In this document: piece by piece, positions 1-64,000 of the stretch
Position numbering within the stretch: the stretch's first letter is position 1
Layout of the letters: each line of letters opens with the position of its first letter
IMG/VR virus record: IMGVR_UViG_3300021959_006010
Coordinates: 1-64,000 of that record
Length of the DNA: 64,000 nt
Reading direction: 5' to 3' (one strand)
Position numbers and translations under genes: made by a program
The notes under the pieces: generated by a model
What the model saw: only the letters and a program-made list of their open reading frames with translations
Database searches by the model: none
What the model was told of the DNA's origin: nothing

Positions 1-1
1 T

Positions 2-3000
2 GACAGAAACGATAGCTTTGGTAAAGGAATAACAATAAGTAACGATGGAAAATATCTTGCTATTGGTTCGCCTAACGCTAGCGAAATACCAACAAGACTA
101 AAAGGAATCTTTTCAGAATCTGAAGGCTATATCACAGGAGATATTGTAAGATATCAAGAAAACTATTGGCGTGCTAGAGGAGTTATTCAACCTGTTGATT
201 TTGCTATCGAAGTTGATACATTCAATAGCTATGCATTTGTTAAAGATCAAGATGCTAATTTAGATATAACTTTGTTGCTAATGGGCAATCCTTATGTTGA
301 GCAGCTTACAAGTCATTTATTAGTAAGAGCACCTATTGATCAGTACGACGGTTCAAAATCAACAGACAGTGTAGTTTTAGAATGGAATACATATACTAAC
401 TTAAATGTTAACGAAGATGCTTCTGAGTTTACAACTCCTACAACTAATATTCAACCTTTTGATGATTACTTTGCTGATATTAAGGATACTTTTATAAGCA
501 ATACTCATGTAATACAAGAAAAGATTGATAATATATTGGTAGTACAAAACTATTCAATTGTTCCGGTAGTTGGTCAAACTATTGTAACTTCGACTGGACA
601 GGCTAAACTACTTGACGTATATAAAGACGATAGTTATTTGGTAATGTATACTCAAGGTACTGATAACTATAAAACTGAAGTTGGAACAAACGGTACTTTA
701 CTTGAAACTGACGATGTTTATGTAGATAATACACTAATCGGAACATATACTCAACCCCATCAACCAAGCACAGGGTTACTAGGCGGCTGGTGGAAAATTA
801 ATCTAGGTGTAACTATTACCAACAACGCAGTTGATATATTTAATCAGCCATACTGGAATGAACCAGGATACGGTTTAGTATTTAGAGATTTTAAAGTTGC
901 AGGCGATGTAAGTGCAGTAAAATATTTCTATAATATTCAAGATGACATTGCTCAAAATGCTGCTGACGGATATGGAAGTTTAGAAACATCATTTATTGCA
1001 GCTCTATCATACAGAGGTGATCCTAACGATATTTTAGGAAACTATCCTAGTAACAAGTGGGTTGCAAGGATGCCTGTTTCAAACACATATACAATTAACG
1101 ATACTTTTGAATTATGGGTTAATAATAGTTCTGAAGGTTTTGATATAGAAACAGTTAATATTCCGTACAGTGTTACAAACACTACACAAACAATTACAGA
1201 TATTTGGGACGGATACATTGATGTTAGATACGACAATTTCCAAACAGTTGATGAAGACGGTGACGGAATTGGCGACCCATTTGAACCACAAATAGGTGAT
1301 ACAATATTTGTTAGTCTTTCGGGTGTTGATGCTGAAGTTGTATTCTATCAAAAAGACGGCCTAAATAATGCTAGAATGTATCTAAAAATGATTGATCCAA
1401 ATCCTGAAGTATATGCTACTGGTGCAACTGTTGTACGTAAAGGAGACGGAATTACTATACCAAATCGTGTAATGGGTAATATTGTAAAATCTAGTTTGTA
1501 TAGTGATAAAGTGGGTAAATTAGCAGTATTTGAAAATAGTTCAGATTTTGCCATAGATGAAGAGTTTGACGGAATTTATTTCGAACAATTTATTGCGCCA
1601 AATGTAGAATATTGGATTTATCAGCAATCTTTAGATATACCAGGCGCATCACGTCCTGCTAGCTATCCTAGCTCAAGTAATTCAGAATGGACAAGAGTAG
1701 GAAGTATTGCAGTTGACGAAACTGGAACTGAGATTGGTCCAAACAACCAAGGTAAGTTTTCTATATACCAAAGACAAGATCAAAAATGGCAATTTGTTAA
1801 AGAATATATAATTCCGTCATCCGGAGAAAATTCTTATGTTGGCGAAAAATTAAAGTTTGCTAAAGATAAAGATCTATACAGATTATATGTTGTAGAAAAT
1901 AAGCCAAGCGGCGAACAAAAAATACATTTTGTTTTAAATGGCACTGACGAAAATGGTGGTGTGTACGATTGGGATCTAGCAATTGATCCTAATTATAGAG
2001 GAGAGTTTGTTAATACAGTTTTTTATAAAGAAGGCGAATATGTTATATACAATAATGCAATGTATAAGTCAACTACTAATCTTGCAGCAGGCGCCTTTAA
2101 TTCAGCATTATGGACTCAAATCGACAGCGGCATAAATTATACAGGAAGTATACCTCTTCCGCTAAACGCTAACAGTGATATTTTCTACGGTGCAGACGAT
2201 TACTATGCAGAGTACAATCAAAATAACACAACAGTTGATACTATACAATTTGCTTATGATTTTGATACAACAAATGACGGCTCAGTTCTTACAGTAAGTG
2301 TTGATACTGCTCAAAACGGAGACATTGACAACAGAGTATTAGTTTACAGACTAACAGGAAACAATTACAAACTAAGTCAAGTTATTGAAAGTTTTGCTTC
2401 TGGTACAGAATTTGGAGAATCAATAAGCATTAATGAAGATGGTACAATACTTGCTATAGGTGATAGTAAAAATGATACCGTTACAAAAGATAACGGTAGA
2501 GTATACATATACAAACTTTCTAACAACGAGTTTGTTTTAGATCAAGTATTAGACTCACCAGTTGCCGACGAAGTTGAACGCTTTGGCGAAAATGTAACAT
2601 TGACTAATAATAGTTTGTATGTCAGCAGCTACAATGGAAATATGGTAACGCCTACCACCTTTAATGTTTACAGTACTTTGTTAGGAAATCAGCCACAAAT
2701 ATCAACAGACGATGAAGGTAATCCTGTATATGCAAAATATATAATAAATCCGCTGTCAAACGTAAATGAAAATAAAACTACATTTGACAACGGTTTTACA
2801 ACATTTAAGAATAAAAAAATTGATACTGGCGCAGTTAATATTTTTGAAAATTATGAAGACAAGTTTATATATGCAAATAACTTAAAATATCCTAATTCTT
2901 TTGCTAGCAATTTTGGAGAAACAATTCTTGCTAACAAAAATCACGTTTATGTAGGAATGCCAAGATTTAAAGAAAACACAAACGGACAAATTGTTGAATT

Positions 3001-6000
3001 TAGAAGTAATAAAGATTCTAAGTCTTGGAATAATTTTAGAAAAGAATTGTCTATTGTTGATGTAAACAAAATTAAAAATGCATTCTTATATAATACAAAA
3101 ACAGGCAAGCTAGTAACATATCTTGATTACATTGACCCTGTACAAGGTAAAATTGCAGGCCCGGCAGAACAAGAGCTTTACTATAAAATGTTCTTAGATC
3201 CTGCACTTTATAACAATACTAGAATTGTAGGAATGTTTAGTGATACAAACAATTGGGGACAAGAACAAGTTGGACGTTTATGGTGGGATCTTAGCACTGT
3301 TAAGTTTACAGATGCCTATCAAGGTAATGCAATTTGGCAATCGAATAACTGGAATAGTTTAATTCCTGGAAAAAGCATAGACGTTTATGAATGGGTCGAA
3401 AGCGATATAACACCAGACGACTGGGATAGTATTGCTGATACTGATGAAGGAACACGCAGAGGAATAAGCGGCCAGACTAAATATGGCAATTCGGTATTTT
3501 CTCAAAGAATGGTGTATGATGATGTAGGTAAAAACTTTACAACTAAGTTCTATTTCTGGGTTAAAAATAAAAGAACAATTCCACAGTCAGAAAACAGACG
3601 TATTAGTGCAAGTGATGTTGCAAGTTTAATTCAAAACCCATCTGCATTAAATTATAAATTTGTTGCTCTTATGTCAGATAACAGATTTGTTATACATAAT
3701 TGTGACGATTTAATTAATGACAAAGACATTGCGTTAACTGTTGGTTACTATACTCAAGATAATCAAGAACAAAACAGCCATATAGAATATCAAATACTAT
3801 CCGAAGGATTGGAAACTAGTTTGCCAAAAGCTGAACTAGAAACAAAATGGATTGACAGTTTAGTAGGTTATGACTTACAAGGACGTCAAGTTCCAGATAT
3901 GGAATTGTCTCCAAGAAACAGATATGGTAATTTGTATCAACCTAGACAAGGCTGGTTTATTAACAGATTTGAAGCATTAAAACAAGTTATAGAACGTGCT
4001 AATATTAGTTTAACTAAGAAAATTGTAGTAGATGAATATAGCTTAGAAAAATTAAATGAAAAAGATCCGTTACCTTTAGCAACTGAAAGACGTTATGATG
4101 TTAAAATCGATACAGACGATCAACTACAATTTGTAGGTACAAGCCGATCAGTTACTGCGGAATTACGTGCAATTGTATCAGAAGGTAGAATTATTGATGT
4201 AAGTATCGAGAATCCAGGAAGAGGATACAAAGATCCGACTTATGTAGCTGGCGAGTCAACAAAACGACTTGGACCGAAAGTGACTATTATTGGTACTGGT
4301 ACTGATGCTGAAATTGAATTAGAAATTGATAACTTAGGAAAAGTAATTAACGTAACCGTTCTTAACGAAGGAAGCGGATACAACGACAACACAACTATTG
4401 TTGTAAGAAAGTTAAGCACTTTAGTAGAAGTTGACAACTCTATTCAAGGACGTTGGGCAATCTATCAATGGAACGCAGCTGACGAAAAGTGGGAAAGAAC
4501 AGTTACTCAAGACTATGATGTAACAAATTACTGGGATTATATCGACTGGTATGCAGAAGGATATAACCAATTTACATCGGTAGACTATCTAATAGATTAC
4601 AGCTACCAGTTATACGGATTAAATGACGAAATTGGAGATGTAGTTAAAATTAGTAGTGTAGGCACTGGCGGCTGGTTGTTATTAAGAAAAGTTAACAATA
4701 CAGGATCTAGAGATTATACTGTTGATTATGAAACAATTGGTAGAGAAAACGGAACTATTAAGATTAAGTCTACTCTATATGATTATGTCTTTAGTGAAAC
4801 AGGATTTGACAGCTTTATATACGATGGAAGATTTTATGATAACGAACCTACTATCGAAACACGAAGAATTTTGTCTGCACTAAAAGACGATATCTTTGTT
4901 GACGATCTTGCTAAAGATTATAATGAATTATTCTTTGCAAGTTTACGATACGTGTTTACTGAACAACCAAATGTTGATTGGGCATTTAAAACTAGCTTTA
5001 TCAAAGCAAAACACAATGTAGGAAACTTAGAACAAAAAACAACATACCAAAATGATAATTTAAACAGTTACAACGATTATATAAATGAAGTAAAACCGTT
5101 TAAAACTAAAATTAGAGAATATTTAAGTTCGTATGAGAACCTAGATAACACTAATAGTGTTGTTTCAGATTTTGACTTACCAGCAACTTATGATGAAGTT
5201 AAACAAGCAATCCTTCCAAAAAAATTGCGTGTTGTAAACAGCGAAATAATAGGAGAAGAAGGATTATTTGAAGATTATCCTGATAGAAACTGGTTAGAAA
5301 ATGTTGGATTTAAAGTAGTAGGCATCCATGTTAATGATCCAGGCAAAGGTTATTTAACTCCGCCTAAGGTTGAAATTACTGGAGGAGGCGGCTCTGGCGC
5401 AACTGCACAAGCTTATATAGGTAAAGGTACAGTAACTAAAGTTATTGTTACAAATCCTGGTAGCGGATATATCACTGCTCCTACAATAAGACTATTAAGT
5501 AATGTATCAGATACTGGAGTTGAAGCAAAACTTAGTGCCGAACTAGGCGAGACTGTTATAAGAAGTATGCATGTTGCAGTTAAGTTTGATAGAGTAACTG
5601 GTGATTACACTTATACAAGTTTGCCAGAAACAGAATCATTTACTGGAACTGCTGTAAATTCTGAATTTAAACTTAAATGGCCAATGGATCTAAGATCGAA
5701 CAAAATAAAAGTTTTAGTTGACGGAATTGAAATGTTGAGAAGCCAGTATAGTTATACTAATACTGTTAAAGACACAATTACTAATTCTTATGAAGATACG
5801 AACTGGAATTATGGCGGAGAAAATGTTGCTTCAGGTCCGGGAATAGAACTTATAAAAACAGGATACAGCCAAAAACAAGGTACTGTTACATTTACTGATC
5901 CTCCAGCATTAAATGCAACTATTGAAGTACAATACTACAAAGATTTATCACTACTTAATGCAAGTGATAGACTATACCATTTCTACAAGCCTACTGACGG

Positions 6001-8524
6001 AATGTTAGGAAACAGCACTGGCATACTAATGGAAGGTGTTGATTACGGCGGAGTTGAAGTACGCAGTTTTGATTTTGATGGACCGAGCGGTTGGGATACA
6101 GACGGTTGGTATTCTACAACTTGGGATACATACGACAATACTTACGAAGACGAAGTATTTTACTTAGACGGAACTTCGGTATCATTAGAATTATCAACAC
6201 CACTCGAAGATGGTATTGTTTATAATGTTTACAAAAATGGTGTAAGAATTGACGATCCTAATTTCGGAACTCAAGATCCTGTAACAAATCCAAATGCTGA
6301 AATGCCAAGTCTAACAGGCGACGGCACAACTGCTGTAGTAAACTTAGGTGACTACGGAGTAATAGCAGGAGAAGACGATGTAATAATTGTTCGTAAAATT
6401 ACATCTGATGGAAGTTTCCTACCAGATCCGTCAACATACGATACTTTACTTTCAGGTGGTGCTCTTGATTATTCAAATGCTAAAGGTACAGCCCCAGAAG
6501 ACATGATTGTAGATGGTGACGGCTTTGTTACTCCAACAACCAGCGGCGGTCCAGAAGAATTAATTCCTGGGCAAGTTCTTGACACTGTGGATATTAAAGT
6601 GTTTGAACGTGCCGGTGATGGTCAAGGAAATATCTATAACCAAAATTATATTTCAGATGGATCAAGAACAACATATCCTTTGGGAATTATTCCTGCTACT
6701 GACGACAGCGTTATTGTTAAAATTGCTGGATTGACTTTAGAAGATGATGAGTTTACAATAGATTATAAAAATTCTGAACTAACTTTAGTTAATACTCCTA
6801 CTATTTACGATCAAATAAACATTTTAAGTATCGGTGCTAGCGGACAAGACGTTTTAGATATAAATTCTTATATTTCTACAGAAGAAACGTTAGTTGTTGA
6901 AACAAGAGTACAATGGCAAGAATCATTATCATTCTTTATATCATTGGACGGCGAAACAATTGCAACAGCAGAACTTGAAGAAGATGCAAATGGATTAGTT
7001 TCGATTGTATTAGAAGAAGCAAACAAAATTATTGTTGGCACAGCAGTAAGTTATGGTGTATATGTAGATAATAGCATACAGCAATTTAGCTTAGTACAGA
7101 GTGATAGTTTTGTTGGCGACGGCAATACAACCGAGTTTGAACTTTCAACTCCGCCGATATATAAATCACCAACTCATCATTATACAGTAGTAAGGGTTGA
7201 TGATAAAATTTTATCAGCAGGATATAACAGACAGTTTACAGTGAGCGATCTAAGAGAATACGAACTAGATAAATTCCAATATCCGGTTGGCACATTGCAA
7301 GTTGAAGATGTAGAAGTTTATTTAAACGGTACTAAATTAGAAAATATTACACAATGGACATTAAACATCGGAAATAGCAGCGTACTATTAAGAGAAGCAG
7401 TAGGACAAACTGGTGACATACTTGAAGTGTATGTAATTACTGATGGTGATTATACTATTAGTGATAATGTAGTAGAACTAAAACAAACTCCTGCAAACGG
7501 TGTTGATATCGAAATTACACAGTTTAGTAACCACGATGCTATTGGATTAGAGCGTAGAACATGGGATATTGTTAATAGAACAAGTCTTACAGTCGGAAGT
7601 GACGAAGCTACTAGGTTCAATTTGTTAACGGGTGGTAAAATTAGTTTAGTAGCACCTGCAAAAGAAACTCAGTATGTATGGATAGCTAAAAATGGTGTAC
7701 TACTAACACCTAACGTTGATTACGGATTAGATAAAACAATGTCAATAGTAGAGCTTGTAAATAATCCGGCAGCCGGAGATGTTATAGAAGTAATACACTT
7801 TAGTGATGTAAGAGATACAGGAAGATTTGCTTGGAGACAATTTAAAGATATTCTAAACAGAACACATTACAAGCGCATAGATCGTACAACAAGACTTGCA
7901 AAAGATTTAAATGCATTTGATGTAAGGATTGAAGTAGAAGATGCTAGTGTTCTACCAGAGCCAGAAAAGAGTGCTAACCGTCCAGGTATTATTTGGATTG
8001 AAGGCGAGCGCATAGAGTACTTTATTAAAGATGGTAACTTACTAAGACAAATTCGCAGAGGTACATTAGGTACAGGTGTTAAAACAAGTATTGCATCAGG
8101 AACAGTTGTTTACGACCAAGGTTCGGATAATAACGTACCGTATAAAGACGAGTTGTTAACACAAGTTTACACTGCAACAGCAGAACAAGACACGTTTACA
8201 TTAGACTTTACACCTTCTAGCGTAAACGAGTTTGAAGTATTTGTTGCAGGAACTAGACTTCGTAAAAATGCTATAAGCCGTTTTGATTTAACTATAGATC
8301 AAGATAGTCCAGCAGCAGATGTAACTATTCCTGCAGAATTTACAATAAACGGAAATGATTTGGTTTTAGACACTTCAGTTTCAAATAATATTTTAGAAGG
8401 ACAAAAGGTTATGGTAATTAGAAAACTTGGCAGAACTTGGAAACAACCTGGTGTTTCCATAAGAGTAGACAATGGAACCATTGCAAAATTCTTACGTCAA
8501 GGGCAAACAAACTTACCTAAATAA
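2..8524 (+). CDS. Giant virion structural protein (baseplate/tail-associated), 5'-truncated by the window edge
   Basis: The frame of the 272..8524 ORF stays open back to base 2 (DRNDSFGKGITISNDGKYLAIGSPN...), so the true start lies outside the window. It has FG-GAP/beta-propeller-like repeats (FGESISINEDGTILAIGD, FGENVTL, FGETIL) and repeated NPGxGY..P.V.I.G.G motifs typical of myovirus baseplate proteins. It lies upstream of tail-fibre genes. Confidence 0.8.
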   Translation, partial: DRNDSFGKGITISNDGKYLAIGSPNASEIPTRLKGIFSESEGYITGDIVRYQENYWRARGVIQPVDFAIEVDTFNSYAFVKDQDANLDITLLLMGNPYVEQLTSHLLVRAPIDQYDGSKSTDSVVLEWNTYTNLNVNEDASEFTTPTTNIQPFDDYFADIKDTFISNTHVIQEKIDNILVVQNYSIVPVVGQTIVTSTGQAKLLDVYKDDSYLVMYTQGTDNYKTEVGTNGTLLETDDVYVDNTLIGTYTQPHQPSTGLLGGWWKINLGVTITNNAVDIFNQPYWNEPGYGLVFRDFKVAGDVSAVKYFYNIQDDIAQNAADGYGSLETSFIAALSYRGDPNDILGNYPSNKWVARMPVSNTYTINDTFELWVNNSSEGFDIETVNIPYSVTNTTQTITDIWDGYIDVRYDNFQTVDEDGDGIGDPFEPQIGDTIFVSLSGVDAEVVFYQKDGLNNARMYLKMIDPNPEVYATGATVVRKGDGITIPNRVMGNIVKSSLYSDKVGKLAVFENSSDFAIDEEFDGIYFEQFIAPNVEYWIYQQSLDIPGASRPASYPSSSNSEWTRVGSIAVDETGTEIGPNNQGKFSIYQRQDQKWQFVKEYIIPSSGENSYVGEKLKFAKDKDLYRLYVVENKPSGEQKIHFVLNGTDENGGVYDWDLAIDPNYRGEFVNTVFYKEGEYVIYNNAMYKSTTNLAAGAFNSALWTQIDSGINYTGSIPLPLNANSDIFYGADDYYAEYNQNNTTVDTIQFAYDFDTTNDGSVLTVSVDTAQNGDIDNRVLVYRLTGNNYKLSQVIESFASGTEFGESISINEDGTILAIGDSKNDTVTKDNGRVYIYKLSNNEFVLDQVLDSPVADEVERFGENVTLTNNSLYVSSYNGNMVTPTTFNVYSTLLGNQPQISTDDEGNPVYAKYIINPLSNVNENKTTFDNGFTTFKNKKIDTGAVNIFENYEDKFIYANNLKYPNSFASNFGETILANKNHVYVGMPRFKENTNGQIVEFRSNKDSKSWNNFRKELSIVDVNKIKNAFLYNTKTGKLVTYLDYIDPVQGKIAGPAEQELYYKMFLDPALYNNTRIVGMFSDTNNWGQEQVGRLWWDLSTVKFTDAYQGNAIWQSNNWNSLIPGKSIDVYEWVESDITPDDWDSIADTDEGTRRGISGQTKYGNSVFSQRMVYDDVGKNFTTKFYFWVKNKRTIPQSENRRISASDVASLIQNPSALNYKFVALMSDNRFVIHNCDDLINDKDIALTVGYYTQDNQEQNSHIEYQILSEGLETSLPKAELETKWIDSLVGYDLQGRQVPDMELSPRNRYGNLYQPRQGWFINRFEALKQVIERANISLTKKIVVDEYSLEKLNEKDPLPLATERRYDVKIDTDDQLQFVGTSRSVTAELRAIVSEGRIIDVSIENPGRGYKDPTYVAGESTKRLGPKVTIIGTGTDAEIELEIDNLGKVINVTVLNEGSGYNDNTTIVVRKLSTLVEVDNSIQGRWAIYQWNAADEKWERTVTQDYDVTNYWDYIDWYAEGYNQFTSVDYLIDYSYQLYGLNDEIGDVVKISSVGTGGWLLLRKVNNTGSRDYTVDYETIGRENGTIKIKSTLYDYVFSETGFDSFIYDGRFYDNEPTIETRRILSALKDDIFVDDLAKDYNELFFASLRYVFTEQPNVDWAFKTSFIKAKHNVGNLEQKTTYQNDNLNSYNDYINEVKPFKTKIREYLSSYENLDNTNSVVSDFDLPATYDEVKQAILPKKLRVVNSEIIGEEGLFEDYPDRNWLENVGFKVVGIHVNDPGKGYLTPPKVEITGGGGSGATAQAYIGKGTVTKVIVTNPGSGYITAPTIRLLSNVSDTGVEAKLSAELGETVIRSMHVAVKFDRVTGDYTYTSLPETESFTGTAVNSEFKLKWPMDLRSNKIKVLVDGIEMLRSQYSYTNTVKDTITNSYEDTNWNYGGENVASGPGIELIKTGYSQKQGTVTFTDPPALNATIEVQYYKDLSLLNASDRLYHFYKPTDGMLGNSTGILMEGVDYGGVEVRSFDFDGPSGWDTDGWYSTTWDTYDNTYEDEVFYLDGTSVSLELSTPLEDGIVYNVYKNGVRIDDPNFGTQDPVTNPNAEMPSLTGDGTTAVVNLGDYGVIAGEDDVIIVRKITSDGSFLPDPSTYDTLLSGGALDYSNAKGTAPEDMIVDGDGFVTPTTSGGPEELIPGQVLDTVDIKVFERAGDGQGNIYNQNYISDGSRTTYPLGIIPATDDSVIVKIAGLTLEDDEFTIDYKNSELTLVNTPTIYDQINILSIGASGQDVLDINSYISTEETLVVETRVQWQESLSFFISLDGETIATAELEEDANGLVSIVLEEANKIIVGTAVSYGVYVDNSIQQFSLVQSDSFVGDGNTTEFELSTPPIYKSPTHHYTVVRVDDKILSAGYNRQFTVSDLREYELDKFQYPVGTLQVEDVEVYLNGTKLENITQWTLNIGNSSVLLREAVGQTGDILEVYVITDGDYTISDNVVELKQTPANGVDIEITQFSNHDAIGLERRTWDIVNRTSLTVGSDEATRFNLLTGGKISLVAPAKETQYVWIAKNGVLLTPNVDYGLDKTMSIVELVNNPAAGDVIEVIHFSDVRDTGRFAWRQFKDILNRTHYKRIDRTTRLAKDLNAFDVRIEVEDASVLPEPEKSANRPGIIWIEGERIEYFIKDGNLLRQIRRGTLGTGVKTSIASGTVVYDQGSDNNVPYKDELLTQVYTATAEQDTFTLDFTPSSVNEFEVFVAGTRLRKNAISRFDLTIDQDSPAADVTIPAEFTINGNDLVLDTSVSNNILEGQKVMVIRKLGRTWKQPGVSIRVDNGTIAKFLRQGQTNLPK

Positions 8525-8528
8525 ATAC
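8521..8528 (+). promoter_or_regulatory. Putative T4-type late promoter (ATAAATAC)
   Basis: ATAAATAC lies just upstream of the 8539 ATG. The same octamer recurs at 13129 and on the minus strand at 59251-59258, and resembles the T4 late consensus TATAAATA. Confidence 0.55.
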
Positions 8529-8538
8529 ACTAGTAGAA

Positions 8539-9153
8539 ATGGAAAATAACATGATAAATGAACAAAATGGCGTATTTGTACAAGGACATATAAAAATACA
8601 TGATCCTACAACTGGTGAGGTTCTTATAAACAAAAAGAACGCAATCCATTACGAGAACATGAGTATTAGCTTGGCAGAAAGCCTTGGTAATGCCGGTCAA
8701 GGTTTTATTTACGAAATGAGCTTTGGTAACGGAGGCACAAACATTGATCCAACAGGTGTTATCACATACTTAACACCTAACTCAACTGGAACAAATGCTA
8801 GCCTTTATAATCAAACGTTTTCAAAAGTTGTAGATGATAGAAGTATTAGTAATTTAGATCCTAGTAGAAATAAAATAGAAACTAGACACGTAAGTGGAAC
8901 AAATTATACAGATATACTAGTAACATGCTTACTTGATTACGGAGAGCCCGAAGGTCAAGATGCTTTTGATACTGCAACCGATGACGATGCACTTTATGTA
9001 TTTGACGAATTAGGATTACGTAGTTATTCTTCCGATGGTTCAGGAAGATTACTTACACATGTTATTTTCCATCCTGTACAAAAATCGTTAAACAGATTGA
9101 TACAAATTGATTATACTGTGCGTGTTCAAAGTCTCTCAGGAGGTAACAACTAA
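8539..9153 (+). CDS. Virion structural protein (baseplate/tail module)
   Basis: 204-aa ORF between the giant structural gene and the tail fibres. Motifs KKNAIHYENMS, FDELGL and HPVQKSLNR..I.YTVR. TAATG-coupled to the next gene. Confidence 0.6.
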   Translation: MENNMINEQNGVFVQGHIKIHDPTTGEVLINKKNAIHYENMSISLAESLGNAGQGFIYEMSFGNGGTNIDPTGVITYLTPNSTGTNASLYNQTFSKVVDDRSISNLDPSRNKIETRHVSGTNYTDILVTCLLDYGEPEGQDAFDTATDDDALYVFDELGLRSYSSDGSGRLLTHVIFHPVQKSLNRLIQIDYTVRVQSLSGGNN

Positions 9154-11246
9154 TGCCATATGAAGTTGATTTTACAGACAGTGTTAATAAAGGTAAAATT
9201 ATTGTTCAAGATCGAACAATAAACGAAGAAACTAGTGTTAAGCTACCAGGAAGAAATACTACCAGTTACGGTGAAGTAATTGCTGAAAACTTCTTACACA
9301 TATTAGAGAACTTTGCAAGTGTTACACCTCCGGATAATCCAGTAGAAGGACAGCTTTGGTATGATACATCTAATGGTATAGAAAATCAGCTAAAAGTTTA
9401 TAACGGTACTGTTTGGGTTGCAAGCGGTGGTTTAAAGAAATCCACCGAAGCTCCTGACGTTTCAACTAGTGTTGAAGGAGATCTTTGGGTAGATACAGAC
9501 AATCAACAGCTTTATTTAAACTCAGGATCGGGATGGATTTTAGTCGGTCCAACATTTAGCGAAGGATTGTCAACTGGTCCTCGCAACACTACAATAACAG
9601 GTCAAGATGATGTAAACTATAAAGTTGTAATTATTGATATCGATGCTGTCCCTACAGTTATTATTAGCCATTCAAGCTTTACTCCAAAATCATCTATTAG
9701 CGGATTTAGCACTATAAAAAGTGGAATAAATTTAAGTAGTTTGTCTTTTGGCGGCAACTCTCTAAAGTATAATGGTGTAGCTGAAAAAGCTGAAGCATTA
9801 ATAGTACCTGGAGAAGCTGAACCTGTTGCTGCATCAAACTTCTTAAGAGGAAATGCAGTTAGTACAACAAGCTTTCCAATTAGAATTAAAAATAACGGCG
9901 GCGTACAAATAGGTTCAAATGCACAAACTGTACTAGAAAGTAGTGCGCAACAATCTGTACTTAAAAATAATGTAAGCGGTAGCGGACTAGATCTAAAAGT
10001 AATACAAAGTGACAATCCTGTAACTGCAATCAGAGTTAAAAGTAATGCAAATGATGCTCCGACAGTTGGTATTAATAAATTATTACCAGACGAAGCCTTA
10101 GATGTAGTAGGAAATATAAAAACCACAGGTAAAATATTTGTTAACAGCACAGAAGAATCAACCGACTTAGACGAGGGAAGCATTATTGCTGCTGGCGGAG
10201 CAGCAATTGCAAAAAGTCTTATAGTTGGACAAAACTTGTCAGTTGGTGGCGAATTAACTATTGGAGATATTACTCCTGATACTACAGGCAGAGAATTAGG
10301 AACATCGGACATACCATGGAATAGAGTTTATGCAACAAAGTTTGTAGGTAACTTAGAAGGAAGTGTTAGCGGAACAATCGAAGGCCGCGCAACAAGTGCA
10401 AACAAGTTAACTAGTGCAACAACATTTAACTTAGCAGGAGATGTTACAGCTAATAGTTTTACGTTTGACGGCCAAAGCGGCGGCTTAACAAAAACCTTTA
10501 CAACAGCAATTAGTAACTCATTTATTTCTACAAAACAATTAGAAAGAAGTCCAAAAGCTGAAGATGAATTACTGTTAAATAAAACTTCTGGAGATATAGG
10601 ACTTAAAAAGGTACTAGTAGAGGACTTGCTATTAGGAGTTCCAAGAATTCCAGCAGGTGCTATTACAATGTATGGCGGATCAAGTGCACCTGAAAATTGG
10701 TTGTTCTGTGACGGTGCTGAAGTTCTTAAGAGTGAGTTTCCTGACTTATGGGACGCAATTGGACATAGTTTTAAAGATCCGTCGTTGCTAGTAAACTCGA
10801 GTGCAACACACTTTGCATTACCTGATACACGAGGACGCTTTGCATTAGGTACAAACAATGGAGCAACATTATCGGATGATGATAGAGTTTATGGACCGTC
10901 TGTGCAAGATATAGGTATTTCGGGAGGTAAACAAGATGTTGATATTGCTGCTGAAAACCTACCAAACCACGAACACGATTTAAAAGACTCACAAAGTGTA
11001 CAGTACTATGCAATTACTGATAGTAACCAAACACAAACAAGTGCTGGTGAGGTAAAAGCACTTAACATATCAACAGGCGCTGCAAATACTAGTGGTATTC
11101 CGACAAGTGGCGGAGTACGTAACGGCGGCGTAACTGGAAATAATGACTGGAGAATAGATCCTAACACAGGAGACGAGCTAGGAAGCCGCTTAGATGTTGT
11201 AAACCCATTCTTAACAGTTAACTTTATCATATACACTGGGGGATAA
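9153..11246 (+). CDS. Tail fibre protein with tail-collar domain
   Basis: N-terminal module shared with the next two ORFs (YGE..ENF..LENFA...GQLWYDT). C-terminal collar motif PAGAITMYGGSSAPENWLFCDG...FALPDTRGRF, then NLPNHEH (HxH) and a terminal VNPFLTVNFIIY. Confidence 0.8.
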   Translation: MPYEVDFTDSVNKGKIIVQDRTINEETSVKLPGRNTTSYGEVIAENFLHILENFASVTPPDNPVEGQLWYDTSNGIENQLKVYNGTVWVASGGLKKSTEAPDVSTSVEGDLWVDTDNQQLYLNSGSGWILVGPTFSEGLSTGPRNTTITGQDDVNYKVVIIDIDAVPTVIISHSSFTPKSSISGFSTIKSGINLSSLSFGGNSLKYNGVAEKAEALIVPGEAEPVAASNFLRGNAVSTTSFPIRIKNNGGVQIGSNAQTVLESSAQQSVLKNNVSGSGLDLKVIQSDNPVTAIRVKSNANDAPTVGINKLLPDEALDVVGNIKTTGKIFVNSTEESTDLDEGSIIAAGGAAIAKSLIVGQNLSVGGELTIGDITPDTTGRELGTSDIPWNRVYATKFVGNLEGSVSGTIEGRATSANKLTSATTFNLAGDVTANSFTFDGQSGGLTKTFTTAISNSFISTKQLERSPKAEDELLLNKTSGDIGLKKVLVEDLLLGVPRIPAGAITMYGGSSAPENWLFCDGAEVLKSEFPDLWDAIGHSFKDPSLLVNSSATHFALPDTRGRFALGTNNGATLSDDDRVYGPSVQDIGISGGKQDVDIAAENLPNHEHDLKDSQSVQYYAITDSNQTQTSAGEVKALNISTGAANTSGIPTSGGVRNGGVTGNNDWRIDPNTGDELGSRLDVVNPFLTVNFIIYTGG

Positions 11247-11247
11247 A

Positions 11248-13125
11248 ATGAGTTATAGATTAAACAAGACAGACGGCACACTACTAATAGACTTAATAGA
11301 CGGGGTCATAGATACAGATAGTACAGATCTAACTCTTGTTGGTAAAAATTATACAGGATATGGTGAATCGTTTAATGAGAACTTTATTAAACTTTTAGAA
11401 AATTTTGCTAATCCAAACAGCCCAGTAAGTCCTTTGAGAGGACAACTTTGGTATGATACTAGTACTGCAAAATTAAAAGTCTTCAATGGCGAGTTATTTG
11501 AAACAGCAGCAGGTTCTTATGTTACAGATGAATTTCCTACAAACCCTAGTATAGGCGATACATGGTTAAAATTAAGTACTCAGCAGTATTATGTTTATAC
11601 AGGAAATTTAGATGATGCGTTTACTGAAGAAGCATCATCAGGATGGACGCTTATTGGTCCTGAATATACTTTGCTACAAAGAAGAACAGGATTTTTAACA
11701 GATAGTGTCCTTGATGAAACTAACCGTGCTAGAACTATAATGAGAATAGTTATCGGCGGAACTACAGTTGGTATAGTTTCTTCGTTGGAGTTTACTCCAA
11801 ACATTAACGAAAGAAGTAAAGTACAAGGATTAGTAACTGCCGGCAATCCAACTGGTAGAGTTTACAAAGGCTTTAATTTATATGAGCCAACAGAATTTGT
11901 TTACAGAGGAACAGCATCTCAAGCACTTGCATTAGAATCGTCAACAGGCGAAGAAATAACAGTTAACGATCTTGTAAGAAAAGACGGCGTTAATGAAACA
12001 ATGACAGGAAGTCTTGCTATTCGTAATAGTGCAGGTTTAACTATTGGTGCAAGTCAAAACTTAAAATTATTAATAGACAACGGAACAGTTTTACAGAATA
12101 CAAGACAAGACGAAGATTTCCGAATTAAAATTAACTCTAGCGCAAGCCAGTTGTCTGAAACAGAAGCATTTACTTTAAAAAGTGCAAGTCAAAGAATTGG
12201 TTTATTCCAAAGCAATCCTCAGTATACATTAGATGTTGCAGGTGACACTAGAATATCAGGAAATTTATTTGTTGAAGGCGATACTGTAAGCGTTGATGTT
12301 TCTACTTTGCACGTAGAAGATAAAAACATTGAACTAGGTCGTAATCAAGACGGAATAGTTTTTGACGATGCAGGAGCAAGCGGCGGCGGCATTACATTAA
12401 AGTCTACAGTTACAGATAAAACATTTAACTGGCTCAATACTACAGGTAGTTGGACAAGCTCAGAGCATATTGATCTAGCAGCCGGTAAAGATTATAAAAT
12501 AAACGGAACTACTGTTCTTTCTGCTAGCGAACTCGGATCAAGCGTAACGCAAGCACTAGGATTAACAAGAGTAGGAACTTTAACTGAACTTACAGTAGAT
12601 AATATTCAGATAAACAACAATGCAATTACTAGAATTAACGGTTCGGGCATTAGTATTGATGCAGGACTATCGCCTACTGTAGATTTCAATAATGCACGTT
12701 TACAAAATGTTGATACACCGACAGCAGATGCTGAAGGCGCAAATAAAGTTTATGTAGATCAAACTATACAAACTGAACCAATAGTGTTTAGTATGGACGT
12801 AACAGGATGGACTAATCCAGACATTGTAAACGCAGAACTAATTAATATTTTAAACACAACTTATCCGCCTAGTACTTTTGGTAACGGAAAAGAAGCTCGA
12901 ATTCCAATTTTTTGGTACAATACACAAACTGTTTCAGGTATAGATGTTGCAGGAAATACTACAACACCTACTACTTCTGTAATGAGTTTTCCTTCAGGAA
13001 CAGCAGTAACAGTTCTTCAAAGTGTTGGTTTACCTAATAATTTGTCAGCAACATTTGATCCAACAGTACAGCGTGATGTGAGAATTTTTGAGATTGCAAG
13101 TGGCGTATGGCAATTAAAGCCGTAA
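11248..13125 (+). CDS. Tail fibre-like virion protein
   Basis: Paralogous N-terminus (LVGKNYTGYGESFNENFIKLLENFA...GQLWYDT) and fibre-type segments (NPQYTLDVAG, LHVEDKNIELG, GGGITLK). Confidence 0.7.
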   Translation: MSYRLNKTDGTLLIDLIDGVIDTDSTDLTLVGKNYTGYGESFNENFIKLLENFANPNSPVSPLRGQLWYDTSTAKLKVFNGELFETAAGSYVTDEFPTNPSIGDTWLKLSTQQYYVYTGNLDDAFTEEASSGWTLIGPEYTLLQRRTGFLTDSVLDETNRARTIMRIVIGGTTVGIVSSLEFTPNINERSKVQGLVTAGNPTGRVYKGFNLYEPTEFVYRGTASQALALESSTGEEITVNDLVRKDGVNETMTGSLAIRNSAGLTIGASQNLKLLIDNGTVLQNTRQDEDFRIKINSSASQLSETEAFTLKSASQRIGLFQSNPQYTLDVAGDTRISGNLFVEGDTVSVDVSTLHVEDKNIELGRNQDGIVFDDAGASGGGITLKSTVTDKTFNWLNTTGSWTSSEHIDLAAGKDYKINGTTVLSASELGSSVTQALGLTRVGTLTELTVDNIQINNNAITRINGSGISIDAGLSPTVDFNNARLQNVDTPTADAEGANKVYVDQTIQTEPIVFSMDVTGWTNPDIVNAELINILNTTYPPSTFGNGKEARIPIFWYNTQTVSGIDVAGNTTTPTTSVMSFPSGTAVTVLQSVGLPNNLSATFDPTVQRDVRIFEIASGVWQLKP

Positions 13126-13128
13126 CAG

Positions 13129-13136
13129 ATAAATAC
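13129..13136 (+). promoter_or_regulatory. Putative T4-type late promoter (ATAAATAC)
   Basis: In the 40-bp gap before 13166, followed by an SD-like AGGGG. Confidence 0.55.
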
Positions 13137-13165
13137 ATTAAAGCATTTTAGGGGAATACTACGAG

Positions 13166-14653
13166 ATGGCTTATCAAATAGACAAGTATAATAAAGATTT
13201 CTTAACGTTAGTTGAGGACGGAACAATAGATCAAACAACTGATCTAAAATTTATCGGTAAAAACTATGCCGGTTACGGCGAAATACAAAATGAAAACTTT
13301 TTGTTTTTGCTAGAAAACTTTGCTGGAGCAAATCCTCCACCTAGAAAAATAGCAGGTCAAATATGGTTTGACACTAGCCAAAACAAGTTGAAGTTTTATG
13401 ACGGAACATATTGGAGAACCACTGGCGGTGCAGCAGTTAGTGCTACTGCACCAAGCGGGCTTACTGAAGGAGATTTTTGGTGGGACAGCGCCAACGATCA
13501 GTTATATGCGTGGGACGGAACAGAGTTTATATTAGTTGGTCCGCAAAATGCAGGAACTGGCCTAACGCAAATGCAAAGCCGTACAGTATTAGATACTTCT
13601 CAAAATGAGAGAACTATTATTGCCGCAGTAATTGAAGAAGAAGTAGTTTATATTATTTCCCCTGTAACATTTACAATTGATTCTTCAGATCCTGAAAATG
13701 CAATTGATGGTTTCTCGTATATTAGACAAGGACTAACACTAAAAAATACAACTAGTGAAGGTATTACTACTACAGATCACAGATATTGGGGCACTGCTGC
13801 AACAGCATCAGGGTTGCTAGACGGAACAGGAAACGTATACACAGCTGATGACTTTATAACTGGCGGCGAACTTGATCTTTCGTCAGGAAATGTACCAGCA
13901 AACTTCCCAAGCGAAGGTGTTACAATTGGTCCTGATAAATTATTTAAAATTTATTTAGATGCACAAAACAATGGTATTATTGAAAACGGTGCAACAACTA
14001 ACTCACAACTTTGGTTGAGCGTAGCAGATGCTAACCAACAAATTGTTACTCCGGTAAAAATTAACGAAACTAGTTTAATTCCCGGTGCTGATAATTCTTA
14101 TAACATCGGTTCAACAACATTACGTTGGTCAACAGTGTATGCTTCAAACTTTGAAGGCACAGCATCAAAAGCAGATAGCCTTTTAGTTGGTTCAACATAT
14201 AGAGTTGCTAGTGCAAGTAATGTAAATAACACTATTGTTGTTAGAGATGCTACCGGTAATATTGCTGCAAACGAATTCCAAGGTACTGCTTCGAGAGCAA
14301 AATTTGCAGACTTAGCAGAAAAGTATGCAACAGATCAAGAGTATCCTGTAGGAACAGTAATGGCAGTTGGTGGTGAAGCTGAAGCAAGAGCTGCAAAAGT
14401 AAGTGACTTTGCTATTGGAGTTATTTCAGACGCACCAGCATATATGATGAACTCAGAAGCGGAAGGGCAATACATCGGCTTAAAAGGTCGTGTTCCGGTT
14501 AGAGTTACAGGTCCTGTGTCTAAGGGTCAAGCAGTGTATGCTTGGCAGGACGGTATAGCATCAACTATAGCTTCAAATGGTTTAGTTGGAGTTGCGTTAG
14601 AAACTAACAACGACGAATCGGAAAAATTAGTTGAATGCGTGTTAAAAGTATAA
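13166..14653 (+). CDS. Tail fibre-like protein with C-terminal intramolecular-chaperone (peptidase G2-like) domain
   Basis: Paralogous N-terminus (FIGKNYAGYGEIQNENFLFLLENFA). The C-terminal ADLAEKY...GVISDAPAYMMN...IGLKGRVPVRV.G matches autocleaving chaperone domains of phage appendages. Confidence 0.7.
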   Translation: MAYQIDKYNKDFLTLVEDGTIDQTTDLKFIGKNYAGYGEIQNENFLFLLENFAGANPPPRKIAGQIWFDTSQNKLKFYDGTYWRTTGGAAVSATAPSGLTEGDFWWDSANDQLYAWDGTEFILVGPQNAGTGLTQMQSRTVLDTSQNERTIIAAVIEEEVVYIISPVTFTIDSSDPENAIDGFSYIRQGLTLKNTTSEGITTTDHRYWGTAATASGLLDGTGNVYTADDFITGGELDLSSGNVPANFPSEGVTIGPDKLFKIYLDAQNNGIIENGATTNSQLWLSVADANQQIVTPVKINETSLIPGADNSYNIGSTTLRWSTVYASNFEGTASKADSLLVGSTYRVASASNVNNTIVVRDATGNIAANEFQGTASRAKFADLAEKYATDQEYPVGTVMAVGGEAEARAAKVSDFAIGVISDAPAYMMNSEAEGQYIGLKGRVPVRVTGPVSKGQAVYAWQDGIASTIASNGLVGVALETNNDESEKLVECVLKV

Positions 14654-14664
14654 ATATATAAATA
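14649..14664 (+). promoter_or_regulatory. Tandem T4 late promoter consensus (TATAAATA x2)
   Basis: Exact TATAAATATATAAATA overlapping the 14653 stop codon, upstream of 14702. Confidence 0.6.
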
Positions 14665-14701
14665 ACATAAAGTACGTATATTAAACATAGGATGATAAAA
14701 C

Positions 14702-15775
14702 ATGGCAGTCGGTGATACAATTACAGCAGCTAGATACAATGCAATAAGAAATACTCTACGAACGGTATTAGGAACAAATAACACAGGTTCAGACGGATAT
14801 GGACAATACGTTGTTACTACTGCAAAAGCCGACAACGACATTGTTGATCACGTTGACATGTATAGACTATATGTTGATTTAGTAAGAGCTAGGACACACC
14901 AAACAGGTAATCCACCAACTTGGACAAACTCAGATGGATTAGCTGTTCCAACTACTGGTGATATTATTGGTGAGTTTGCTGGTGCAGTGGGTGCTAATCC
15001 AGGAGAGTCAAGTGCCGATGCAACAACTGATTTAGGTGAAGGATATGTTGATTACGAAAGTGCGCAAAGTAACATTTCCGCAGGCGCACAATTAGCAGAT
15101 TCGACACAAATGAGTATAGAAAGCTTAACGTCAAGTGCCCTTACTAACGCATCTTGGAACAATACAATTTCTCATGTAGTAACTATTACATTTGGCGGAT
15201 ATTCGACTACTAATCCTATTGATAGCAGCTCAGAAGCAGTTACTGGTGCAGACCATAGAAGATATTTCTTTAATGCTGGAGGAGAAATCCAGTTTGATGC
15301 TAGTTTAACAGGCGGCACATCAGGAACGTCTGGCACAAAGGACTATGATTGGTCTGTAATGTTATCAAACATGGGAACTATTACTTTTGGTGCAGGAACA
15401 ACAGGATCATCAACTGGATCAGGTACAGGTAGTAACTTGGGTAATTTTGATATGACAACATCTTACCAAACTGTTTATACTAAGACAGGTACCGGTAACT
15501 ATGCTGAAAACGACTACACTATTAGAGCTCGAGCTCCTAGCACAGATTCTTTACAATTTGAAATCACATTCAATGACGATGACACAGGTGACGAACCAAT
15601 TTCTCCACCACCAAGCGGCGGTATTGTAGGCGGTGTTGACGAAAACGTTACAGGATCAACTACTAGCAACGTTGGAATGCTAAGACCCGACGGCGACAAC
15701 CTTACAATTGGCTCATATACATATACAGCCGTTGTAGTTCCAGCACCAACTGCTGCAAATAATTCAAATCTTTAA
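14702..15775 (+). CDS. Virion structural protein (Gly/Thr/Ser-rich)
   Basis: 357-aa acidic, G/T/S-rich ORF (GDTITAARYN, GYGQ, RYFFNAGGEI) ending the structural module. Confidence 0.6.
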   Translation: MAVGDTITAARYNAIRNTLRTVLGTNNTGSDGYGQYVVTTAKADNDIVDHVDMYRLYVDLVRARTHQTGNPPTWTNSDGLAVPTTGDIIGEFAGAVGANPGESSADATTDLGEGYVDYESAQSNISAGAQLADSTQMSIESLTSSALTNASWNNTISHVVTITFGGYSTTNPIDSSSEAVTGADHRRYFFNAGGEIQFDASLTGGTSGTSGTKDYDWSVMLSNMGTITFGAGTTGSSTGSGTGSNLGNFDMTTSYQTVYTKTGTGNYAENDYTIRARAPSTDSLQFEITFNDDDTGDEPISPPPSGGIVGGVDENVTGSTTSNVGMLRPDGDNLTIGSYTYTAVVVPAPTAANNSNL

Positions 15776-15804
15776 TTGACAATACACTCCTATGGTTATA
15801 TAAT
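15776..15804 (+). promoter_or_regulatory. Consensus sigma70 promoter
   Basis: TTGACA (15776-15781), 17-nt spacer, TATAAT (15799-15804). SD AGGAG at 15817-15821. Confidence 0.85.
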
Positions 15805-15828
15805 AGTAGTAACTATAGGAGTATTTTT
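15786..15828 (+). terminator. 13-bp hairpin plus U-tract (terminator-like and RBS-occluding)
   Basis: ACTCCTATGGTTA (15786-15798) pairs with TAACTATAGGAGT (15810-15822) with one G-U pair, followed by ATTTTT. Confidence 0.6.
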
Positions 15829-16179
15829 ATGGACACAAAATTAGAAAAGGCTTTAGATTTTTCTAACTATATGGTTACACTTAATAACCAAAAAAGATTG
15901 ATACACGAACAATATTTGCAAGACTTAGTGCATTATTATAATGGTGGACAGTTTAGTGTAACTCAGCAATTAATAAGTTTTTGTCAAAGTCTTTGTGCAT
16001 TAGAGCAAGAAGACACAGTTCTAGTTGATGACAACAAACAACCTATTTTTGTAGAAGACTTGGAATCTTTTACAACTGATATTTTACATTTGTATGCAAA
16101 TGCTTCAAACTCTTATTTTTCAGAATATGACAAAATCCGTAAAAATAGAAGCGTTGAGGGCATTTTAAGTGATGACTAA
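15829..16179 (+). CDS. Hypothetical protein, first gene of the modification island
   Basis: 116-aa ORF with a strong SD directly after the sigma70 promoter. No recognisable motif. Confidence 0.75.
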   Translation: MDTKLEKALDFSNYMVTLNNQKRLIHEQYLQDLVHYYNGGQFSVTQQLISFCQSLCALEQEDTVLVDDNKQPIFVEDLESFTTDILHLYANASNSYFSEYDKIRKNRSVEGILSDD

Positions 16180-17029
16180 AGGCGTACTATTATTTGCTAG
16201 AAACAACAGTCAAGTTGATTATGTAAAGCAAGCATATTGGCTTGCTAAACGAGTAAGCAAGTATTTAAACTTGCCCACAACTTTAGTAACAGACGATGTT
16301 GGATATCTAGAATCAGCGTATCCTGATTACAATGATGTATTTGATAGTGTAGTTGCTCGCGAGTACACTACTAATTTTACATTAAAAAGGTATCATGACG
16401 GAACATTGGCTCAAAAACGTTTAGAATTTAAAAACGATACTAGGCCTTTAGCATATGATCTATCGCCTTACGACGAAACTCTTTTATTAGATACTGATGT
16501 TGTTATTGCAGACACAAACTTTTTAGAATGTTTTGAACAAAATAAAGATTTTTTAATATATAAAGATGCTTATGATTTAGCACAATATAGAGATTATAGC
16601 GAGTTTTGTTATATTTCAGATACAAGTGTAGACTTTTATTGGGCAACTTGTATATTTTTTAGAAAAACAGACGAAAATAAGATATTCTTTGACTTAGTTC
16701 AGCATATACAAGAAAATTGGCAACACTATAACAGTATTTTTCAAATAAACTCTTCTGTATATAGAAATGATCATGCTTTTAGTGTAGCAATACACATTAT
16801 GAATGGTTATCAAAGCGGAGATTTTGCAGGGAAAATGCCAGGAAAGCTTTTCTATACACTAGATAAAGACGAACTAGTTGAACTTAATGACAAAAACTTT
16901 ATGTTTCTTATAGAGAAAGAAAATCATTTAGGAGAATACACTGCTGTTAAGTTTAAACGAAACACAGTGCATGTAATGAATAAATTTAGTTTGAATAGAA
17001 TAATAGATAAGGAGTTAGCAGATGTCTAA
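16169..17029 (+). CDS. GT-A fold glycosyltransferase-like protein (GT8-like)
   Basis: SPYDETLLLDTD with a DxD motif, plus RNDHAFS and HVMNK. Paralogue of the next ORF. Confidence 0.65.
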   Translation: MMTKGVLLFARNNSQVDYVKQAYWLAKRVSKYLNLPTTLVTDDVGYLESAYPDYNDVFDSVVAREYTTNFTLKRYHDGTLAQKRLEFKNDTRPLAYDLSPYDETLLLDTDVVIADTNFLECFEQNKDFLIYKDAYDLAQYRDYSEFCYISDTSVDFYWATCIFFRKTDENKIFFDLVQHIQENWQHYNSIFQINSSVYRNDHAFSVAIHIMNGYQSGDFAGKMPGKLFYTLDKDELVELNDKNFMFLIEKENHLGEYTAVKFKRNTVHVMNKFSLNRIIDKELADV

Positions 17030-17858
17030 AGGCTTTGTAATGTTGGCTCAAAATTCTGAATACAACTATGTAGAACAAGCATGTTTAGCAGCAATGAGTT
17101 TGCATGCTACAAATACAGACTGTAAAATTTCTTTAATAACAAATGATGATGTTCCTAAAGAGTATATTTCTTTGTTTGACAAAATTATTGAAATACCTTG
17201 GACTGATCAAGCATCTGAGTCTGATTGGAAAGTTGAAAATAGATGGAAAATTTATCATGCTAGTCCGTATGATGAAACTATAGTTTTAGATACTGATGTT
17301 CTTGTATTACAAGATATTAGTAGTTGGTGGAAATTTCTTTCTAACTACGATTTGTATTTTACAAGCAAAGTCTACTCTTATAGAGACAAAGAAATAAACG
17401 ATACAACATATCGCAAAGCCTTTATAGCAAACAATCTTCCAAATTTGTATGTGGGATTCCATTACTTTAAAAAAGGAGAAAAGGCTCATCAGTTTTATAA
17501 AATGCTTGAACTAGTAATGAATAACTGGGAATTGTTTTACGGAACATATGTTAAGCATCATTATCCTAAACGCCCAAGTGTTGATGTTAGTGCAGCTATT
17601 GTAGCTAAAATTCTTGACTGTGACACAGAAGTTACTAATTCAATTGCTAAGTATCCAAGTTTTACACATATGAAGCCTGCTATTCAAGAATGGAAACATG
17701 TTCCGGACAAATGGCAAGAACGTGTTGGGACGTATCTTACAAAAGACTTAAAATTAGTAATAGGTAACCACCAACAAAAAGGTATCTTCCATTACACAGA
17801 AAAAGATTTTGTAACAGATGATATTTTAAATAGATATAAAGATTATATAGGAATTTAA
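17022..17858 (+). CDS. GT-A fold glycosyltransferase-like protein (GT8-like)
   Basis: SPYDETIVLDTD DxD motif, FTHMK and FHYTEK. SD AAGGAG upstream. Confidence 0.65.
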   Translation: MSKGFVMLAQNSEYNYVEQACLAAMSLHATNTDCKISLITNDDVPKEYISLFDKIIEIPWTDQASESDWKVENRWKIYHASPYDETIVLDTDVLVLQDISSWWKFLSNYDLYFTSKVYSYRDKEINDTTYRKAFIANNLPNLYVGFHYFKKGEKAHQFYKMLELVMNNWELFYGTYVKHHYPKRPSVDVSAAIVAKILDCDTEVTNSIAKYPSFTHMKPAIQEWKHVPDKWQERVGTYLTKDLKLVIGNHQQKGIFHYTEKDFVTDDILNRYKDYIGI

Positions 17859-18461
17859 ATGAGAGTAGAATTTCCACCTATAGTAAAAGTAGATACAAAT
17901 TATGCTGTAATTTTTAATCCAGATAATTTTTTAGTTACTGCTATTAAAAAGAACAGGGATATTCCTAAAGATGTTTCTTATCTAGAGACAACATTTGAAG
18001 ATGTTAGAGATATCATCGAAGGTAAAGAAACATTAAAGTCATGTAAAGTGGCATATGATATTAAAACAAAGCAATATCAATTAGTACGAAACAACATAGA
18101 ACAACCTGTATATACTGTTTCAGAACTAATTTATAAGATCCCAATTGAGGAAGAATCTGAGGCTGAAATACAAGTAATACAAGACATTGAAAATACTTGT
18201 TGGAAAATTTTTATGAGCGATGACCTTAGAACAAAGTTGACAAACGATGCAGTTAATGTTAATATAGATGTAAGTCTAAGTGTAACTGAAGAAAATAACC
18301 CTAATATTCTTTACCGAACATTAAAGTTTTCTTTGAAAGAGCTTATGCAGAAGTTTTACATTATTATAGACTTTAAACAAGAAAGAGAATTTAATGCAGA
18401 GCCGGTAAGTTTGTATACAATACAACGTTTTCAAACTTACTCTTACGAGGTTAAAAAATGA
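17859..18461 (+). CDS. Hypothetical protein
   Basis: 200-aa ORF abutting both neighbours. No recognisable motif. Confidence 0.7.
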   Translation: MRVEFPPIVKVDTNYAVIFNPDNFLVTAIKKNRDIPKDVSYLETTFEDVRDIIEGKETLKSCKVAYDIKTKQYQLVRNNIEQPVYTVSELIYKIPIEEESEAEIQVIQDIENTCWKIFMSDDLRTKLTNDAVNVNIDVSLSVTEENNPNILYRTLKFSLKELMQKFYIIIDFKQEREFNAEPVSLYTIQRFQTYSYEVKK

Positions 18462-19405
18462 GCGACAAATTTAAAATTTTAGATTATGATATCATTTATC
18501 TAAGTTACGACGAGCCAAACGCAGAAAAAAACTATGCAGATCTGTGTAGTAAAGTACCGTGGGCTAAACGTGTACACGGTGTAGAAGGATCAGATGCTGC
18601 ACACAAAGCATGTGCCGAATTATCAGAAACAGAACGATTTATTACGATCGACGGCGACAATATTGTAAACGCTAAGTTCTTGCATCAAGAATATGATCTT
18701 AACAATCACGAAGACGTACATTGGAATAGAGAAGTTGACTTTGATCAGTGCGTAGTAAGTTGGACTGCCCGTAATACTATTAACGGATTAATGTACGGCA
18801 ACGGTGGCATTAAATGTTGGCCTAAAGATAAAGTGCTTAACATGAAGACACACGAAAATGCTGATCCCGACAACGTACATGCACAAGTTGATTTTTGTTG
18901 GGATTTACAATACATACAAATGAATACTTGTTATAGTGAGATTATGAATAATTATACTCCGCATCAAGCTTGGCGTGCCGGATTCCGCGAAGGTGTTAAG
19001 ATGGCGCTAGATCGCGGCATTAAACCTAGCAAAGAAGAGTTTCTAGCAGGACATTGGAAAAACTTGCATAGACTATGGATCTGGCTAATGGTAGGTGCTG
19101 ATGTAGAAAACGGACGTTGGGCTATCTACGGTGCTCGTGAAGGCTTGTACAAAACAATGTGTACAGACTGGGACTTTGTAAATGTGCGTGACTTTGAATG
19201 GTTGAATACTTATTGGGATAGTAAAAACTTAGACGAAGTGGATATGGATAGCGAAACAGACGAACTTGGTGATAAACTTATACACGAGTTAGGTATTCCT
19301 ATTGCAGTAGATCCGTTAAATGCAGATCAGAGTGCATTCTTTAAAACAGTGTACCAAAATCCTAGCCGTAATCCTAAACAGCAATTTGTGGTTGCTCCTG
19401 AATGA
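18458..19405 (+). CDS. Glycosyltransferase-like protein (GT-A, DxD)
   Basis: YDIIYLSYDEPNA...VHGVEG..AAH...FITIDGD...YGNGGIK...AWRAGFRE. Homologous to the C-terminal domain of 40203..42173. Confidence 0.65.
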   Translation: MSDKFKILDYDIIYLSYDEPNAEKNYADLCSKVPWAKRVHGVEGSDAAHKACAELSETERFITIDGDNIVNAKFLHQEYDLNNHEDVHWNREVDFDQCVVSWTARNTINGLMYGNGGIKCWPKDKVLNMKTHENADPDNVHAQVDFCWDLQYIQMNTCYSEIMNNYTPHQAWRAGFREGVKMALDRGIKPSKEEFLAGHWKNLHRLWIWLMVGADVENGRWAIYGAREGLYKTMCTDWDFVNVRDFEWLNTYWDSKNLDEVDMDSETDELGDKLIHELGIPIAVDPLNADQSAFFKTVYQNPSRNPKQQFVVAPE

Positions 19406-20991
19406 AACTAAATGATATAAAATGGATCAGAGATAAAAATGGCGAATTAACTAGTGATCCGGTTAACGTTGAAAACGTTAACAAACTACTTAATTCGAAA
19501 GGTTGTGGATTTTGTCTTGCAAAATTTACACAAGTTACTATGCATCTTGGTACAGGACATATACATAGTTGCCACCATCCAAGGATGCATAAAATCTCTC
19601 TTGACGAGATACAAAACGATCATAGAGCATTGTTTAATACACAGCATTTAAAATATGCAAGAAAGCAAATGCTAAACAACGAAAAACCTCCTGAGTGCGA
19701 TTATTGCTGGCGTGTTGAAGCAGACGGTAATTTAAGTGATAGGAGTTTCAAGAGTAGCAAGATGTGGGCTCTTGAAAAGTATGACGATATTGTAGAATAT
19801 ACAGGCAATGAAAATATTGCTCCTAGTTATTTAGAAGTAAGTTTTTCTAATGTTTGTAATATGAGTTGTTTGTATTGCGGTCCAGAATTTAGTTCTAAAT
19901 GGGTAGAAGATTTAAAACAAAAAGGTCCAATAAAAGTTTTAGAAGGAACAGACCACGAAAGATGGGTACAAGGATGGCAGGACCTTGATACATTAAATAT
20001 ACCTAATAGAGAACACAATCCTTACATAGAAGCATTTTGGAAATGGTTCCCAGAAGTTTATCCTAATCTTGAAACTTACCGCATTACAGGCGGCGAGCCT
20101 TTAATGAGTAAAGAAACTTTTCGAAGCATGGATTGGCTTGCTGAAAATCCTAATCTAAAACTTGATTTTAGTATCAACACAAATCTAAGTGTACCGGATA
20201 AACTTTGGGATACGTTTATTGAAAAGCTTGTTAAGATTAAAGATAATACAGTTAAAGGAGTAACTGTATTTACAAGTGTTGAAGCATGGGGTAAACGTGC
20301 AGAGTATCTGCGTAGAGGTTTAGATTTTGAAGTATTTAAAAAACGTTATGAGCAACTTGCACAGTTAGGTAATGTTAAAGTTGTAATTATGGCTGCATAC
20401 AATGTTTTAAGTATTACAAGTTTTAAAGACTTGCTCGAATGGCAACTTGAAATGAAGAAAAAATACAATTACAATAGTGCAGTTCTTTGGTGGGAAGAAA
20501 ATACACCTTACAAGTTTAGAGAAGGACTTTCTAATGCAGAACTTAAAAAGAGATCACCGTCTCATATTTTGCCACTAGGTTTAGACATTCCCTATCTAAG
20601 ACATCCTCCGTTTTTGGATGCACAAATCTGCACCGACGAACTTACACAAGAATATATGATTCCTGCTATGGAATATATGGCACGTAATACTGTAGACAAC
20701 AAATGGGTTATGCATATGAGTTTTGAATTAAACGAAATGTATAAATTAAAACAAATTACAGATCACAAAATGAGTGTAACATATTCTGTGCATCCAGGCA
20801 CTGAAGATTATTTTAAAAAAATTACGCACCCTCGAGCAGAATTTTTTGATTTTATTAATGCAAAGGACAAAAGAGACGGAACAGACTTTTTAGAAGTATT
20901 TCCTGAAATGGAAGACTTTTATATGAAGTGCTACGAAGCAAAGCAAGAAGTAGAAAAAAGAAATTCAAAAAATGTTAGTACTGGCACATGA
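19402..20991 (+). CDS. Radical SAM protein with N-terminal twitch/SPASM-like domain
   Basis: CNMSCLYC (CxxxCxxC) and TGGEP. N-terminal FCLAKF...G....CHHP...CDYC. Confidence 0.9.
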   Translation: MKLNDIKWIRDKNGELTSDPVNVENVNKLLNSKGCGFCLAKFTQVTMHLGTGHIHSCHHPRMHKISLDEIQNDHRALFNTQHLKYARKQMLNNEKPPECDYCWRVEADGNLSDRSFKSSKMWALEKYDDIVEYTGNENIAPSYLEVSFSNVCNMSCLYCGPEFSSKWVEDLKQKGPIKVLEGTDHERWVQGWQDLDTLNIPNREHNPYIEAFWKWFPEVYPNLETYRITGGEPLMSKETFRSMDWLAENPNLKLDFSINTNLSVPDKLWDTFIEKLVKIKDNTVKGVTVFTSVEAWGKRAEYLRRGLDFEVFKKRYEQLAQLGNVKVVIMAAYNVLSITSFKDLLEWQLEMKKKYNYNSAVLWWEENTPYKFREGLSNAELKKRSPSHILPLGLDIPYLRHPPFLDAQICTDELTQEYMIPAMEYMARNTVDNKWVMHMSFELNEMYKLKQITDHKMSVTYSVHPGTEDYFKKITHPRAEFFDFINAKDKRDGTDFLEVFPEMEDFYMKCYEAKQEVEKRNSKNVSTGT

Positions 20992-22192
20992 TTGGGTTGG
21001 GCCAGAAGGAATATGGCCAAACGGACAAAATTTAGATTTCTACAGCAATCCTCGTTCTTACGAAAAGTCGTACTATTCTATTAGTAATATACATCCTTAC
21101 AATTTAGAAAGTTATAGACATCTTTTTACGTATTCTAAATTAGAATCTGTAATAGGTAATGTCTTTACTCGTAAACACATATCCGAATGCAAAGGAAAAT
21201 TTATATACGAGATAACACCTCTACTGAAACCTTATCAGTGGGCAGACAGAGCATTTGATAATGTTAGTAAATTAGCAATTACTAAACAGCAACAAGGAAT
21301 GTGTTTGTTTGTTATAAACGATATGAATGAAGGATACTCTAATGTAGAATATAATTTTTTTGATGCATTGCATAGACAAATAGAAAGGTATAATTTATTA
21401 CCTGAAAATGTTTTATATATTACAATGAACGCAGTTCTTGAACAGTTTTACAAAGAATGGTGTTTGTCTAATAATATTAACAAGCAAATAAGAATACATT
21501 CTGTTTTTATATTCGAAAACAAGTACAATACAGGAAGTATTACTAATTGTAGTAAGCATTACATTTGTCTAAACAGACAACCTAATCCTTATAGACAGTG
21601 TTTAGTATACGAACTTTGGTGTCGAGGCTTGTTAAAATATGGATATGTTAGTATGCCTGATCCTAGCATACCACTAGATGTTAGTTTTAATAAAGAAAAT
21701 CTAAAGTTATTTAATTTGGACGATTCAAGGTGGGACGAATTTATTTCAACGTTGCCGTACGAAGTTGACGGAAGAGATTTTACATCACAAAGTTGCGATT
21801 TAAATAGTATAAGTGATTTTTATAAAGATAGTGTTTATGCTATTATTTCTGAAAATACATATGGAGAACAAGACTGCATCAAATTTTCAGAAAAAACGTT
21901 TAATGCTTTTGACAATTATTGCATACCTCTTTATTTTTATAATGCAGGAATAGCTAAGGAGTTAAATAAAATTGGATACGTTGCTGACGACAGCATCGAT
22001 AGTGTTTCAAACTTACAAGAAAAATTTTATGCGTTTGTCAACAGGGTTGAAGATATTTGCAAAATTCCAATAGTTCAATTGAATAAGAATACTAGTAGTA
22101 CTAGAAGTAAAAATTTTAAAAATTTACAATTGAGAAGCAAAGACCGTAAAGATAGATATTTGGAGATGTTTAACGGATGGGAAGAATATTAG
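20972..22192 (+). CDS. Putative glycosyltransferase (GT10/GT-B-like, SEKT family)
   Basis: CLNRQP.PYR and IISEN...FSEKTF, reminiscent of the GT10 EN...TEK motif. Paralogues at 35866 and 43335. Confidence 0.5.
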   Translation: MLVLAHDWVGPEGIWPNGQNLDFYSNPRSYEKSYYSISNIHPYNLESYRHLFTYSKLESVIGNVFTRKHISECKGKFIYEITPLLKPYQWADRAFDNVSKLAITKQQQGMCLFVINDMNEGYSNVEYNFFDALHRQIERYNLLPENVLYITMNAVLEQFYKEWCLSNNINKQIRIHSVFIFENKYNTGSITNCSKHYICLNRQPNPYRQCLVYELWCRGLLKYGYVSMPDPSIPLDVSFNKENLKLFNLDDSRWDEFISTLPYEVDGRDFTSQSCDLNSISDFYKDSVYAIISENTYGEQDCIKFSEKTFNAFDNYCIPLYFYNAGIAKELNKIGYVADDSIDSVSNLQEKFYAFVNRVEDICKIPIVQLNKNTSSTRSKNFKNLQLRSKDRKDRYLEMFNGWEEY

Positions 22193-23067
22193 TAACAGGA
22201 AGTAGTGGTTTTTTAGGAAACGCTCTCTGCAAAAGATTGTCTAATCTCGGTTATTTAGATGTTGACGGATTAGACATGGTTCCTGGCCAGTATACTAATA
22301 TTAGAGATTCGGTAGAAAACTTAAACGAAACGTATGATGTGATTTTCCATTTTGCTGCATTTGTAGGAGGCAGAGAAGGCATCGAAAACGATTATCTTAG
22401 AGTTGCAGAAAACATAGAGTTAGATCGAAATCTTTTTGGATTTGTTCAGCGTAACAACATAAAAAAGTTTATATATCCTAGTAGTAGTGCAGTCTATCCT
22501 ATAATTAATCAAGGAACAGATAATATTCCGCTATCTGAAGATATAATTGATTTTGCAACTAATAAAATAGGAGTTAGCGATCATTTGTACGGCTGGACAA
22601 AACTAACAGCAGAAAGAATGCTATGGGAAATAAACAAACACTGTGATACTAAAATATCTGTTGTTCGTCCGTTTAGTGGATACGGGCCTACACAAAGTAC
22701 AGACTATCCTGTTCCTAATCTTATTAACATTATCAAAAACAATCCTGATAATATAGAAGTTTGGGGTACAGGAGAACAAACAAGAGATTTTGTATATATT
22801 GATGATGTAGTTAAAACTTTAACATGGTGTATGGCCGATAATCAAAAATATAAAACATTAAATATAGGTACTGGTATACAAACTAGTTTTATAGATTTAA
22901 TCAATACTGCACATACAATTATACACGGCCGAAAGCCAAAAAATATTAAAAAATTAGTACATAAGCCAGTTGGTGTAATGCACCGTTACTGTGATCCAAC
23001 TCTACAACAAAAACTTAGAGTTTATCCTACTACTAGTTTAGAAGAAGGTATTAAAAAGTTTCTATGA
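22177..23067 (+). CDS. NAD-dependent NDP-sugar epimerase/dehydratase (extended SDR)
   Basis: ILVTGSSGFLG, HFAA, SSSAVY, YGWTK (YxxxK) and WGTGEQTRDFVYIDD. Confidence 0.9.
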   Translation: MGRILVTGSSGFLGNALCKRLSNLGYLDVDGLDMVPGQYTNIRDSVENLNETYDVIFHFAAFVGGREGIENDYLRVAENIELDRNLFGFVQRNNIKKFIYPSSSAVYPIINQGTDNIPLSEDIIDFATNKIGVSDHLYGWTKLTAERMLWEINKHCDTKISVVRPFSGYGPTQSTDYPVPNLINIIKNNPDNIEVWGTGEQTRDFVYIDDVVKTLTWCMADNQKYKTLNIGTGIQTSFIDLINTAHTIIHGRKPKNIKKLVHKPVGVMHRYCDPTLQQKLRVYPTTSLEEGIKKFL

Positions 23068-24851
23068 AAAGCATTATATTTTTTCAAGTAAACTTTCCGA
23101 TTGGGTTTGGACATTTTCAAACTCATTGGCTTCCTTATGCAGTAGCACGATTGTGGAGTTACGCTAAAACACATCCTGAAATTGAAAAAAACTATATTGC
23201 AAAAGATTTTATTTTTGAAAGACTGCCGATTGAAAGCTTTGTTGACAATTTAGAAAATGTTGACGTTGCGGCTTTTAGCTCTTATATATGGAACGAAAAT
23301 TATAACTTAGCAGTTGCAAAGAAGATTAAGGAAAAGTTTCCAAAATGTAAAATTGTATTCGGCGGTCCGCAAGTTCCAGACAACAGTAAAAATTACATAA
23401 TAGAACATCCCTTTATAGATCATTTATTCCACGGAGAGTCTGAGTACAATTTTGCAGACTTCTTATTAGGAAATAATACCGATAAAGATATCAGAGGAAA
23501 TCGCATAGAAGATTTAGATACTATTGTTAGTCCGTTTTTAGATGGTGTAATGGATAGCATCGTCGAAAAGCATCCAAATAAAAACTTTAGTGTGACACTT
23601 GAAACAAATAGGGGTTGTCCTTATGCGTGTACGTTTTGTGATTGGGGTAGTTTAACTTACAGCAAAGTTAAAAAGTTTGATACTGAAATTGTAAAAAAAG
23701 AAATAGAGTGGATTAGCAAAAACGGTATTAAGTTTGTTGATGTTGCTGATGCAAATTTTGGAATATTTAAAGAGAGAGATTTTGAAATTTTACGCCATAT
23801 GATTCGATACAAGAAAAAATATAAGTATCCCGAAACTTATAGTTTTAATTGGCAGAAAAATAGTACAGAAAAAACACTAGAAATGGTAAAGTATCTTACA
23901 AATAATAATAGTGCAAGAGGTATGACATTAAGTGTTCAAAGTATGTCTGAAAATGTATTAGAAAACATCAAACGTAAAAATATGGAAGTTAGTAACTACG
24001 AAAAAATATTACAAGAATGTAATGTTAAAAATATACAGACCTATACAGAATTGATTTTAGGACTTCCTGGAGAAACATACGAATCTTGGGTAAGCGGAAT
24101 AGATAAACTTTTAACAACAGGCCAACATAATAATATAGAAGTGTGGTTATGTCAAATGCTAGTAAACGCTGAATTAAGCAGCACTGAAAGCAAAAAGGAA
24201 CACGGCATTGAAACAGCAAATATTAAAAATTATATAAGTGGTGATACTGAAGACTTAGAAGGCATTGAAATAATAAAAAGCACTAATACGCTAACTTATA
24301 AAGAATTATTAGATTGTTATATGTATAGTTGGATGATTACTAACTATCATAGTTTTGGCTGGACGCAAATAATTAGTAGATGGTTGCACAATACACAAGG
24401 AATATCTTACAGAGAGTTTTATGATAAACTATTTGAAGCAGTAAAAGATACAAGTTTTTATTACGAAGTTAAAATTAATATACACAAGGCTTTTGAATCA
24501 GGTCTTATACAAGAAAAAGGCATGCACTATTACATTGCCGAATTTCAAAAAAAATTACACCAAAGCAGAAACAAAACATTACGTTTTGTAAAAGAGTTTG
24601 CTTTAAAAAATTATAGTGTACCTGAAGATGTTTTTACATTTACAGAATACTTTGTTACCGACTATGGAAATCAAAAAGACAGAACAAAAACTTTTAATAC
24701 TCCAGTATGGAGCATAATTAACAATATTGATCATACATATAAGTACAGATTTAAAATTACACAGCGAGTAAACACAGAAAATGAGTATTACGATAGTTTC
24801 TATTTTAGAAGAAGAAAAGGATGGGGCAAATGCATAGTAACATCCTTGTAG
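23064..24851 (+). CDS. B12-binding domain radical SAM protein
   Basis: N-terminal cobalamin-binding-type region (LPYAV, AFSSYIWN, VFGGP), then ETNRGCPYACTFCDWG, DANFG and ELILGLPGET. Confidence 0.9.
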   Translation: MKSIIFFQVNFPIGFGHFQTHWLPYAVARLWSYAKTHPEIEKNYIAKDFIFERLPIESFVDNLENVDVAAFSSYIWNENYNLAVAKKIKEKFPKCKIVFGGPQVPDNSKNYIIEHPFIDHLFHGESEYNFADFLLGNNTDKDIRGNRIEDLDTIVSPFLDGVMDSIVEKHPNKNFSVTLETNRGCPYACTFCDWGSLTYSKVKKFDTEIVKKEIEWISKNGIKFVDVADANFGIFKERDFEILRHMIRYKKKYKYPETYSFNWQKNSTEKTLEMVKYLTNNNSARGMTLSVQSMSENVLENIKRKNMEVSNYEKILQECNVKNIQTYTELILGLPGETYESWVSGIDKLLTTGQHNNIEVWLCQMLVNAELSSTESKKEHGIETANIKNYISGDTEDLEGIEIIKSTNTLTYKELLDCYMYSWMITNYHSFGWTQIISRWLHNTQGISYREFYDKLFEAVKDTSFYYEVKINIHKAFESGLIQEKGMHYYIAEFQKKLHQSRNKTLRFVKEFALKNYSVPEDVFTFTEYFVTDYGNQKDRTKTFNTPVWSIINNIDHTYKYRFKITQRVNTENEYYDSFYFRRRKGWGKCIVTSL

Positions 24852-25450
24852 TTGCACAGCCTCGCAGCGGCGGCACATTAGCGTGTGCAGTGTTAAGTAA
24901 AATACATAACATTCCTTATATAGGAGAATATTTTAATTCTCACAGATACGGTTATAATATACATAATCAATTGAGAGATTTTCCTAGTCCTGCTATAGTT
25001 AAAGCCAGCTTTTACGATTTAAAAGATAATTTTGATGAAGTAATGGAGTTGGGATTCAAAGAAATATATCACGTCAACAGAACAGATCCAGTAGGAATGG
25101 TATGTAGTAGTTTTATTTCCTCTATCACAGATGTTTTCCATGTTACAAAGAACGAAACTCATGAGCCAGTAAAAGATAAAATTATGGACAAGGATTTTGT
25201 TAAATGGTTTTTTTCAAAAGACAATCCCGGCGGATGGTTTTATAATAATTCTGCTAACATTCCTTTTATGGAAAAAGTAAATTATCATTCGTTATACTAT
25301 AACGACACAGTTGATGAAAACATTATGTTAGTACAAATAGCAAACGATTGTTATGGTATAAGTGTGGACATAAAAAAACTTTACAAAGATAAATCTCTAG
25401 CAATTAAAAACATAGACGAAGTTAAAGGCTGGGTTAGTGAATACATTTAA
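24821..25450 (+). CDS. Sulfotransferase-like protein
   Basis: VVAQPRSGGTL resembles the 5'-PSB loop. Also GEYF and R.DP....S (3'-PB-like). Confidence 0.55.
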   Translation: MGQMHSNILVVAQPRSGGTLACAVLSKIHNIPYIGEYFNSHRYGYNIHNQLRDFPSPAIVKASFYDLKDNFDEVMELGFKEIYHVNRTDPVGMVCSSFISSITDVFHVTKNETHEPVKDKIMDKDFVKWFFSKDNPGGWFYNNSANIPFMEKVNYHSLYYNDTVDENIMLVQIANDCYGISVDIKKLYKDKSLAIKNIDEVKGWVSEYI

Positions 25451-26180
25451 TAAAAATACTTTAGTTGTTTTTGGCGATAGTAATGTTTGGGGAGCAGAAT
25501 TAAAAGATGTGCCTCATAGACAACCAGACTTCAAAAGTGTTGTTTACGATCCAAAAGATATTGATAACTGGCCCTATCATATTAGACATAGTTTTTCAGG
25601 AGTCATTGCTGAAAAGAATAATATGCGTATATTAAACTTATCAATACCTGGATGCAGCAATGATACAATTTTTAGAAGGATAAACAAATTTTTACAAGGA
25701 AATTATCCTGTTGATCTTGATGACTGCTTTGTAATGGTTTTTTGGACAGGCATACTTCGTAGAGAATTTTTTAGATCAGACATAAACAAATATCTAAACT
25801 ATTCTCCTTTATGGGAAGAAAAACTACAACTGTTTCCTAAATTCCATAAAATTTATTCTAAACTTTTTATGCACGAAGGATATGATTTAGTTAAATCATT
25901 TAACTATCTAAATTCAGTTAATGCATTACTAACATACAACAATGTTGAATTTTGTCAAGGGTTTAGTTTAATGGAAACAGAATTAATTGAAACAGCTAAA
26001 AATGCAAACCTTCCTAAGTTTTTATCGTTCGATCCAAATGATGCAATTACTGCTATGGTTATTATTGCAGGCAACGGGTTTGAAAACAATGACTATATAT
26101 TAGAAGGCCATCATCCGTCCGAAAAAGGGCACCAACTAATTGCAAATAGATTTACTGAACTTCTTGACAAACTAGTATAA
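25437..26180 (+). CDS. SGNH/GDSL-like hydrolase or acyltransferase
   Basis: VFGDS, NLSIPGCSN and a C-terminal HHPSEKGH. Confidence 0.7.
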   Translation: MNTFNKNTLVVFGDSNVWGAELKDVPHRQPDFKSVVYDPKDIDNWPYHIRHSFSGVIAEKNNMRILNLSIPGCSNDTIFRRINKFLQGNYPVDLDDCFVMVFWTGILRREFFRSDINKYLNYSPLWEEKLQLFPKFHKIYSKLFMHEGYDLVKSFNYLNSVNALLTYNNVEFCQGFSLMETELIETAKNANLPKFLSFDPNDAITAMVIIAGNGFENNDYILEGHHPSEKGHQLIANRFTELLDKLV

Positions 26181-26192
26181 AAGTTGTATAAT
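26164..26192 (+). promoter_or_regulatory. Consensus sigma70 promoter
   Basis: TTGACA (26164-26169), 17 nt, TATAAT (26187-26192), upstream of 26209. Confidence 0.8.
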
Positions 26193-26208
26193 TAAGAAAA
26201 GGTATACC

Positions 26209-27261
26209 ATGAAGAGACATTTAATTTTAACTATATCAGACCCGCAAGACAAAGCTGATACACTTGACTTGAGAATTGACGTAAACGATACTGATATTTC
26301 CGAGCATTGGTTTAGTCACGTATGTAAATGCTTAGATACTAAGTTACATTTAGAGAAAAACTTTTGTTGGGTAGGCTGGCCCGATCCAGGACGTAACGTA
26401 GATTACTTAAAGAACGAACTACAAGAATGTGTTAACCAAATTAACACATTTGCTAAAACTAGTAACGAGTGGAACGGATATCGAATAGAAGAAGATTGGG
26501 ACGATATAGGTAGCCACGATGCTTTAAATAAATTACACCATCACTTCGAAATACTAATGGGTCAAGTGTGGGACGTAAGTCATTACATGATTACAGCAGA
26601 TGACAATACAAAGTATCAAATACGACAGTTGAATAATCTGGTACACGAATTACAAAGCAGACAAGTTGCTGTCGGATGTCCAATAGAATACTGTCAACCA
26701 CATACTATTGCAAGTTATCTTAATGTAGAACGAGAATTGTTTGAAGATCATTACTTTGATTACTTTAGCCATACACGAGAGTTTGGAGAAGTTTACTTGC
26801 ACTACTCACAAACAGGTAAAACTCCTGTAGAAGCGTATTCAGACAATGATGATGACGTGTTTGATAACAATATTAATGCACTAAGATACGTGTCCGGCGA
26901 ATATAACATTTGGTGGGGAGACCCTATGTCTGAAAAAGATGTTTTGTATTTTAAAGATCAAGTAAGAGGTTATTTAAACGAACGTAATCTTATTGTAGAG
27001 GAAGGTCCGGAATTTAATTATTATGTTGACAGTCAAGGAAACAAACAAGGAATAGGATATGTTCCGGTAGCAAAAGTTGTTAATCCGTACGATACTAGCC
27101 ACGAACTCAAGGCAGCTGTGCTTGATAAATTAAATATACATGCACTTGCTGCTTATATCGACGATACCGAAGTTGCTAAACACGTTTGGGATTACTCTTG
27201 GGCTGATAGTGACTATAAAGAAAAAGAAATAGACACACTAAGAGAGTTTTTCCCGAGATAA
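26209..27261 (+). CDS. Hypothetical protein, His-motif family member 1
   Basis: LNKLHHHFE...LNNLVHELQS...YSQTGKT. Paralogous to 30587 and 32671. Confidence 0.75.
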   Translation: MKRHLILTISDPQDKADTLDLRIDVNDTDISEHWFSHVCKCLDTKLHLEKNFCWVGWPDPGRNVDYLKNELQECVNQINTFAKTSNEWNGYRIEEDWDDIGSHDALNKLHHHFEILMGQVWDVSHYMITADDNTKYQIRQLNNLVHELQSRQVAVGCPIEYCQPHTIASYLNVERELFEDHYFDYFSHTREFGEVYLHYSQTGKTPVEAYSDNDDDVFDNNINALRYVSGEYNIWWGDPMSEKDVLYFKDQVRGYLNERNLIVEEGPEFNYYVDSQGNKQGIGYVPVAKVVNPYDTSHELKAAVLDKLNIHALAAYIDDTEVAKHVWDYSWADSDYKEKEIDTLREFFPR

Positions 27262-27262
27262 T

Positions 27263-28669
27263 ATGGCTGACTATAATAATGACTATCATAAATTAGTAAA
27301 CAAAGTAAAAGTTGACTTAGATAAAGTTGGCAAAGGATTTTGCTTGGCAAAATGGTACCATGTAAGTATGCATTTGCACACAGGGCAAAACCACAGTTGT
27401 TATCATCCACATGTACACAAGATTCCTTTAGAAGAAATTAAAGATGATGTAAATGCATTACACAACACAAAGTGGAAAAAGCAACAACGTAAAACTATGT
27501 TAGAAGGAGGACGTCCTCCAGAATGTAGCTATTGCTGGGACATTGAAGACCTTCCAGGCGATAACATATCAGATAGACATTTAAGATCAAGTGAGCATTG
27601 GGCATTGCCTAAGATGCAACAAGCTATAGACACTCCTTGGGACGCTAATGTGTATCCAACTTATTTAGAAGTAAATTTTGGTCATGAGTGTCAATTAAAA
27701 TGCAGCTATTGTGCGCCAATGGCAAGTTCTAGTTGGTTTAATGAAACTAAAAAACATGGTGATTGGCCCTTAGAAGGTAATGCAAACCGCGGGCAATATA
27801 ATATTAGAGGATTGTTGGAGCCTGGTGCGTTATACAAAAAAGAATCTGAAAACCCATATATAGAAGCATTTTGGAAATGGTTTCCAAATGCTTATCCTAA
27901 TCTAGAAACACTTAGATTTACAGGCGGAGAGCCTTTATTAAGTTCAAACGTATTTAAAGTTATTGACTATATTAGAGAAAATCCTAGAGATGACTTAGAG
28001 TTTGCTATTAATAGCAATATGTGTATTCCAAAACGTAACTTAGACAAGTTTTGCAAGCAAGTTGATGACCTATTGCGTTCTAATAAAATACGTCAAGCAA
28101 ATATTTTTACAAGTGTAGACACATGGGGCACACAAGCTGAATGGATTCGTAATGGACTAGACATTGAAAAGTACGAAGATAACTTACATTATTTTATGAA
28201 TAATGTTTACAATTCTAGTTTTAGTTTTATGATTACGTTTTGTTTGCTTAGTATTCCGAACTTTAATTTATTACTAGATAAAATATTGGAATTCCGTCAA
28301 AAGTACAACGATCCGGATAGTATGTTTCAGCGTATTAATTTTGATACTCCGTATATGCTAGAACCTCCGCATTTAACAGCACGTATTGCTGACGACGAAA
28401 CTGTTGCTAAACTACGTAGTCATTTAGACTATATGGAAACATTAGTTGATAATAAAGATATTAACAAATTTAATACTACTGAATATATGAAATTTAAACG
28501 TGTTGTCGAATGGGTCGAAAACAATAGGTATCAAGGCGACGAACTAAAAACTAATAGAAGAGATTTTGCAAAATTTATAGACGAACACGATCGTCGACGC
28601 AAGACTGACTGGCATTCTGCATTTCCTGAAATGGAAAACTTTTATTTAATGTGTAAGGGCGATCTATGA
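27263..28669 (+). CDS. Radical SAM protein with N-terminal twitch/SPASM-like domain
   Basis: CQLKCSYC and TGGEP. N-terminal FCLAKW...CYHP...CSYC. Close paralogue of 19402 (shared NPYIEAFWKWFP). Confidence 0.9.
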   Translation: MADYNNDYHKLVNKVKVDLDKVGKGFCLAKWYHVSMHLHTGQNHSCYHPHVHKIPLEEIKDDVNALHNTKWKKQQRKTMLEGGRPPECSYCWDIEDLPGDNISDRHLRSSEHWALPKMQQAIDTPWDANVYPTYLEVNFGHECQLKCSYCAPMASSSWFNETKKHGDWPLEGNANRGQYNIRGLLEPGALYKKESENPYIEAFWKWFPNAYPNLETLRFTGGEPLLSSNVFKVIDYIRENPRDDLEFAINSNMCIPKRNLDKFCKQVDDLLRSNKIRQANIFTSVDTWGTQAEWIRNGLDIEKYEDNLHYFMNNVYNSSFSFMITFCLLSIPNFNLLLDKILEFRQKYNDPDSMFQRINFDTPYMLEPPHLTARIADDETVAKLRSHLDYMETLVDNKDINKFNTTEYMKFKRVVEWVENNRYQGDELKTNRRDFAKFIDEHDRRRKTDWHSAFPEMENFYLMCKGDL

Positions 28670-29379
28670 GAGTAGGAATATTTGGTGATAGTTTTGCTAC
28701 TCACGGTAAACATGGAATCTCTGAAATAGGAGAAAGCTGGGTTTCGCTTTTAGAAAAAACACCTGGTCTCGATGTTACAGCCAACGGTCAAATGGCGGAT
28801 AATATTTACGGAACATATTCTAATATATTAGAGAATTATCATCATTTTGACACTATTATTTTTGTAATTACTTCTCCTGAGAGAGCAATTACGTCATTCC
28901 GTAAATTGGCTAGTTATCCTATGATGGAACATGTTCTTAAAACTGAAAAATTTACAAGAGAGCAAAAAGACATTATAAAATCTATCAAAGATTATCATTT
29001 TTATGCATTACAAGATAGCGCAGTTTATAATCAACTAATCGAATCTAATAAATTAATGATCGAAAAAGTTAGAAGAATTATAACTAATAGCAGACGTAAC
29101 TTAATACTAGTGCCAGCGTTCGAAGCAAGTAAAAAAGTATGTAAGGATCTAAAAGGTATCTCGCTTAGTTGCGTAACTGAATATGAAGATTTAAATACAG
29201 ACATTAAAAAAAGTAGCAAAAAAGGATACGATCTAAGACACTGCCACATGTCAGAAGAAAATAATAGAATTTTTTATGATTATATAATGAGTATTTTAAA
29301 AACTCCTGGAGTACAGACTACTAATTTAAATTTAGATATGTTTGTTATACCAGACAGCGTAGAGAAATATGCAACATGA
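28666..29379 (+). CDS. SGNH/GDSL-like protein
   Basis: IFGDSF near the N-terminus and CHMSEENN near the C-terminus. Confidence 0.6.
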   Translation: MRVGIFGDSFATHGKHGISEIGESWVSLLEKTPGLDVTANGQMADNIYGTYSNILENYHHFDTIIFVITSPERAITSFRKLASYPMMEHVLKTEKFTREQKDIIKSIKDYHFYALQDSAVYNQLIESNKLMIEKVRRIITNSRRNLILVPAFEASKKVCKDLKGISLSCVTEYEDLNTDIKKSSKKGYDLRHCHMSEENNRIFYDYIMSILKTPGVQTTNLNLDMFVIPDSVEKYAT

Positions 29380-30590
29380 TAAAAAACAATAAAACATTTT
29401 GTATATTGCCGTGGATACATACACACCTTAATACCGAAGGAGATGTATTTCCTTGTTGTATTAGTTGGAGTCCTGAAAGAAAATCTCGTGTTGGTTGGCT
29501 CAAAGACAATAGTTTAGAAGAACTGTTTAATAATGATTTTATGAAGCAGTTGAGATTAGACATGCTAGCCGGCGTCGAACGTCCAGATGTATGTTCTAAT
29601 TGTTACGATCGCGAGAACGGTGGCTTTAGAAGTGCTAGACAAGGATATAACTTAGATCACGAAAAAGATATGAGTATTGTTGATAGCACAGCCACTGATG
29701 GATATGTAGAACCGAAAATCAAAAGTTGGGATATACGGTTTAGTAATTTGTGTAATCTTAAATGTCGCACCTGTGGTCCGTTGTTTAGTACTACATGGGC
29801 TCAAGAAAAAACAGAAGAAGATTATGTAAAACTTAATGCAATCGAAAAAGGTACAGATCCATTAGAACAACAGTACGATCATGTTGAAAAGTTATACTTT
29901 GCAGGCGGCGAACCTTTAATTATGCCCGAGCATTACAAGACGCTCAAAGAGTTAATAAGTAGAGGTAGAGCAAAAGATATACAGATAATTTATAATAGTA
30001 ATCTAACAAAATTAGACTATAATAAAAATGATCTAGTAGGCTTATGGAAAGAATTTAAGAGTGTAGTAATTGGTGCAAGTATAGATGCTGTAGGTTCAAG
30101 AGCTGAATATATTAGAAATGGTGTTCCTTGGAAGACCATTGAATCTAATCTAAAAAGATTAATGGAATTTAAAAACGAATGTCCTACATTTGATTTTTAT
30201 TATAGTCCGACTGTAGGATTATTAAATATTGCACATATTACAGACATGCATAGATACATATACGAAAACAATTTAATTCCTAATATTAACTCTATTAATT
30301 TTAATTTGCTGTTATATCCATTACATTATGATATGAGAATATTACCTACTGAAATTAAAAACGATATTACAGAAAAATTTCAATTACACAAGAAGTGGTT
30401 AATTAGTATCGATGCACCAAAAGAAACAGTTGACAAGTTTAGTAATTTACGGCAATATTTAAATCAAACAGTTGAAAACTCTAATAGTTTATTAGAAGAA
30501 TTTATAACAGTTACAAAAAGACTTGATTCTTTAAGAGACGAGGACTTTAATATGTCCTTGCCAGAGTATAAAAGAATTGGAGTGCAATGA
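29376..30590 (+). CDS. Radical SAM protein with N-terminal twitch/SPASM-like domain
   Basis: FCILPW...GDVFPCC...CSNC, CNLKCRTC and AGGEP. Confidence 0.9.
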   Translation: MIKNNKTFCILPWIHTHLNTEGDVFPCCISWSPERKSRVGWLKDNSLEELFNNDFMKQLRLDMLAGVERPDVCSNCYDRENGGFRSARQGYNLDHEKDMSIVDSTATDGYVEPKIKSWDIRFSNLCNLKCRTCGPLFSTTWAQEKTEEDYVKLNAIEKGTDPLEQQYDHVEKLYFAGGEPLIMPEHYKTLKELISRGRAKDIQIIYNSNLTKLDYNKNDLVGLWKEFKSVVIGASIDAVGSRAEYIRNGVPWKTIESNLKRLMEFKNECPTFDFYYSPTVGLLNIAHITDMHRYIYENNLIPNINSINFNLLLYPLHYDMRILPTEIKNDITEKFQLHKKWLISIDAPKETVDKFSNLRQYLNQTVENSNSLLEEFITVTKRLDSLRDEDFNMSLPEYKRIGVQ

Positions 30591-31444
30591 AATTTATAAT
30601 TGAATATAAGACTTGGAAAAATGAAACTGACACATTAACTTATAAATTAAGAGATAATGAGTTAGTTGATGCTTGGTTACATTGTTTACAAAGTCAACCT
30701 CCACGTATGAATTATGGATTTTATAATTTAGAAACTATTGATTTTAAAAGAACTGCAATTGAAATAGCAAATGCATATTATAGATTGTATCCAAAGTTTT
30801 TAGAAAAAGATAGAGAAATAAATGCTGAACTTTTAGTCGACAAAAACGATAATATAAATCAAGATATTTTGAATAAACTGCACATGGTTTATCATTATTA
30901 CCAAGACAGGATTGAAGAGTATAATTTAACTGACAAGGACTCGTTAAATAGATTACAAGTTCTTAATGGAGGAATACATAGACTTGAATCATATTCAAAC
31001 GGAAGTCCTTCTTATCAAATTATGATAAATCCAACAAGATTTTCTCACGGAATGGAAATACCTGCATCATGGTATAAGAAGTATTTTAATGAGGAAGCTG
31101 AAAACGGTGATTTGCTTTTAGGTTATGCTACTATTGGTAAAGATTTACTAGAAATATATAATACTCGTGATGTTGAAAATTTACATTTAATAACTCCTCA
31201 GAAATACATCTATTCAGAGTTTAGACAAATGTTTGATGTCTTTGAAAAAAAGAGCAAACTAACAACGCATATTTTGCGCAAATGGTGTTACGATCACGGT
31301 AAAAAGAATTTGTCTGAAGCTGAATTGTATACGTTTAGGCCTAAACTAGGAAAAATAGAAACTGATCTAAATTTTTACGAGCTAAAAGAAAAGTGTAGAA
31401 ATTTTAAAGAACCGATTGGATGGAAAACAAAACATGAAAGATAA
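30587..31444 (+). CDS. Hypothetical protein, His-motif family member 2
   Basis: LNKLHMVYH...LNGGIHRLES...YATIGKD. Confidence 0.7.
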   Translation: MKFIIEYKTWKNETDTLTYKLRDNELVDAWLHCLQSQPPRMNYGFYNLETIDFKRTAIEIANAYYRLYPKFLEKDREINAELLVDKNDNINQDILNKLHMVYHYYQDRIEEYNLTDKDSLNRLQVLNGGIHRLESYSNGSPSYQIMINPTRFSHGMEIPASWYKKYFNEEAENGDLLLGYATIGKDLLEIYNTRDVENLHLITPQKYIYSEFRQMFDVFEKKSKLTTHILRKWCYDHGKKNLSEAELYTFRPKLGKIETDLNFYELKEKCRNFKEPIGWKTKHER

Positions 31445-32696
31445 TAAATCATTTTGCGTAATGCCTTGGCTACACTTACATGCTTGGCCTGCTGGAGAAG
31501 CATATCTTTGCTGTATCGGAGGAACAGGACGAGAAGAAAACGAGGTAGGCGATCTGTCAACACAATCAATAGCTGAAGTAATGAATGGCGACAAAATGAA
31601 ATCCATTCGAAAGAAGATGCTAGCTGGCGAAAAAATACCAAACTGTAAAAATTGTTACGAAGCTGAAGCAGGTAAAGGATATAGTTGGCGAGAAGGGTTT
31701 AATGCACAGTTTGCTGATGAAATAGAAGGCATTGTAGAAAACACAGCTGAAGACGGTACAATTGATCCAAAATTGCTTTATGTGGATTTTAGATTTAGTA
31801 ATTTGTGTAATCTTGAATGTAGAACGTGTGGCAGTGAGCTTAGTAGCAGTATTGCTAGTACGCTAGGACGAAATTTTCCAATCAAGCGCCAAGCTGAACT
31901 AGAAGAAAAAGGAGTAATGGGCAAAGGTAATATTGTTGCTTACTCTAATAAGAATAAACTTTTTACAGACGATCTAAAACAGTATCTTAAAGACACAAAA
32001 TGTTTTTATTTTGCAGGTGGCGAACCATTAATGCAAAAAGAGCACCACGAAGTTTTAAAGTATGTGCATGATAACAAATGGTTTGACAAAGAATTACGTT
32101 ATAGCACTAACTTGTCAAACCTACATTATAAGCAAACAGACTTTGTTGAAATGTGGAAAGATTTTGAAAATGTATGGTTAATGTGTAGTATCGATCACTA
32201 CGGAGATAAACTAGAACATATCCGTCAAAATGTTAACAGTGATCGACTTTGGAAAAATTTTGATAGACTAGTTAGCACACATTTCAAATTATCTATAACA
32301 TTTGTTGTTAGTATATATAACATATATTATTTGTATGACTTCTTTAAATTCTTAGATGACAAAGGATATATTGACAGATTACATTCTTTAGAAATGCTAT
32401 ATGTATTTGGTGATACCGAATCACCTGCTTGTTTACCAGATTTTGCTAAAGCAGAATTAATAGAAAAGTTAAAGGCTGACGAAGAAAGCGAGTTATATAA
32501 GCGTTTGTGTGACAAGTTCTCATACTTAGCTTCAGGTATACAAGGTCTACCTGGATTTGTAAACGGGCAGTCAACCTTTACATTTGAACAATTTATTGAT
32601 AGAGTAGAAAAGTTTGACAAGATGTATAATAGAAATACTAGCGAAACATTTCCGTGGTTAGGAGAAGTAATTGAAAAAAGTAAAACTTCTAATTAA
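31434..32696 (+). CDS. Radical SAM protein with N-terminal twitch/SPASM-like domain
   Basis: FCVMPW...GEAYLCC...CKNC, CNLECRTC and AGGEP. The ATG at 31434 is preferred over the longer track start. Confidence 0.9.
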   Translation: MKDNKSFCVMPWLHLHAWPAGEAYLCCIGGTGREENEVGDLSTQSIAEVMNGDKMKSIRKKMLAGEKIPNCKNCYEAEAGKGYSWREGFNAQFADEIEGIVENTAEDGTIDPKLLYVDFRFSNLCNLECRTCGSELSSSIASTLGRNFPIKRQAELEEKGVMGKGNIVAYSNKNKLFTDDLKQYLKDTKCFYFAGGEPLMQKEHHEVLKYVHDNKWFDKELRYSTNLSNLHYKQTDFVEMWKDFENVWLMCSIDHYGDKLEHIRQNVNSDRLWKNFDRLVSTHFKLSITFVVSIYNIYYLYDFFKFLDDKGYIDRLHSLEMLYVFGDTESPACLPDFAKAELIEKLKADEESELYKRLCDKFSYLASGIQGLPGFVNGQSTFTFEQFIDRVEKFDKMYNRNTSETFPWLGEVIEKSKTSN

Positions 32697-33531
32697 CGAA
32701 GATTATATTGTTATTGAATTAAAAAATAACGATATATCATCCTTGTGGCTTAATAATATACGTCAACAAAATGATATGTCAATACGTTCTGTAAGCGATC
32801 CTCATTATATAGATCCAGTTAACAATCAAGATTATACTTCTGGTGTTTGGAATAAAATTAAAGAAAACATAAACACTATAGAAACGGAATTTAATATTAA
32901 ATGGCCTGAAGAAGTTCCAGATGTATTTAATTTTGATCAGCAAATAATGAATAGATATCATAGATATTTTGCACAGTCAACGATGTTTTATAATAGATGG
33001 CAAATAGATCACGATTATAGATTTGACGAAATTCCTGTAGAAAAGCAAAAAAGATTTTCAGACTTGTTAGAAGAAATAAATTTTTCTATACACGAACTTG
33101 AAAGCTATACAATTACTCCAAGAATACAAAAGTATAAAAATAAAATTAAAAAGTTGTATATCGATTTCTCACCAACTAATTGGATAAATTTACCTCATAA
33201 TACTGTACACAGTGCCGACAAAGAATACAATGTGTGTATTGCTATGGAAGTACACGGAAAAAATTATTTGCAAGCATTTATAGATGACGATGTACCTTTC
33301 CATCCCGATGTGCATGGACAGCGAGGAATGTTTGGAAGGATTGATATTTACACAGACGATACAGTTTTTGATATTTTAGAAAGTGAAGAATTTAAAAATT
33401 GGTTAGGAACTGAAAGTATAAAAGATTATTCTTTAGTGCAATTAGGGAAAGTTATTGAATCATCACAGCCGCTTTCTAAATTGTACGATGTTTTAGCAAG
33501 TGGAGTAGCAATGGAGATTATTGAGCTATGA
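32671..33531 (+). CDS. Hypothetical protein, His-motif family member 3
   Basis: MNRYHRYFA...INFSIHELES...EVHGKN. TTG start with an AGGAG SD. Confidence 0.7.
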   Translation: MKKVKLLINEDYIVIELKNNDISSLWLNNIRQQNDMSIRSVSDPHYIDPVNNQDYTSGVWNKIKENINTIETEFNIKWPEEVPDVFNFDQQIMNRYHRYFAQSTMFYNRWQIDHDYRFDEIPVEKQKRFSDLLEEINFSIHELESYTITPRIQKYKNKIKKLYIDFSPTNWINLPHNTVHSADKEYNVCIAMEVHGKNYLQAFIDDDVPFHPDVHGQRGMFGRIDIYTDDTVFDILESEEFKNWLGTESIKDYSLVQLGKVIESSQPLSKLYDVLASGVAMEIIEL

Positions 33532-34697
33532 TTAAATGTATAAATGCAAAAAATGGAATCAGAGCTTATAACGATGGATCAGTTATGCTATGCTGTATGA
33601 GTACAGAAAAATTAACAGACAAAGACGGCAACATTGCGTCTGTTAAAAATACCCCAATTAATGATATTAGAAACGGAAAGAAATCTAAAGAAATACTAGA
33701 TGCGTTAGCACGGGGAGAAAAACACCCTAATTGTGAACGTTGTTGGAAAGAAGAAGATGCTGGATTATACAGCAAACGTTTGCGAGACAACGACACATTT
33801 AAATACGTACCTAGTAATGATACTAGTTTAGTACTAGCAGAATTAAATTTAGGAACCACATGTAATTTGAAGTGTAGAATTTGCGGCCCTTGGAGCAGTA
33901 GCCAATGGAATAAAGAATTTTTACAAATAGGCCAATGGGGAAGTGATAAAGACTCGTATAAAAAATGGCTACATGACCTTAACCATAGTTATGACGACGA
34001 CAGCCAATTTTGGGAAGAATTTAAAGCCCAGCTTCCTTCTTTAAAGAGAATAGAAATGTATGGAGGTGAACCCTTTCTAGTAAAGAAGCAGTGGGAAATG
34101 CTAAAGTATGCTATTGATCAAGGATACAGTAAAAAACAAAGTTTAAATTTTAATACAAACGGTACTGTTTTTGATATGGACAAAGTAAACATACTTAGAG
34201 AATTTAAACATGTACACATTAGTTTTAGTATAGACGGTATTAAAGACAAATTTGAATATCAAAGACATCCTGCAAAATGGGATGAAGTAAGTGACAATAT
34301 AAAAAGGTATCAGTATCTAGCAAATAAGTATGACTGGAATCTTGCAGTATGTATTACTGTTAACAATTACAATGTATTCTATTTACAAGAAACAATGGAA
34401 TATTTTGAAAATATTAATATGGAATATTATCTTAATTTTTTACATGATCCGTCGAGATATTCTGTTGTAAACCTACATCAAGACATTAAAGATCATCTCA
34501 CATATAAGTATAATAGATATAAGGGAATGCCTAACATAGAAATGTGGCTTAAGAAAGCAGCAGAATATATGAATCTAAAAACTAGTAAGGAAGATTATTG
34601 GGATGCCTTTTTAAATATTACTAAACAGTTAGATGATCTAAGACAAGAAAAGTTTAGTGATGTGTTTCCCGAATTAGCAGAGTTTATAAAAAAATGA
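33528..34697 (+). CDS. Radical SAM protein with N-terminal twitch/SPASM-like domain
   Basis: KCINA...GSVMLCC...CERC, CNLKCRIC and YGGEP. Confidence 0.9.
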   Translation: MIKCINAKNGIRAYNDGSVMLCCMSTEKLTDKDGNIASVKNTPINDIRNGKKSKEILDALARGEKHPNCERCWKEEDAGLYSKRLRDNDTFKYVPSNDTSLVLAELNLGTTCNLKCRICGPWSSSQWNKEFLQIGQWGSDKDSYKKWLHDLNHSYDDDSQFWEEFKAQLPSLKRIEMYGGEPFLVKKQWEMLKYAIDQGYSKKQSLNFNTNGTVFDMDKVNILREFKHVHISFSIDGIKDKFEYQRHPAKWDEVSDNIKRYQYLANKYDWNLAVCITVNNYNVFYLQETMEYFENINMEYYLNFLHDPSRYSVVNLHQDIKDHLTYKYNRYKGMPNIEMWLKKAAEYMNLKTSKEDYWDAFLNITKQLDDLRQEKFSDVFPELAEFIKK

Positions 34698-35869
34698 AAA
34701 CATGGAATTTAGAAAATGTAGGATATCTGCATATTGAATTAAGTAACTTTTGTAATGCTGCTTGTCCAATGTGTCCTAGATATATCTATCATACAGAAAT
34801 AATAGATCCGTCTTTGTCTCTTAATCAAATGAGTTTTGAAGATTTTAAAACTTATTTTCCTAGAACACTGTTAGAAAACATACACAGGGTAACATTTTGT
34901 GGAACACACGGTGATCCCATGACAGCAAAAGATGTTATTCCTATAGTTGAATACTTGTATTCGTGCAATCCAAAAATGTATATTTCAGTTAATACTAATG
35001 GCGGTTTACGCAATCCGGAATTCTGGAACGAGCTCGGTAAATTAATGTCGGATAAAATGCATGCTGTAACTTTTAGTATTGACGGCCTTGAAGATACGAA
35101 TCATTTATATAGACGTAGAGTACGCTGGAATACTTTAATTAACAATGTAAAAAGTTTTATTAATGCAGGAGGCACAGCATACTGGGATTATTTGATTTTT
35201 GAACACAATGAACATCAAATAGACACTGCAAAAAAGATGAGCATAGATTTAGGATTTGAAAAATTCTTTTCTAAAAGAGCATTAGGATTTTCGTCAAATG
35301 TTGACGGGTCTTATAAGCCTAGTCCAGTTTACGATAAAAACGGAGATTTTGAATATTACCTATCGCCACCAAACGATGAAGAGTATGTTAATTCTGGTAG
35401 CAAGAAAGTAAAGCATAACTTAACTGAAAAAGTTAATCCGGAATGGTATTTAAATTTTAGAAATAATTTAACTACAGACAATCTTGACGAAAAATATAAA
35501 ATACACATAGACAAAGAAATTGATTGTAAATTCTTACATAGAGATAAACAAAATAGTTTTACTGAGCTATACATTAATGCAAATGGATTAGTTATACCTT
35601 GTTGTTATATGGGCTCAGCAATTACAGGTTCGTTTGGAGAAGAACAAGAATTACAAGTAAGAAACATAATAGACAATCATAAAGATGAGCTTGATTTAAA
35701 TAAACAGTCGTTAGAAAAAATATTAGAGAGTAGAATATTAGATAGACTCTTTATTAAACAATGGAGTAAAGAAAAATTCTCAGACGGAAAACCTGTATTT
35801 TGTTCTTTGATGTGCGGAAAAAACAATAGCATTGATCGGATATTCGTAGACGACGGAAAGATACAATGA
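34694..35869 (+). CDS. Radical SAM protein with C-terminal twitch/SPASM domain
   Basis: CNAACPMC, CGTHGDP and FSIDG. C-terminal C...GLVIPCC...CSLMC. Paralogue of 44622. Confidence 0.9.
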   Translation: MKTWNLENVGYLHIELSNFCNAACPMCPRYIYHTEIIDPSLSLNQMSFEDFKTYFPRTLLENIHRVTFCGTHGDPMTAKDVIPIVEYLYSCNPKMYISVNTNGGLRNPEFWNELGKLMSDKMHAVTFSIDGLEDTNHLYRRRVRWNTLINNVKSFINAGGTAYWDYLIFEHNEHQIDTAKKMSIDLGFEKFFSKRALGFSSNVDGSYKPSPVYDKNGDFEYYLSPPNDEEYVNSGSKKVKHNLTEKVNPEWYLNFRNNLTTDNLDEKYKIHIDKEIDCKFLHRDKQNSFTELYINANGLVIPCCYMGSAITGSFGEEQELQVRNIIDNHKDELDLNKQSLEKILESRILDRLFIKQWSKEKFSDGKPVFCSLMCGKNNSIDRIFVDDGKIQ

Positions 35870-37029
35870 TATATGAGAATATTTATGATCACTTAAATAA
35901 AGACTTACTTGAAACACTTACTGATAAAAAAGAAGTTTTTTCTTTTGAGTATATGTGCAAATTTTTAAATGTAGCAAAAACTACAAGTGAAATTACTAGC
36001 TCTAAAGTATTTGTTGTAAATGTTTTAAATTTTTTAGGCTTTGTAGAAAAGCTAAGTCCTACAGGATTTTTAGACAGAGAGATAAAAAACAAAATAAATT
36101 CTGGCAATGCTAAATTAGTAATAAATCATTGTCACGAACGCACACACAAATATTCTAATCCATTCTACCGTACTATTTGGAATACCTTAATAGAAAAAAT
36201 TCAAACAGCAGGGATAGATCTAAGACAGGTTACTTTTTTAAGCGGTGATCGATATATTGAAAAATCCTTTGCAGTCGAAAGTCCTTTGTACAAAGTAATA
36301 GGACTAGATACAATGGAGTTCGTGTACAACAGATGGTCACAATATCACAATGTTTATTCTGTGCCGTTTTCGCTTGATAAAGATATTGATTTTTTGTTTT
36401 TAAATGCAGTTCCAAGAGAGCATCGGTGTGTTATAAGATATCTTTTAAATGAAAAGGATTTTTTAAAAAATTCTATTAACAGTTGGGTTATTGGAGATAG
36501 ACGGCCTGTACTTGAAGATATTAAAACATTTATTAAGCATACACAGTTAACTATAGATCCGCAAGAAATATATAACTATTCTTTGGTACAAAAGACACTA
36601 GACAGCACATCAAAGAATCTCCGAGGACAAGGTAACCAAAATTTTATGCAACTAAACTGGTTAAAAGAAACTAAGTTTAGTTTTGTATTAGAGACAGGCT
36701 ATCAAGAAAACATAATGTTAGTATCGGAAAAGACTTTTAAACCTATGCTGTTCAAACATCCTTTTATGGTTTATAGTCATCCTAACCATTTAACCTATTT
36801 AAAAGAATGCGGGTACGAAACATATCCAGAGCTATTTGACGAATCGTACGATTTACAAGACGACAGTGTAAAGATTAATACAATGCTACAAAATTTAGAG
36901 TCGTTTAAAGATCGTGCAGAAGGCAAAGAAAAAATTATAAATGAAAAACTAGAACATAACCGACAGCAGTTTTTATCACAACCATGTCTAAAAACTACAA
37001 AGCAATCTCTGATAAGTATTTTTGAATGA
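35866..37029 (+). CDS. Putative glycosyltransferase (GT10/GT-B-like, SEKT family)
   Basis: FLNAVPREHR, VLET...VSEKTFKPM...HPF and L...GYET...FDESYD. Confidence 0.5.
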   Translation: MIYENIYDHLNKDLLETLTDKKEVFSFEYMCKFLNVAKTTSEITSSKVFVVNVLNFLGFVEKLSPTGFLDREIKNKINSGNAKLVINHCHERTHKYSNPFYRTIWNTLIEKIQTAGIDLRQVTFLSGDRYIEKSFAVESPLYKVIGLDTMEFVYNRWSQYHNVYSVPFSLDKDIDFLFLNAVPREHRCVIRYLLNEKDFLKNSINSWVIGDRRPVLEDIKTFIKHTQLTIDPQEIYNYSLVQKTLDSTSKNLRGQGNQNFMQLNWLKETKFSFVLETGYQENIMLVSEKTFKPMLFKHPFMVYSHPNHLTYLKECGYETYPELFDESYDLQDDSVKINTMLQNLESFKDRAEGKEKIINEKLEHNRQQFLSQPCLKTTKQSLISIFE

Positions 37030-38912
37030 AGAATATTATTTTAGTACAACCGAACTTTAGGCAAGGACCTAAAGAATTAAACGCTTACTATTTGCCTTAC
37101 TCAGTAGGAGTTCTATGGGCATACGCCACGCAATCTGCTTATGTAAAAAAGAACTATAATCTTATAGACATTATATGGAAACGTGACTTGATAGAAGATA
37201 TCATTTCTCGATTTGATAATGCAGACGTTGTTGCTTTTAGTACATATGTTTGGAACAAAAATTATATCTACAAATTAGCATCACTAATCAAAGAACGAAA
37301 TCCTAAGTGCATTACAGTGTTTGGCGGACCTGAAATTGAAATCGAAAACAAAGACCTATTTGAAAAATATCCATTTATGGATTATGTAGTAAAAACAGAA
37401 GGCGAGCATGTTTTCCAAAGTTTATTAGAATGTTTTGAATGTGCTGAACATACAGAAGGGTTACTAATAAACAGAAACGGAAAAGTTTTTGACACCGGAG
37501 CGGCCAAGCGAATAGACGATTTAGATAGCATACCTAGTCCTTACTTGGCAGGAGTATTTGATAATCTTGTAGCTGGTAATCCAGATGTTGAATGGAATGC
37601 AACACTAGAAACAAATAGAGGGTGTCCGTATGCTTGCACTTTTTGCGATTGGGGGAGTTTAACTTATAGTAAAGTTAAAAAATTCAAACTAGAAAGAGTG
37701 TATGCAGAATTAGAATGGATAGCGCAAAACAAATGTGGATTTGTAAGTGTTACTGATGCTAACTTTGGAATATTTTTAGAGAGAGACAGTTTAATTGCAG
37801 ATAAGCTTCTTGAAGTACAAGAAGAATATGGTTATCCGTATACGTTCAGTGTAACGTGGGCTAAAAATCAAAAAGATGGTGTTATAGATATTGTTAAAAA
37901 ATTAACAGATAGTCCTAAGTTTAATCAAGGACTAACAGTTAGTGTACAAAGCATGGATTTAAAAGTTTTAGAAAACATTAAACGTAAAAATTTAAACCAG
38001 CATAAAATTGAAGAAATATTTGATATATGCGAAAGTCGTAGAATACCAACATATACAGAAGTTATACTAGGACTACCTGGCGAAACACTTGACTCTTGGA
38101 AAAACAACTTTTGGGAATTATTTAACGCTGGCGCACATACTGGCTTGAATATATTTCAAGCACAATTGTTAGAAAATGCAGAAATGAATTTAGCCCAAAC
38201 AGAAAGTTTCTCTATGACATACCAAACAGTATATGATTATATGAGCGGTAGCTATGATGAAGATCCTGTTAAAGAAGGCGTTAAAGTAGTTACATCTACA
38301 AGTACTTTAAGTTTTGAAGAAATGCTAGACGCACAAGTGTTTAGTTGGTATTTAAATACGTTCCATGTCAATGGATTGACAAACTATATAAGTAGATACT
38401 TGAATAAAAACAATATTAAATCTTATAAAGAGTTTTATGAGGGACTATACGAGATTTTAAAACTTGACGAATGGTTTAACACGCAGATGCAAGAAACAAG
38501 ATACTATTATAATAAATGGATGACTGAAGGAGCAATTAACCATCCTAAGATTGCTGGTGTTGAAATACATGGTTGGAATTTAATACATCGAACTATTTTA
38601 AGTATGCATTCTGAAAAGATGACAGGTCATCTTTATAAACTGATTTATTCTTATTGCTATGATTTGTTTGATGATAAAAATCTCTTTGAAGAATTATTTA
38701 AACTTCAACGCAACTACTTTATTGATTACGATAACGTTAACAGCTATCCTATGACAATAAGTTTTAATTATGATTTCCTAGGTTTAGACATTGATAAGCC
38801 AGCAACTTATATTTTAGACTTTCCTGAAGATAAAACTATGAAGCAAGAAACCTTTCTTGAAAACATTTATTTTAGAAGACGCAGAAACTTTGGTAAAGCA
38901 ACAATAAGTTAA
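37026..38912 (+). CDS. B12-binding domain radical SAM protein
   Basis: LPYSVG, AFSTYVWN, VFGGP, ETNRGCPYACTFCDWG and ILGLPGET. Paralogue of 23064. Confidence 0.9.
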   Translation: MKNIILVQPNFRQGPKELNAYYLPYSVGVLWAYATQSAYVKKNYNLIDIIWKRDLIEDIISRFDNADVVAFSTYVWNKNYIYKLASLIKERNPKCITVFGGPEIEIENKDLFEKYPFMDYVVKTEGEHVFQSLLECFECAEHTEGLLINRNGKVFDTGAAKRIDDLDSIPSPYLAGVFDNLVAGNPDVEWNATLETNRGCPYACTFCDWGSLTYSKVKKFKLERVYAELEWIAQNKCGFVSVTDANFGIFLERDSLIADKLLEVQEEYGYPYTFSVTWAKNQKDGVIDIVKKLTDSPKFNQGLTVSVQSMDLKVLENIKRKNLNQHKIEEIFDICESRRIPTYTEVILGLPGETLDSWKNNFWELFNAGAHTGLNIFQAQLLENAEMNLAQTESFSMTYQTVYDYMSGSYDEDPVKEGVKVVTSTSTLSFEEMLDAQVFSWYLNTFHVNGLTNYISRYLNKNNIKSYKEFYEGLYEILKLDEWFNTQMQETRYYYNKWMTEGAINHPKIAGVEIHGWNLIHRTILSMHSEKMTGHLYKLIYSYCYDLFDDKNLFEELFKLQRNYFIDYDNVNSYPMTISFNYDFLGLDIDKPATYILDFPEDKTMKQETFLENIYFRRRRNFGKATIS

Positions 38913-38956
38913 TCCAAATATAGTACAAATTTTACTTTGATAGGTTAAGTAATTGT

Positions 38957-40183
38957 ATGAATATTGGATTTATCGGAACAGGAAAATTAGGTATGCCTTG
39001 TGCAGAAGCAATTGCTGCCAAAGGACATACTGTTAAAGGATATGACATAGTAAAACAGTCTAGCAAGTCTGTAACTATGTTTCCTACAATAGAAGGATGT
39101 GTTACAAATTGTGACATTGTATTTGTTGCAGTTCCAACACCTCATGACCCTCTTTATGACGGCAATGCACCTACTTCTCACTTAGAGCCAAAAGACTTTA
39201 GTTATGATATTGTAAAAGAAGTATTAGCTGAAGCAAACAAGTATATGCACCCGCATCAATTATTAGTATTAATTAGTACAGTTCTTCCGGGCACAGTTCG
39301 TCGTGAGCTTGAGCCTCTTGTAACTGAATCTCGATTTGTTTACAATCCTTATCTTATTGCTATGGGAAGTGTAGCATGGGACATGGTCAATCCAGAAATG
39401 GTAATGATAGGTACAGAAGATGGCACAACAAATGGTGATGCAAAGGAACTGGTAGACTTTTATAAAACTATTATGGAGAATGATCCTAGATATGTGATAG
39501 GTACCTGGGACGAATGTGAATGTATCAAAGTATTTTATAACACCTTTATAAGTGCTAAAATAGGTCTTGTAAACATGATACAGGACGTTGCTATGCAACA
39601 GGGCAACATTAACGTAGACGTTGTTACAGACGCTCTAGCGCAGTCTACGATGCGTATTATGGGCCCACAGTATATGAAAGCAGGTATGGGTGACGGTGGC
39701 GCATGCCATCCTAGAGATAATATTGCATTACGTTACATGGCAAAAGAACTAGATTTAGGTTACGACTTGTTTGATAGTATTATGACTGCACGAGAAATAC
39801 AAGCTGAAAATCTTGCTAAGTTTTTAGTTGATATTGCAAACGAAAGAAACATGCCTATATACATACACGGCAAAGCATACAAGCCTAAAGTTCCGTACTG
39901 CGATGGTAGTTACAGTTTGTTAATAGGACATTACTGTGAACACTATGGATTTGCACCAACTTATATTGATCCGTATACAGGAAATGATTTCCAGCCAGAT
40001 ATTCCGGGTGTATTTTTAATGGCACATTCCGCAAGCACAACTTACGAATACACAGGAAACAAAAACAATGATGAAATATACTGTGTAATACCGATGGGAA
40101 GCGTAGTAGTTGATCCTTGGAGGAAGTTTATTTCAAATGCTAGTGAAGTAATTTATTACGGAAACACTAGACATATTAAATAA
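38957..40183 (+). CDS. UDP-glucose/GDP-mannose dehydrogenase family protein
   Basis: IGFIGTGKLG, FVAVPTP, STVLPGT, K.FYNTF and catalytic GGACHPRD. Confidence 0.9.
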   Translation: MNIGFIGTGKLGMPCAEAIAAKGHTVKGYDIVKQSSKSVTMFPTIEGCVTNCDIVFVAVPTPHDPLYDGNAPTSHLEPKDFSYDIVKEVLAEANKYMHPHQLLVLISTVLPGTVRRELEPLVTESRFVYNPYLIAMGSVAWDMVNPEMVMIGTEDGTTNGDAKELVDFYKTIMENDPRYVIGTWDECECIKVFYNTFISAKIGLVNMIQDVAMQQGNINVDVVTDALAQSTMRIMGPQYMKAGMGDGGACHPRDNIALRYMAKELDLGYDLFDSIMTAREIQAENLAKFLVDIANERNMPIYIHGKAYKPKVPYCDGSYSLLIGHYCEHYGFAPTYIDPYTGNDFQPDIPGVFLMAHSASTTYEYTGNKNNDEIYCVIPMGSVVVDPWRKFISNASEVIYYGNTRHIK

Positions 40184-40196
40184 AAGGTGTTATAAT
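40168..40196 (+). promoter_or_regulatory. sigma70 promoter with extended -10 (probably leaderless transcript)
   Basis: TAGACA (40168-40173), 17 nt, TATAAT (40191-40196) preceded by TGn. The ATG begins at 40203 and has no SD. Confidence 0.7.
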
Positions 40197-40202
40197 ACAA
40201 GC

Positions 40203-42173
40203 ATGTATGATATCGTTTTTATAGGTCCTGCAGACTCACAATGGAAAAAAATTAAATCAAAGTATATTACTGCAAAACGTGCTGACACATTTTTGTCAGC
40301 TAAGAAAAAAGCATTTACTAAATTCTTTTGGGCAGTATCTTCTGATTTAGAAATAGCAGATAATTTTAATTTTGATTATGTTCCTGACGACTACAGTCAA
40401 GACGTAATACACGTTTTTAAAAATGACAAGCATTTTGATGGATTGTTTTTATCTCCTAGAGATGCTAATCCGTCCCAGCGAGAACTAGATCATAGATTCT
40501 TTGTACATAAAAAAGAAGTTGACATTCTAGCAAGTGTACCTTTACCTTTTGATTACTTCGAAATTGATTCTTACGAAGATTACGAGTACGCACTTGAAAA
40601 TAGCAAAACACAAATGTTTTGGATGGGCAGTAGAAATATAGAACCTAGCAAAGAGCTAATAGAAAATTTTTATATATCGCATCATGAAAAAATTGATCGT
40701 ACTCAAAATCATGCATTTAAGCATCTTACAAAAGACGGCGAAACGTATAACGGACTGTTTCTGTGTACAAAAGACCGAAAACTTTCAAAACGAGAAGTCG
40801 AATATCGATTTCCTGTCGATCGTAAAGAATGGGATATTGTTGGTAGCGGTCCTAAAAAATATGATGTTTTTACAATTGAAACTTATGACGATTATCTAGA
40901 AGCAGTTAACAATAGTACAACTGAAATGTTTTGGGCATTAAAGCCGTCAATTGATACATCTGAGTTTGACTTTGACATTTATTTTAGTTTTGAAAACACT
41001 TATGATAGAGAAACTAATCACGCCTTTTTGCACAACGAACAAGGCGAAATGTTAAGAAACAGTGTTTGGTTGTTATCAAAAACACAGCCGGTTTCTAAGA
41101 GAGAAATTGAATATAGATTTATTGTAAATGCAAAAGAATGGGACGTTGTTGCTAGTAAAACAAAATTGTACGATCAATTTATTGTAGACACCTATGATGA
41201 TTATTTGAAAGCATTAGAAAATACTTCAACAGAAATGTTCTGGGCAATTCCTAGTCGAATTAAAGATATAAATGAAGAAATTTTTAATAAAGTTTTTACA
41301 TACAAAAATATGCACGACAAAGAAAACGAATATGATCTTAATATAAATCATGTCTATAAAAACGGTGAATACTTTGATGGTATAATTTTATGTAGCACAA
41401 CTTGTAAGATTAGTAAAAGAGAGTTTTATTTCGGATTTATAGTGCAAAAGAAAGAAGTAGATATAGTTGCTAGTCAGCCAAAGCCCTATGACATAGTGTT
41501 TATTAGCTATAACGAACCAAACGCAAACGAAAACTTTGACCAGTTAATGGATCAATTCCCTGATAGAGTAATACATCGTGTACACGGTATAAAAGGAATA
41601 CACCAAGCTCACATTGAAGCAGCAAAAATTTGTGATACTGAAATGGTATGGATTGTTGACGGCGATGCAAAAATAGTCGACGGATTTAATTTTGATTATC
41701 AGGTTCCTGCATGGGAGAGAACTACAGTACACGTTTGGCGAAGTCAGAATCCTATTAATAAATTAGTATACGGCTATGGCGGCATTAAACTATTTCCTAC
41801 ACAACTAACAATAGACATGAACGTAAATAAACCCGACATGACTACAAGTATTAGCGAAAAGTTTAAAGCAGTTAAAGATGTTAGTAACATTACAGCATTT
41901 AACACAGATCCGTTTAACACTTGGAAAAGTGCATTTAGAGAATGTTGTAAGTTAAGTTCTAAGATTATTGATCGTCAAAAAGACGACGAAACAAACGAGC
42001 GTTTAAACATATGGTGTACAGCAGGAGAAGATGAGCTTTACGGTAAGTATTCTATAGAAGGAGCAAAGGCTGGTGCAGCATATGGTGCAAGAAACAAAGA
42101 CGATGTTAAAGCCTTAAAAATGATTAACGACTTTGACTGGTTAAAGGAGCAGTTTGATGCTACAGACATTTGA
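40203..42173 (+). CDS. Glycosyltransferase-like protein with four N-terminal degenerate repeats
   Basis: Four ~107-aa repeats (TEMFWA...SKRE...F....KE.DIVAS), then a GT-A domain from 41487 (YDIVFISYNEPNA...WIVDGD...YGYGGIK...WKSAFRE). Confidence 0.7.
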   Translation: MYDIVFIGPADSQWKKIKSKYITAKRADTFLSAKKKAFTKFFWAVSSDLEIADNFNFDYVPDDYSQDVIHVFKNDKHFDGLFLSPRDANPSQRELDHRFFVHKKEVDILASVPLPFDYFEIDSYEDYEYALENSKTQMFWMGSRNIEPSKELIENFYISHHEKIDRTQNHAFKHLTKDGETYNGLFLCTKDRKLSKREVEYRFPVDRKEWDIVGSGPKKYDVFTIETYDDYLEAVNNSTTEMFWALKPSIDTSEFDFDIYFSFENTYDRETNHAFLHNEQGEMLRNSVWLLSKTQPVSKREIEYRFIVNAKEWDVVASKTKLYDQFIVDTYDDYLKALENTSTEMFWAIPSRIKDINEEIFNKVFTYKNMHDKENEYDLNINHVYKNGEYFDGIILCSTTCKISKREFYFGFIVQKKEVDIVASQPKPYDIVFISYNEPNANENFDQLMDQFPDRVIHRVHGIKGIHQAHIEAAKICDTEMVWIVDGDAKIVDGFNFDYQVPAWERTTVHVWRSQNPINKLVYGYGGIKLFPTQLTIDMNVNKPDMTTSISEKFKAVKDVSNITAFNTDPFNTWKSAFRECCKLSSKIIDRQKDDETNERLNIWCTAGEDELYGKYSIEGAKAGAAYGARNKDDVKALKMINDFDWLKEQFDATDI

Positions 42174-43125
42174 GTTGCTTGATAGATTTGAACTACTTTA
42201 TTCTGATAATTCTAAGTTAGCAGATCTAAGACGTACATTTATTGATATGGATCTGAGTAGTTTATTTAGATTAACTGATACCGACGACGAACTACGTAAA
42301 GCAATATTGGAAGAAAACTTACATAGTATTTTTAGAGTTATTGAAGAATACGACACAGAAGATCTTCGTAAAGCAGTCATTGAAAAAAATATGCACAGCA
42401 TATTTAGATTAATCAATGACGAAGATTTGCGAAAACTTGTGCTAGAAGATAATACATGGAAATTATGGCCAGTGCTGAATAGGTATGTTGATACACAATT
42501 TGTTGCAGCATTTAAAAGTTTCTTTGTTAATGACACTGAAATATGGGATGATTGCTTCAGTAGAGGCCAACTTAAAAGCAAGTTGTGGTTAGTTGAAGAA
42601 CTTGAAAAACAAAAGGTAGAATTAGGTACAGTATATTTGTGTGCTGGCTGGTATGCTACATTGGCTACTATGTTGTTTGAAAGCGATATTGCTGTAGATA
42701 AAATCCGTAGTTTTGATATTGACGAAAGTTGTATCGAAATTGCTAAAACCTTCAATAAACCTTGGGTAATGAAAAATTGGCAGTTTCAAGCAAGTGTTGA
42801 AGACATTTGCAATATCAATTATACAAATCATACATATACAGTGACTCGCAGTAACGGCTCTACCGCAGAACTTAGCGATAGTCCTGATACTATTATTAAT
42901 ACGAGTTGCGAACATATTGAAAATTTTGCAGATTGGTATGCTAAAATACCAGACGGTAAATTAGTAATTTTGCAAAGTAATAATTTTTTCGATGTAGACG
43001 AGCATGTAAATTGTTCTAGAGATGCAGAAGAATTTAGCATCTCAGCACCTATGAGCAATTGTCTTTATCTAGGTGAGTTAGTTTTAGAAAAGTATTCGAG
43101 GTTTATGAAAATTGGATATAAATGA
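42157..43125 (+). CDS. Class I SAM-dependent methyltransferase-like protein with N-terminal helical repeats
   Basis: YLCAGWY (motif I-like), SFDID and IINTSCEH. SD AAGGAG before the ATG at 42157. Confidence 0.6.
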   Translation: MLQTFELLDRFELLYSDNSKLADLRRTFIDMDLSSLFRLTDTDDELRKAILEENLHSIFRVIEEYDTEDLRKAVIEKNMHSIFRLINDEDLRKLVLEDNTWKLWPVLNRYVDTQFVAAFKSFFVNDTEIWDDCFSRGQLKSKLWLVEELEKQKVELGTVYLCAGWYATLATMLFESDIAVDKIRSFDIDESCIEIAKTFNKPWVMKNWQFQASVEDICNINYTNHTYTVTRSNGSTAELSDSPDTIINTSCEHIENFADWYAKIPDGKLVILQSNNFFDVDEHVNCSRDAEEFSISAPMSNCLYLGELVLEKYSRFMKIGYK

Positions 43126-43333
43126 TCTAAGTATGAGAGAGTTGCAAACTGAAAGTGCTAGAGCACTAAGTACTATGCAAGCAACGAACAATAACATACA
43201 TCAATTTAACAAACGTGCTCACCATAATAGTCAAAATTGGTACAAGGCTGTAATTGAATGGTATGTAGAACAGTACGGTGGTTTACCTAGTAAAACAGGT
43301 CCAGGTAAAGATGTAAAGCTGGTATTAGAATAA
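43112..43333 (+). CDS. Small hypothetical protein
   Basis: 73-aa ORF filling the gap between coupled genes. GAGG upstream of a TTG start. Confidence 0.6.
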   Translation: MDINDLSMRELQTESARALSTMQATNNNIHQFNKRAHHNSQNWYKAVIEWYVEQYGGLPSKTGPGKDVKLVLE

Positions 43334-43334
43334 T

Positions 43335-44213
43335 ATGGGTGTGCTTAATCATATTGATATTTTGACTTTACTTAAAGAAAAGGAAGAATATAAATTGCTT
43401 GATTCTTTAAGTGAAATTAACGATACTTGGTGCATACCAGGTGAGCCCATTGAAACATTAATAGACAGAGTAAACTTAGATCAAAAATATATCAAAAACA
43501 AAAAAATAATAACTTGTAATAGCGAAGAGGTTAAAGATTATAATGTTGAACGTCATCCTTTTATCTGGCCGAAAAAAGTAAACAGTTATACAATAGATCT
43601 TCAAAAGGAACATAAAGAAAAAAAATTTGTTTCAATGATGATTCTTCGTACTAAAACACGAGAAGCTCTTGCAAACAACTTGTTAAAATATAAAGAGTTT
43701 GGTTATTATAACTTTTCAGGTAATTCTAACATAGAAACTACAACGTGGAGCCAATCTCATTTACCATCAGAATATCATTCTGCTATTTGGGAGTTCGGTA
43801 TCGAAACAGGAGGATATAGGGACGAGTCTTATATGTATACAGTAATAAGTGAAAAAACTTGGAGACCTATAAAATTTGGAAAACCTTTTTTAGTATTCGG
43901 TTATCCTGGAATGTATAAAAGATTAAAAAGTTACGGATTTATATTATCTAAAGATGTTAACTATGAGTTTGATGACGATTTGCCTAATCGATTTAAATTG
44001 TTTTGTAATGAAGTAGAAAGAATAATTAATATTGAAAACTATGACAGTATGGTGCAAGACGCACTATACAACAAAGAAATTTTTGACAAACTGTGTATTG
44101 AAAGCACTGTTAACATAGAACATACTATTTTACAACTAGCACCAGAACATCTTAAATTTTTCCTAAAACACAAAGGACATCATCTTTTAAAATCTTTTTG
44201 GGGACAAGTATGA
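43335..44213 (+). CDS. Putative glycosyltransferase (GT10/GT-B-like, SEKT family)
   Basis: GIET...ISEKTWRPI..GKPFLVFG...LKSYGF. Confidence 0.5.
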   Translation: MGVLNHIDILTLLKEKEEYKLLDSLSEINDTWCIPGEPIETLIDRVNLDQKYIKNKKIITCNSEEVKDYNVERHPFIWPKKVNSYTIDLQKEHKEKKFVSMMILRTKTREALANNLLKYKEFGYYNFSGNSNIETTTWSQSHLPSEYHSAIWEFGIETGGYRDESYMYTVISEKTWRPIKFGKPFLVFGYPGMYKRLKSYGFILSKDVNYEFDDDLPNRFKLFCNEVERIINIENYDSMVQDALYNKEIFDKLCIESTVNIEHTILQLAPEHLKFFLKHKGHHLLKSFWGQV

Positions 44214-44635
44214 AAACTATAATAGTAGTAGATGCATGGAAAAATTGTCTTGAAAAGGATGTTTTAATGTTTCCTTTTTTAGAAAAAGAAACTAAGTCCT
44301 TTGGTCAATATCTTAATGTTTGTCTTTCAAATTTAAGAAATAATTATAAAATAGTACACTGCCCAGGTGATCGAACTATTATGGAAGAAATTGATACGAG
44401 CAGCGATCAAATTATAAGCAGTGTCGATGTTTTAGATAAAGAGGGCGAATATTACTTTTGCGGGTTCCATCTTGGAAGGTGTATACAAAGAAAATATAGA
44501 GAGCTTGAAGCTGAAAATAAAAAAATTATATATAATCTTAGTTTACTTTTTCCTGCAGACACACTTAATAATATTGACAAATCTTTAAACTACTGCTATT
44601 ATACATACAAAGGTTTTACAGATGTACAAATATGA
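44210..44635 (+). CDS. Isochorismatase/cysteine-hydrolase-like protein
   Basis: IIVVDAW and FCGFHLGRCI. ATGA-coupled start at 44210. Confidence 0.45.
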   Translation: MKTIIVVDAWKNCLEKDVLMFPFLEKETKSFGQYLNVCLSNLRNNYKIVHCPGDRTIMEEIDTSSDQIISSVDVLDKEGEYYFCGFHLGRCIQRKYRELEAENKKIIYNLSLLFPADTLNNIDKSLNYCYYTYKGFTDVQI

Positions 44636-45701
44636 AGACATAAGAACGATCCATTTGGAAAACACACAAAACTGCCAGGCGAGTTGTCCTATGTGTGATC
44701 GTAATCAAAATGGCGGAGATTTAAATCCGCATATTGATTTAAGCGAATTAACACTTGAAGATTGCAAACGTATTTTTGAACCGGAGTTTATTGCACAGCT
44801 TAAAACAATGTATATGTGCGGTAACTTAGGTGATCCGATTGTTGCAAGAGATACATTAGAAATTTTCAAATACTTCCGAGAGCATAACGCAGACATGTGG
44901 CTTTCAATGAATACAAACGCAGGAGCAAAAAGTGTTGAATGGTGGCAAGAACTTGCCCAAGTCTTTGGTAGAATGGGTGCTGTTATTTTTAGTGTGGATG
45001 GTCTTAGTGACACTAATCATTTATACAGGCAGGGTGTTGTCTGGGACAATGTAGAACGTAATATGCAGGCGTTTATTGACGCTGGCGGCAGAGCACGTTG
45101 GGACTTTTTAATATTTGAACACAATCAACATCAAGTAAAAGAAGCTGAGGCACTAGCATGGGAATGGGGTTGTGAAAGATTTATACCTAAAAAGACAGGT
45201 AGGTTTATTACAGCAGACAGTAAAAAGAAAGAATCTCATCAGGCTGTAAATCGCAAAGGCAAAGAAACTACAGAACTCAAAAAGCCGGACGAAAAATACC
45301 TTAACAAAGCATTAAGTAAACAAGATTCTCTTTTAGAAAAGTACGGCAGCATGGATGCATACTATGATGTAGTACCTATCAACTGTAAAGTCAAAGACGA
45401 AGGAAATTTGTTTATTACAGCAGAAGGACTTGCTATGCCTTGCTGTTGGACTGCTGGGCGTATGTACAAATGGTGGCACAAAGATCCTAAGGTAGAACAG
45501 GTATGGGACTTTATTGATGCTGTAGGCGGCAAAGATGCCATTAATGCTAAAAAACACGGATTACGTGCAGTATTTGAAACAGGAATATTTGATAATATTG
45601 AAGATAGCTGGAGCGTAAAAGGTTGCTCAAACGGAAAATTAAAAGTATGCTCGATGAAGTGCGGAGTTGAATTTGATCCTTTCGGAGCTCAATTCGAGTA
45701 A
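44622..45701 (+). CDS. Radical SAM protein with C-terminal twitch/SPASM domain
   Basis: CQASCPMC, CGNLGDP and FSVDG. C-terminal C...GLAMPCC...CSMKC. Confidence 0.9.
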   Translation: MYKYEDIRTIHLENTQNCQASCPMCDRNQNGGDLNPHIDLSELTLEDCKRIFEPEFIAQLKTMYMCGNLGDPIVARDTLEIFKYFREHNADMWLSMNTNAGAKSVEWWQELAQVFGRMGAVIFSVDGLSDTNHLYRQGVVWDNVERNMQAFIDAGGRARWDFLIFEHNQHQVKEAEALAWEWGCERFIPKKTGRFITADSKKKESHQAVNRKGKETTELKKPDEKYLNKALSKQDSLLEKYGSMDAYYDVVPINCKVKDEGNLFITAEGLAMPCCWTAGRMYKWWHKDPKVEQVWDFIDAVGGKDAINAKKHGLRAVFETGIFDNIEDSWSVKGCSNGKLKVCSMKCGVEFDPFGAQFE

Positions 45702-45704
45702 ATA
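45699..45704 (+). promoter_or_regulatory. Possible late promoter core TAAATA
   Basis: TAAATA 5 nt before the SD-less ATG at 45710. Weak evidence in AT-rich DNA. Confidence 0.3.
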
Positions 45705-45709
45705 TACAT

Positions 45710-46960
45710 ATGAAAGTTAAAAATTTACCTAACAATATATGTGCTCTTCCTTGGACTGCTGTTAATTATAGACCTACCGGAAAAATGGCACCGTGCTGTG
45801 ACTTTGATGCGTTTCAAGCATTTGAAGGAACAAACATTGAAGAATACAAAAACAGTGATCAATTAAAAAAAATAAAAGAACAGTTCTTGCAAGGATTCTG
45901 GCCTGGAGGATGTCATGGATGTAAAAAGCAAGAAGAGGCAACCGGACATTCTCGTCGTATACAAGAAAGTGAAAACTATATCGGACATATAGGAAAAGAT
46001 ACTCTTACTAAAGAAGATTTGCTAGCAGAAGAAAAACATTTTTATTTAAACTTAGCATTAAATAATAAATGTAACTTAGGTTGTATTATGTGCAATACAG
46101 GAAACAGTTCTTTCCTTTTACGTGAACAAAGACAAAATTCCCAGCACTTTTTTGAAAATATTGACTTTCGTAATCAACAGGTAAGATCTACACCAGTATT
46201 ACCAAATGTAAAAGACGAAACAGTTAAAGTGCATAATCCGTTTAATCCAGAATGGGGAATAAATGATGTAGACGAATTAGTTAACACCATTGACACTAAC
46301 CATAAAATAAAATCTAGAATTACATTCCACGGCGGCGAACCTACCATAATGAAGCAACCTTATGAAATTTTAGAAAATGTAAAGGCAAAAGGACTTCAAG
46401 ATAAAGTAATTATCGAGTTCAATTCTAATTTTCAACAGTATAATCCAAAATGGTTCGGAGCATTAGAAGGATTTCAAGGGCATGCTATGGTTAGTTTAGA
46501 TGCTATTGGAGTTCCAGGAGAATATATACGATATCCGAGCAAATGGAACGTTATAGAGCAAAATATTTTAAGATTCAAAGAAGAATATGGAGATACATTT
46601 AGACTTACTATATGTCCTACTTTGCAAATAACAAATGTTTTTTACATGGAAGATCTAATAGATTGGTGTTATAAGCACGAGTTAGGATTAACACTAAATG
46701 GAATTTTAAGATTTCCGAGTCAATTAGCAGCTAATAATCTTCCTAAAAATATCAAAGACGATCTTATAAGAAGATTAAAAGATATAAAATATCAACAAAG
46801 TTTTGGAAGAGATGAAAGACCTGCAATAGTATCTCTTTTAAGACAAGCACCAACTGTTTCCACTGATCTTACTATAAATTATTTAGAAAAGGTTGATAAT
46901 GTTCGTGGAACTAATTGGAAAGAATCTCTACCTGAATTGTATAACTCAATAAAGTCTTGA
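45710..46960 (+). CDS. Radical SAM protein with N-terminal twitch/SPASM-like domain
   Basis: ICALPW...GKMAPCC...CHGC, CNLGCIMC and HGGEP. Confidence 0.9.
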   Translation: MKVKNLPNNICALPWTAVNYRPTGKMAPCCDFDAFQAFEGTNIEEYKNSDQLKKIKEQFLQGFWPGGCHGCKKQEEATGHSRRIQESENYIGHIGKDTLTKEDLLAEEKHFYLNLALNNKCNLGCIMCNTGNSSFLLREQRQNSQHFFENIDFRNQQVRSTPVLPNVKDETVKVHNPFNPEWGINDVDELVNTIDTNHKIKSRITFHGGEPTIMKQPYEILENVKAKGLQDKVIIEFNSNFQQYNPKWFGALEGFQGHAMVSLDAIGVPGEYIRYPSKWNVIEQNILRFKEEYGDTFRLTICPTLQITNVFYMEDLIDWCYKHELGLTLNGILRFPSQLAANNLPKNIKDDLIRRLKDIKYQQSFGRDERPAIVSLLRQAPTVSTDLTINYLEKVDNVRGTNWKESLPELYNSIKS

Positions 46961-46985
46961 CATCTAGTTAAAATCAATATATAAT
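46957..46985 (+). promoter_or_regulatory. Consensus sigma70 promoter
   Basis: TTGACA (46957-46962), 17 nt, TATAAT (46980-46985). SD AGGA before 47008. Confidence 0.8.
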
Positions 46986-47007
46986 ATTGTAAACATAGGA
47001 CTTTTTA

Positions 47008-48417
47008 ATGAACAAATACGATAAAATTTCTCCCACATTTTGTGCGCTTCCGTGGCTACACTTATCAAGTAGGCCAGACGGTAAAATGCGCACCTGCTGT
47101 ACTAGTAATGCTAGTAGTGTACAAGACCCTAATAGTATGATAAAAAGCGGAGGCGGAGAAGTTGGCGTTATCAAAAATGACAAAGGCGAAAGTGTAAATT
47201 TTAATAACACATCTTTAGAAGAAGCGTGGAATAGTTCTTATATGCGAAATGTACGTAATATGATGTTACGTGGAGAACAGCCTGCTAGTTGTATAAAGTG
47301 TTATAAAGAAGAAGCAGCAGGCCATTTAAGTAAAAGAAACTGGGAAACAGAATACTGGGGCAACAGATATAATCTTCAAGAACTAGTAGACGAAACAGCC
47401 GAAGATGGCACTATACCTCCTAAGATACGCTATATTGATCTACGAATGGGGTCAAAGTGTCAACTTGCATGTGTTATGTGTAGTCCACACGATAGTAGCG
47501 GCTGGATTAAAGAGTGGCAACAAATACATCCTCAAATAGAAAACGAAAGACTAAAGAGTAGTTCGCAATGGGATAATAAAGGTCTCAGCTACGGTAGCAG
47601 TTATAACTGGCATAAGAACAATCCTCGTTTTTGGAACGATCTTATGGATCAGATTCCGCACATGTATCAGTTATACTTTGCAGGTGGCGAGAGTCTTATT
47701 ATTGACGAACATTATGATTTGCTTGAAGAATGTATTAAACGTGGACATGCAAAAAATATAGAACTAAGGTATAATAGTAATGCTGTTGAATGGCGCCCTG
47801 GATTGGCTTCTTTGTGGGCAGAGTTTAAACGTGTAAGATTCCATTACTCAATTGATGCACTCGGAGAACAAAATGATTACATACGATATCCAAGCCAATG
47901 GGAGCACCAAGAAGAGGTATTTTGGAAATTAGATAATACACCATCTCAAGTTGAAGTAACAACTGCAACAACAATTATGGCGTTAAATGCTGCATACATT
48001 CCTGACTTTATTAAGTGGAAGGTAAACGCTGGATTTAAAAAAATAAACAAATGGCCTTTAGGAGCAGGAGGTATTAATATGCATTTTGCATACTGGCCAC
48101 CGCAGTTAAATGTAAAAGTTTTACCTCAAGATATTAAACAACAAATTACAGACAAGTACGAAAACGAGTTTTATCCTTGGGTAGAAGAAAATTGGCAAAA
48201 CTTTACAGGTGTTAAAGAAGCCGGTATAACTAAAGAGCAATTCTTAAATGCACCTTACGGTCTAAAGCGTTATAAAGGAATTATTAATTTTATGAATAGC
48301 GAAGACTGGAGTGAAAGACTTCCTGAAACAAAAGAATGGTTACAACTTGTAAACAAGCAACGAGGATGGACTGAAAGATTTCCTAAAGTATTTCCAATAC
48401 TAAAGGATCTTGTATAA
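47008..48417 (+). CDS. Radical SAM protein with N-terminal twitch/SPASM-like domain
   Basis: FCALPW...GKMRTCC...CIKC, CQLACVMC and AGGES. Confidence 0.9.
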   Translation: MNKYDKISPTFCALPWLHLSSRPDGKMRTCCTSNASSVQDPNSMIKSGGGEVGVIKNDKGESVNFNNTSLEEAWNSSYMRNVRNMMLRGEQPASCIKCYKEEAAGHLSKRNWETEYWGNRYNLQELVDETAEDGTIPPKIRYIDLRMGSKCQLACVMCSPHDSSGWIKEWQQIHPQIENERLKSSSQWDNKGLSYGSSYNWHKNNPRFWNDLMDQIPHMYQLYFAGGESLIIDEHYDLLEECIKRGHAKNIELRYNSNAVEWRPGLASLWAEFKRVRFHYSIDALGEQNDYIRYPSQWEHQEEVFWKLDNTPSQVEVTTATTIMALNAAYIPDFIKWKVNAGFKKINKWPLGAGGINMHFAYWPPQLNVKVLPQDIKQQITDKYENEFYPWVEENWQNFTGVKEAGITKEQFLNAPYGLKRYKGIINFMNSEDWSERLPETKEWLQLVNKQRGWTERFPKVFPILKDLV

Positions 48418-49538
48418 TGTATTGTAGTGCTCCGTGGACAACTGTCCAAATTAAAAACGATGGTCAGTTTAGTTATTGCTGTATGAGTAGAGATCCTATC
48501 GGTAAAGAATTAAATGATCCCGATTTGGTAGATGGACGCAATAGAATGATATCTGGAGAAATACTGCCAGTATGCCAGACTCAATGTTTTGATAATGAAA
48601 AATTCTTTAGCAGTCAGCGATTAGATTTAAACAGACGATATCCTATAAAAAACGATATTTCTCCAGCTGCAAATCCTGAACATATAGAATACATTGATTT
48701 ACGAATGGGTAATATATGTAATTATATGTGTTTAATGTGCGGTGACAGAGATAGCCACTTATGGGGTAAAGCAAACAAAAAAGAAAATCCTTATATTAGC
48801 TGGGCTAAAGATCCTGTGCAGTATCAGCGTATTATGGATTTTATTGCAAGTTGTAAAAATCTAAAGTGTATTAGTTTAGCCGGCGGAGAACCTTTTTATA
48901 ATAAAAAACAATTGTTTGATGTTATTGATAGATTGCCTAGAGATTTAGAATTAAAATTTATTACTAATGTTAGTTTTTGTGATGACGAAATTATAGCAAA
49001 ACTAAACGAATTTAAAACCGGAAGGTTACACTGTAGTATCGACGGTGTAGGACGTTGGGTAGAAGCACAAAGGTATCGTAGCAGCTGGGAACTTATTGAA
49101 AAAAATATGATGAAGTTTGCTACTGAACTACACGAGCATTGGGTAACTAGACTAGTGCCTACTTTTAGTGCAATCAACACTTATGGGTTAGAAGAGTTTG
49201 CAGACTGGATTATGAATGTGTATACTCCGACTAGGAAGTATGCTAGAATGGGATTTACTTTGGTTAAATGGCCAGACCATATGACCTTGTATAATATTCC
49301 GTTAGCAACTCGCAGACAAATTGTATCTAACATTAGAAGTAAAAATTATAAACATCCTGAAATTGACCGTTTATTAGAAGCTATTGAAAAGGATATTAAG
49401 CCTGACGAAAAAACAGTTGATGATTTTCGTAAGTATTTAGAATATGTAAAACATTCTACAGGGTTTGATACATTAGATGCTATACCTGAACTTAAAGAAA
49501 TAGTTGGAGATGATGATCTTGGACAGTGGCAAAAATAA
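48417..49538 (+). CDS. Radical SAM protein with N-terminal twitch/SPASM-like domain
   Basis: YCSAPW...GQFSYCC...CQTQC, CNYMCLMC and AGGEP. Confidence 0.9.
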   Translation: MYCSAPWTTVQIKNDGQFSYCCMSRDPIGKELNDPDLVDGRNRMISGEILPVCQTQCFDNEKFFSSQRLDLNRRYPIKNDISPAANPEHIEYIDLRMGNICNYMCLMCGDRDSHLWGKANKKENPYISWAKDPVQYQRIMDFIASCKNLKCISLAGGEPFYNKKQLFDVIDRLPRDLELKFITNVSFCDDEIIAKLNEFKTGRLHCSIDGVGRWVEAQRYRSSWELIEKNMMKFATELHEHWVTRLVPTFSAINTYGLEEFADWIMNVYTPTRKYARMGFTLVKWPDHMTLYNIPLATRRQIVSNIRSKNYKHPEIDRLLEAIEKDIKPDEKTVDDFRKYLEYVKHSTGFDTLDAIPELKEIVGDDDLGQWQK

Positions 49539-50748
49539 AGTATTATGTCCTTTACCCTTTGTACATCCTTTCTTTGATGTAAGAGGATATTATAGTGCAT
49601 GCTGTAACGGGTCATTTTTTCCTGATAGCAAACATGTTTCTCAACTAACGGCCGAAGAATGGTTTTACAGTGATGATATGGTACAACTTCGGCAAGACAT
49701 GATTGATGGTACTAGAAATAAAATGTGCGACCATTGTTGGAAAAAGGACGATTTAGGAATTCCAAGTCCTCGTATGCAGCATATAGATTATTGGAGTTGG
49801 AAAACAATCGACTACGATAATCCAAAGCCAAAATATTTTGATTTAAAACCGAGCAATCATTGTAACCTAGCTTGTTTATTTTGTACTGCAAGTAGTAGTG
49901 ACAAAATAATAAAAATTACTGAAAATCTTGACGAAGCTGATCAGCCTATAAGATGGAAGGGATCTTTAGAAAATATAAAACGGTTAAACAAATTAGGAAC
50001 GTTTGACAGTTCTGTTGTTGAATATATAAAAGATAATATAGAAGATTTAGAATTACTTAAATTTACAGGCGGCGAGCCATTTTTATCAAAAGAAGTACTT
50101 GAAATACTTACAATGGTTAGCGAGATAAAACCTGAAGTAGAAATTAAAATTACAACAAACGGAACAGTTATAACAAAAGATTTTTACCCTATACTAGAAA
50201 AAATGAAGAAGACTAGTATAAAGTTTAGTATTGATGCAGTTGAAGATGTATACGACTATTTACGTTTTCCGAGTAAATGGAGTCAATTCCAAAAACGAAT
50301 AGAAAACAACATGAGTAGTTTGCCAAATGTATCATTTAATGTTAATACATTAATTACTAATATGAGTTTAGAGCAAATTCCTAAAATAAGAAATTGGTTT
50401 AAAGAATTGCAAAGCAAATACACTAATCTTTCTTATATTATTATAGATCCTAATTTGAATCCAGATAATAACGAAGCTGGTATTTTTCTAATGAATCCTG
50501 AGCATCTAAAGAGAATAAAACATTACTTAGAAGAAGAAACAAAAAATTGGGATTTTACAGACGATACTGATTACCAAATTAATTTTGTTTATAAGAAAAT
50601 AGATGAAGCATTAGATAAAAATCTTTATAAAAAGCATCAACATATACTGAAGCAAGAATTTGAAAAACATAACTCTATTAGACAGCTTGACGTTCGTAAT
50701 GTAGTTGACCCTATTACAAAAGAGTTTTTTCAGGAACTGTTAGAATGA
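49510..50748 (+). CDS. Radical SAM protein with N-terminal twitch/SPASM-like domain
   Basis: LCPLPF...GYYSACC...CDHC, CNLACLFC and TGGEP. The start is 49504, 49510 or 49513. Confidence 0.9.
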   Translation: MMILDSGKNKVLCPLPFVHPFFDVRGYYSACCNGSFFPDSKHVSQLTAEEWFYSDDMVQLRQDMIDGTRNKMCDHCWKKDDLGIPSPRMQHIDYWSWKTIDYDNPKPKYFDLKPSNHCNLACLFCTASSSDKIIKITENLDEADQPIRWKGSLENIKRLNKLGTFDSSVVEYIKDNIEDLELLKFTGGEPFLSKEVLEILTMVSEIKPEVEIKITTNGTVITKDFYPILEKMKKTSIKFSIDAVEDVYDYLRFPSKWSQFQKRIENNMSSLPNVSFNVNTLITNMSLEQIPKIRNWFKELQSKYTNLSYIIIDPNLNPDNNEAGIFLMNPEHLKRIKHYLEEETKNWDFTDDTDYQINFVYKKIDEALDKNLYKKHQHILKQEFEKHNSIRQLDVRNVVDPITKEFFQELLE

Positions 50749-51437
50749 CATCTATAGCAACGTTTGGGTGTAGTTATACTGAAGGTATAACAGGATCAGA
50801 TTATAATTGGCCAGCTGAACTTGCTATGCTAAACGACAACTTTGAAATTTATAATTGTGCAAAATCAGGAACTAGTGTAGACTATTCTTTACATGTACTC
50901 GAAAATTTTCTAAAAATAAAAACGCCTGATATAGTTTTATTTCAAGTAACAACACCGCATCGTTTTACATATATCACAAACACTGAATCTAATATTTTTG
51001 AAATTAAAAAGCATAGTAAAAACTATTATAAGTTTGATATTAAAGACAACAAAGACTTAGGATTTATAAATGCTGGATCAATGAGTTTAAAAAACAACAT
51101 GCGAAGAGGTTTTACAAATGCTAAGACTGTACAGGAATTTGCTTTACTATATTATAAACTAGTAGGTAAGAATGTTATAGATAAAACTAAATTTAATGCA
51201 TATTTTTCCTACATAAAAAAATTATTAAAAGATATACCGCACTTGATAATAGCACACGATCTTTCAGAAGACGAATGGATTACTTTTAACTTTATCGATT
51301 TTGATATAAGAAAAAGGTTATCCGACCCAATTTTTGAAAGTTATATAATCGACAACGGACGTCACTTATCAAGGGATGGATTAGTTAATGTGGCTAAATT
51401 ATTATTACAAGAGATCGAAGAAAGGAATATGATATGA
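50745..51437 (+). CDS. SGNH/GDSL-like protein
   Basis: TFGCSYTEG, NCAKSGTS and a C-terminal DNGRHLS. Confidence 0.6.
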   Translation: MTSIATFGCSYTEGITGSDYNWPAELAMLNDNFEIYNCAKSGTSVDYSLHVLENFLKIKTPDIVLFQVTTPHRFTYITNTESNIFEIKKHSKNYYKFDIKDNKDLGFINAGSMSLKNNMRRGFTNAKTVQEFALLYYKLVGKNVIDKTKFNAYFSYIKKLLKDIPHLIIAHDLSEDEWITFNFIDFDIRKRLSDPIFESYIIDNGRHLSRDGLVNVAKLLLQEIEERNMI

Positions 51438-52252
51438 CCGATGATGCAATGCCGTTACAACCTAGAGACAGATGGCCACAAGAATTAGATTCTGTAATGC
51501 CTAAATACTTTAGCGAGGCTGAAGCAATTCCTAACTTCTTTACACAAGAAGAATTAGATATGTGTCTTTTTCAGTTGTTCCATAGTTTTACAAAACACAG
51601 ACACTATGGCGGCGGCACTTTTAAACTTGAAAAATTTGACGAATATCCTATTTGGAAATTAGTCTATCCAAGATTAAAAGAACGGTTTGACTGGCTAAGA
51701 GAAGATGACATACTAACAGGCAACGGATACATAACTGCTACAAACTATGCATTACACATGGATAGTTGTAACCCTGTTGCATATTTTGATTACGATCAGT
51801 TAGCTATAAAAAGTTTTATCATTCCTCTTTTTGTATGCCAACCTGCATCAGCACAAGAAAGAGATGCAAGTTTTGTGTTGTTTAAGAATAGATTGCTAGG
51901 ATGGGAGTGTAATTTTAGTAACGGAGGTAGCAACGATGTTAAAATGACTTATCAAAAAAATGTTACTTCGTATGACAATTTGCCTTGGGTAGACGTTAAC
52001 GGAAACCCTATAGATATTGACACATCTAAAATGCATGATAGTACTGCTGAAATTTACGATGACCATTTAAAGCAGTTACCTAAAGAAACTTATTACGGAA
52101 TGCAATTAGAAACAATTGTTCCTTATTCTCCTAAGAGTATCATTTTGTTTGATCCGTATCAGCCACATGTAACTGGTAATAAAGATTGGAGCAAAACAAG
52201 ACTTAAAGGTGGCATACGATTTAATATACAAAGGAAAATAGACAAATTATAA
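51434..52252 (+). CDS. Fe(II)/2-oxoglutarate oxygenase-like protein
   Basis: HxD (LHMD), IIPL and a distal His in LFDPYQPH. Paralogue of 57046. Confidence 0.55.
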   Translation: MTDDAMPLQPRDRWPQELDSVMPKYFSEAEAIPNFFTQEELDMCLFQLFHSFTKHRHYGGGTFKLEKFDEYPIWKLVYPRLKERFDWLREDDILTGNGYITATNYALHMDSCNPVAYFDYDQLAIKSFIIPLFVCQPASAQERDASFVLFKNRLLGWECNFSNGGSNDVKMTYQKNVTSYDNLPWVDVNGNPIDIDTSKMHDSTAEIYDDHLKQLPKETYYGMQLETIVPYSPKSIILFDPYQPHVTGNKDWSKTRLKGGIRFNIQRKIDKL

Positions 52253-52953
52253 TGGGTAAGATATATTCTTATAATTCCGAGTCGATTGAGTTACCTGACT
52301 TAGATGTTGATGTTATAGCATTGTCACTTAGTGGCGGTGCAGATAGTGCGCTATTAGCATTTCTTATAGCTAAAGATATAGTTGAGTCTAATTCTAAAAC
52401 TAAAATTTTGCCTTTTACAAGATACAGACCTTGGCCTGAAGAAGCACCAAGAAACTGGAACGTTACAAGAGCTAAAGATGTAATACAAAAAATAGTTGAA
52501 ATTTTAGAAACAAATGTTTTTCTAGACTTGCATGTAGAATATCCGCAGATTCAAAGGATGATGACTGTTGCAGAAGAACGAGAACACGTAAAAGATTTAC
52601 ATAAAAAACTTGTTGATTTTACTAAAAATCAAGGGTACAAAAGTTGTAAATTTTATTACGGTGTAACATCAAATCCTAGCAAGGAAGTAATGATCGAAAA
52701 TGATTTTTTATATGATTATAGAATCAAAGACAGAGATGTAAAAAATAGACAAAAAAGAGATACTCGTCCTTTTGACTTAGTTGATAAAAAGTTTATTGCA
52801 GAAATTTATAAGTTAGAAAACTTACTAGATACACTTTTTCCTATCACATATTCTTGTGAAGGAGACCATAATTCTACAAAAAATTATTCTGTACACTGTG
52901 AAACGTGCTGGTGGTGCAAAGAAAGATTATGGGCATTTGGGAGACTTATTTAA
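52252..52953 (+). CDS. QueC-like PP-loop ATPase with C-terminal Zn-binding cysteines
   Basis: LSLSGGADSA (PP-loop) and TYSC...HCETCWWCKER. Confidence 0.65.
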   Translation: MGKIYSYNSESIELPDLDVDVIALSLSGGADSALLAFLIAKDIVESNSKTKILPFTRYRPWPEEAPRNWNVTRAKDVIQKIVEILETNVFLDLHVEYPQIQRMMTVAEEREHVKDLHKKLVDFTKNQGYKSCKFYYGVTSNPSKEVMIENDFLYDYRIKDRDVKNRQKRDTRPFDLVDKKFIAEIYKLENLLDTLFPITYSCEGDHNSTKNYSVHCETCWWCKERLWAFGRLI

Positions 52954-54071
52954 TGCCAGAATGTAATATGCTAGAAAATCATATGTGTATTACTGTTAAC
53001 GGAGCATGGCGTCCTTGTTGCCGGTTTAACGAAGATGTGCAACCGTGGAATGAAAGAATGAGAGTAGAAGACTACTCTTTTCAAGAATACCGTAGTAGTA
53101 AATTTTATCAAGAAATAAAGGCAGCACAAAAGACAGGCTGGCACGAAGGCTGCAAGGGTTGCGAAATCGCAGAACAAACAGGCACATCTAGCACTAGACT
53201 TATATTTGGAGAAAAGCTTTCTGGTGTTAAAGATCAAGTAGAATATATAGAAATAAGTTTAAGTGACGAATGTAATCTTGCTTGTAAAATGTGCGGACCG
53301 TGGGCTAGTAGTACATGGAATAAAATTGCTCTCGAAAATACCGAAACATTAGAAGGATTTATTAAACCTCAAAAATTTACTTTTACAGCCGATGTTGAAA
53401 AAGTGTTTAATGATATAGATTTTACACATATTAATTCTGTAAAAATATTAGGAGGAGAGCCCTTTATTGTTCCCGAAACTAAAAAATTTTTAGAGTTATT
53501 AGACAATAACGGAATATTACCAAATGTTAATATTATGACTAATACTAATGTTACATTTTTTCCTAAAAAGCTAGTAAAATATCTTACTAAAGCAAAGACA
53601 CTATCTATTGCAATGAGCTTAGATGGAGTTAACAGAATAAACGATTATATTAGATACAAAAGTGATTGGCAAACTGTTCTTGATGTTATAGCACAGTGGA
53701 AAGAATTTTATAAAAATAGACATGACAAAAATTCTTTAAAATTTGCAAGTGTTATAAATGCCTACAATGTACATCAAGTAACTGAAATGAGAGAGTTTGC
53801 AGAAAGTAATAATATAGAATTACAGTATAATATTATAAACAGTCCGAGATATTTGAGACTTGATGCTCTTCCTTTAACTTATGTAGACGAACTAGCCAAT
53901 AAATACAAAGATACCAAAGACCACGGTGTTTATAGATATTTAAATTCTATAAAATGTAACGAGAAGTACCTCAAAGAATTGAAAGAATATACTGTTCGAA
54001 TGGATAAAATTACAGGTATAAATTTAAAAGATTATAATCTTTCTTTAGCAAAGGCACTTGACATTTTGTAA
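52953..54071 (+). CDS. Radical SAM protein with N-terminal twitch/SPASM-like domain
   Basis: ECNML...GAWRPCC...CKGC, CNLACKMC and LGGEP. TAATG-coupled start at 52953. Confidence 0.9.
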   Translation: MPECNMLENHMCITVNGAWRPCCRFNEDVQPWNERMRVEDYSFQEYRSSKFYQEIKAAQKTGWHEGCKGCEIAEQTGTSSTRLIFGEKLSGVKDQVEYIEISLSDECNLACKMCGPWASSTWNKIALENTETLEGFIKPQKFTFTADVEKVFNDIDFTHINSVKILGGEPFIVPETKKFLELLDNNGILPNVNIMTNTNVTFFPKKLVKYLTKAKTLSIAMSLDGVNRINDYIRYKSDWQTVLDVIAQWKEFYKNRHDKNSLKFASVINAYNVHQVTEMREFAESNNIELQYNIINSPRYLRLDALPLTYVDELANKYKDTKDHGVYRYLNSIKCNEKYLKELKEYTVRMDKITGINLKDYNLSLAKALDIL

Positions 54072-54085
54072 AGATGTGTTATCAT
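54058..54085 (+). promoter_or_regulatory. sigma70 promoter with extended -10
   Basis: TTGACA (54058-54063), 16 nt, TATCAT (54080-54085) preceded by TGn. SD AGGAG before 54108. Confidence 0.7.
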
Positions 54086-54107
54086 ATATGTAACTAGGAG
54101 AAAAACG

Positions 54108-55172
54108 ATGCCAGCTACTCAACAAGAACTGGAGCAATTGAAACAAGATAAAGAATTTATTGTTTCTACAGTAGCAGAATGGGTTAAAGATGTATACCCA
54201 AATAGAACAAACGAACCAGAAAAGTGTGTGCGAGATTTAGGATACATATATGATGCATTTGTTAATACTGTTGAATATATAGATATAAATTATGCACACG
54301 ATATAGCTGCTAAGTTTTGGCATAAGGGTGTAATGCAGTTGGTAGAACCAGAAGTAGAAGTACATACATACGCTCATACTTCTGAACTTATAAAATTGAG
54401 ACATCCTACTTTAGAAAGATTTGCTATATCCTTCTTTAGAGAATTAACAAATGGGTTAAGTAATAAACCTAAATTTAAAGTAGGGAACGAAAGTGATCCT
54501 GAACTTACTAATAAAATACATAACTTAGCTAAAAACAGACATAACTGGAAACCGTTAACCGGAGACAAACCGACACCGGAGCATTTAGAGTTAATATTAG
54601 AAGCAGCAGCAGGTATGACACCAGCTTTGTCAAATGAATATAATTATCGAGTAGACGAAGTTCCTGATTATTTAAAAGAAGAATTGTTTACAGATCTTAT
54701 ACAATGGTCAGATGCAGCCGAAGAGTCTGGTAATACTTTATATGCAAGAGACCAAAACGATCAATTAAAAGCACCTACCTTGTTGTGTTGGTGTTTACGT
54801 TATAATCCAGAAAATGACAGTCACTATCAGTTTTGTGGAGATATGACAGATAGAGATCCAAATTTAATTAATATTGGACTAAGCGTATGGCACACTTGTT
54901 TAACTGCTGAAAGCTTAGGATATAAAACGTCCTTTTGTCAAGTTACAGGATGGAAACGAGACACTGCTAAAGAAATATTAGGATTAACTACTGACGAAGT
55001 TCAATCAGAACACCTTACTAAACGCAATGGACAGTGTGATTTTATGCCTATGATATTTTTAGCTATTGGTACTGAAGGACGAACTAATACCAACACTCGA
55101 GCTTTTAAGTCAGAAGATATTATTAACAAGATGCAATTTAGAGAAGAGAGACTCGTTTCAAATAATGACTGA
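54108..55172 (+). CDS. Fusion of a phycobiliprotein/globin-like domain and a nitroreductase-fold domain
   Basis: N-terminal VYP...EKCVRDLGY...AISFFRELTNGLS. C-terminal NRHNWKP....LELILEAA..TPA..N...APTLL...IG....CLTAESLGY.T...FLAIG. Confidence 0.6.
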   Translation: MPATQQELEQLKQDKEFIVSTVAEWVKDVYPNRTNEPEKCVRDLGYIYDAFVNTVEYIDINYAHDIAAKFWHKGVMQLVEPEVEVHTYAHTSELIKLRHPTLERFAISFFRELTNGLSNKPKFKVGNESDPELTNKIHNLAKNRHNWKPLTGDKPTPEHLELILEAAAGMTPALSNEYNYRVDEVPDYLKEELFTDLIQWSDAAEESGNTLYARDQNDQLKAPTLLCWCLRYNPENDSHYQFCGDMTDRDPNLINIGLSVWHTCLTAESLGYKTSFCQVTGWKRDTAKEILGLTTDEVQSEHLTKRNGQCDFMPMIFLAIGTEGRTNTNTRAFKSEDIINKMQFREERLVSNND

Positions 55173-56286
55173 AGATTTAAAATGGAGCAATTACGATTTT
55201 ACTAAAATACCTTTTGACGATCTTGTCAGTGTCGGCCAACGTACTCTTTTGTATCGTGATATATTTACAGTATCATGGTTACTTGGCCGTTTCTGTAACT
55301 ATCGTTGCTCCTACTGCTGGCCCTACGCCAGAAGCGATCGTAAAGACCACCGTCCTACCGAGCTCTGCTTGCTTACAGTGGATGAAATTAAACGTCAAGC
55401 CCGAGACAACGGCTTCAATTCTTTCCACTTCTCCTTGTCAGGAGGAGAGCCTACTTTCCATCCTGGATACCTCGATATACTAAAGCATTTGGCAAATGAT
55501 GTGCCAAACACAAACTATACAAGCATACACATGACTAGCAATTGCAGTCGTCCTATGAGCTGGTTCGAACAGTATGTTGAACTTGCAAAACCATTCCACA
55601 GAGCAAGTATTACAGCAAGTCTGCACACAGAACATTTAAACACAAAGGAGAAGATGCAGGACTTTGCAGACAAGTTGATCCTGTGTCAAGAACATGATGT
55701 ACAAGTTACAATCAATATGGTTATGGTGCCAGACTGGTTTGAACGTGATTGGGAAAATGCTTTGTTCTTCCATGAGCAAGGTATCAATGTCACCCTTAAG
55801 CCGCAGTCCGACCCTACGGCATCGAGAATCGTTGAAGGATACCGAGAAGAAGACCTAAAGCGTTTGTGGAATGGAATGCCACAACGTGCATACACCGAAA
55901 GCAAACGTAAATGGCAAGGACGTCCTAAACCAACGTATCAAATACCTACAGGAGTAAACGGTAAGTTAGACGCTAGTGTTCCGTGGCATATGCAAGTAGA
56001 ATTTGAAGATAAAGATGGTAAGAAATGGTTTATGGATCAAGCAGAAAGATTTAATGCTTTTAATTTTAATAAATTTAAAGGCTGGAATTGTAACGCTGGC
56101 TACCAAGGAATTATCATACGTGAACCCGACGGCAGTATTAAACGTAGTTACAGTTGTCATGATGTGCCTCTTGGTAATATTGAAACAGGTTTTAAATTAT
56201 TTGACAAACCTATGCCTTGTATAACAGACAGTTGTGTAAGCTCAGCAGATAGCAAAATTCCGAAACGAAAAGAAAGGTTCAATTAA
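55165..56286 (+). CDS. Radical SAM protein with C-terminal twitch-like Cys cluster
   Basis: CNYRCSYC and SGGEP. C-terminal CNAG...PDG.....SC...C...C. The ATG at 55165 is preferred. Confidence 0.9.
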   Translation: MTEDLKWSNYDFTKIPFDDLVSVGQRTLLYRDIFTVSWLLGRFCNYRCSYCWPYARSDRKDHRPTELCLLTVDEIKRQARDNGFNSFHFSLSGGEPTFHPGYLDILKHLANDVPNTNYTSIHMTSNCSRPMSWFEQYVELAKPFHRASITASLHTEHLNTKEKMQDFADKLILCQEHDVQVTINMVMVPDWFERDWENALFFHEQGINVTLKPQSDPTASRIVEGYREEDLKRLWNGMPQRAYTESKRKWQGRPKPTYQIPTGVNGKLDASVPWHMQVEFEDKDGKKWFMDQAERFNAFNFNKFKGWNCNAGYQGIIIREPDGSIKRSYSCHDVPLGNIETGFKLFDKPMPCITDSCVSSADSKIPKRKERFN

Positions 56287-56287
56287 A

Positions 56288-57046
56288 ATGGATTTAAAAA
56301 AGTTTGACAAAAACGGCAATCCTCTTAATCTTACAGAACGAGATTTACGACATTTAAGAGGAAAATATTACGAGTATTGGTTAAAAGATCCTGCTCTTAC
56401 AATGCCGACAGAAGAGCAAGTATTGTGCGAACTTCAATTAACAGCACTAGGAAATTTTGAAGAATTGAATTTTGATTTAGATAGCAATTTATTCCACAAA
56501 GAAATAGAAGCTTACAACGATAAATGGGTGCCATATCTTAGAAGAGAAGGAGTGTCTAATGACAGAGAAGGACTTTTGCTAGTAGGTCTAGAAGGAGATA
56601 CTCCTAGTGATAGTTTGAGTCGCCCTGAAGCAATTAAGCGAGCAGGAAGAAATTTAAACGAAACTGATTTTACGTATCCTACACAAGCATATAAAGATTT
56701 AACTAGCCTGCATCCTATACTAGATTACTGGACAGATCTTGGTAGAACTATGTTGATTCGAACACACGAAGGCGGATGGTTCCCTCCGCATAGAGATCAG
56801 CCGCATTTAAAAAGAGATACTTTTCGGGTCATTATGTTTATTGGTAGAGAAGTGGGTATGAGTTCGTACGAGTGGTTTTTAGGCGACGAACGTCAAGTAA
56901 TTTGTTCAAACAGTGCATATTATGTAGATACTAGAAAAGTACACAGAACACACAGCTGGGAAAGAAATAGCACACATTTGATTTTAAACATTCCTAAAAC
57001 ATGGGAAAATGTAATGAAGTTGATGAGTGTATTACGTCACTTGTAA
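56288..57046 (+). CDS. Fe(II)/2OG oxygenase, aspartyl/asparaginyl beta-hydroxylase-like
   Basis: GGWFPPHRD, YVDTRKVH and HLILN. Confidence 0.6.
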   Translation: MDLKKFDKNGNPLNLTERDLRHLRGKYYEYWLKDPALTMPTEEQVLCELQLTALGNFEELNFDLDSNLFHKEIEAYNDKWVPYLRREGVSNDREGLLLVGLEGDTPSDSLSRPEAIKRAGRNLNETDFTYPTQAYKDLTSLHPILDYWTDLGRTMLIRTHEGGWFPPHRDQPHLKRDTFRVIMFIGREVGMSSYEWFLGDERQVICSNSAYYVDTRKVHRTHSWERNSTHLILNIPKTWENVMKLMSVLRHL

Positions 57047-57732
57047 TGAGAACCAAAGAACAAATAGATAGAATACAATCAACACACGGAAATCCTATTT
57101 CCATAAAAAATATTGTTGATGTAGAACCTCTTAAAAATTATTATAAAGATAATAGTAATAAAATAATACAGAAAAATACAGGTCCTAAAATTTTAGAAGT
57201 TGACCCGAACGAGTTGCTATTCTCTAATTTAATTTATAATATTAAAAGAAGTGTTGGTGAGTTTGAGGTAAGATACATACATTATTTTGATGTTACACAT
57301 CCTCATATTATACACAACGACGATACTTTTGAATACCCTAACTGCTATAAAGCATTTACTATTCCTTTAGAAATTTATGGCGACAGTGATGATATAAAGT
57401 TAGTAGTTTATGATCAATATTATTATGGCGGACCTGCCAAGTTTTTCAACGGAGAAACTAAAAAAGACGGCCAAGTTTATTACAATACACCAATAACTGA
57501 TTATAATGATGTATATGGTGTAAACGAAAATGGAATACCTGAAAACATTAAAAATAATTACTTAACACATTTAAAAGATAATTGGCTTAAAGGGTTAAGT
57601 ATTAATGCCATGCTTGATTGGAAAATAGGCGATGTTTTGTGTTTTGATAGTTTAGCTTTACATTCGTCATCTGACTTTATAAATAAAAATGTATCGAGAA
57701 AAATAGGAATATCTATTTTTACCACATTATAG
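57046..57732 (+). CDS. Fe(II)/2OG oxygenase-like protein
   Basis: IHND, TIPL and WKIGDVLCFDSLALHSS. TAATG-coupled start at 57046. Confidence 0.55.
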   Translation: MRTKEQIDRIQSTHGNPISIKNIVDVEPLKNYYKDNSNKIIQKNTGPKILEVDPNELLFSNLIYNIKRSVGEFEVRYIHYFDVTHPHIIHNDDTFEYPNCYKAFTIPLEIYGDSDDIKLVVYDQYYYGGPAKFFNGETKKDGQVYYNTPITDYNDVYGVNENGIPENIKNNYLTHLKDNWLKGLSINAMLDWKIGDVLCFDSLALHSSSDFINKNVSRKIGISIFTTL

Positions 57733-57740
57733 GATATCTT

Positions 57741-58397
57741 ATGGATTGGCAAGAATTAATTAATAAAAGACATACAACATTTGCATGGGACGATTCAAAA
57801 GTTCCGAGTAGAAGTGTAATAGAAGAAGTATTTGAAGAAGCATATTTACATGTTCCTACAAAAAACTTAATGTATCCATACGAAGCAATAGCATATAGAA
57901 ACGATGATGACGAAATTCGAAAAGAGATAATGACAATATGTCATCGTAACAAAGATATGCCTGTTGAAACAGATCGAGGAAATCCACAAGTGTTAGCACC
58001 TTGGTTAATCGGATTTACTGGAAGATATACACAGGATTTAGAAAAAAGATACGAAAGAAGTTCTTATCGAGAAAGACCTATACAAAGAGACAGTGAGCAA
58101 ATGGAAATTGGAATGTGTGCTATGTTCTTTGCATATGCCTTTGCTAGTAGAGGCATACAAACAGGCTATTGCCAGAATATATTGAATAATCCTCTTAGAG
58201 GAGGAGAAATATTTGGTTTAGAACCTGGTAGGAAATTAAGATTTATAATGGGTGTAGGATACGGAAAAGATAGTGCAACAAGGCACGAATACTACGATCC
58301 GAGAGTAAATCAAAATAAGAGTATTCCTTATACTCCAGATCATGTTGGTGTAATTTATCCGAGACCGGATATAGAAAAGGTATTTAGAGTGCTGTAA
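57741..58397 (+). CDS. Nitroreductase-fold flavoprotein
   Basis: INKRHTTFAW, VPTKN, QVLAPWL, EIG......A...GIQTGYC and MGVGY. Confidence 0.65.
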   Translation: MDWQELINKRHTTFAWDDSKVPSRSVIEEVFEEAYLHVPTKNLMYPYEAIAYRNDDDEIRKEIMTICHRNKDMPVETDRGNPQVLAPWLIGFTGRYTQDLEKRYERSSYRERPIQRDSEQMEIGMCAMFFAYAFASRGIQTGYCQNILNNPLRGGEIFGLEPGRKLRFIMGVGYGKDSATRHEYYDPRVNQNKSIPYTPDHVGVIYPRPDIEKVFRVL

Positions 58398-58407
58398 GCA
58401 CTCTAAA
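58383..58407. terminator. Perfect inverted repeat at the convergent gene junction
   Basis: TTTAGAGTGCT-GTA-AGCACTCTAAA (11-bp arms) spans the 58397 stop and abuts the 58408 stop. Confidence 0.6.
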
Positions 58408-59223
58408 CTAAGCAGCTACTAGTTCTTCTTCTTTGTCCCAGTATTGTTCGTCTGCTTCTAAAATTCCACCTTGACCTGTTACAACTACTACTAGATGTAC
58501 ACGGTCGATGTCGCTGTCATTCTTAACCCAGTGCTCGTACGCTTGATTTAAGAACCACACACTGCCGTCAGCTGGCATATGCTTCTCTACAGTACGTTTT
58601 TTTCCTTTGGTGCCTACAACAACGTCTTCGTGCGTAATTAACGGTATATGTATACGAACTGCTTTATCTGTGTTTATGTCAAGATGTGGTTTAATTTCTT
58701 CTCCTGCTTTAAGCACAGCATATCTTGTACGTGCAACATGGCCTACGTGTTCTTCAATCATGTCAAGAACTTCTGCTACATAACCTTTACAAAACTCGTT
58801 ACGTTTATCATACAATTTTTCGTCTGCAATAGGGGTGTAATCAGGATGGCTTGGGTCTGAAATCTTTTCCATACGTCTTGCAAATTTGCGAGGATCCATT
58901 CCTGTTTCCTCTAGTTTTTTAGCAAGATCTTTATTGTGATCATCTGGATTACCATTAAATTCGGTTAAACACAACATTTTATATGCTTCGCCGCCGTCCG
59001 CAACAAGTTTTCCTTCTCTTTCAGCTTTTTCTTCGTCTGTAAGAAAATATTCAAGAAGCACTCTTCGAACTACAAGTCCATCTTCAGTATTATTGCCGTA
59101 ACTTAATCCGTTATACATATCCCAATTGTCGTAACCCAATTCAAAAAATTCTTTACGCAAGCGATCGATATCTACCTTAAAATTAAGTTTTGCCATTAAT
59201 GGTAAGTGTTGTCTTTTAAGCAT
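58408..59223 (-). CDS. Aspartyl/asparaginyl beta-hydroxylase-like Fe(II)/2OG oxygenase
   Basis: IKPHLD, RIHIPLIT, DGSVWFLN..EHWV.N and RVHLV. Confidence 0.75.
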   Translation of the reverse strand: MLKRQHLPLMAKLNFKVDIDRLRKEFFELGYDNWDMYNGLSYGNNTEDGLVVRRVLLEYFLTDEEKAEREGKLVADGGEAYKMLCLTEFNGNPDDHNKDLAKKLEETGMDPRKFARRMEKISDPSHPDYTPIADEKLYDKRNEFCKGYVAEVLDMIEEHVGHVARTRYAVLKAGEEIKPHLDINTDKAVRIHIPLITHEDVVVGTKGKKRTVEKHMPADGSVWFLNQAYEHWVKNDSDIDRVHLVVVVTGQGGILEADEQYWDKEEELVAA

Positions 59224-59250
59224 GTTTAGTAACCTCTACTCTTTCTATGT

Positions 59251-59258
59251 GTATTTAT
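59251..59258 (-). promoter_or_regulatory. Putative T4-type late promoter (ATAAATAC)
   Basis: The minus strand reads AGATAAATACAC...GAGG...ATG upstream of 59223. Confidence 0.5.
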
Positions 59259-59265
59259 CTATTGG

Positions 59266-59820
59266 TTAATATGTGTGTGTTATTTCTTTAAATTTATGTT
59301 TTGATTCTATCATAAACATAATTGTTTTAGCACATTCTTTCGGATCCATTAATTGTGCTAGTACACGTTGCTGATCAGCAACTGGCCATTCGTCTATTCC
59401 TTGTCGAGCTAGTAAAGTATCAACATACCCTGGATTATACATCATGCTCTTAAATAAAGTTTCGTTATCGCTTATCCAAAAGCTATATGTTTCGAGAGAT
59501 TTTTTAGCAACATTATAATTTAATCTCGATAGAGGTCGACCTTTAAGGACGTCTTTATGCCATGTCCCAACATTAATAACTTTTTTTGAAGTATTAGTCC
59601 AGTTTTTGTGTGCGTACTTTAAGAGTTCTAACTGTCCAGTATAATGATACGCATTGTTAACGAGTACATCGTATTCTAAAACTTGCGAATAAACATCAGG
59701 ATTACTAATATCAAATCCAGTACTTTTACTTCCGCCAGTAACAGTATATCCTTTTTCTTTAGCAAGTTCGTAAATTGCTTTACCTATACCACTTGTGTGT
59801 CCGGTTATAAAAATACGCAT
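59266..59820 (-). CDS. Short-chain dehydrogenase/reductase
   Basis: ITGHTSGIG, LVNNA, YNVAK and PGYVDT. Confidence 0.85.
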   Translation of the reverse strand: MRIFITGHTSGIGKAIYELAKEKGYTVTGGSKSTGFDISNPDVYSQVLEYDVLVNNAYHYTGQLELLKYAHKNWTNTSKKVINVGTWHKDVLKGRPLSRLNYNVAKKSLETYSFWISDNETLFKSMMYNPGYVDTLLARQGIDEWPVADQQRVLAQLMDPKECAKTIMFMIESKHKFKEITHTY

Positions 59821-59830
59821 TAATATACCA

Positions 59831-60619
59831 TTATTTTACAAATGCATGTTTTATGATCCATCCAGTAGGATCAAGTTCGTATGGTCGTACCTTGTAATAG
59901 TACGCACTAGGATTTCCATGATGATTGTTATGTAATGCTTCTCCAAGTAATCCAAAACCAGTTAATGCATTAATAAGAAGACCATTACGTGTGTCATCGT
60001 TAGAATCATAGTTTCGGTATCCTATATTAGGAAATACTCCGTGACCGAATATATTATTAACTCCGAAGTTAAAGCGAATTAAAAATACCGGAATTAAGTA
60101 CGCATTTAATACAAATGTCCATCCGCCTATAATATACCATGCTACACAATATCCTAAAATAACAAACCAATACCAGTCATGCATAAATTTAACTGCTGGA
60201 TTTCTTAATTCTTTAACTACTGCTCGTGGTCGAATACGCTGAAAATGTTCTTTGTCTTGTAAACAAAAGAAACTTCTAAATATTCCGATAGCACTTGGTG
60301 CGATAGGATCGTGTTCGGTGTCGGCGTATGCATGATGTATTCTGTGTATATCTACCCACCATGCAATGCTACCTTGTGTACTTAATGTAGCAGTAAATGC
60401 TAAAAACCAATGACGCAATTTTCCTGTATTGAAGCTTTTATGACCGAAGTATCGATGCATTCCTGCACTACTGCCCATCATTGATACTAAAAATGTCCCA
60501 ATAATAAATGGCCATAATTCAAAGTACTGTGGCTGTAGAATTAAAAAAGGAGCACTTAACCAGCATAAACGCTGTACTCCGGCTAACAACCAAGTTCGAT
60601 GGAATGCTTTAATTGTCAT
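59831..60619 (-). CDS. Membrane-bound fatty-acid (delta-9-like) desaturase family protein
   Basis: Three His boxes (HRYFGH, HRIHH, HNNHH), hydrophobic segments and DPTGW. Confidence 0.85.
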   Translation of the reverse strand: MTIKAFHRTWLLAGVQRLCWLSAPFLILQPQYFELWPFIIGTFLVSMMGSSAGMHRYFGHKSFNTGKLRHWFLAFTATLSTQGSIAWWVDIHRIHHAYADTEHDPIAPSAIGIFRSFFCLQDKEHFQRIRPRAVVKELRNPAVKFMHDWYWFVILGYCVAWYIIGGWTFVLNAYLIPVFLIRFNFGVNNIFGHGVFPNIGYRNYDSNDDTRNGLLINALTGFGLLGEALHNNHHGNPSAYYYKVRPYELDPTGWIIKHAFVK

Positions 60620-61649
60620 TAAAATTCTCTTTCATAAAATTATTTAGCTCGTTGAGTTTGTTAGAATAAATGTCTGCATGTTCTTTTTGGAAATAAGGAT
60701 TATAGTTAGATACTTGAATGTTTTCATAGCCATGTTGTACACGGTATGCCAAACGTCCTTCTACATCACCTAAACGTCGATGGTTAGTAATACTATTATC
60801 AAAGAACAACCAATCGTTATTGTTTTCATACCAATGATCCCACATATAACGTTCAGTCATAAGTTCTTTGTTTAGACGATCAAATAGTGCATTGCTTTCT
60901 TCTTGACTCATGCCTACAATGCCGTCTACTGTATTAATACTATAGTGTAGACCTTTAATGCCGCCTGGGCTTTGTATAACCATAGGCAAATAACTTTCTA
61001 GCTCAGGATTCATATTGATACGCATCATTTCGTCTTGATCGCCTAGGTCTTTAACGTGTAGCATACCTGGCTTATGCCGATGGATGACAATCATATCATC
61101 TAGTTCGCTGCGGAAACTTTCGGAAATATCTTCATAGTAAGTAGCAGTTTGTAAAAATCCTGTACTAGAACCAATCATATTTTCTTGTCCTAATAGTGCA
61201 ACACCGGGTGCAAAAATATGATTGCCCGCCTCGTTACTGTGCCACTTTAGCTCGCCGTCTGGAAAAATACCTGTATAATCTCCACGCTTATCACGAATGT
61301 TTGTTACACGCTGCGTCCCCGAAGGACCTTTAGTTTTAAACCTCTGTTTAATTACATTAATATGTTCGGGTTTAATACTAGGATCGTTTTTAATTGCTTT
61401 ACTAATTACTTCTTTAGCCGGAACTCCAGGATAGTGACTGCAAATATTAAGCATACCACTATAGCGTAAAGGTCCCCATTTTGTGATATACTTAGTTACA
61501 TCTTTTGGAGAAACGTTACAATTACGAATAATTGTAACTAAGTTATCCATATGTATCTTACCAATTTCTAACCATTGGTCGTCGGTCATATTCTCAAAGT
61601 CTACATCGTCGATATAGACAGCATAATTATGTGGGTAAGATATTTTCAT
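60609..61649 (-). CDS. TauD/TfdA-family dioxygenase
   Basis: LKWHSNE, STGF...YEDISE, PMVIQSP and WLFFDN..TNHRR...R..YR. Confidence 0.75.
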   Translation of the reverse strand: MKISYPHNYAVYIDDVDFENMTDDQWLEIGKIHMDNLVTIIRNCNVSPKDVTKYITKWGPLRYSGMLNICSHYPGVPAKEVISKAIKNDPSIKPEHINVIKQRFKTKGPSGTQRVTNIRDKRGDYTGIFPDGELKWHSNEAGNHIFAPGVALLGQENMIGSSTGFLQTATYYEDISESFRSELDDMIVIHRHKPGMLHVKDLGDQDEMMRINMNPELESYLPMVIQSPGGIKGLHYSINTVDGIVGMSQEESNALFDRLNKELMTERYMWDHWYENNNDWLFFDNSITNHRRLGDVEGRLAYRVQHGYENIQVSNYNPYFQKEHADIYSNKLNELNNFMKENFNDN

Positions 61650-62223
61650 AGTTAAAGTCCCTTCGGTTATTGTATATTATGTACTGCCAGCATTCCGGAT
61701 CTGGTGGGTTAGGTGCTACTAAGCACGGTTCGTCTGATACTTTCCATTCTTCGTTAGTATAATTAGTTATCATCTCGGCTAATTGTCGAGTCCTTCTTCC
61801 GGATGTTTTCGTTTCTTCTCTACCGATAAAGAAATCGGTATATCCTAAGTTATTACAAAAATCTATCTGTTGTGTAATATGATCTATTGTATCTAAACGC
61901 ATGCCATCAGTGCCCTTACCAAAATTTTTCATTTTATACTTAGGTACAATGCAGTATCGAGTACACAAACGTATAATACCGTTATACATAGGTCGTGTCC
62001 AAGCTAAAGATGCAAGCACTGGTTCTTCGTCAACTGTTGTCACGGTATAACAAAGTGTATTATTTTTTAAGTTTTCGTCTATAACATAGTTAGGAGATCT
62101 TAACTGATCAGACTTTGCTACTTCTTTAAAAATGTAAATAATTTCTTCAGAAGGAACTTCTGTTGTAAAGGTATTAGAATTACCATCTAGCTTTTCGTAT
62201 AGTTTTAAAGGTTTGAATCTCAT
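61627..62223 (-). CDS. Hypothetical protein, possibly GNAT-fold
   Basis: IRLCTRYCIVPKY and LGY..FFIGRE loosely resemble GNAT motifs A/B. Confidence 0.4.
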   Translation of the reverse strand: MRFKPLKLYEKLDGNSNTFTTEVPSEEIIYIFKEVAKSDQLRSPNYVIDENLKNNTLCYTVTTVDEEPVLASLAWTRPMYNGIIRLCTRYCIVPKYKMKNFGKGTDGMRLDTIDHITQQIDFCNNLGYTDFFIGREETKTSGRRTRQLAEMITNYTNEEWKVSDEPCLVAPNPPDPECWQYIIYNNRRDFNYENILPT

Positions 62224-62936
62224 AATGTAAACTTGTTTGATTTTTGGAATAGTCTTTTTCTTGCTTTCAGTAAAATATTTTCGTCTGCTACTTTTAGTTC
62301 TAACGGAATTTTTTCTTTACGCACTGGTACTAATTGACACAGAGGAGTTCCTGCAGGAATAGTTACACGACCTTTTGTTGTGTGCCAAAACATATGTATA
62401 TTAAAGTCACTTTGAAATCCTTCGCATTTGCCAGGACATGCTGTAAATTTTGGATCGTCATCATAGTAGACAGGAAGGATTTGTAATTCATATCCTTTAG
62501 GAATATCAAAACTATAAGGTATAAACACTTTAAAAATATGATTATGATAATTTCCTGTAGGTATCTTCATTGGACCTTTATTTGTATCAAATGTAGTAAT
62601 TAACGGGTGTTTAAAATCTATAGTATCGAGAAACTCTTTTAGATTAGTTGGATAAAATATTTCAAATTTATCTCCGTCTGTTTCTATTGTAAAGTCATGC
62701 CAAGTAGTAGCTATGTAACCAGATTCCATTACATTACGCACACCTGGACACTTTGCTACACTAATAGTACTTGCTCTGCCGTCTGTGACCTTCTTGTATT
62801 TTTGAAACGCTGTAGCACACTGTTTGACCCATTTACGCTTATAATCGCGAGCCGGGTAAATAGGGTACTCGTCTGTAATAGCAGTTGCTTCGCTATAAAA
62901 TTTAACGCTAGGCTTTTTCAGAAAGGGTATATTCAT
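62220..62936 (-). CDS. Hypothetical protein with dUTPase-like beta-fold signature
   Basis: KCPG....GY, IPKGY and TIPAGTPLCQLVP. The catalytic dUTPase motifs are not evident. Confidence 0.45.
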   Translation of the reverse strand: MNIPFLKKPSVKFYSEATAITDEYPIYPARDYKRKWVKQCATAFQKYKKVTDGRASTISVAKCPGVRNVMESGYIATTWHDFTIETDGDKFEIFYPTNLKEFLDTIDFKHPLITTFDTNKGPMKIPTGNYHNHIFKVFIPYSFDIPKGYELQILPVYYDDDPKFTACPGKCEGFQSDFNIHMFWHTTKGRVTIPAGTPLCQLVPVRKEKIPLELKVADENILLKARKRLFQKSNKFTL

Positions 62937-63999
62937 AATCGTATGCTCTTAGTGATTTTCTAAACGGTGTTAATTTACGTCCTAGTTCGTCTTGTGCTTG
63001 CTCAAAATTTTCTGCAACATACATTAGTTCGTCTGCCCTAAACATTGTATGGAACCAGTAACGTATTGCTCCTGTGCTACGTATTTTACCCTCGACCATT
63101 GCTTCTCGCCAGTGTGTTCGATGTTCTTCCACACGAGCCTTCCAAAATGGCATTTTGTCTAAGTTGTCAAAAAACTCAAGTATTTCGGCACTTGGTTTTA
63201 AAATATCAGTTAACAATTTTGTGTTATTAAATGTATTCATCCACCAAGTATAATCGTACATTGTTAACAGATCTTCTGTGCTAAAACTAAAACAACTGTT
63301 TATAAGATCTTTTCTTACAATATTTGTTTTATCTTGTTTAGTATCAAAATCTTCAAATATTAAATCTCTGTTTCGGTGATAGAATTTATTTGATGTTTGA
63401 TAGATATTATCTCTGTATGCATATGCATGATGTACTTGTAGTTCGTAATCTTCTCTATGGTTTAACAAAAGCGGCATATTAGGAACTGCTTCTAATGCAT
63501 GGAACGCCTGTGTCTCAACACCATGTCCGAAATCTTTGTCTAGTGTGTATAACCAACTTTCAGGTGTTTCTCCCGGAAGACCGAGAATAAGTTCACTGTG
63601 ATAAGGAATGTTATTTTCTTTATAATAGTTGAGAAGATATTCTAGTTGTTCTGTTTTAATATTACTACGGTCATTATATGCAAGAGTTTTCTTACTCCAA
63701 CTTTGAATACCTAATTTTAATGGTGTCCAATGTCCGCTTTCTGCTGCAAAATTATCTTTAAAAAATATTTTACTAATTTCAGGTACATACTTAACACTAT
63801 TTTTAGCAGTGCCGCATAGACTAATAAACACATCATCACGCTTGTGATCACGCATATACTTTGTCATGTCTAGATCACGCTCATACATTCCCCAATTTGC
63901 ATCTATAATTTTAACACCAGTAATTGACTCGCTTTTTAAAAGTTTATCTATAGTCTGATAGTTTACATCGTTGTCATATTTGCTAACAACACTACCTGT
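62908..63999 (-). CDS. B12-type radical SAM protein, 5'-truncated by the window edge
   Basis: The frame is open to the edge (TGSVVSKYD...KIIDANWGMYERD). DANWG, GIQS and ELILGLPGETPESW align with 23064 and 37026. The CxxxCxxC motif would lie outside the window. Confidence 0.75.
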   Translation of the reverse strand, partial: TGSVVSKYDNDVNYQTIDKLLKSESITGVKIIDANWGMYERDLDMTKYMRDHKRDDVFISLCGTAKNSVKYVPEISKIFFKDNFAAESGHWTPLKLGIQSWSKKTLAYNDRSNIKTEQLEYLLNYYKENNIPYHSELILGLPGETPESWLYTLDKDFGHGVETQAFHALEAVPNMPLLLNHREDYELQVHHAYAYRDNIYQTSNKFYHRNRDLIFEDFDTKQDKTNIVRKDLINSCFSFSTEDLLTMYDYTWWMNTFNNTKLLTDILKPSAEILEFFDNLDKMPFWKARVEEHRTHWREAMVEGKIRSTGAIRYWFHTMFRADELMYVAENFEQAQDELGRKLTPFRKSLRAYDYEYTLSEKA

Positions 64000-64000
64000 A

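What the first reader, a model, noticed from the sequence alone, without database searches (positions are those of the whole stretch)
15776..15831. Three-in-one switch at the structural/biosynthetic boundary: promoter inside a hairpin that hides the RBS and resembles a terminator
Seen: a perfect TTGACA-17-TATAAT promoter whose spacer (15786-15798) is the 5' arm of a 13-bp stem. The -10 box lies in the loop, the 3' arm (15810-15822) contains the AGGAG SD of the 15829 gene, and a U-run follows. The expected +1 (~15810-15811) falls at the start of the 3' arm. Established: T4 genes e, soc and I-TevI are silenced in read-through transcripts by RBS-sequestering hairpins and freed by a promoter inside the hairpin. 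Inference: the same logic with reversed timing. Read-through from late tail genes is terminated or muted, while sigma70 transcripts are translated.
Basis: partly seen in the sequence, partly recalled or inferred. Interest (0 to 1): 0.66.

Follow-up and report, generated by a model that had tools for sequence, protein, structure and literature searches.

The report
Promoter inside an RBS-hiding hairpin
A marine jumbo phage has a perfect host-type promoter sitting inside an RNA hairpin that should hide the next gene's ribosome-binding site only in transcripts arriving from the upstream tail genes. This is the phage T4 and IS10 trick with a different promoter class; the case rests on sequence analysis only and is not shown experimentally.

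Summary
TTGACA (15776-81), a 17-nt spacer and TATAAT (15799-804) sit inside a 14-bp stem (15786-99 / 15809-22, -17.8 kcal/mol, z -3.6). The stem pairs the whole AGGAG SD, is followed by A+U5 and ATG 15829, and the predicted +1 (~15811) lies in the 3' arm.

The promoter is real: it is conserved at a fixed distance in all 71 distinct orthologous loci. The hairpin is not universal. It is strong in about 18 of 71 loci and pairs the SD in 14 of 71, scattered over the tree with different arm sequences. Where present it behaves as a sense-strand RNA structure:
- two compensatory pairs in the closest clade;
- 15 G.U against 2 A.C mismatches;
- the sense strand folds better than the antisense.

The same design recurs at six or more other sigma70-type promoters of this 275-kb genome, and it is specific to promoter-bearing junctions (6 of 36 against 1 of 123). 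The upstream genes carry a second, T4-late-like promoter motif that precedes virion genes.

There are no RNA data. Termination and timing remain inferred. I file it as a new member of a known kind (T4 e/soc/49/I-TevI; IS10/IS50 fold-back inhibition).

The parts
13128..13135 (+). T4-late-like promoter motif GATAAATA, 38 nt before the tail-fibre gene 13166-14653
   Evidence: the gene matches tail-fibre PHROGs and Peptidase_G2
14649..14664 (+). Two tandem [GT]ATAAATA motifs, 45-53 nt before ORF 14702. Likely late promoter and source of read-through into the element
   Evidence: motif class: 34 of 48 copies lie within 80 nt upstream of a co-directional start (4.9% expected)
14702..15775 (+). Upstream ORF (357 aa, no family match), last of a co-directional run of tail-fibre-like genes. 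Its stop abuts the -35
15776..15781 (+). -35 hexamer TTGACA
   Evidence: TTGAC[A/T/G] in all 71 orthologous regions
15786..15799 (+). 5' arm of the hairpin (contains the anti-SD ACUCCU). It lies in the promoter spacer and is therefore absent from promoter-initiated RNA
15799..15804 (+). -10 hexamer TATAAT, in the loop of the hairpin
15811..15811 (+). Predicted transcription start (rule of thumb; not mapped)
   Evidence: inference from -10 position; leaders of 12-21 nt in all relatives
15809..15822 (+). 3' arm of the hairpin, contains the Shine-Dalgarno AGGAG (15817-15821)
15823..15828 (+). A + U5 tract between stem and start codon. Terminator-like tail that doubles as the SD-AUG spacer
15829..16179 (+). 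116-aa gene, first of a conserved 116/286/278-aa gene set. Its fold resembles DUF4376 (tail-fibre chaperone) domains

Best explanation
The element is a compact insulator between two transcription units of an uncultured estuarine/marine jumbo phage.

Read-through RNA. Transcripts that start upstream, most likely at the T4-late-like motifs before the tail-fibre genes, contain both arms. They fold a 14-bp hairpin that buries the whole Shine-Dalgarno of gene 15829. These RNAs are therefore poorly translated for that gene. Because the GC-rich SD/anti-SD base of the stem is followed by A+U5, some of them probably also terminate there.

Promoter-initiated RNA. Host sigma70-type RNA polymerase starting at the embedded consensus promoter begins at about 15811, inside the 3' arm. 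The RNA lacks the 5' arm and has an 18-nt, almost unstructured leader, so it is translated.

What is shown: the anatomy, the conservation of the promoter, the RNA-type signatures of the stem, and its recurrence in this genome.
What is inferred: the transcription start, the existence of read-through, the size of the translational effect, termination, and early-versus-late timing.
For: Hairpin anatomy and energetics:
- -17.8 kcal/mol, z -3.56.
- It persists in 120-230-nt read-through contexts. Opening the SD-to-start region costs 15.8 against 4.5 kcal/mol.

Promoter:
- Conserved at a fixed distance in all 71 distinct orthologous regions.
- 12 perfect promoters in the genome against about 0.5 expected.

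Signs that the stem is a sense-strand RNA structure:
- In the homologous clade (window, L002, L003, L055, L087), 94% of cells are paired against 30-56% when the partners are slid. There are 2 compensatory pairs and 3 one-sided G.U/G-C changes.
- L004, L100, L089 and others have non-homologous arms in the same architecture.
- Sense folds better than antisense: -8.2 against -5.9 kcal/mol, p 1.5e-8.
- With symmetric scoring there are 15 G.U against 2 A.C mismatches, p 0.001.

Recurrence in the same genome:
- A promoter segment pairs with its own leader better than with other promoters' leaders (-12.1 against -9.3, permutation p 5e-5).
- Clear siblings lie at genome positions 185708(-), 115415(-), 191802(-), 65276(-), 228365(+) and 75904(-), all directly behind a co-directional gene.
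- Initiation regions behind sigma70-type promoters are far more complementary to their upstream 40 nt than those of other SD-bearing genes (at or below -14 kcal/mol in 6 of 36 against 1 of 123, p 6e-4).
- The arms differ between siblings apart from the SD/anti-SD.

Upstream promoter class:
- The upstream genes carry the [GT]ATAAATA class, which precedes tail-tube, baseplate and virion genes.
- No near-consensus sigma70 promoter lies in 1-15775, while several lie downstream.

Precedent: T4 e, soc, 49 and I-TevI (PMC3014915).
Against: - No transcript data of any kind: no RNA run holds the phage, so +1, read-through and 3' ends are predictions.
- The hairpin is missing or weak in most orthologous loci (z above -2 in 41 of 71; SD-sequestering in only 14 of 71), so it cannot be essential to the unit.
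- Averaged over the family, the SD is only slightly less accessible than with shuffled upstream sequence (0.27 against 0.33).
- Covariation in the homologous clade rests on 5 sequences. The two compensatory pairs are adjacent, both in the window lineage, and could be one event (shuffle control 58/500).
- The promoter-initiated leader can itself form a weak -3.9 kcal/mol hairpin touching the SD and AUG.
- If the 116-aa protein is a tail-fibre chaperone, silencing it in late fibre transcripts is not the obvious logic.
- As a terminator, the loop (9-11 nt) is longer than usual and the stem is A-U rich (one search did not call it).
Confidence: 0.58

Rival explanations
1. It is simply the intrinsic terminator of the tail-fibre transcription unit. 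Genome compaction (a 53-nt intergenic space exactly filled by promoter plus leader) forced it to overlap the next promoter. The SD/anti-SD pair is used only because it is the one GC-rich block available. Translational masking would then be a by-product with no selected role.
For: - Stem followed by A+U5.
- T-runs of 5 or more between SD and ATG occur in 6 of 14 SD-pairing hairpins against 1 of 57 other orthologues.
- Of the five terminator-like elements found near the 36 strong promoters, three are embedded in the promoter: 15776, 185708, 75904.
- The -35 starts one base after the stop codon.
Against: - Several siblings and orthologues pair the SD without any U-run: 115415, 191802, 65276, 228365, L004, L089, L094.
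- The U-run association comes from about two lineages.
- The loop is 9-11 nt and the stem is A-U rich (one search did not call it).
- Most promoter junctions in this genome have no terminator at all, so termination between units is not generally required.
Confidence: 0.2
2. The inverted repeat is a DNA operator. A dimeric phage or host regulator binds the two arms flanking the -10 and shuts the promoter off later in infection.
For: The inverted repeat is centred on the -10/+1 region, and inverted repeats around the -10 are seen in many orthologues.
Against: - Arm sequences, arm lengths and register differ between orthologues and between siblings in the same genome. Only the SD/anti-SD is shared.
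- Mismatches are strongly biased to sense-strand G.U (15 against 2) and the sense strand folds better than the antisense. A DNA-binding palindrome does not predict either.
Confidence: 0.05
3. The hairpin has no function here. It is a chance or hitch-hiking palindrome next to a real promoter.
For: It is absent from most orthologous loci, and A+T-rich intergenic DNA forms many weak stems.
Against: - z -3.56 with none of 200 shuffles folding as well.
- Complementarity is maintained through compensatory changes in the closest clade.
- Independent non-homologous versions exist at the same place.
- It is enriched at promoter junctions genome-wide.
Confidence: 0.12

Closest known systems
Phage T4 genes e, soc, 49 and I-TevI (and mobE of Aeh1): RBS-sequestering hairpins with a promoter inside (review PMC3014915)
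   Same: The SD and/or AUG is buried in a helix in transcripts coming from upstream. An internal promoter starts transcription within the structure, so its RNA lacks the 5' strand and is translated. As with T4 gene e, the structure is present in some relatives and absent in others.
   Different: The embedded promoter here is a consensus sigma70-type -35/-10 promoter, not a gp55-dependent TATAAATA late promoter. Here the TATAAATA-like motifs lie upstream, so the inferred temporal direction is reversed (late RNA masked). A U-tract follows the stem. The phage shows no T4 hallmark families (no Gp23 or gp45 Pfam match). Nothing has been tested experimentally.
IS10/Tn10 and IS50/Tn5 'fold-back inhibition' of read-through transcripts (Davis, Simons & Kleckner 1985, Cell 43:379, reference seen; mechanism details from my own knowledge)
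   Same: A sigma70 promoter is embedded so that only externally initiated transcripts contain the upstream strand that pairs with the ribosome-binding site. This protects a gene from expression by outside transcription.
   Different: Those are transposase genes of insertion sequences shielded from fortuitous host promoters. Here it is an internal operon boundary in a phage, it recurs at several promoters of one genome, and it is probably tied to a temporal programme.
Rho-independent (intrinsic) terminators
   Same: A stable stem whose GC-rich base is followed within one base by a U-rich tract (U5 of AUUUUUAU). It sits at the end of a gene run.
   Different: The loop is 9-11 nt because it houses the -10 box, and the stem has only 4 G-C pairs. 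The U-tract is also the SD-AUG spacer. The element overlaps a promoter and an RBS. Several otherwise equivalent siblings lack the U-tract.

Membership tests
T4-type promoter-in-hairpin translational masking | SD and/or start codon paired in a stable helix in the longer transcript | tested here: met
   All 5 SD bases are paired, -17.8 kcal/mol, and the helix persists in 120-230-nt contexts. This is prediction only.
T4-type promoter-in-hairpin translational masking | An internal promoter whose start lies within or after the 5' strand of the helix | tested here: met
   The consensus promoter places +1 at about 15811, in the 3' arm. The promoter is conserved in 71 of 71 orthologues. The start itself is not mapped.
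T4-type promoter-in-hairpin translational masking | Read-through transcripts from upstream actually exist and are poorly translated | not testable with these tools
   No RNA run holds the phage. Upstream genes are co-directional and have their own promoter motif.
T4-type promoter-in-hairpin translational masking | The embedded promoter is a T4 late promoter (TATAAATA, gp55-dependent) | tested here: not met
   The embedded promoter is TTGACA-17-TATAAT. TATAAATA-like motifs lie upstream instead.
IS10/IS50 fold-back inhibition | Sigma70 promoter embedded so that only outside transcripts carry the RBS-pairing strand | tested here: met
   (in silico)
IS10/IS50 fold-back inhibition | The gene protected is a transposase at the end of a mobile element | tested here: not met
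   The gene is a conserved 116-aa phage protein in a syntenic phage operon.
Intrinsic terminator | GC-rich stem with a short (3-8 nt) loop | tested here: not met
The consensus scan did not call it. My looser scan did.
Intrinsic terminator | U-tract directly after the stem | tested here: met
   A+U5 after the last pair. It is conserved in the homologous clade.
Intrinsic terminator | RNA 3' ends form at the U-tract | not testable with these tools
   No RNA data.
Protein operator palindrome | Half-site sequence conserved between sites and orthologues, with no strand bias in mismatches | tested here: not met
   The arms vary and only the SD/anti-SD is shared. G.U against A.C is 15:2.

The most novel reading that the evidence does not exclude
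In a widespread lineage of uncultured marine/estuarine jumbo phages, strong host-type promoters are repeatedly built into hairpins that make RNA arriving from upstream late (TATAAATA-type) units both untranslatable and partly terminated. This would be a three-in-one terminator/promoter/RBS-mask module giving temporal insulation in the opposite direction to T4. It would have evolved repeatedly at the same junction and be used at several junctions of one genome.
Probability: 0.3. Interest if true: 0.6.

Novelty: new member of a known kind. Interest (0 to 1): 0.42.

Why it matters
If confirmed, the 'promoter inside an RBS-masking hairpin' logic would not be a peculiarity of T4 late genes and insertion sequences. 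It would be a general, repeatedly evolved way for densely packed phage genomes to keep neighbouring transcription units apart, here with a sigma70-type promoter and apparently protecting a non-late unit from late read-through.

In practice it gives two things:
- a rule for annotating transcription-unit boundaries in uncultured jumbo phages, which have two promoter classes and embedded hairpins;
- a very compact (53-nt) natural part combining promoter, RBS mask and possible terminator, which could be tested directly in reporters without culturing the phage.

Tried and rejected
- Megablast of 14700-17100 against phage records: no match.
- tblastn of the 116-aa protein: only Ralstonia phage RsoM2USA (36% identity). 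Its orthologous junction keeps the gene order but has no sigma70 consensus promoter. It has a different hairpin that does not include the SD, so it gives no covariation.
- Sequencing runs: 8 DNA holders (estuary, marine, sediment) and no RNA.
- Laying contigs of four runs on 15400-16300 gave only fragmentary pieces and no variants across 15776-15828.
- Rfam: no family in 15300-16300.
- Pfam families for sigma70 region 2, multisubunit RNAP, T7-type RNAP, the gp45 clamp and Gp23 capsid: none in the 275-kb record, which is 77% complete. For two of them the controls did not ring either, so absence is not shown. The factor that reads [GT]ATAAATA is therefore unidentified.
- Pfam and PHROGs on the 116-aa protein and 8 relatives: nothing significant.
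- Foldseek against PDB: nothing with E below 0.1 (best 0.25); prefoldin-like hits are weak.
- The protein-atlas search: machine busy.
- The 357-aa upstream protein is not a paralogue of the neighbouring tail fibres.
- Pair-by-pair covariation across all relatives was rejected, because hairpins in different clades differ in register. Only the five-sequence homologous clade could be counted.
- RNase III site: considered and set aside, because the stem is only 14 bp (my own knowledge of the usual requirement of about 20 bp).
- A role on the minus strand: rejected. All genes from 272 to 58397 are on the plus strand and no T-run follows the stem on the minus strand.

Full report
**1. What is there**

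The window is the first 64 kb of a 275,366-bp IMG/VR virus record (77% complete). The same phage lies on a 346.7-kb metagenome contig (L023). Holders of the DNA are estuary, marine and sediment metagenomes.

- -35 TTGACA at 15776-81, beginning one base after the TAA stop of ORF 14702-15775;
- a 17-nt spacer;
- -10 TATAAT at 15799-804;
- a stem of 15786-15799 with 15809-15822;
- AGGAG at 15817-21;
- A+U5 at 15823-28;
- ATG at 15829.

RNAfold gives a 14-bp stem with a 9-nt loop at -17.8 kcal/mol. That compares with -9.6 +/- 2.3 for dinucleotide shuffles (z -3.56, none of 200 as good). The 53-nt intergenic space is filled exactly by promoter plus an 18-nt leader.

**2. The promoter is real**

The genome holds 76 near-consensus (11 or 12 of 12) sigma70-type promoters. 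Twelve are perfect, against about 0.5 expected. They include a dense array of small genes at 219-231 kb that looks like an early region. None lies in 1-15775, but several lie in the downstream block (15776, 26164, 40168, 46957, 54058).

Searches with the 116-aa product of gene 15829 gave 14 viral and 80 metagenomic loci; 389 relatives exist. In all 71 distinct upstream regions there is a TTGAC[A/T/G], 16-18 nt, TAnnnT promoter. It sits at a fixed distance from the start codon, with leaders of 12-21 nt.

The gene is always followed by homologues of the 286- and 278-aa genes (68 and 67 of 70). The gene upstream is much more variable. The promoter therefore marks the start of a conserved unit.

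**3. The hairpin is optional but behaves like a selected sense-strand RNA structure**

Among the 71 regions, the segment from the end of the -35 hexamer to three bases past the ATG has z below -3 in 18 and below -2 in 30. In 14 regions, at least 4 SD bases pair with sequence upstream of the predicted start. These 14 are scattered over the protein tree.

The closest clade (window, L002, L003, L055, L087) shares a homologous stem:
- 94% of cells are paired, against 30-56% when partners are slid;
- 9 pairs are invariant;
- 3 pairs show one-sided changes such as G.U to G-C;
- 2 pairs are compensatory (G-C to A-U, U-A to C-G).

Both compensatory pairs are adjacent and both lie in the window lineage. 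With five sequences the shuffle control is weak (58/500).

Other lineages (L004/L031, L100, L089/L102, L026, L028, L094) have different arm sequences and registers but the same architecture.

Two strand tests argue for RNA and against a DNA or protein palindrome:
- The sense strand folds better than the antisense (-8.2 against -5.9 kcal/mol, p 1.5e-8).
- When inverted repeats are found with a scoring that treats both transition mismatches alike, 15 are G.U in the sense strand and 2 are A.C (p 0.001). These counts are not phylogenetically independent.

Averaged over the family, SD accessibility in read-through RNA is only slightly lower than with shuffled upstream sequence (0.27 against 0.33, p 0.008; 13 of 71 individually significant).

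**4. The design recurs in this genome**

For 36 strong promoters with a gene within 60 nt, the promoter segment pairs with its own leader better than with other leaders (-12.1 against -9.3 kcal/mol; permutation p 5e-5).

Clear siblings have an anti-SD arm inside the promoter and an SD (or start-codon) arm in the leader. In genome coordinates they are:
- 185708(-), followed by U6;
- 115415(-);
- 191802(-);
- 65276(-);
- 228365(+).

At 75904(-), a hairpin over the -10 and +1 is followed by U6. All of these sit directly behind a co-directional gene. Their arms share only the SD/anti-SD.

Translation-initiation regions behind sigma70-type promoters are far more complementary to the preceding 40 nt than those of the other 123 SD-bearing genes. 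The means are -10.2 against -6.9 (p 9e-6). Values at or below -14 kcal/mol occur in 6 of 36 against 1 of 123 (p 6e-4).

One sibling (191802) separates an endolysin/peptidase-like gene from a deoxyribonucleotidase-like gene.

**5. What reads in from upstream**

A second motif class, [GT]ATAAATA, occurs 48 times. Thirty-four copies lie within 80 nt upstream of a co-directional start (4.9% expected), typically 30-45 nt away. It precedes the tail-fibre gene 13166 and, in tandem at 14649-14664, ORF 14702.

Elsewhere it precedes a tail-tube gene, a baseplate/fibre-connector gene and virion structural genes. Five of the six downstream genes that have a functional annotation are virion genes.

In sequence it matches the T4 late promoter. 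However, no T4-type clamp, capsid, sigma or phage RNAP family was found in the incomplete record, so the factor is unknown.

'Late' and 'early' remain inferences.

**6. Mechanism**

In read-through contexts of 120-230 nt the hairpin persists. Making 15815-15833 single-stranded costs 15.8 kcal/mol there, against 4.5 kcal/mol in RNA starting at 15811. The short RNA forms only a weak -3.9 kcal/mol stem.

By the usual thermodynamic models of initiation (my own knowledge), an 11 kcal/mol difference means a reduction of around two orders of magnitude. That is the order of the 100-fold effect reported for T4 gene e (PMC3014915).

Termination is plausible. The GC-rich SD/anti-SD base is followed by A+U5. 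T-runs of 5 or more accompany 6 of 14 SD-pairing hairpins against 1 of 57 others. Three of the five terminator-like elements near strong promoters are embedded ones.

But the association comes from about two lineages. The loop is long, and several siblings and orthologues have no U-run. I therefore rank SD masking as the common denominator and termination as a likely extra in this copy.

**7. Context and caveat**

Upstream lie tail-fibre-like genes: a Collar domain, a Peptidase_G2 intramolecular-chaperone domain and tail-fibre PHROGs.

Downstream, after five genes with no informative family match, comes a long cluster with at least nine radical-SAM, SPASM or B12-binding enzymes plus sugar epimerase and dehydrogenase genes.

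The 116-aa protein folds confidently (pLDDT 88) as helix, beta-hairpin, helix, beta-hairpin, helix. Among viral models it resembles DUF4376-domain proteins (E 3e-3 to 1e-2; TM 0.44-0.64). The best hit is an uncharacterised protein at E 3e-6.

DUF4376 is the C-terminal domain of the Alteromonas phage V22 tail-fibre chaperone, which is encoded just downstream of its fibre (PMC7289586, PMC10579305). There is no sequence-level support. The gene is also more conserved than its upstream neighbour.

So this is only a lead. If true, the functional boundary lies beyond this gene, and the reason for masking it in late RNA would need rethinking, for example decoupling chaperone dosage from the fibre.

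**8. Comparison and verdict**

The logic is that of T4 e, soc, 49 and I-TevI. With a sigma70 promoter, it is also that of IS10/IS50 fold-back inhibition (reference seen; details from my own knowledge).

It fails the T4 membership feature 'embedded late promoter' and the IS feature 'transposase of a mobile element'. It works like both but belongs to neither set.

I rate it a new member of a known kind. It is unproven at the RNA level and not conserved enough to be a core feature.

Best explanation 0.58; interest 0.42.

Noticed in passing
window 19402-40183: A long co-directional cluster in a jumbo phage. It has at least nine radical-SAM enzymes (several with SPASM or B12-binding domains), an NAD-dependent sugar epimerase/dehydratase, a UDP-glucose/GDP-mannose dehydrogenase and a GDSL-like hydrolase. 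Its product is unknown (glycan, cofactor or peptide modification?).
   Followed up: partly
genome-wide; in the window at 13128, 14649, 14657, 57678 (+) and 59259 (-): A second promoter-like class, [GT]ATAAATA (T4-late-like). There are 48 copies, and 34 lie 8-80 nt (mostly 30-45) upstream of co-directional starts, mostly virion genes. No gp55-, gp45- or Gp23-type family was detected in the record.
   Followed up: partly
genome 219400-231000 (outside the window), + strand: A dense array of about 20 near-identical promoter modules (A-tract, TTGACA, 17 nt, TATAGT or TATACT, then an AGAGGGC-type SD). Each precedes a small ORF, so this looks like a typical early region. Several also have spacer-to-leader pairing.
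   Followed up: partly
window 2-8524: A giant ORF of at least 2840 aa, open at the 5' end of the record, upstream of the tail-fibre genes. Not analysed.
   Followed up: no
window 15829-17858; L113 (Ralstonia phage RsoM2USA) 1237-5109: The 116/286/278-aa gene set is conserved in at least 67 of 70 marine relatives. Gene order and gene sizes are similar in soil phage RsoM2USA (343.8 kb). The 116-aa protein has a prefoldin-like or DUF4376-like fold.
   Followed up: partly
genome 65276-65216 (-), just outside the window: A perfect sigma70-type promoter whose -10 is directly overlapped by TATAAATA. This looks like a tandem early-plus-late promoter in front of one gene, inside an SD-pairing hairpin.
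   Followed up: no
genome about 157620-157715 and about 158890-159005 (outside the window): Two intergenic stretches look like tRNA genes by eye (acceptor and T-arm-like sequences). They were not scanned with ARAGORN.
   Followed up: no
genome 69541, 153567, 184602, 209181, 229168 (outside the window): Other hairpins overlap or abut the -35 box of strong promoters. Some are canonical GC-rich terminators directly followed by TTGACA, and some have the -35 in the loop. Overlap of hairpins and promoters appears to be a general habit of this genome.
   Followed up: no

Follow-up and report, generated by a model that had tools for sequence, protein, structure and literature searches.

A roughly 49-kb block with 16 radical SAM enzymes and sugar-handling genes between the tail-fibre genes of an uncultured aquatic jumbo phage

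Related phage gene clusters and origin of the contig

Phage gene sets with several radical SAM (rSAM) enzymes have precedents. The host-recognition clusters of pelagimyophages carry GT8 glycosyltransferases, UDP-glucose dehydrogenase and rSAM cassettes, and they diverge by adding rSAM cassettes (PMC7029224). The Campylobacter phages CP220 and CPt10 carry 11-12 rSAMs (PMC2853527). Here, we analyzed the first 64,000 nucleotides of the IMG/VR viral genome IMGVR_UViG_3300021959_006010 (the window), in which a sequence-only reading had pointed out a biosynthetic island of about 48 kb with 16 rSAM genes next to tail-fibre genes. That observation was confirmed by our analyses. The island has the same architecture as the pelagimyophage clusters, and these precedents lower its novelty. 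They also correct the statement, made in the sequence-only reading, that no characterised pathway like it was known. NCBIfam NF033640, the family matched by rSAMs of the island (see below), is a family without a known reaction.

We first verified that the contig belongs to a phage. The same sequence was assembled by different pipelines in five data sets and lies internal on a 260-kb contig. Its giant structural protein, baseplate-region protein and fibres are syntenic with gp181 to gp176 of Agrobacterium jumbo phage Atu_ph07. Phage structural genes flank the island on the left, and on the right comes a fibre-like gene followed, a few kb further on, by a 5'-3' exonuclease gene. GC content and strand skew are uniform across the junction at 15.8 kb, and the same junction with fibre genes was seen in dozens of viral contigs. 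Although clusters of rSAMs with an N-terminal twitch domain (N-twitch rSAMs) do exist in bacterial chromosomes, and some cassette-bearing contigs are binned into MAGs (loci L012, L013, and L057; L numbers designate the compared loci), a cellular or chimeric contig appears very unlikely. That the contig is not cellular and that the genes are clustered rather than scattered in related phages were conditions set beforehand, and both held.

Gene content of the island

A motif scan of the translated ORFs found exactly 15 complete ORFs with CxxxCxxC (Table 1). Pfam Radical_SAM matched all 15 with E-values from 8e-16 to 1.8e-4, eleven at or above the gathering score and four below it. The 16th, cut by the window end, is complete on ENA contig k141_831054 as a 553-aa B12-type rSAM with the motif CPFKCAYC. 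With about 1.5% Cys, a 400-aa protein is expected to carry about 0.001 such motifs, so chance is excluded. Ten of the rSAMs have an N-terminal twitch domain; six of these were scanned against NF033640 and all passed its cutoff. The island runs past the window to about contig position 65,216, roughly 49.4 kb in all. The genes are tightly packed, with 15 ATGA 4-nt overlaps and three 1-nt overlaps (TAATG), the first of which, at 9153, joins two structural genes upstream of the island.

The companion genes were only in part confirmed. The sequence-only reading had listed seven GT-like genes, an NDP-sugar epimerase and dehydrogenase, a sulfotransferase-like gene, three SGNH-like genes, a methyltransferase, five Fe/2OG oxygenases and two nitroreductase folds. 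The epimerase, the dehydrogenase, the Asp/Asn hydroxylase family protein, TauD and one nitroreductase were solidly confirmed, the second nitroreductase being just below the cutoff, and one GT-A fold is solid. Five of the seven GT-like genes, the sulfotransferase-like gene, two of the three SGNH-like genes, the methyltransferase and three of the five Fe/2OG genes are only weakly supported, by short motifs seen by eye with no HMM or PDB sequence hit. An acyl-lipid desaturase, a PP-loop protein and three copies of an unknown-fold family had not been listed. No initiating transferase, flippase, polymerase or ligase was found among the window's ORFs, and none of the unannotated ORFs has a membrane segment. 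This fits a cytoplasmic acceptor, but it leaves any route to the host surface dependent on host machinery.

Table 1. Features of the window, with the supporting evidence (bits are scores against NF033640, cutoff 170, unless stated; loci are the 79 related viral loci)
Position	Strand	Feature	Evidence
272..8524	+	Giant virion structural protein, cut by the contig start (2750 aa listed)	phmmer E 6e-52 to Atu_ph07 gp180 "virion structural protein"; weak FG-GAP hit
8539..9153	+	orf2, conserved structural or baseplate-region protein	phrog_11259 E 3e-72; 54-56% identity to Atu_ph07/Phosso, 44-45% to Rak2-like jumbo phages; 93 phage records in all
9153..14653	+	Three tail-fibre paralogues (9153-11246, 11248-13125, 13166-14653) with a shared N-terminal ~240 aa	Phage Tail Collar domain E 3e-13; Peptidase_G2 IMC domain; PHROG tail-fibre families; paralogy; homologous to Atu_ph07 gp176
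14649..14664		Tandem TATAAATA preceding orf6	TATAAATA word is depleted elsewhere
14702..15775	+	orf6, Ser/Thr/Gly-rich fibre-like protein	Composition
15776..15804	+	Perfect sigma70-type promoter (TTGACA-17-TATAAT) that opens the island	Same position before orf7 homologues in L155 and L162
15829..16179	+	orf7, small conserved protein, first gene of the cassette; not precursor-like	10 homologues in related loci; no Cys/Ser/Thr-rich core in their alignment
16169..17858	+	orf8 and orf9 (16169-17029, 17022-17858), paralogous candidate GT-A-like proteins with an invariant DxD	Paralogy; each in 62 of 79 loci; invariant D108/D110, H268, K272; a few weak Pfam hits among 85 pooled cassette-family members, not attributed to particular members (Mannosyl_trans3 in 3, Nucleotid_trans in 1); hhalign against E. 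coli WaaJ (GT8) not significant
17859..18461	+	orf10	No Pfam, NCBIfam or PHROG hit
18458..19405	+	orf11, GT-A-fold (GT2-like) glycosyltransferase candidate with a helical C-terminal domain; best-conserved non-rSAM cassette gene	67 of 79 loci; invariant DGDN; AF2 pLDDT 85; every top Foldseek PDB hit a GT-A or nucleotidyltransferase fold, best SunS/ThuS, E 1e-3, prob 0.96
19402..20991	+	orf12, N-twitch rSAM	297 bits
20972..22192	+	orf13, "SEKT"-motif family (with orf27 and orf32); GT-like by motif only	Motif seen by eye; no HMM hit
22177..23067	+	NDP-sugar epimerase/dehydratase (SDR)	Pfam Epimerase E 9e-38
23064..24851	+	orf15, B12-type rSAM, methyltransferase-like	Radical_SAM E 1e-13; nearest NF033712 KedN5 family, 234 bits, below its cutoff of 700
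24821..26180	+	orf16 (P-loop-like PRSGGT; sulfotransferase call unsupported) and orf17 (SGNH/GDSL-like)	orf16: no hit in Pfam, NCBIfam or PDB sequences; orf17: DUF6071 E 8e-6, Lipase_GDSL E 1.7e-4
26164..26192	+	Second perfect sigma70-type promoter	Conserved before the orf18 homologue in L171
26209..27261	+	orf18, cassette protein with a confident predicted fold that has no PDB match	54 of 79 loci; AF2 pLDDT 88, pTM 0.89; best PDB Foldseek E 0.48; BFVD hits only uncharacterised phage proteins, including Atu_ph07
27263..28669	+	orf19, N-twitch rSAM	302 bits; this type in 76 of 79 loci
28666..29379	+	orf20, GDS-motif protein (SGNH-like by motif only)	Homologue in L009; absent from relative L171
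29376..30590	+	orf21, N-twitch rSAM, best match to the family model	386 bits; more than 5,700 homologues at E<=1e-10
30587..31444	+	orf22, distant paralogue of orf18	hhalign probability 93.7%, E 1.8e-7
31416..32696	+	orf23, N-twitch rSAM	324 bits
32671..33531	+	orf24, distant paralogue of orf18	hhalign probability 91.5%, E 8.7e-7
33528..34697	+	orf25, N-twitch rSAM	314 bits; this type in 73 of 79 loci
34694..35869	+	orf26, rSAM with a C-terminal SPASM/twitch domain (paralogue orf34)	Pfam; only PDB sequence hit BlsE cytosylglucuronate decarboxylase, E 0.002
35866..37029	+	orf27, "SEKT" family, often in several copies per cassette	50 of 79 loci; no Pfam or PDB hit even with a profile
37026..38912	+	orf28, B12-binding rSAM	B12-binding E 1.4e-12, Radical_SAM E 1.3e-10
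38957..40183	+	UDP-glucose/GDP-mannose dehydrogenase family	Pfam N-terminal and central domains, E about 1e-17
40203..42173	+	orf30, four ~104-aa tandem repeats, the last an orf11-like GT-A domain	blastp to orf11 E 3e-21; weak Glyco_tranf_2_3 hit; repeats
42154..44635	+	orf31 (methyltransferase call unsupported), a 73-aa ORF at 43112-43333, orf32 ("SEKT" family), orf33	No family or PDB hits
44622..45701	+	orf34, rSAM with a C-terminal Cys cluster	Radical_SAM E 1.9e-7; 33% identical to orf26
45710..46960	+	orf35, N-twitch rSAM	277 bits
46957..46985	+	Third perfect sigma70-type promoter	
47008..50748	+	Three N-twitch-type rSAMs (47008-48417, 48417-49538, 49504-50748)	Pfam Radical_SAM, plus N-terminal SPASM for orf36; align with the family keeping all cluster cysteines
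50745..52953	+	orf39 (SGNH-like by motif), orf40 (HxD...H by motif), orf41 (PP-loop SGGADS plus C-terminal CxxCxxC)	
52905..54071	+	orf42, N-twitch-type rSAM	Radical_SAM E 2.7e-13, N-terminal SPASM; alignment with the family
54108..55172	+	Nitroreductase-like protein (borderline)	22.6 bits against its cutoff of 23.5
55066..56286	+	orf44, singleton rSAM	Radical_SAM E 8e-16; no paralogue in the window
56288..58397	+	orf45 and orf46 (Fe/2OG-like by HxD...H motif only) and nitroreductase orf47 (57741-58397)	
58408..63888	-	Block, possibly a separate lipid/envelope module: Asp/Asn-hydroxylase family (58408-59223), short SDR-like protein, acyl-lipid desaturase (59831-60619), TauD (60609-61649), two unknowns, 3' part of the 16th (B12-type) rSAM (62908-63888); continues past the window with a second desaturase, then an Mtd_N fibre-like gene	Desaturase E 8e-18

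Conservation of the cassette and of its rSAMs

To determine whether the island is unique, we compared it with 79 related viral loci. A cassette of 4-7 N-twitch rSAMs, three GT-like genes and a protein of unmatched predicted fold lies beside tail-fibre genes in about 60 of them, with the genes in one recurring order and an adjacent orf5-type fibre in 39 loci. Seventy-six of the 79 loci carry 4-7 rSAMs, most often five. A scan of IMG/VR returned at least 600 pattern matches, of which at least 591 were confirmed as relatives by tblastn. The cassette is shared by hundreds of uncultured phages. A relative at 78% identity keeps the gene order and differs by gene gains and losses. The 10 N-twitch copies of the window fall in 9 separate places in the tree, and the same subfamilies are shared by other phages and by a Bacteriovoracaceae chromosomal cluster, indicating old, non-redundant paralogues. 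All copies keep the CxxxCxxC motif and four twitch cysteines.

These comparisons also suggest that the 48 kb is probably not one pathway, as the sequence-only reading had assumed, but a conserved core cassette plus accreted genes. Only about the first half of the island matches the conserved cassette, while genes from about 42 kb onward have few or no homologues in the 79 viral loci. The rSAMs of the second half (orf36, orf38, and orf42 types) were seen as often or more often in the cellular loci, and in the tree orf36 and orf38 sit beside cellular copies. The minus-strand block resembles phage lipid genes (desaturases, an LpxO-type hydroxylase family). There are at least three separate promoters. 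One could go further and propose that there is no single product, the region being a hypervariable cargo bay that has collected unrelated modules (an rSAM cassette, sugar-nucleotide genes, Fe/2OG oxygenases, lipid desaturases and nitroreductases), with 16 rSAMs reached by accretion. We consider this stronger version possible but doubtful. The plus-strand genes are tightly overlapping and co-oriented for 42 kb, the rSAM subfamilies are co-inherited as a set, and the same enzyme types recur together in an independent Bdellovibrionales cluster (N-twitch rSAMs, a B12-rSAM, homologues of orf26, orf31 and orf45, and GT2 genes).

The three perfect sigma70-type promoters compare with 0.08 expected. 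The island appears to be transcribed from its own promoters rather than from the late-type word found before the fibre gene, which argues against simple co-expression with the fibres. The adjacency to fibres could also reflect conserved genome architecture or a permissive insertion site rather than function. Indeed, in Vibrio phage K566 the rSAM cluster lies among nucleotide and NAD metabolism genes instead. Host-type promoters would fit early or middle expression and could be in line with nucleotide or DNA hypermodification, such as glycosylation or radical tailoring of phage DNA to evade restriction. Orf41 has a QueC-like C-terminus, the rSAMs gave weak secondary hits to nucleotide-acting MoaA, viperin, QueE and NrdG, and a PTPS gene lies near the rSAM set in L009. 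Campylobacter phages that carry many rSAMs have modified DNA. However, the secondary hits are generic similarity within the rSAM core, the cassette sits in the fibre region rather than the replication module, and no base hydroxymethylase, DNA transglycosylase (DpdA/Tgt), nucleotide kinase or other hallmark was found within the 64-kb window of the 275-kb contig. We consider this role unlikely on present evidence.

Possible roles of the island

The proposal that the island builds a heavily tailored glycan or glycoconjugate, on the virion, the host surface or DNA, was only partly supported. Besides the NDP-sugar enzymes, the GT-A fold of orf11 and BlsE as the only PDB relative of orf26, a link to sugars comes from cellular loci. 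N-twitch rSAMs co-cluster with canonical GT2 genes in a Bdellovibrionales contig (L176), where they are interleaved with canonical GT2, an SDR and a B12-rSAM, and they lie next to a GT2 in Synechococcus and next to a PIG-L deacetylase in Eubacterium. On the other hand, rSAM sets of this family occur in phages and in a bacterial chromosome without any recognisable GT or NDP-sugar gene (L009, L010, and L175), and single-copy cellular homologues lie among unrelated housekeeping genes, so the link between the rSAMs and a glycan is an inference. No rSAM here has a characterised orthologue, and a profile of orf21 orthologues found nothing among PDB sequences.

Most characterised SPASM/twitch rSAMs mature peptides or proteins. 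A RiPP-like alternative is that the SPASM/twitch rSAMs of the island, with the orf18-family proteins as recognition partners, introduce cross-links, epimerisations or methylations into fibre proteins or a small precursor, and that the GT-A proteins then glycosylate that polypeptide, as in glycocins. The rSAMs had secondary NCBIfam hits to sactipeptide, ranthipeptide and other maturases, B12-rSAM plus an Asn/Asp hydroxylase recalls proteusin tailoring, and the best structural matches of orf11 are the peptide S-glycosyltransferases SunS/ThuS, over the full length including the helical C-terminal domain, although this match is weak (TM about 0.3). Small ORFs lie in the Bacteriovoracaceae cluster, and fibre genes are adjacent to the island. 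However, no precursor-like gene was found. Orf7 is a conserved, mostly helical protein without a Cys/Ser/Thr-rich or variable core, and the only other small ORF (73 aa) has no such features either. No RRE or leader-peptidase domain was detected in the window, the fibre proteins have essentially no cysteine, and NDP-sugar enzymes are better explained by glycan chemistry. Hence, we consider this alternative unlikely.

Overall, our analyses established the gene content, family membership, phage origin, conservation and synteny, old paralogy and promoters, whereas the substrate, the order of steps, the product and the acceptor are inferred. With moderate confidence, we favor a reading in which the NDP-sugar epimerase and the UDP-sugar 6-dehydrogenase would supply activated sugars. 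The N-twitch rSAMs, each a distinct conserved subfamily, together with the BlsE-like and B12-type rSAMs, would carry out successive radical steps such as dehydrogenation, epimerisation, decarboxylation and C-methylation. The GT-A-fold proteins (orf11 and the orf30 C-terminus, perhaps orf8/orf9) would do the transfer, and the orf18-family proteins, which sit next to rSAM genes, may be partners of the rSAMs. As acceptor, we weigh the host envelope glycan and the phage's own fibre or virion proteins about equally, and the minus-strand oxygenase/desaturase block is probably a separate lipid or envelope module. The island is an expanded version of a conserved accessory cassette carried by a widespread lineage of aquatic jumbo phages in the hypervariable tail-fibre ("host-recognition") region, and in this view it would encode a cytoplasmic, multi-step pathway that makes unusual, radically tailored sugars and transfers them to an acceptor involved in adsorption.

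Radical SAM content of the island and its phage origin

First, we scanned all ORFs for the CxxxCxxC cluster-binding motif and found exactly 15 complete proteins carrying it between 19.4 and 56.3 kb. The Pfam model Radical_SAM (PF04055) matched every one of them, with E values from 8e-16 to 1.8e-4, although four ORFs scored below the gathering cutoff. The partial ORF at the window end is the C-terminal part of a 553-aa B12-type radical SAM (rSAM) protein, which is complete, with the motif CPFKCAYC, on another assembly of the same phage. Hence, the count made by the sequence-only reading, 15 complete rSAM genes plus one truncated, is correct and cannot be due to chance. An all-against-all comparison sorted the 16 proteins into four groups, namely ten with an N-terminal auxiliary-cluster domain (N-twitch rSAMs), three B12-type, two with a C-terminal SPASM/twitch region and one singleton. 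The genes are tightly packed, with 15 ATGA overlaps and three TAATG overlaps, and no tRNA gene was found in the window. A 73-aa ORF without recognisable features fills the only long non-coding gap of the island (209 nt according to the list of ORFs of at least 80 aa). Coordinates are compiled in the table below.

Then, we examined whether the contig is of phage origin. It is catalogued as an IMG/VR viral genome, and the window corresponds to the first 64 kb of a 275,366-bp JGI contig with identical coordinates. The same region was assembled in five data sets by different pipelines, lying internal on a 260-kb contig in one of them, and one protein is recorded on a contig of 346,714 bp. Upstream of the island lie a giant structural protein, a protein of phrog_11259 and three fibre paralogues with a Tail Collar domain and a Peptidase_G2 intramolecular-chaperone domain. 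These are homologous to, and in the same order as, gp180, gp177 and gp176 of Agrobacterium jumbo phage Atu_ph07, which follow its baseplate wedge gene. The three consecutive fibre genes share an N-terminal region of about 240 aa and differ in their C-terminal parts (Tail Collar, unknown, Peptidase_G2 chaperone), the pattern of exchangeable receptor-binding modules. Beyond the window, the island continues with the rest of the B12 rSAM gene and a second desaturase, followed by an Mtd_N fibre-like gene. GC content and skew do not change at the island border. A chimeric or cellular origin was rejected, and an assembly artefact is considered very unlikely. At the nucleotide level, a megablast of window positions 1-25000 against cultured phages found nothing.

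Coordinates of the features in the window and in related loci
Location	Strand	Feature
9153-14653		Three consecutive fibre genes
14649-14664		T4-type late-promoter word TATAAATA, in tandem right before the fibre-like orf6
15776-15804	coding	Perfect sigma70 consensus promoter
Starts 19402, 27263, 29376, 31416, 33528, 45710		N-twitch rSAM genes scanned against NF033640
26164-26192	coding	Perfect sigma70 consensus promoter
40168-40196		Sigma70-type site with one mismatch
40203-42173		orf30
43112-43333		73-aa ORF
46957-46985	coding	Perfect sigma70 consensus promoter
Starts 47008, 48417, 49504, 52905		N-twitch rSAM genes assigned by alignment only
52252-52953		orf41
57678-57685		T4-type late-promoter word TATAAATA
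58408-63888, continuing to about contig position 65,216 (L005 7721-10029)	minus	Oxygenase/desaturase block at the end of the island
62908-63888	minus	C-terminal part of the 16th (B12-type) rSAM
L175 (Bacteriovoracaceae MAG UBA6144) 6055-18051		Chromosomal N-twitch rSAM cluster
L176 (Bdellovibrionales contig) 1984-19156		Chromosomal N-twitch rSAM cluster
L010 (Tara contig) 11230-11556		IscA/HesB-type Fe-S assembly gene
L011 (Tara contig) 6117-6443		IscA/HesB-type Fe-S assembly gene
L009 (related locus) 21225 onward		IscA/HesB-type gene, about 3 kb beyond the rSAM region

Protein families encoded in the island

Six of the ten N-twitch rSAMs were scanned against NCBIfam and all exceeded the curated cutoff of NF033640, "twitch domain-containing radical SAM protein" (277 to 386 bits against 170). 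In an alignment of all ten paralogues, C9, C27, C73 and C76 were invariant, as were C126, C130 and C133 of the core motif, and Pfam placed SPASM at residues 9-99, before the rSAM core, in five of the ten (orf21, orf23, orf25, orf36 and orf42). The two rSAMs with a C-terminal SPASM/twitch region, orf26 and orf34, scored only 61 and 43 bits and are not members of NF033640. This family has no known reaction, a profile of orf21 orthologues found no PDB sequence, and our literature search found no paper on the family. The nearest NCBIfam model for the B12 enzymes was the KedN5 family of C-methyltransferases (NF033712), but their scores of 234 and 245 bits were far below its cutoff of 700. The B12-binding domain exceeded the Pfam cutoff only in orf28 (47.9 against 32.1), while orf15 scored 20.6, and these proteins are best described as B12-type rSAMs of undefined reaction. 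The only PDB sequence hit for orf26 was BlsE, a cytosylglucuronate decarboxylase (E 0.002).

Among the other genes, solid assignments were obtained for an NDP-sugar epimerase/dehydratase, a UDP-Glc/GDP-Man dehydrogenase family protein, one clear and one borderline nitroreductase, an Asp/Asn-hydroxylase family protein, a TauD protein and an acyl-lipid desaturase. The expected product of the dehydrogenase (38957-40183) is UDP-GlcA. In contrast, about 22 ORFs had essentially no Pfam, NCBIfam or PHROG match. By eye they carry short motifs (DxD, "SEKT", PRSGGT, GDS, HxD...H and a PP-loop) that the sequence-only reading presumably picked up. Profile searches against PDB sequences for the orf8, orf11, orf18, orf21 and orf27 families gave no significant hits, and single-sequence searches for orf16, orf31, orf41 and orf44 gave nothing useful. 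Pooling weak Pfam hits over 85 cassette proteins revealed only faint GT-A signals, and none for the orf27 family. A GT10/fucosyltransferase-like assignment of orf13, orf27 and orf32 was not supported, since no Pfam hit was found in 27 family members, a profile found no PDB sequence and all 103 homologues are unannotated, leaving only an "E...SEKT" motif. For orf8 and orf9, the DxD and a C-terminal HxxxK are invariant. However, no Pfam GT8 hit was found, and an hhalign comparison of the orf8 profile (A5) with the GT8 member WaaJ of E. coli was not significant (probability 1.5%, E 0.033) although the DxD aligned in register, while the GT4 control WaaG gave E 0.35. The PP-loop protein orf41 combines an ATP-pyrophosphatase motif (SGGADS) with a C-terminal CETCWWC and has weak QueC and NAD-synthase hits, and it may be an adenylating or amidating enzyme.

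We predicted structures for two families. The orf11 family gave a confident model (pLDDT 85), for which all 50 top Foldseek PDB hits were GT-A or nucleotidyltransferase folds, led by the peptide S-glycosyltransferases SunS and ThuS, although the scores were modest (best E 1e-3, TM about 0.3). Its DGD motif is invariant, and Pfam Glyco_tranf_2_3 appeared only below threshold. The orf30 protein consists of four tandem repeats of about 104 aa (spacing 312, 309 and 408 nt), the last being the orf11-like predicted GT-A domain while the earlier ones look like degenerate copies of its N-terminal half. The orf18 family gave an equally confident model without any match in the PDB, and it matched only uncharacterised phage proteins, including one of Atu_ph07. 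As orf22 and orf24 are distant paralogues of orf18, the window has three copies, each upstream of an N-twitch rSAM.

We also searched for the hallmarks of other pathways. For a RiPP biosynthetic cluster, orf7 was rejected as a precursor after alignment, the 73-aa ORF is not precursor-like either, and no RRE or peptidase domain was found. A RiPP-like protein maturation system is thus regarded as unlikely, although an unknown recognition element, possibly the orf18 family, cannot be excluded. For an O-antigen or capsule cluster of the Wzx/Wzy or ABC type, no initiating phosphoglycosyl transferase, flippase, ABC transporter, polymerase or ligase was detected by Pfam or NCBIfam, and none of the unannotated ORFs had a hydrophobic segment. 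For DNA hypermodification, no base-modifying starter enzyme (dNMP hydroxymethylase, DpdA/Tgt or 5-hmdU kinase) was found within the window, which leaves out roughly 210 kb of the contig, and DNA or nucleotide modification is considered the least likely of the biological alternatives.

An expanded copy of a widespread phage cassette

The N-twitch rSAM orf21 has more than 5,700 homologues at E<=1e-10 in the protein collection. A scan of IMG/VR for close relatives with orf21 alone found only the contig itself, and the ten paralogues were too divergent to seed a scan, but an alignment of orthologues returned at least 600 pattern matches, of which tblastn confirmed 591 as relatives. In the 79 viral loci fetched, one gene order recurs: [orf2 structural] - fibre (orf5 type) - (orf6) - (orf7) - orf8 - orf9 - orf11 - rSAM - (orf27) - rSAM - rSAM - rSAM - (orf27) - rSAM - orf18 ... 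orf27 x2 - orf30. Of these 79 loci, orf8 was present in 62, orf9 in 62, orf11 in 67, orf18 in 54, the orf19-type rSAM in 76, the orf25-type rSAM in 73, orf27 in 50 and an adjacent orf5-type fibre in 39. Moreover, 76 of the 79 loci hold 4-7 rSAMs within about 21 kb, most often 5. The orf8 family alone has at least 4,500 unannotated cluster representatives, many on contigs of 330-360 kb.

A relative at 78% amino-acid identity has the gene order of the window, apart from two losses and two gains. In a tree of the N-twitch family, the ten copies of the window fall in nine separate places, and each cassette position is an old subfamily shared among phages and with a Bacteriovoracaceae cluster, indicating that the copies are anciently specialised and not recent duplicates. 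Homologues of genes beyond about 42 kb are rare in the other viral loci. The 16-rSAM state is thus a core cassette (15829-37029 in the window) plus lineage-specific additions. The minus-strand block at the end of the island, with an AspH/LpxO-family hydroxylase, a truncated SDR, two acyl-lipid desaturase-like proteins with His boxes, TauD and a B12-rSAM, resembles lipid or envelope remodelling and may be functionally separate from the cassette. That the whole region is a patchwork of unrelated modules is held to be unlikely, although less so than the other alternatives. In the Tara contigs L010 and L011, an IscA/HesB-type Fe-S assembly gene directly follows the rSAM pair, as if the phage supported cluster loading of its rSAMs.

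Cultured and cellular counterparts

Among 50,697 phage records, only Vibrio phages K566 and K567 carry N-twitch rSAMs. They have five copies (hmmsearch E 1e-29 to 1e-45, about 21% identity), which lie among nucleotide and NAD metabolism genes and not beside fibres, and no cassette GT-like genes were detected. Atu_ph07 has an rSAM cluster (gp164-gp172) at the syntenic position, after the baseplate wedge, giant structural protein, orf2 homologue and fibre. It comprises only three to four rSAMs, with C-terminal rather than N-terminal auxiliary-cluster domains, alternating with proteins of about 300 aa. Atu_ph07 also encodes a 300-aa protein of the predicted orf18 fold (BFVD E 1e-9), but no homologues of orf8, orf9, orf11 or orf27 were detected. 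Our literature search found no paper on rSAM genes in jumbo phages or on those of Atu_ph07.

Most cellular homologues are solitary and sit in unrelated contexts, such as a two-component system and YaaA in Reichenbachiella, a GT2 in Synechococcus, and PIG-L with a carrier protein in Eubacterium, which gave no consistent guide to function. However, Bdellovibrionota carry chromosomal clusters of the same subfamilies. The Bacteriovoracaceae MAG (L175) has eight N-twitch rSAMs in a row between ribosomal-protein genes and lgt, while the Bdellovibrionales contig (L176) interleaves them with canonical GT2 glycosyltransferases, an SDR and a B12-rSAM. The context is cellular (ribosomal protein genes, Obg, Lgt), without fibre genes or homologues of orf8, orf9, orf11 or orf18. 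These clusters imply transfer of the whole enzyme set between phages and predatory bacteria. In addition, complete viral cassettes with fibre genes sit on three contigs binned into bacterial MAGs, L012 and L013 (Haliscomenobacter) and L057 ("Rickettsiales" MAG MED657). They are probably mis-binned phage DNA, but they could hint at hosts (Saprospiraceae, or SAR11-like bacteria).

Transcription signals

Three perfect TTGACA-N17-TATAAT sites lie on the coding strand in intergenic gaps of the island, 17-25 nt before the start codons. Only 0.08 such sites are expected per window, and no shuffle out of 100 reached three. Equivalent sites precede the orf7 homologues in two distant loci (L155 and L162) and the orf18 homologue in the close relative L171. 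On the other hand, the T4-type late-promoter word TATAAATA is strongly depleted, with 3 copies against 13.9 expected in the window and 15 against about 109 expected on the plus strand of the related viral loci (L092-L170). Its tandem occurrence before orf6 hints at a T4-like late transcription system in this jumbo-phage lineage. Taken from sequence alone, these signals suggest that host-type RNA polymerase transcribes the island separately from the late fibre genes.

Proposed pathway and comparison with known systems

The best-supported reading is cytoplasmic production and transfer of radically tailored sugars. It is favoured by the activated-sugar enzymes and a predicted GT-A fold, the BlsE-like similarity in one rSAM pair, the independent co-clustering of the rSAM family with GT2 genes, and the location inside the fibre region, which matches the described pelagimyophage host-recognition clusters (PMC7029224). 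On the other hand, rSAM sets also occur without GT-like genes, most "GT" labels are unsupported and the chemistry of the rSAM family is unknown. The glycan interpretation of the sequence-only reading is therefore only partly supported. While the gene content, the phage origin and the conservation of the cassette rest directly on our analysis, the reactions, the product, its transfer, the acceptor and the separate transcription are inferred. The lack of any glycan export or assembly protein and the fibre genes on both sides favour virion proteins as acceptor, whereas the early-type promoters, the adjacent LpxO-family hydroxylase and desaturase genes and the published interpretation favour host-envelope remodelling.

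The island has the architecture of the host recognition clusters of pelagimyophages and cyanomyophages (Zaragoza-Solas et al., 2020, PMC7029224), that is a giant structural protein, then fibres, then GT, LPS-type and rSAM genes in a hypervariable block. Those clusters diverge gradually by adding cassettes, and an Asp/Asn beta-hydroxylase is also a core gene of those phages. However, they are T4-like phages of about 140-190 kb, while the phage studied here is at least 275 kb (up to about 347 kb in other assemblies) and its structural genes are closest to Atu_ph07 and Rak2-like jumbo phages. Given these nearest structural homologues, membership in the pelagimyophage lineage itself is unlikely. 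The paper did not dissect the rSAM cassettes, gave no count near 16 and proposed, without a test, host O-chain modification as the function. Exceptionally many rSAM genes are also found in the cultured Campylobacter phages CP220 and CPt10 (11 and 12; Timms et al., 2010, PMC2853527), partly in an exchangeable module of five. A tblastn search with orf21 found no match in them, and their rSAMs are scattered or in clusters with amidinotransferases, not next to fibres with GT-like genes.

Sugar-acting SPASM/twitch rSAMs (BlsE, BtrN, DesII-type chemistry) and B12-rSAM sugar C-methyltransferases (KedN5/GenK type) show that twitch-type and B12-type rSAMs can tailor sugars and sugar nucleotides, although the similarities are far below the family cutoffs. 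The auxiliary domain of the main family here is N-terminal, an arrangement for which we know of no characterised enzyme. In mycobacteriophages and giant viruses, virus-encoded glycosyltransferases close to structural genes decorate virion proteins in the cytoplasm (Freeman et al., 2023, as cited in PMC12801897). Those systems have a few GTs and no rSAM enzymes, and no glycosylation has been shown for the phage lineage studied here.

Phages with many rSAMs and hypervariable fibre-region islands with GT and rSAM cassettes were thus already described. What is new is the size (16 rSAMs, the largest count we are aware of in a phage), the recognition that the core is one conserved, very widespread cassette built on the N-twitch rSAM family, the associated unannotated families, including a predicted fold with no solved relative, the cassette's own promoters inferred from sequence, and the identification of cultured phages that carry small versions. 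A more far-reaching reading, which is not excluded but remains doubtful, is that the N-twitch subfamilies, together with the orf18-fold partner and the unannotated GT-like families, make up a previously unrecognised type of radical-enzyme pathway, widespread in aquatic jumbo phages of about 330-360 kb and shared with predatory Bdellovibrionota. Its product would be a new class of heavily C-H-functionalised glycan or glycoprotein decoration on phage fibres or on the infected cell surface that governs adsorption or superinfection exclusion.

The cassette poses a physiological puzzle, as a phage from oxic water invests in 16 oxygen-labile Fe-S enzymes next to oxygen-dependent oxygenases. Its chemistry and target are now testable because two cultured systems, Atu_ph07 and Vibrio phage K566/K567, carry small versions. 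If the cassette makes a defined product, it would be an abundant and entirely uncharacterised piece of phage biochemistry, given the thousands of metagenomic homologues of the N-twitch rSAM and its hundreds of copies in viral contigs. It would extend radical SAM chemistry to virus-encoded glycan or glycoprotein tailoring, and it would also address what the large "host-recognition" islands of marine and freshwater myophages actually do, change the virion or change the host surface.

Follow-up and report, generated by a model that had tools for sequence, protein, structure and literature searches.

An array of ten diverged N-terminal-twitch radical SAM genes lies among sugar-handling genes next to the tail fibres of an uncultured phage

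We report that an uncultured marine or estuarine phage carries ten diverged copies of a named but uncharacterised radical SAM family among sugar-handling genes next to its tail fibre genes, and that this is an extreme case of a module that is common in uncultured phages and nearly absent from cultured ones. The sequence analysed here (henceforth referred to as the window) is the first 64 kb (64,000 nucleotides) of the 275-kb IMG/VR phage contig IMGVR_UViG_3300021959_006010, and ORFs are referred to by their start positions in it. The original prediction, made from the sequence alone, was that ten paralogous ORFs encode radical SAM enzymes with a twitch domain at the N-terminus and a shared C-terminal tag, and we were able to confirm this observation. 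All ten ORFs are present on the + strand (Table 1), and even though alternative upstream TTG/GTG starts exist for three of them (31416, 49504 and 52905), the ATG starts originally assigned fit the N-terminus of the family. Each ORF contains the pattern C-x12/13-G-x4-C(C)...CxxC ahead of CxxxCxxC, with CxxxC (C53/C57) in place of CxxC in 48417, and in a ten-way alignment C9, C27, C73, C76, C126, C130 and C133 (29376 numbering) are invariant. The cluster cysteines are also invariant in 428 viral homologues, and all ten copies keep the GGE motif. In a search against NCBIfam, all ten scored 205–410 bits over the whole 398-position profile of NF033640 (N_Twi_rSAM), above its curated cutoff of 170, and Pfam SPASM matched the N-terminal residues (about 4–99) in five of the ten. 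The similarity among the ten is not due to chance, as pairwise BLASTP E-values ranged from 1e-101 to 4e-5. Five further radical SAM genes, which had not been recognised in the original prediction, lie in the same block, giving 15 radical SAM genes in all.

Table 1. Features of the 64-kb window, with the observations that support each assignment. R0–R4 are the orthologous groups of N_Twi radical SAM genes; f2, f4 and f5 are protein families of the module; L006 and L008 are related loci.
Coordinates	Strand	Feature	Supporting observations
272..15775	+	Giant virion structural protein, three tail-fibre paralogs and a Gly/Ser/Thr-rich f5 protein, all upstream of the island	PHROG hits to a virion structural protein and to tail fibre proteins; the order f7-f5 recurs in related loci
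14649..14664	+	Tandem TATAAATA (T4-type late promoter motif) before 14702	Motif depleted in the window: 3 found against 13.9 expected
15776..15804	+	Perfect sigma-70 consensus promoter match before 15829; two more perfect matches at 26164-26192 and 46957-46985	Three 12/12 matches, all in intergenic gaps, against 0.09 expected per strand
16169..17858	+	Two GT8-like (glycogenin-like) glycosyltransferase paralogs	Family profile hits glycogenin at E 1e-3 across the DxD region; hhalign probability between the two 94.7%; present in 63 of 83 viral loci
18458..19405	+	GT2-like protein, family f2, immediately upstream of an R2 gene	ESM Atlas clusters named 'Glycosyltransferase 2-like'; present in 61 of 83 loci; its C-terminal homologue in 40203 gives a weak Glyco_tranf_2_3 match
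19402..20991	+	N_Twi radical SAM, group R2 (529 aa)	NF033640 297 bits; tree group 2; 82-85% identical to L006/L008, dN/dS 0.06-0.08
22177..23067	+	NAD-dependent NDP-sugar epimerase/reductase	Pfam Epimerase 9e-38; GDP-fucose synthase-like at 86 bits
23064..24851	+	B12-binding radical SAM, KedN5-like (putative C-methyltransferase)	Pfam Radical_SAM plus a weak B12-binding match; NF033712 at 234 bits, below its cutoff of 700
26209..27261	+	Orphan-fold partner protein, family f4	Present in 56 of 83 viral loci; dN/dS 0.06-0.07; no PDB analogue, only uncharacterised phage proteins match in BFVD
27263..28669	+	N_Twi radical SAM, group R2 (468 aa)	NF033640 302 bits; 37% identical to 19402; dN/dS about 0.05
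29376..30590	+	N_Twi radical SAM, group R0 (404 aa); the copy that was modelled	NF033640 386 bits; Pfam SPASM at residues 9-77; AF2 pLDDT 94.2; dN/dS 0.03-0.05
30587..31444	+	f4-like paralog, directly upstream of the N_Twi gene at 31434	f4 profile E 1.2e-5; hhalign probability 91.5%
31434..32696	+	N_Twi radical SAM, group R4 (420 aa)	NF033640 324 bits; tree group 4
32671..33531	+	f4-like paralog, directly upstream of the N_Twi gene at 33528	f4 profile E 1e-4; hhalign probability 93%
33528..34697	+	N_Twi radical SAM, group R1 (389 aa)	NF033640 314 bits; tree group 1
34694..35869	+	Radical SAM with the core at the N-terminus and a Cys-rich C-terminus	Pfam Radical_SAM plus a weak SPASM match at 289-353; best NCBIfam match is N_Twi profile positions 108-268 only
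37026..38912	+	B12-binding radical SAM, paralog of 23064	Pfam B12-binding and Radical_SAM; 38% identical to 23064
38957..40183	+	Nucleotide-sugar dehydrogenase-like protein	Pfam UDPG_MGDP_dh N-terminal and central domains; TIGR03026 at 143 bits, below its cutoff of 189.8
43112..43333	+	Conserved 73-aa protein that normally sits directly before the 44622-type and 47008-type genes	Found in 66 of 79 loci at about 74% identity, conserved along its whole length
44622..45701	+	Radical SAM, paralog of 34694; conserved partner of the 47008 type	33% identical to 34694; found in 78 of 79 loci that carry a 47008-type gene, at about 73% identity
45710..46960	+	N_Twi radical SAM, outlier subfamily (416 aa)	NF033640 277 bits; falls in a small tree group
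47008..48417	+	N_Twi radical SAM (469 aa), widely conserved type	NF033640 410 bits; 67-87% identical in at least 79 viral contigs
48417..49538	+	N_Twi radical SAM (373 aa), CxxxC in place of CxxC	NF033640 205 bits
49510..50748	+	N_Twi radical SAM (412 aa), C-terminal motif degenerate	NF033640 236 bits
52953..54071	+	N_Twi radical SAM (372 aa), C-terminal motif degenerate	NF033640 214 bits
55066..56286	+	Further radical SAM enzyme	Pfam Radical_SAM 8e-16

To establish whether the N-terminal region is a twitch-type domain, we compared a profile of this region with BtrN (PDB 4M7S/4M7T), the butirosin 2-deoxy-scyllo-inosamine dehydrogenase and founding twitch enzyme. The profile aligned with BtrN 164–237 (E 5e-5), and the conserved cysteines fell on BtrN C169, C187, C232 and C235, which ligate its auxiliary cluster (Goldman et al. 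2013). An AF2 model of 29376 was confident, and in Foldseek searches its core matched anSME, BlsE, DesII, MoaA and SpeY. However, compared to BtrN and SpeY, the twitch domain is N-terminal rather than C-terminal, a helical C-terminal domain of about 90 residues is added, the similarity of the core is only generic (Foldseek TM about 0.25–0.4) and no substrate is known. The best structural and sequence matches for the core are SPASM peptide maturases (anSME, CteB, SuiB and SkfB), but the present family has four conserved auxiliary cysteines (room for one cluster, not two), a permuted domain order and no identified RRE or precursor.

We next considered the proposal that the shared C-terminal tag is a docking element. 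The four C-terminal strings originally given are present, and the full motif D..R...F...(F/L)PE occurs in 19402, 27263, 29376, 33528 and 45710, is partial in 31434, 47008 and 48417 and is degenerate in 49510 and 52953. However, the motif is part of the family profile and not a feature special to this genome, lies in a helical region modelled at pLDDT 96–98, is conserved across the family and occurs in 34–37 of 55 lone bacterial copies. The docking proposal is therefore not supported, and the tag, a folded part of the family that is also present in lone bacterial copies, is probably not a docking element.

The original prediction also held that the family, recognised mainly from uncultured samples, may be largely phage-borne. 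The family is recognised by NCBI as N_Twi_rSAM, with no function assigned, and is strongly enriched in uncultured viral contigs: IMG/VR gave at least 593 confirmed hits, compared to 122 in genomes of 185,579 species, and ESM Atlas clusters were 89–100% viral. In marked contrast, only 2–4 distant hits were detected in 50,697 GenBank phage records. The family is not exclusively viral, since bona fide bacterial chromosomes do carry single copies. Five copies were compared with relatives at 78–86% identity and gave dN/dS values of 0.02–0.08, indicative of strong purifying selection and among the best-conserved genes of the block, although dS was saturated (above 1.3), which makes these values rough, and the five block-2 copies were not covered by this test. 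A recent expansion is not supported either: the copies are old paralogs (20–37% identity), and four of the five orthologous groups found in other phages have a member here.

To determine whether the array recurs, we examined 83 related viral loci, in which arrays of 4–7 copies are the rule and 79 of which carry at least 4 copies within 21 kb. The copies fall into five orthologous groups that occur about once per locus, in the fixed order R2-R3-R0-R1/R4. Their neighbours are GT8-like and GT2-like transferases, the orphan-fold f4 partner, a NodU/CmcH-type carbamoyltransferase (56 of 83 loci), SGNH proteins and, in fewer loci, DegT sugar aminotransferases (13 loci) and NDP-sugar epimerases. In the window itself the carbohydrate context comprises the NDP-sugar epimerase, the nucleotide-sugar dehydrogenase-like protein, the GT8-like pair, GT2-like proteins and one Pfam-supported GDSL-like protein, whereas the carbamoyltransferase and the DegT aminotransferase are not in this window and several of the glycosyltransferase calls are weak (E 1e-3 to 4e-3, or motif only). 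DegT or epimerase genes also lie next to some lone bacterial copies, and GT2 is the joint commonest Pfam family among bacterial neighbours, although bacterial contexts are mixed and include ACP, ketosynthase and SDR in Paenibacillus, PqqD in two loci, and ABC transporters.

The location and content of the island agree with earlier descriptions of marine T4-like myophages. Radical SAM cassettes and glycosyltransferases were noted in the hypervariable ‘host recognition cluster’ of pelagimyophages (Zaragoza-Solas et al. 2020, PMC7029224), and a T4-like environmental genome with 12 radical SAM genes was reported (Nishimura et al. 2017, PMC5332604). The position, after the giant baseplate/virion protein and the tail fibres, and the content (GT8-type glycosyltransferases, UDP-glucose dehydrogenase and radical SAM cassettes) are the same, but those papers did not identify the radical SAM family, its orthologous groups or its partners, and the present island is larger (about 43 kb of enzymes, 15 radical SAM genes). 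The family name is known, whereas the picture at the level of the module, with arrays of five orthologous groups in phages, is new.

Overall, the interpretation given with the original prediction, namely an expanded phage-borne family performing different sugar oxidations or epimerisations, is partly supported. The analysis demonstrates family membership, cysteine architecture, purifying selection (in five copies), viral enrichment and conserved synteny; cluster binding, the chemistry and the substrate class are our inferences. A sugar or cyclitol substrate is plausible but not shown (the neighbours, namely glycosyltransferase-like proteins, an NDP-sugar epimerase, a UDP-sugar dehydrogenase and, in related loci, a NodU-type carbamoyltransferase and DegT aminotransferases, point that way), and a phage pathway for radical tailoring of a carbohydrate is the best reading, which we hold tentatively. 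No member of the family has been characterised, so that the chemistry is argued from BtrN by analogy and from neighbours, and neither the substrate nor the final target (virion, host envelope, DNA or a free metabolite) is shown. In addition, most SPASM/twitch enzymes modify peptides, a highly conserved 73-aa protein precedes the 44622/47008 pair, and five conserved radical steps on one sugar pathway would be without precedent. The same enzyme classes that co-occur across the phage module are found in aminoglycoside and sugar tailoring sets (a radical SAM dehydrogenase, a DegT aminotransferase, a TobZ/NodU carbamoyltransferase and B12 radical SAM C-methyltransferases such as GenK), and the pairing with a DegT aminotransferase in some related loci resembles that of BtrN, which works with BtrS; however, no cyclitol synthase or recognisable scaffold-forming enzyme was found, the product is unknown and the setting is a lytic phage genome.

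We considered whether the enzymes could instead modify a peptide or protein, as most SPASM/twitch maturases do, the candidate substrates being the tail fibre or f5 structural proteins (by epimerisation, or by C-C or C-O cross-links that harden them) or the 73-aa protein (as a RiPP-like precursor). This reading is possible but doubtful. In its favour, the array is fixed next to the tail fibre and f5 genes in many phages, secondary NCBIfam hits are mostly peptide maturases, the best Foldseek hits include anSME, CteB and SuiB, the 73-aa protein is conserved in 66 loci before two radical SAM genes, and PqqD occurs next to two bacterial homologues. However, the fibre and f5 proteins have 0–1 Cys, which excludes thioether links; the 73-aa protein varies at its C-terminal end despite being conserved along its whole length, unlike a typical leader-core precursor; the fibre genes carry late-type motifs while the island has sigma-70-type promoters; no PqqD/RRE domain was found in the window; and many neighbours are sugar enzymes.

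It is less likely that the same sugar-tailoring chemistry is directed at the host envelope, with the island remodelling LPS, O-antigen or capsule early in infection to block superinfection, which is the published reading of glycosyltransferases in these islands and is argued for pelagimyophage islands (PMC7029224). The perfect sigma-70 promoters that head the units suggest early expression by host polymerase, GT8 enzymes are typical of LPS synthesis, and an NDP-sugar dehydrogenase-like protein and an epimerase are present. However, no flippase, polymerase, ligase or undecaprenyl-phosphate transferase was detected in the window, the island proteins examined (by eye) showed no recognisable membrane proteins, and a lytic phage with a short latent period gains little from building a new polysaccharide in ten or more radical steps. 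Hypermodification of phage DNA or nucleotides, for example by glycosylating and tailoring a modified base, appears very unlikely. Early-type promoters are present, 52252 is a PP-loop protein with a weak QueC-like C-terminus (E 0.002), a PTPS/QueD-like gene lies near the cassette in one locus (L005), and DNA glucosyltransferases are early genes in T4; but the QueC hit is below threshold, no DpdA, hydroxymethylase, kinase or nucleotide-binding transferase was found in the window, the N_Twi enzymes are not QueE, and synteny with GT8, the carbamoyltransferase and the fibre genes is not explained. Finally, that most copies are redundant or decaying duplicates with no distinct function is the least likely reading, since even though two copies have a degenerate C-terminal motif, 48417 has CxxxC and block-2 gene content varies between phages downstream of the 47008 type, all ten keep every cluster Cys, the testable copies are constrained and the diverged copies have orthologues in other phages.

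We favour a view in which the ten genes are functional members of a family that places a BtrN-like twitch domain, presumably holding one auxiliary [4Fe-4S] cluster, ahead of the radical SAM core, and in which the hypervariable island downstream of the tail-fibre genes appears to be split into several units, each headed by a sigma-70-type promoter. In the inferred mechanism, each enzyme would cleave SAM at the CxxxCxxC cluster, the 5'-deoxyadenosyl radical would abstract a hydrogen from a carbohydrate-type substrate (an NDP-sugar, a cyclitol or a growing glycan) and the twitch cluster would then take the electron, so that the net reaction would be an oxidation or a rearrangement, as in BtrN. 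The different orthologous groups would act at different positions or steps and would work with the f4 partner proteins, the two B12-dependent methyltransferase-like radical SAMs, the GT8/GT2-like transferases, the SGNH proteins and the nucleotide-sugar enzymes to build a heavily tailored sugar structure.

We first examined whether the ten ORFs that begin with a Cys-rich region ahead of a radical SAM core, as described in the original prediction, are present and belong together, and found that the observation is real. All ten carry C-x12/13-G-x4-C(C) followed by CxxC (CxxxC in 48417; genes are named here by their first nucleotide), and then CxxxCxxC and a GGE motif. In an alignment of the ten proteins C9, C27, C73, C76, C126, C130 and C133 (29376 numbering) are invariant, and C126/C130/C133 together with G177-G178-E179, the signatures of the SAM-binding [4Fe-4S] cluster and of SAM binding in the partial TIM barrel of the radical SAM superfamily, are also conserved in 427 of 428 viral homologues. 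Pfam PF04055 (Radical_SAM) matches all ten at E <= 0.01, six of them above its gathering score, and Pfam SPASM matches the N-terminal residues of five, with Radical_SAM behind it. All ten match NCBIfam NF033640 (N_Twi_rSAM, twitch domain-containing radical SAM protein) at 205.3-410.3 bits against a curated cutoff of 170, with profile coverage running from positions 1-5 to 391-398 of 398. Pairwise identity is only 20-37%, so these are ancient paralogs. The C-terminal motif D..R...F...(F/L)PE is complete in five copies, partial in three and degenerate in 49510 and 52953. Five further radical SAM genes in the same block had been missed, which makes 15 radical SAM genes between 19402 and 56286.

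Features of the radical SAM island and its surroundings (a single number is the gene start)
Position	Strand	Feature	Group or remark
14649-14664	 	T4-type late promoter motif, tandem pair	just before 14702 (f5 gene)
15776-15804	+	perfect sigma-70 consensus match	
16169	 	GT8-like protein	
17022	 	GT8-like protein	
18458	 	GT2-like protein	
19402	+	N_Twi radical SAM	R2
22177	 	NDP-sugar epimerase/reductase	
23064	 	B12-binding, KedN5-like radical SAM	
25437	 	GDSL-like protein	
26164-26192	+	perfect sigma-70 consensus match	
26209-27261	 	orphan family f4	directly upstream of an N_Twi gene
27263	+	N_Twi radical SAM	R2
29376	+	N_Twi radical SAM	R0
30587-31444	 	orphan family f4	directly upstream of an N_Twi gene
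31434	+	N_Twi radical SAM	R4
32671-33531	 	orphan family f4	directly upstream of an N_Twi gene
33528	+	N_Twi radical SAM	R1
34694	 	radical SAM, core first, Cys-rich C-terminus	
37026-38912	 	B12-binding, KedN5-like radical SAM	
38957	 	nucleotide-sugar dehydrogenase-like protein	
40168	 	11/12 sigma-70 consensus match	before 40203
40203-42173	 	656-aa protein with internal repeats	
43112-43333	 	conserved 73-aa protein	no Cys
44574	 	11/12 sigma-70 consensus match	before 44622
44622	 	radical SAM, core first, Cys-rich C-terminus	
45710	+	N_Twi radical SAM	
46957-46985	+	perfect sigma-70 consensus match	
47008	+	N_Twi radical SAM	placed loosely in R1
48417	+	N_Twi radical SAM	placed loosely in R1
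49510	+	N_Twi radical SAM	
52252-52953	 	PP-loop protein	
52953	+	N_Twi radical SAM	
54058	 	11/12 sigma-70 consensus match	before 54108
54108	 	nitroreductase-like protein	
55066	 	further radical SAM enzyme	
57678-57685	 	T4-type late promoter motif	before 57741
57741	 	nitroreductase-like protein	
58408-63888	-	divergent gene block	
59266-59820	-	short SDR-like protein	
59831-60619	-	fatty-acid-desaturase-like protein	
62908-63888	-	326-aa relative of the C-terminal half of the B12 radical SAM enzymes	lacks the Cys motif

To determine whether the N-terminal region is a twitch domain (the one-cluster, truncated form of SPASM), we compared it with solved structures. A profile of the whole proteins matched BtrN only through its positions 5-79, which aligned with BtrN residues 163-237, and a profile of the N-terminal segments alone matched BtrN at E 5.3e-5 over residues 164-237 of 4M7S, with the conserved Cys falling on C169, C187, C232 and C235, which are the ligands of the auxiliary cluster of BtrN (Goldman et al. 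2013). A single-sequence phmmer search of the N-terminus against PDB missed BtrN, and only the profile found it. In the 428 viral homologues C9, C28, C73 and C76 are conserved in at least 426. The region therefore qualifies as a twitch domain by homology to a solved one and by conservation of the Cys, although binding of an auxiliary [4Fe-4S] cluster near the active site, on which the original prediction also rested, was not assayed here and is inferred. An AlphaFold2 model of 29376 is confident (pLDDT 94.2, pTM 0.89), and its predicted core matches solved radical SAM enzymes in Foldseek, namely anSME, CteB, GDGT-MAS, BlsE, MoaA, viperin, DesII and SpeY, with TMq of at most 0.42 and no full-length analogue. 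Since Foldseek aligns sequentially and matched only the core, and no permutation-aware superposition was made, whether the N-terminal domain occupies the place of the C-terminal twitch domain of BtrN in three dimensions, as in a true circular permutation, was not examined. Distances between the Cys clusters in the model were not measured; in BtrN they are about 15-17 Å. We also considered whether 34694 and 44622 could be unpermuted versions with the same twitch domain, but this was not supported, as the N-terminal twitch profile did not match their Cys-rich C-termini and only a weak Pfam SPASM hit exists for 34694.

The window is bases 1-64000 of the contig IMGVR_UViG_3300021959_006010 (275,366 bp), which is found in estuary and marine metagenomes. 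Upstream of the island lie a 2750-aa virion structural protein and three tail-fibre paralogs, a setting like that of the hypervariable ‘host recognition cluster’ of marine T4-like myophages, the description of which mentions GT8 glycosyltransferases, UDP-glucose dehydrogenase and ‘radical SAM cassettes’ (PMC7029224). A T4-like environmental genome with 12 radical SAM genes has also been reported (PMC5332604). Whereas the upstream side and the GT8-like genes fit such an island, the downstream border (gp14) was not identified within the window and the identity of the structural gene with VrlC was not tested by name, so that we leave the assignment to this island undecided. Literature searches for NF033640, N_Twi_rSAM and ‘N-terminal twitch’ returned nothing.

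We next considered the neighbouring genes. The epimerase/reductase 22177, the dehydrogenase-like 38957, the GDSL-like 25437 and the nitroreductase-like 54108 and 57741 have library support. UDP-glucuronate is the expected product of 38957. Profile or atlas support exists for the GT8-like pair 16169 and 17022 (glycogenin, E 1e-3), for the GT2-like 18458, and for the homologue of 18458 at the C-terminus of 40203, which gives a weak Glyco_tranf_2_3 match. Several internal repeats of about 110 aa are visible by eye in 40203 (for example SKRE.EYRF...EWD.V...YD.F...TYDDYL.A..N..TEMFWA), but a BLAST self-comparison did not report them. Further SGNH-like proteins, a sulfotransferase-like protein, GT-B-like proteins and a PP-loop protein are recognised by motif only, with weak library hits. 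Shallow profile comparisons among the SGNH-like trio and between 20972 and 35866 gave P of about 1e-3, which does not settle their relationships, and the sulfotransferase-like motif in 24821 and the GT-B-like ‘EK’ motif in 20972, 35866 and 43335 rest on reading by eye, with no Pfam, PHROG or PDB support. The PP-loop protein 52252, with an SGGADS motif and a C-terminal CxxCxxC, gives a weak QueC match (E 0.002) and a weak NAD_synthase match (E 0.017), and may be an ATP-dependent amidating enzyme. In the minus-strand block, the desaturase-like protein was recognised by His boxes seen by eye, and the short SDR-like protein is 29% identical to the gene between the two radical SAM genes in L002 (a phage contig). 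The B12-binding radical SAM protein 37026 is 99% identical to that at 16869-18755 of contig L007, the flanking genes of which are only 54-80% identical, which suggests a recent exchange of a single gene.

The three f4 proteins form a paralog trio (profile E 1e-5 and 1e-4, hhalign 91-93%). Searches with the f4 family found nothing in Pfam, PHROGs, PDB sequences, the ESM Atlas or PDB folds, and in BFVD the f4 model matches only uncharacterised phage proteins, including one from Agrobacterium phage Atu_ph07.

Relaxed selection had been named in advance as an outcome that would count against the original prediction. We measured dN/dS against the syntenic relatives L006 and L008, which are 78-86% identical in the radical SAM genes but only 54-67% identical in several neighbours. 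Values for 19402, 27263, 29376, 31434 and 33528 are 0.02-0.08, and those of the neighbours range from 0.06 to 0.30. Since dS is saturated these values are rough, and the copies of the second block were not included, but relaxed selection is excluded for these five genes.

To address whether the family lies mainly in viral or in cellular genomes, a question that had likewise been set beforehand, we searched several collections. The family profile finds 7,937 clusters (50% identity) at E <= 1e-30 among 1.84 billion representatives. Many family representatives (P0128-P0140 and others) are about 800 aa long with two N_Twi stretches and are either natural tandem fusions of neighbouring paralogs or merged gene calls; real fusions would argue for physical cooperation between copies. 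Scans with nearly the same patterns gave at least 600 matches in IMG/VR, of which at least 593 were confirmed, and 139 matches in genomes of 185,579 bacterial and archaeal species, of which 122 were confirmed; as the patterns and the collection sizes differ, this is only a rough sign of strong viral enrichment. ESM Atlas clusters near 29376 are 89-100% viral. In contrast, megablast of 24 kb against GenBank phages found no match, and tblastn of 47008 and 29376 against GenBank phages gave only 2-4 distant hits and no cultured model phage; Vibrio phages K566/K567 and Ralstonia phage RsoM2USA are distant leads to a phage that carries the module. Bacterial copies are nevertheless real: many lie on Mb-size contigs, mostly as single genes, in mixed contexts that include GT2, ABC transporters, SDR, ketosynthase, ACP, PqqD, DegT and epimerase genes. 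In L020, a Paenibacillus isolate, the single homologue is flanked by an acyl-carrier-type PP-binding protein and a FabG-like SDR, and ketosynthases occur among the bacterial neighbours scanned; a second Paenibacillus isolate, L041, has the same gene sizes and order but was not scanned on its own. This lipid or polyketide-like context differs from the phage context. Two ‘bacterial’ loci of a Haliscomenobacter MAG (L011 and L012, contigs of 183 and 148 kb) carry five N_Twi genes each together with the phage-module partners (GT8-like, GT2-like, f4 and carbamoyltransferase), and are probably phage contigs binned into a MAG, or prophages.

Related loci were retrieved with an alignment of 29376 relatives, as the ten paralogs together were too diverse for this purpose. 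Of 83 viral loci, 79 have at least 4 N_Twi genes within 21 kb, with a mode of 5, and a tree of 428 proteins resolves five groups (R0 to R4), each present about once per locus. Gene order is conserved: tail fibre, f5 (14702 type), f6, two GT8-like genes, f9/f15, GT2-like f2, R2, R3, R0, R1/R4, f4, f3 and SGNH, where f denotes families of neighbouring proteins. Family f3 is a NodU/CmcH-type carbamoyltransferase (Pfam 2e-47), and family f13, seen in 13 loci, is a DegT/DnrJ/EryC1 sugar aminotransferase (2e-70). A second conserved core, 42154 - 43112 - 44622 - 47008, is found in 50-79 of the 79 loci retrieved with 47008. The 73-aa protein 43112 is conserved at about 74% identity in 66 viral contigs and normally sits directly upstream of the 44622-type and 47008-type genes, although here two genes (43335 and 44198) are inserted between them; its role is unknown. 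The window combines both cores, but it lacks R3 and f3, and it adds the variable copies 45710, 48417, 49510 and 52953. In other phage contigs (L002-L004 and L005, from TARA and other sources) smaller cassettes, comprising a radical SAM gene, a short SDR-like gene, an N_Twi gene and an IscA-like Fe-S assembly protein, occur away from the tail fibres, near Cpn10, DNA ligase, ClpP and PTPS genes, so that the cassette moves within phage genomes and travels with Fe-S assembly genes.

We then searched the window for transcription signals. The three perfect TTGACA-17-TATAAT matches each lie in one of the few intergenic gaps, against a chance expectation of 0.09 perfect matches per strand, and together with the three 11/12 matches they seem to split the island into units, among them 15829-26180, 26209-40183 and 47008-54071. 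The T4-type late motif TATAAATA, on the other hand, is depleted in the window (3 found, 13.9 expected). These are consensus matches only, and no RNA run was listed for the locus, but they suggest that the fibre and f5 genes are late genes while the enzyme island is read by unmodified host polymerase, which weakens the idea that the island is co-transcribed late with the fibre genes.

The best-supported reading of these results is a phage-borne radical tailoring pathway for a carbohydrate-type substrate, with the twitch cluster acting as electron acceptor as in BtrN. Support comes from the sugar enzymes in the window, from the carbamoyltransferase, aminotransferase and epimerase genes across the module, and from some bacterial contexts. 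The family assignment is secure, but this reading, like cluster binding, remains an inference: oxidation of a secondary alcohol of a sugar or cyclitol to a ketone with one SAM consumed per turnover, the reaction of BtrN-type alcohol dehydrogenases, was not measured, and only gene context speaks for it. The target is open, and could be the virion, the host envelope, DNA or a free product. The original prediction, that the family may be largely phage-borne and expanded for different sugar oxidations or epimerisations with the C-terminal tag as a docking element, is thus only partly supported. In particular, a docking role is unlikely, since the C-terminal motif is part of the family profile, lies in helices modelled at pLDDT 96-98 and is present in 34-37 of 55 lone bacterial copies.

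The main rival is modification of a peptide or protein, either the fibre or f5 proteins or the 73-aa protein. No PqqD or RRE match was found among the window proteins scanned, and the 73-aa ORF is conserved throughout and lacks Cys, whereas RiPP maturases would be expected beside a precursor with a variable core; however, PqqD occurs beside 2 of 18 bacterial homologues, and these observations do not decide the matter. A more far-reaching possibility, which we consider doubtful but not excluded, is that the N_Twi arrays, together with the f4 partners, the carbamoyltransferase and the B12 methyltransferase-like enzymes, are a phage-specific biosynthetic pathway in which five or more consecutive radical steps would make a new class of densely tailored sugar or aminocyclitol-like structure. 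The product would either decorate the virion or be released as a small molecule, and such chemistry would be hidden so far because no cultured phage carries the module.

Overall, the family is already named, and what is new is the module-level picture: five orthologous groups in fixed order, orphan f4 partners paired with the radical SAM genes, strong viral enrichment with near absence from cultured phages, and this window as an extreme, composite example. Radical SAM enzymes are costly and oxygen-sensitive, yet this phage keeps fifteen of them, under purifying selection where that could be tested, and hundreds of uncultured phages keep a five-gene version in fixed order. The family is large, has no known function and appears to be the first twitch family with the auxiliary domain in front of the core, and the orphan f4 fold and the 73-aa protein are further unexplored partners. 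Working out one reaction would annotate thousands of genes and add new radical carbohydrate (or peptide) chemistry to the enzyme toolbox, and it would show what phages build in their most variable island, which bears on host range, superinfection exclusion and virion surface chemistry.
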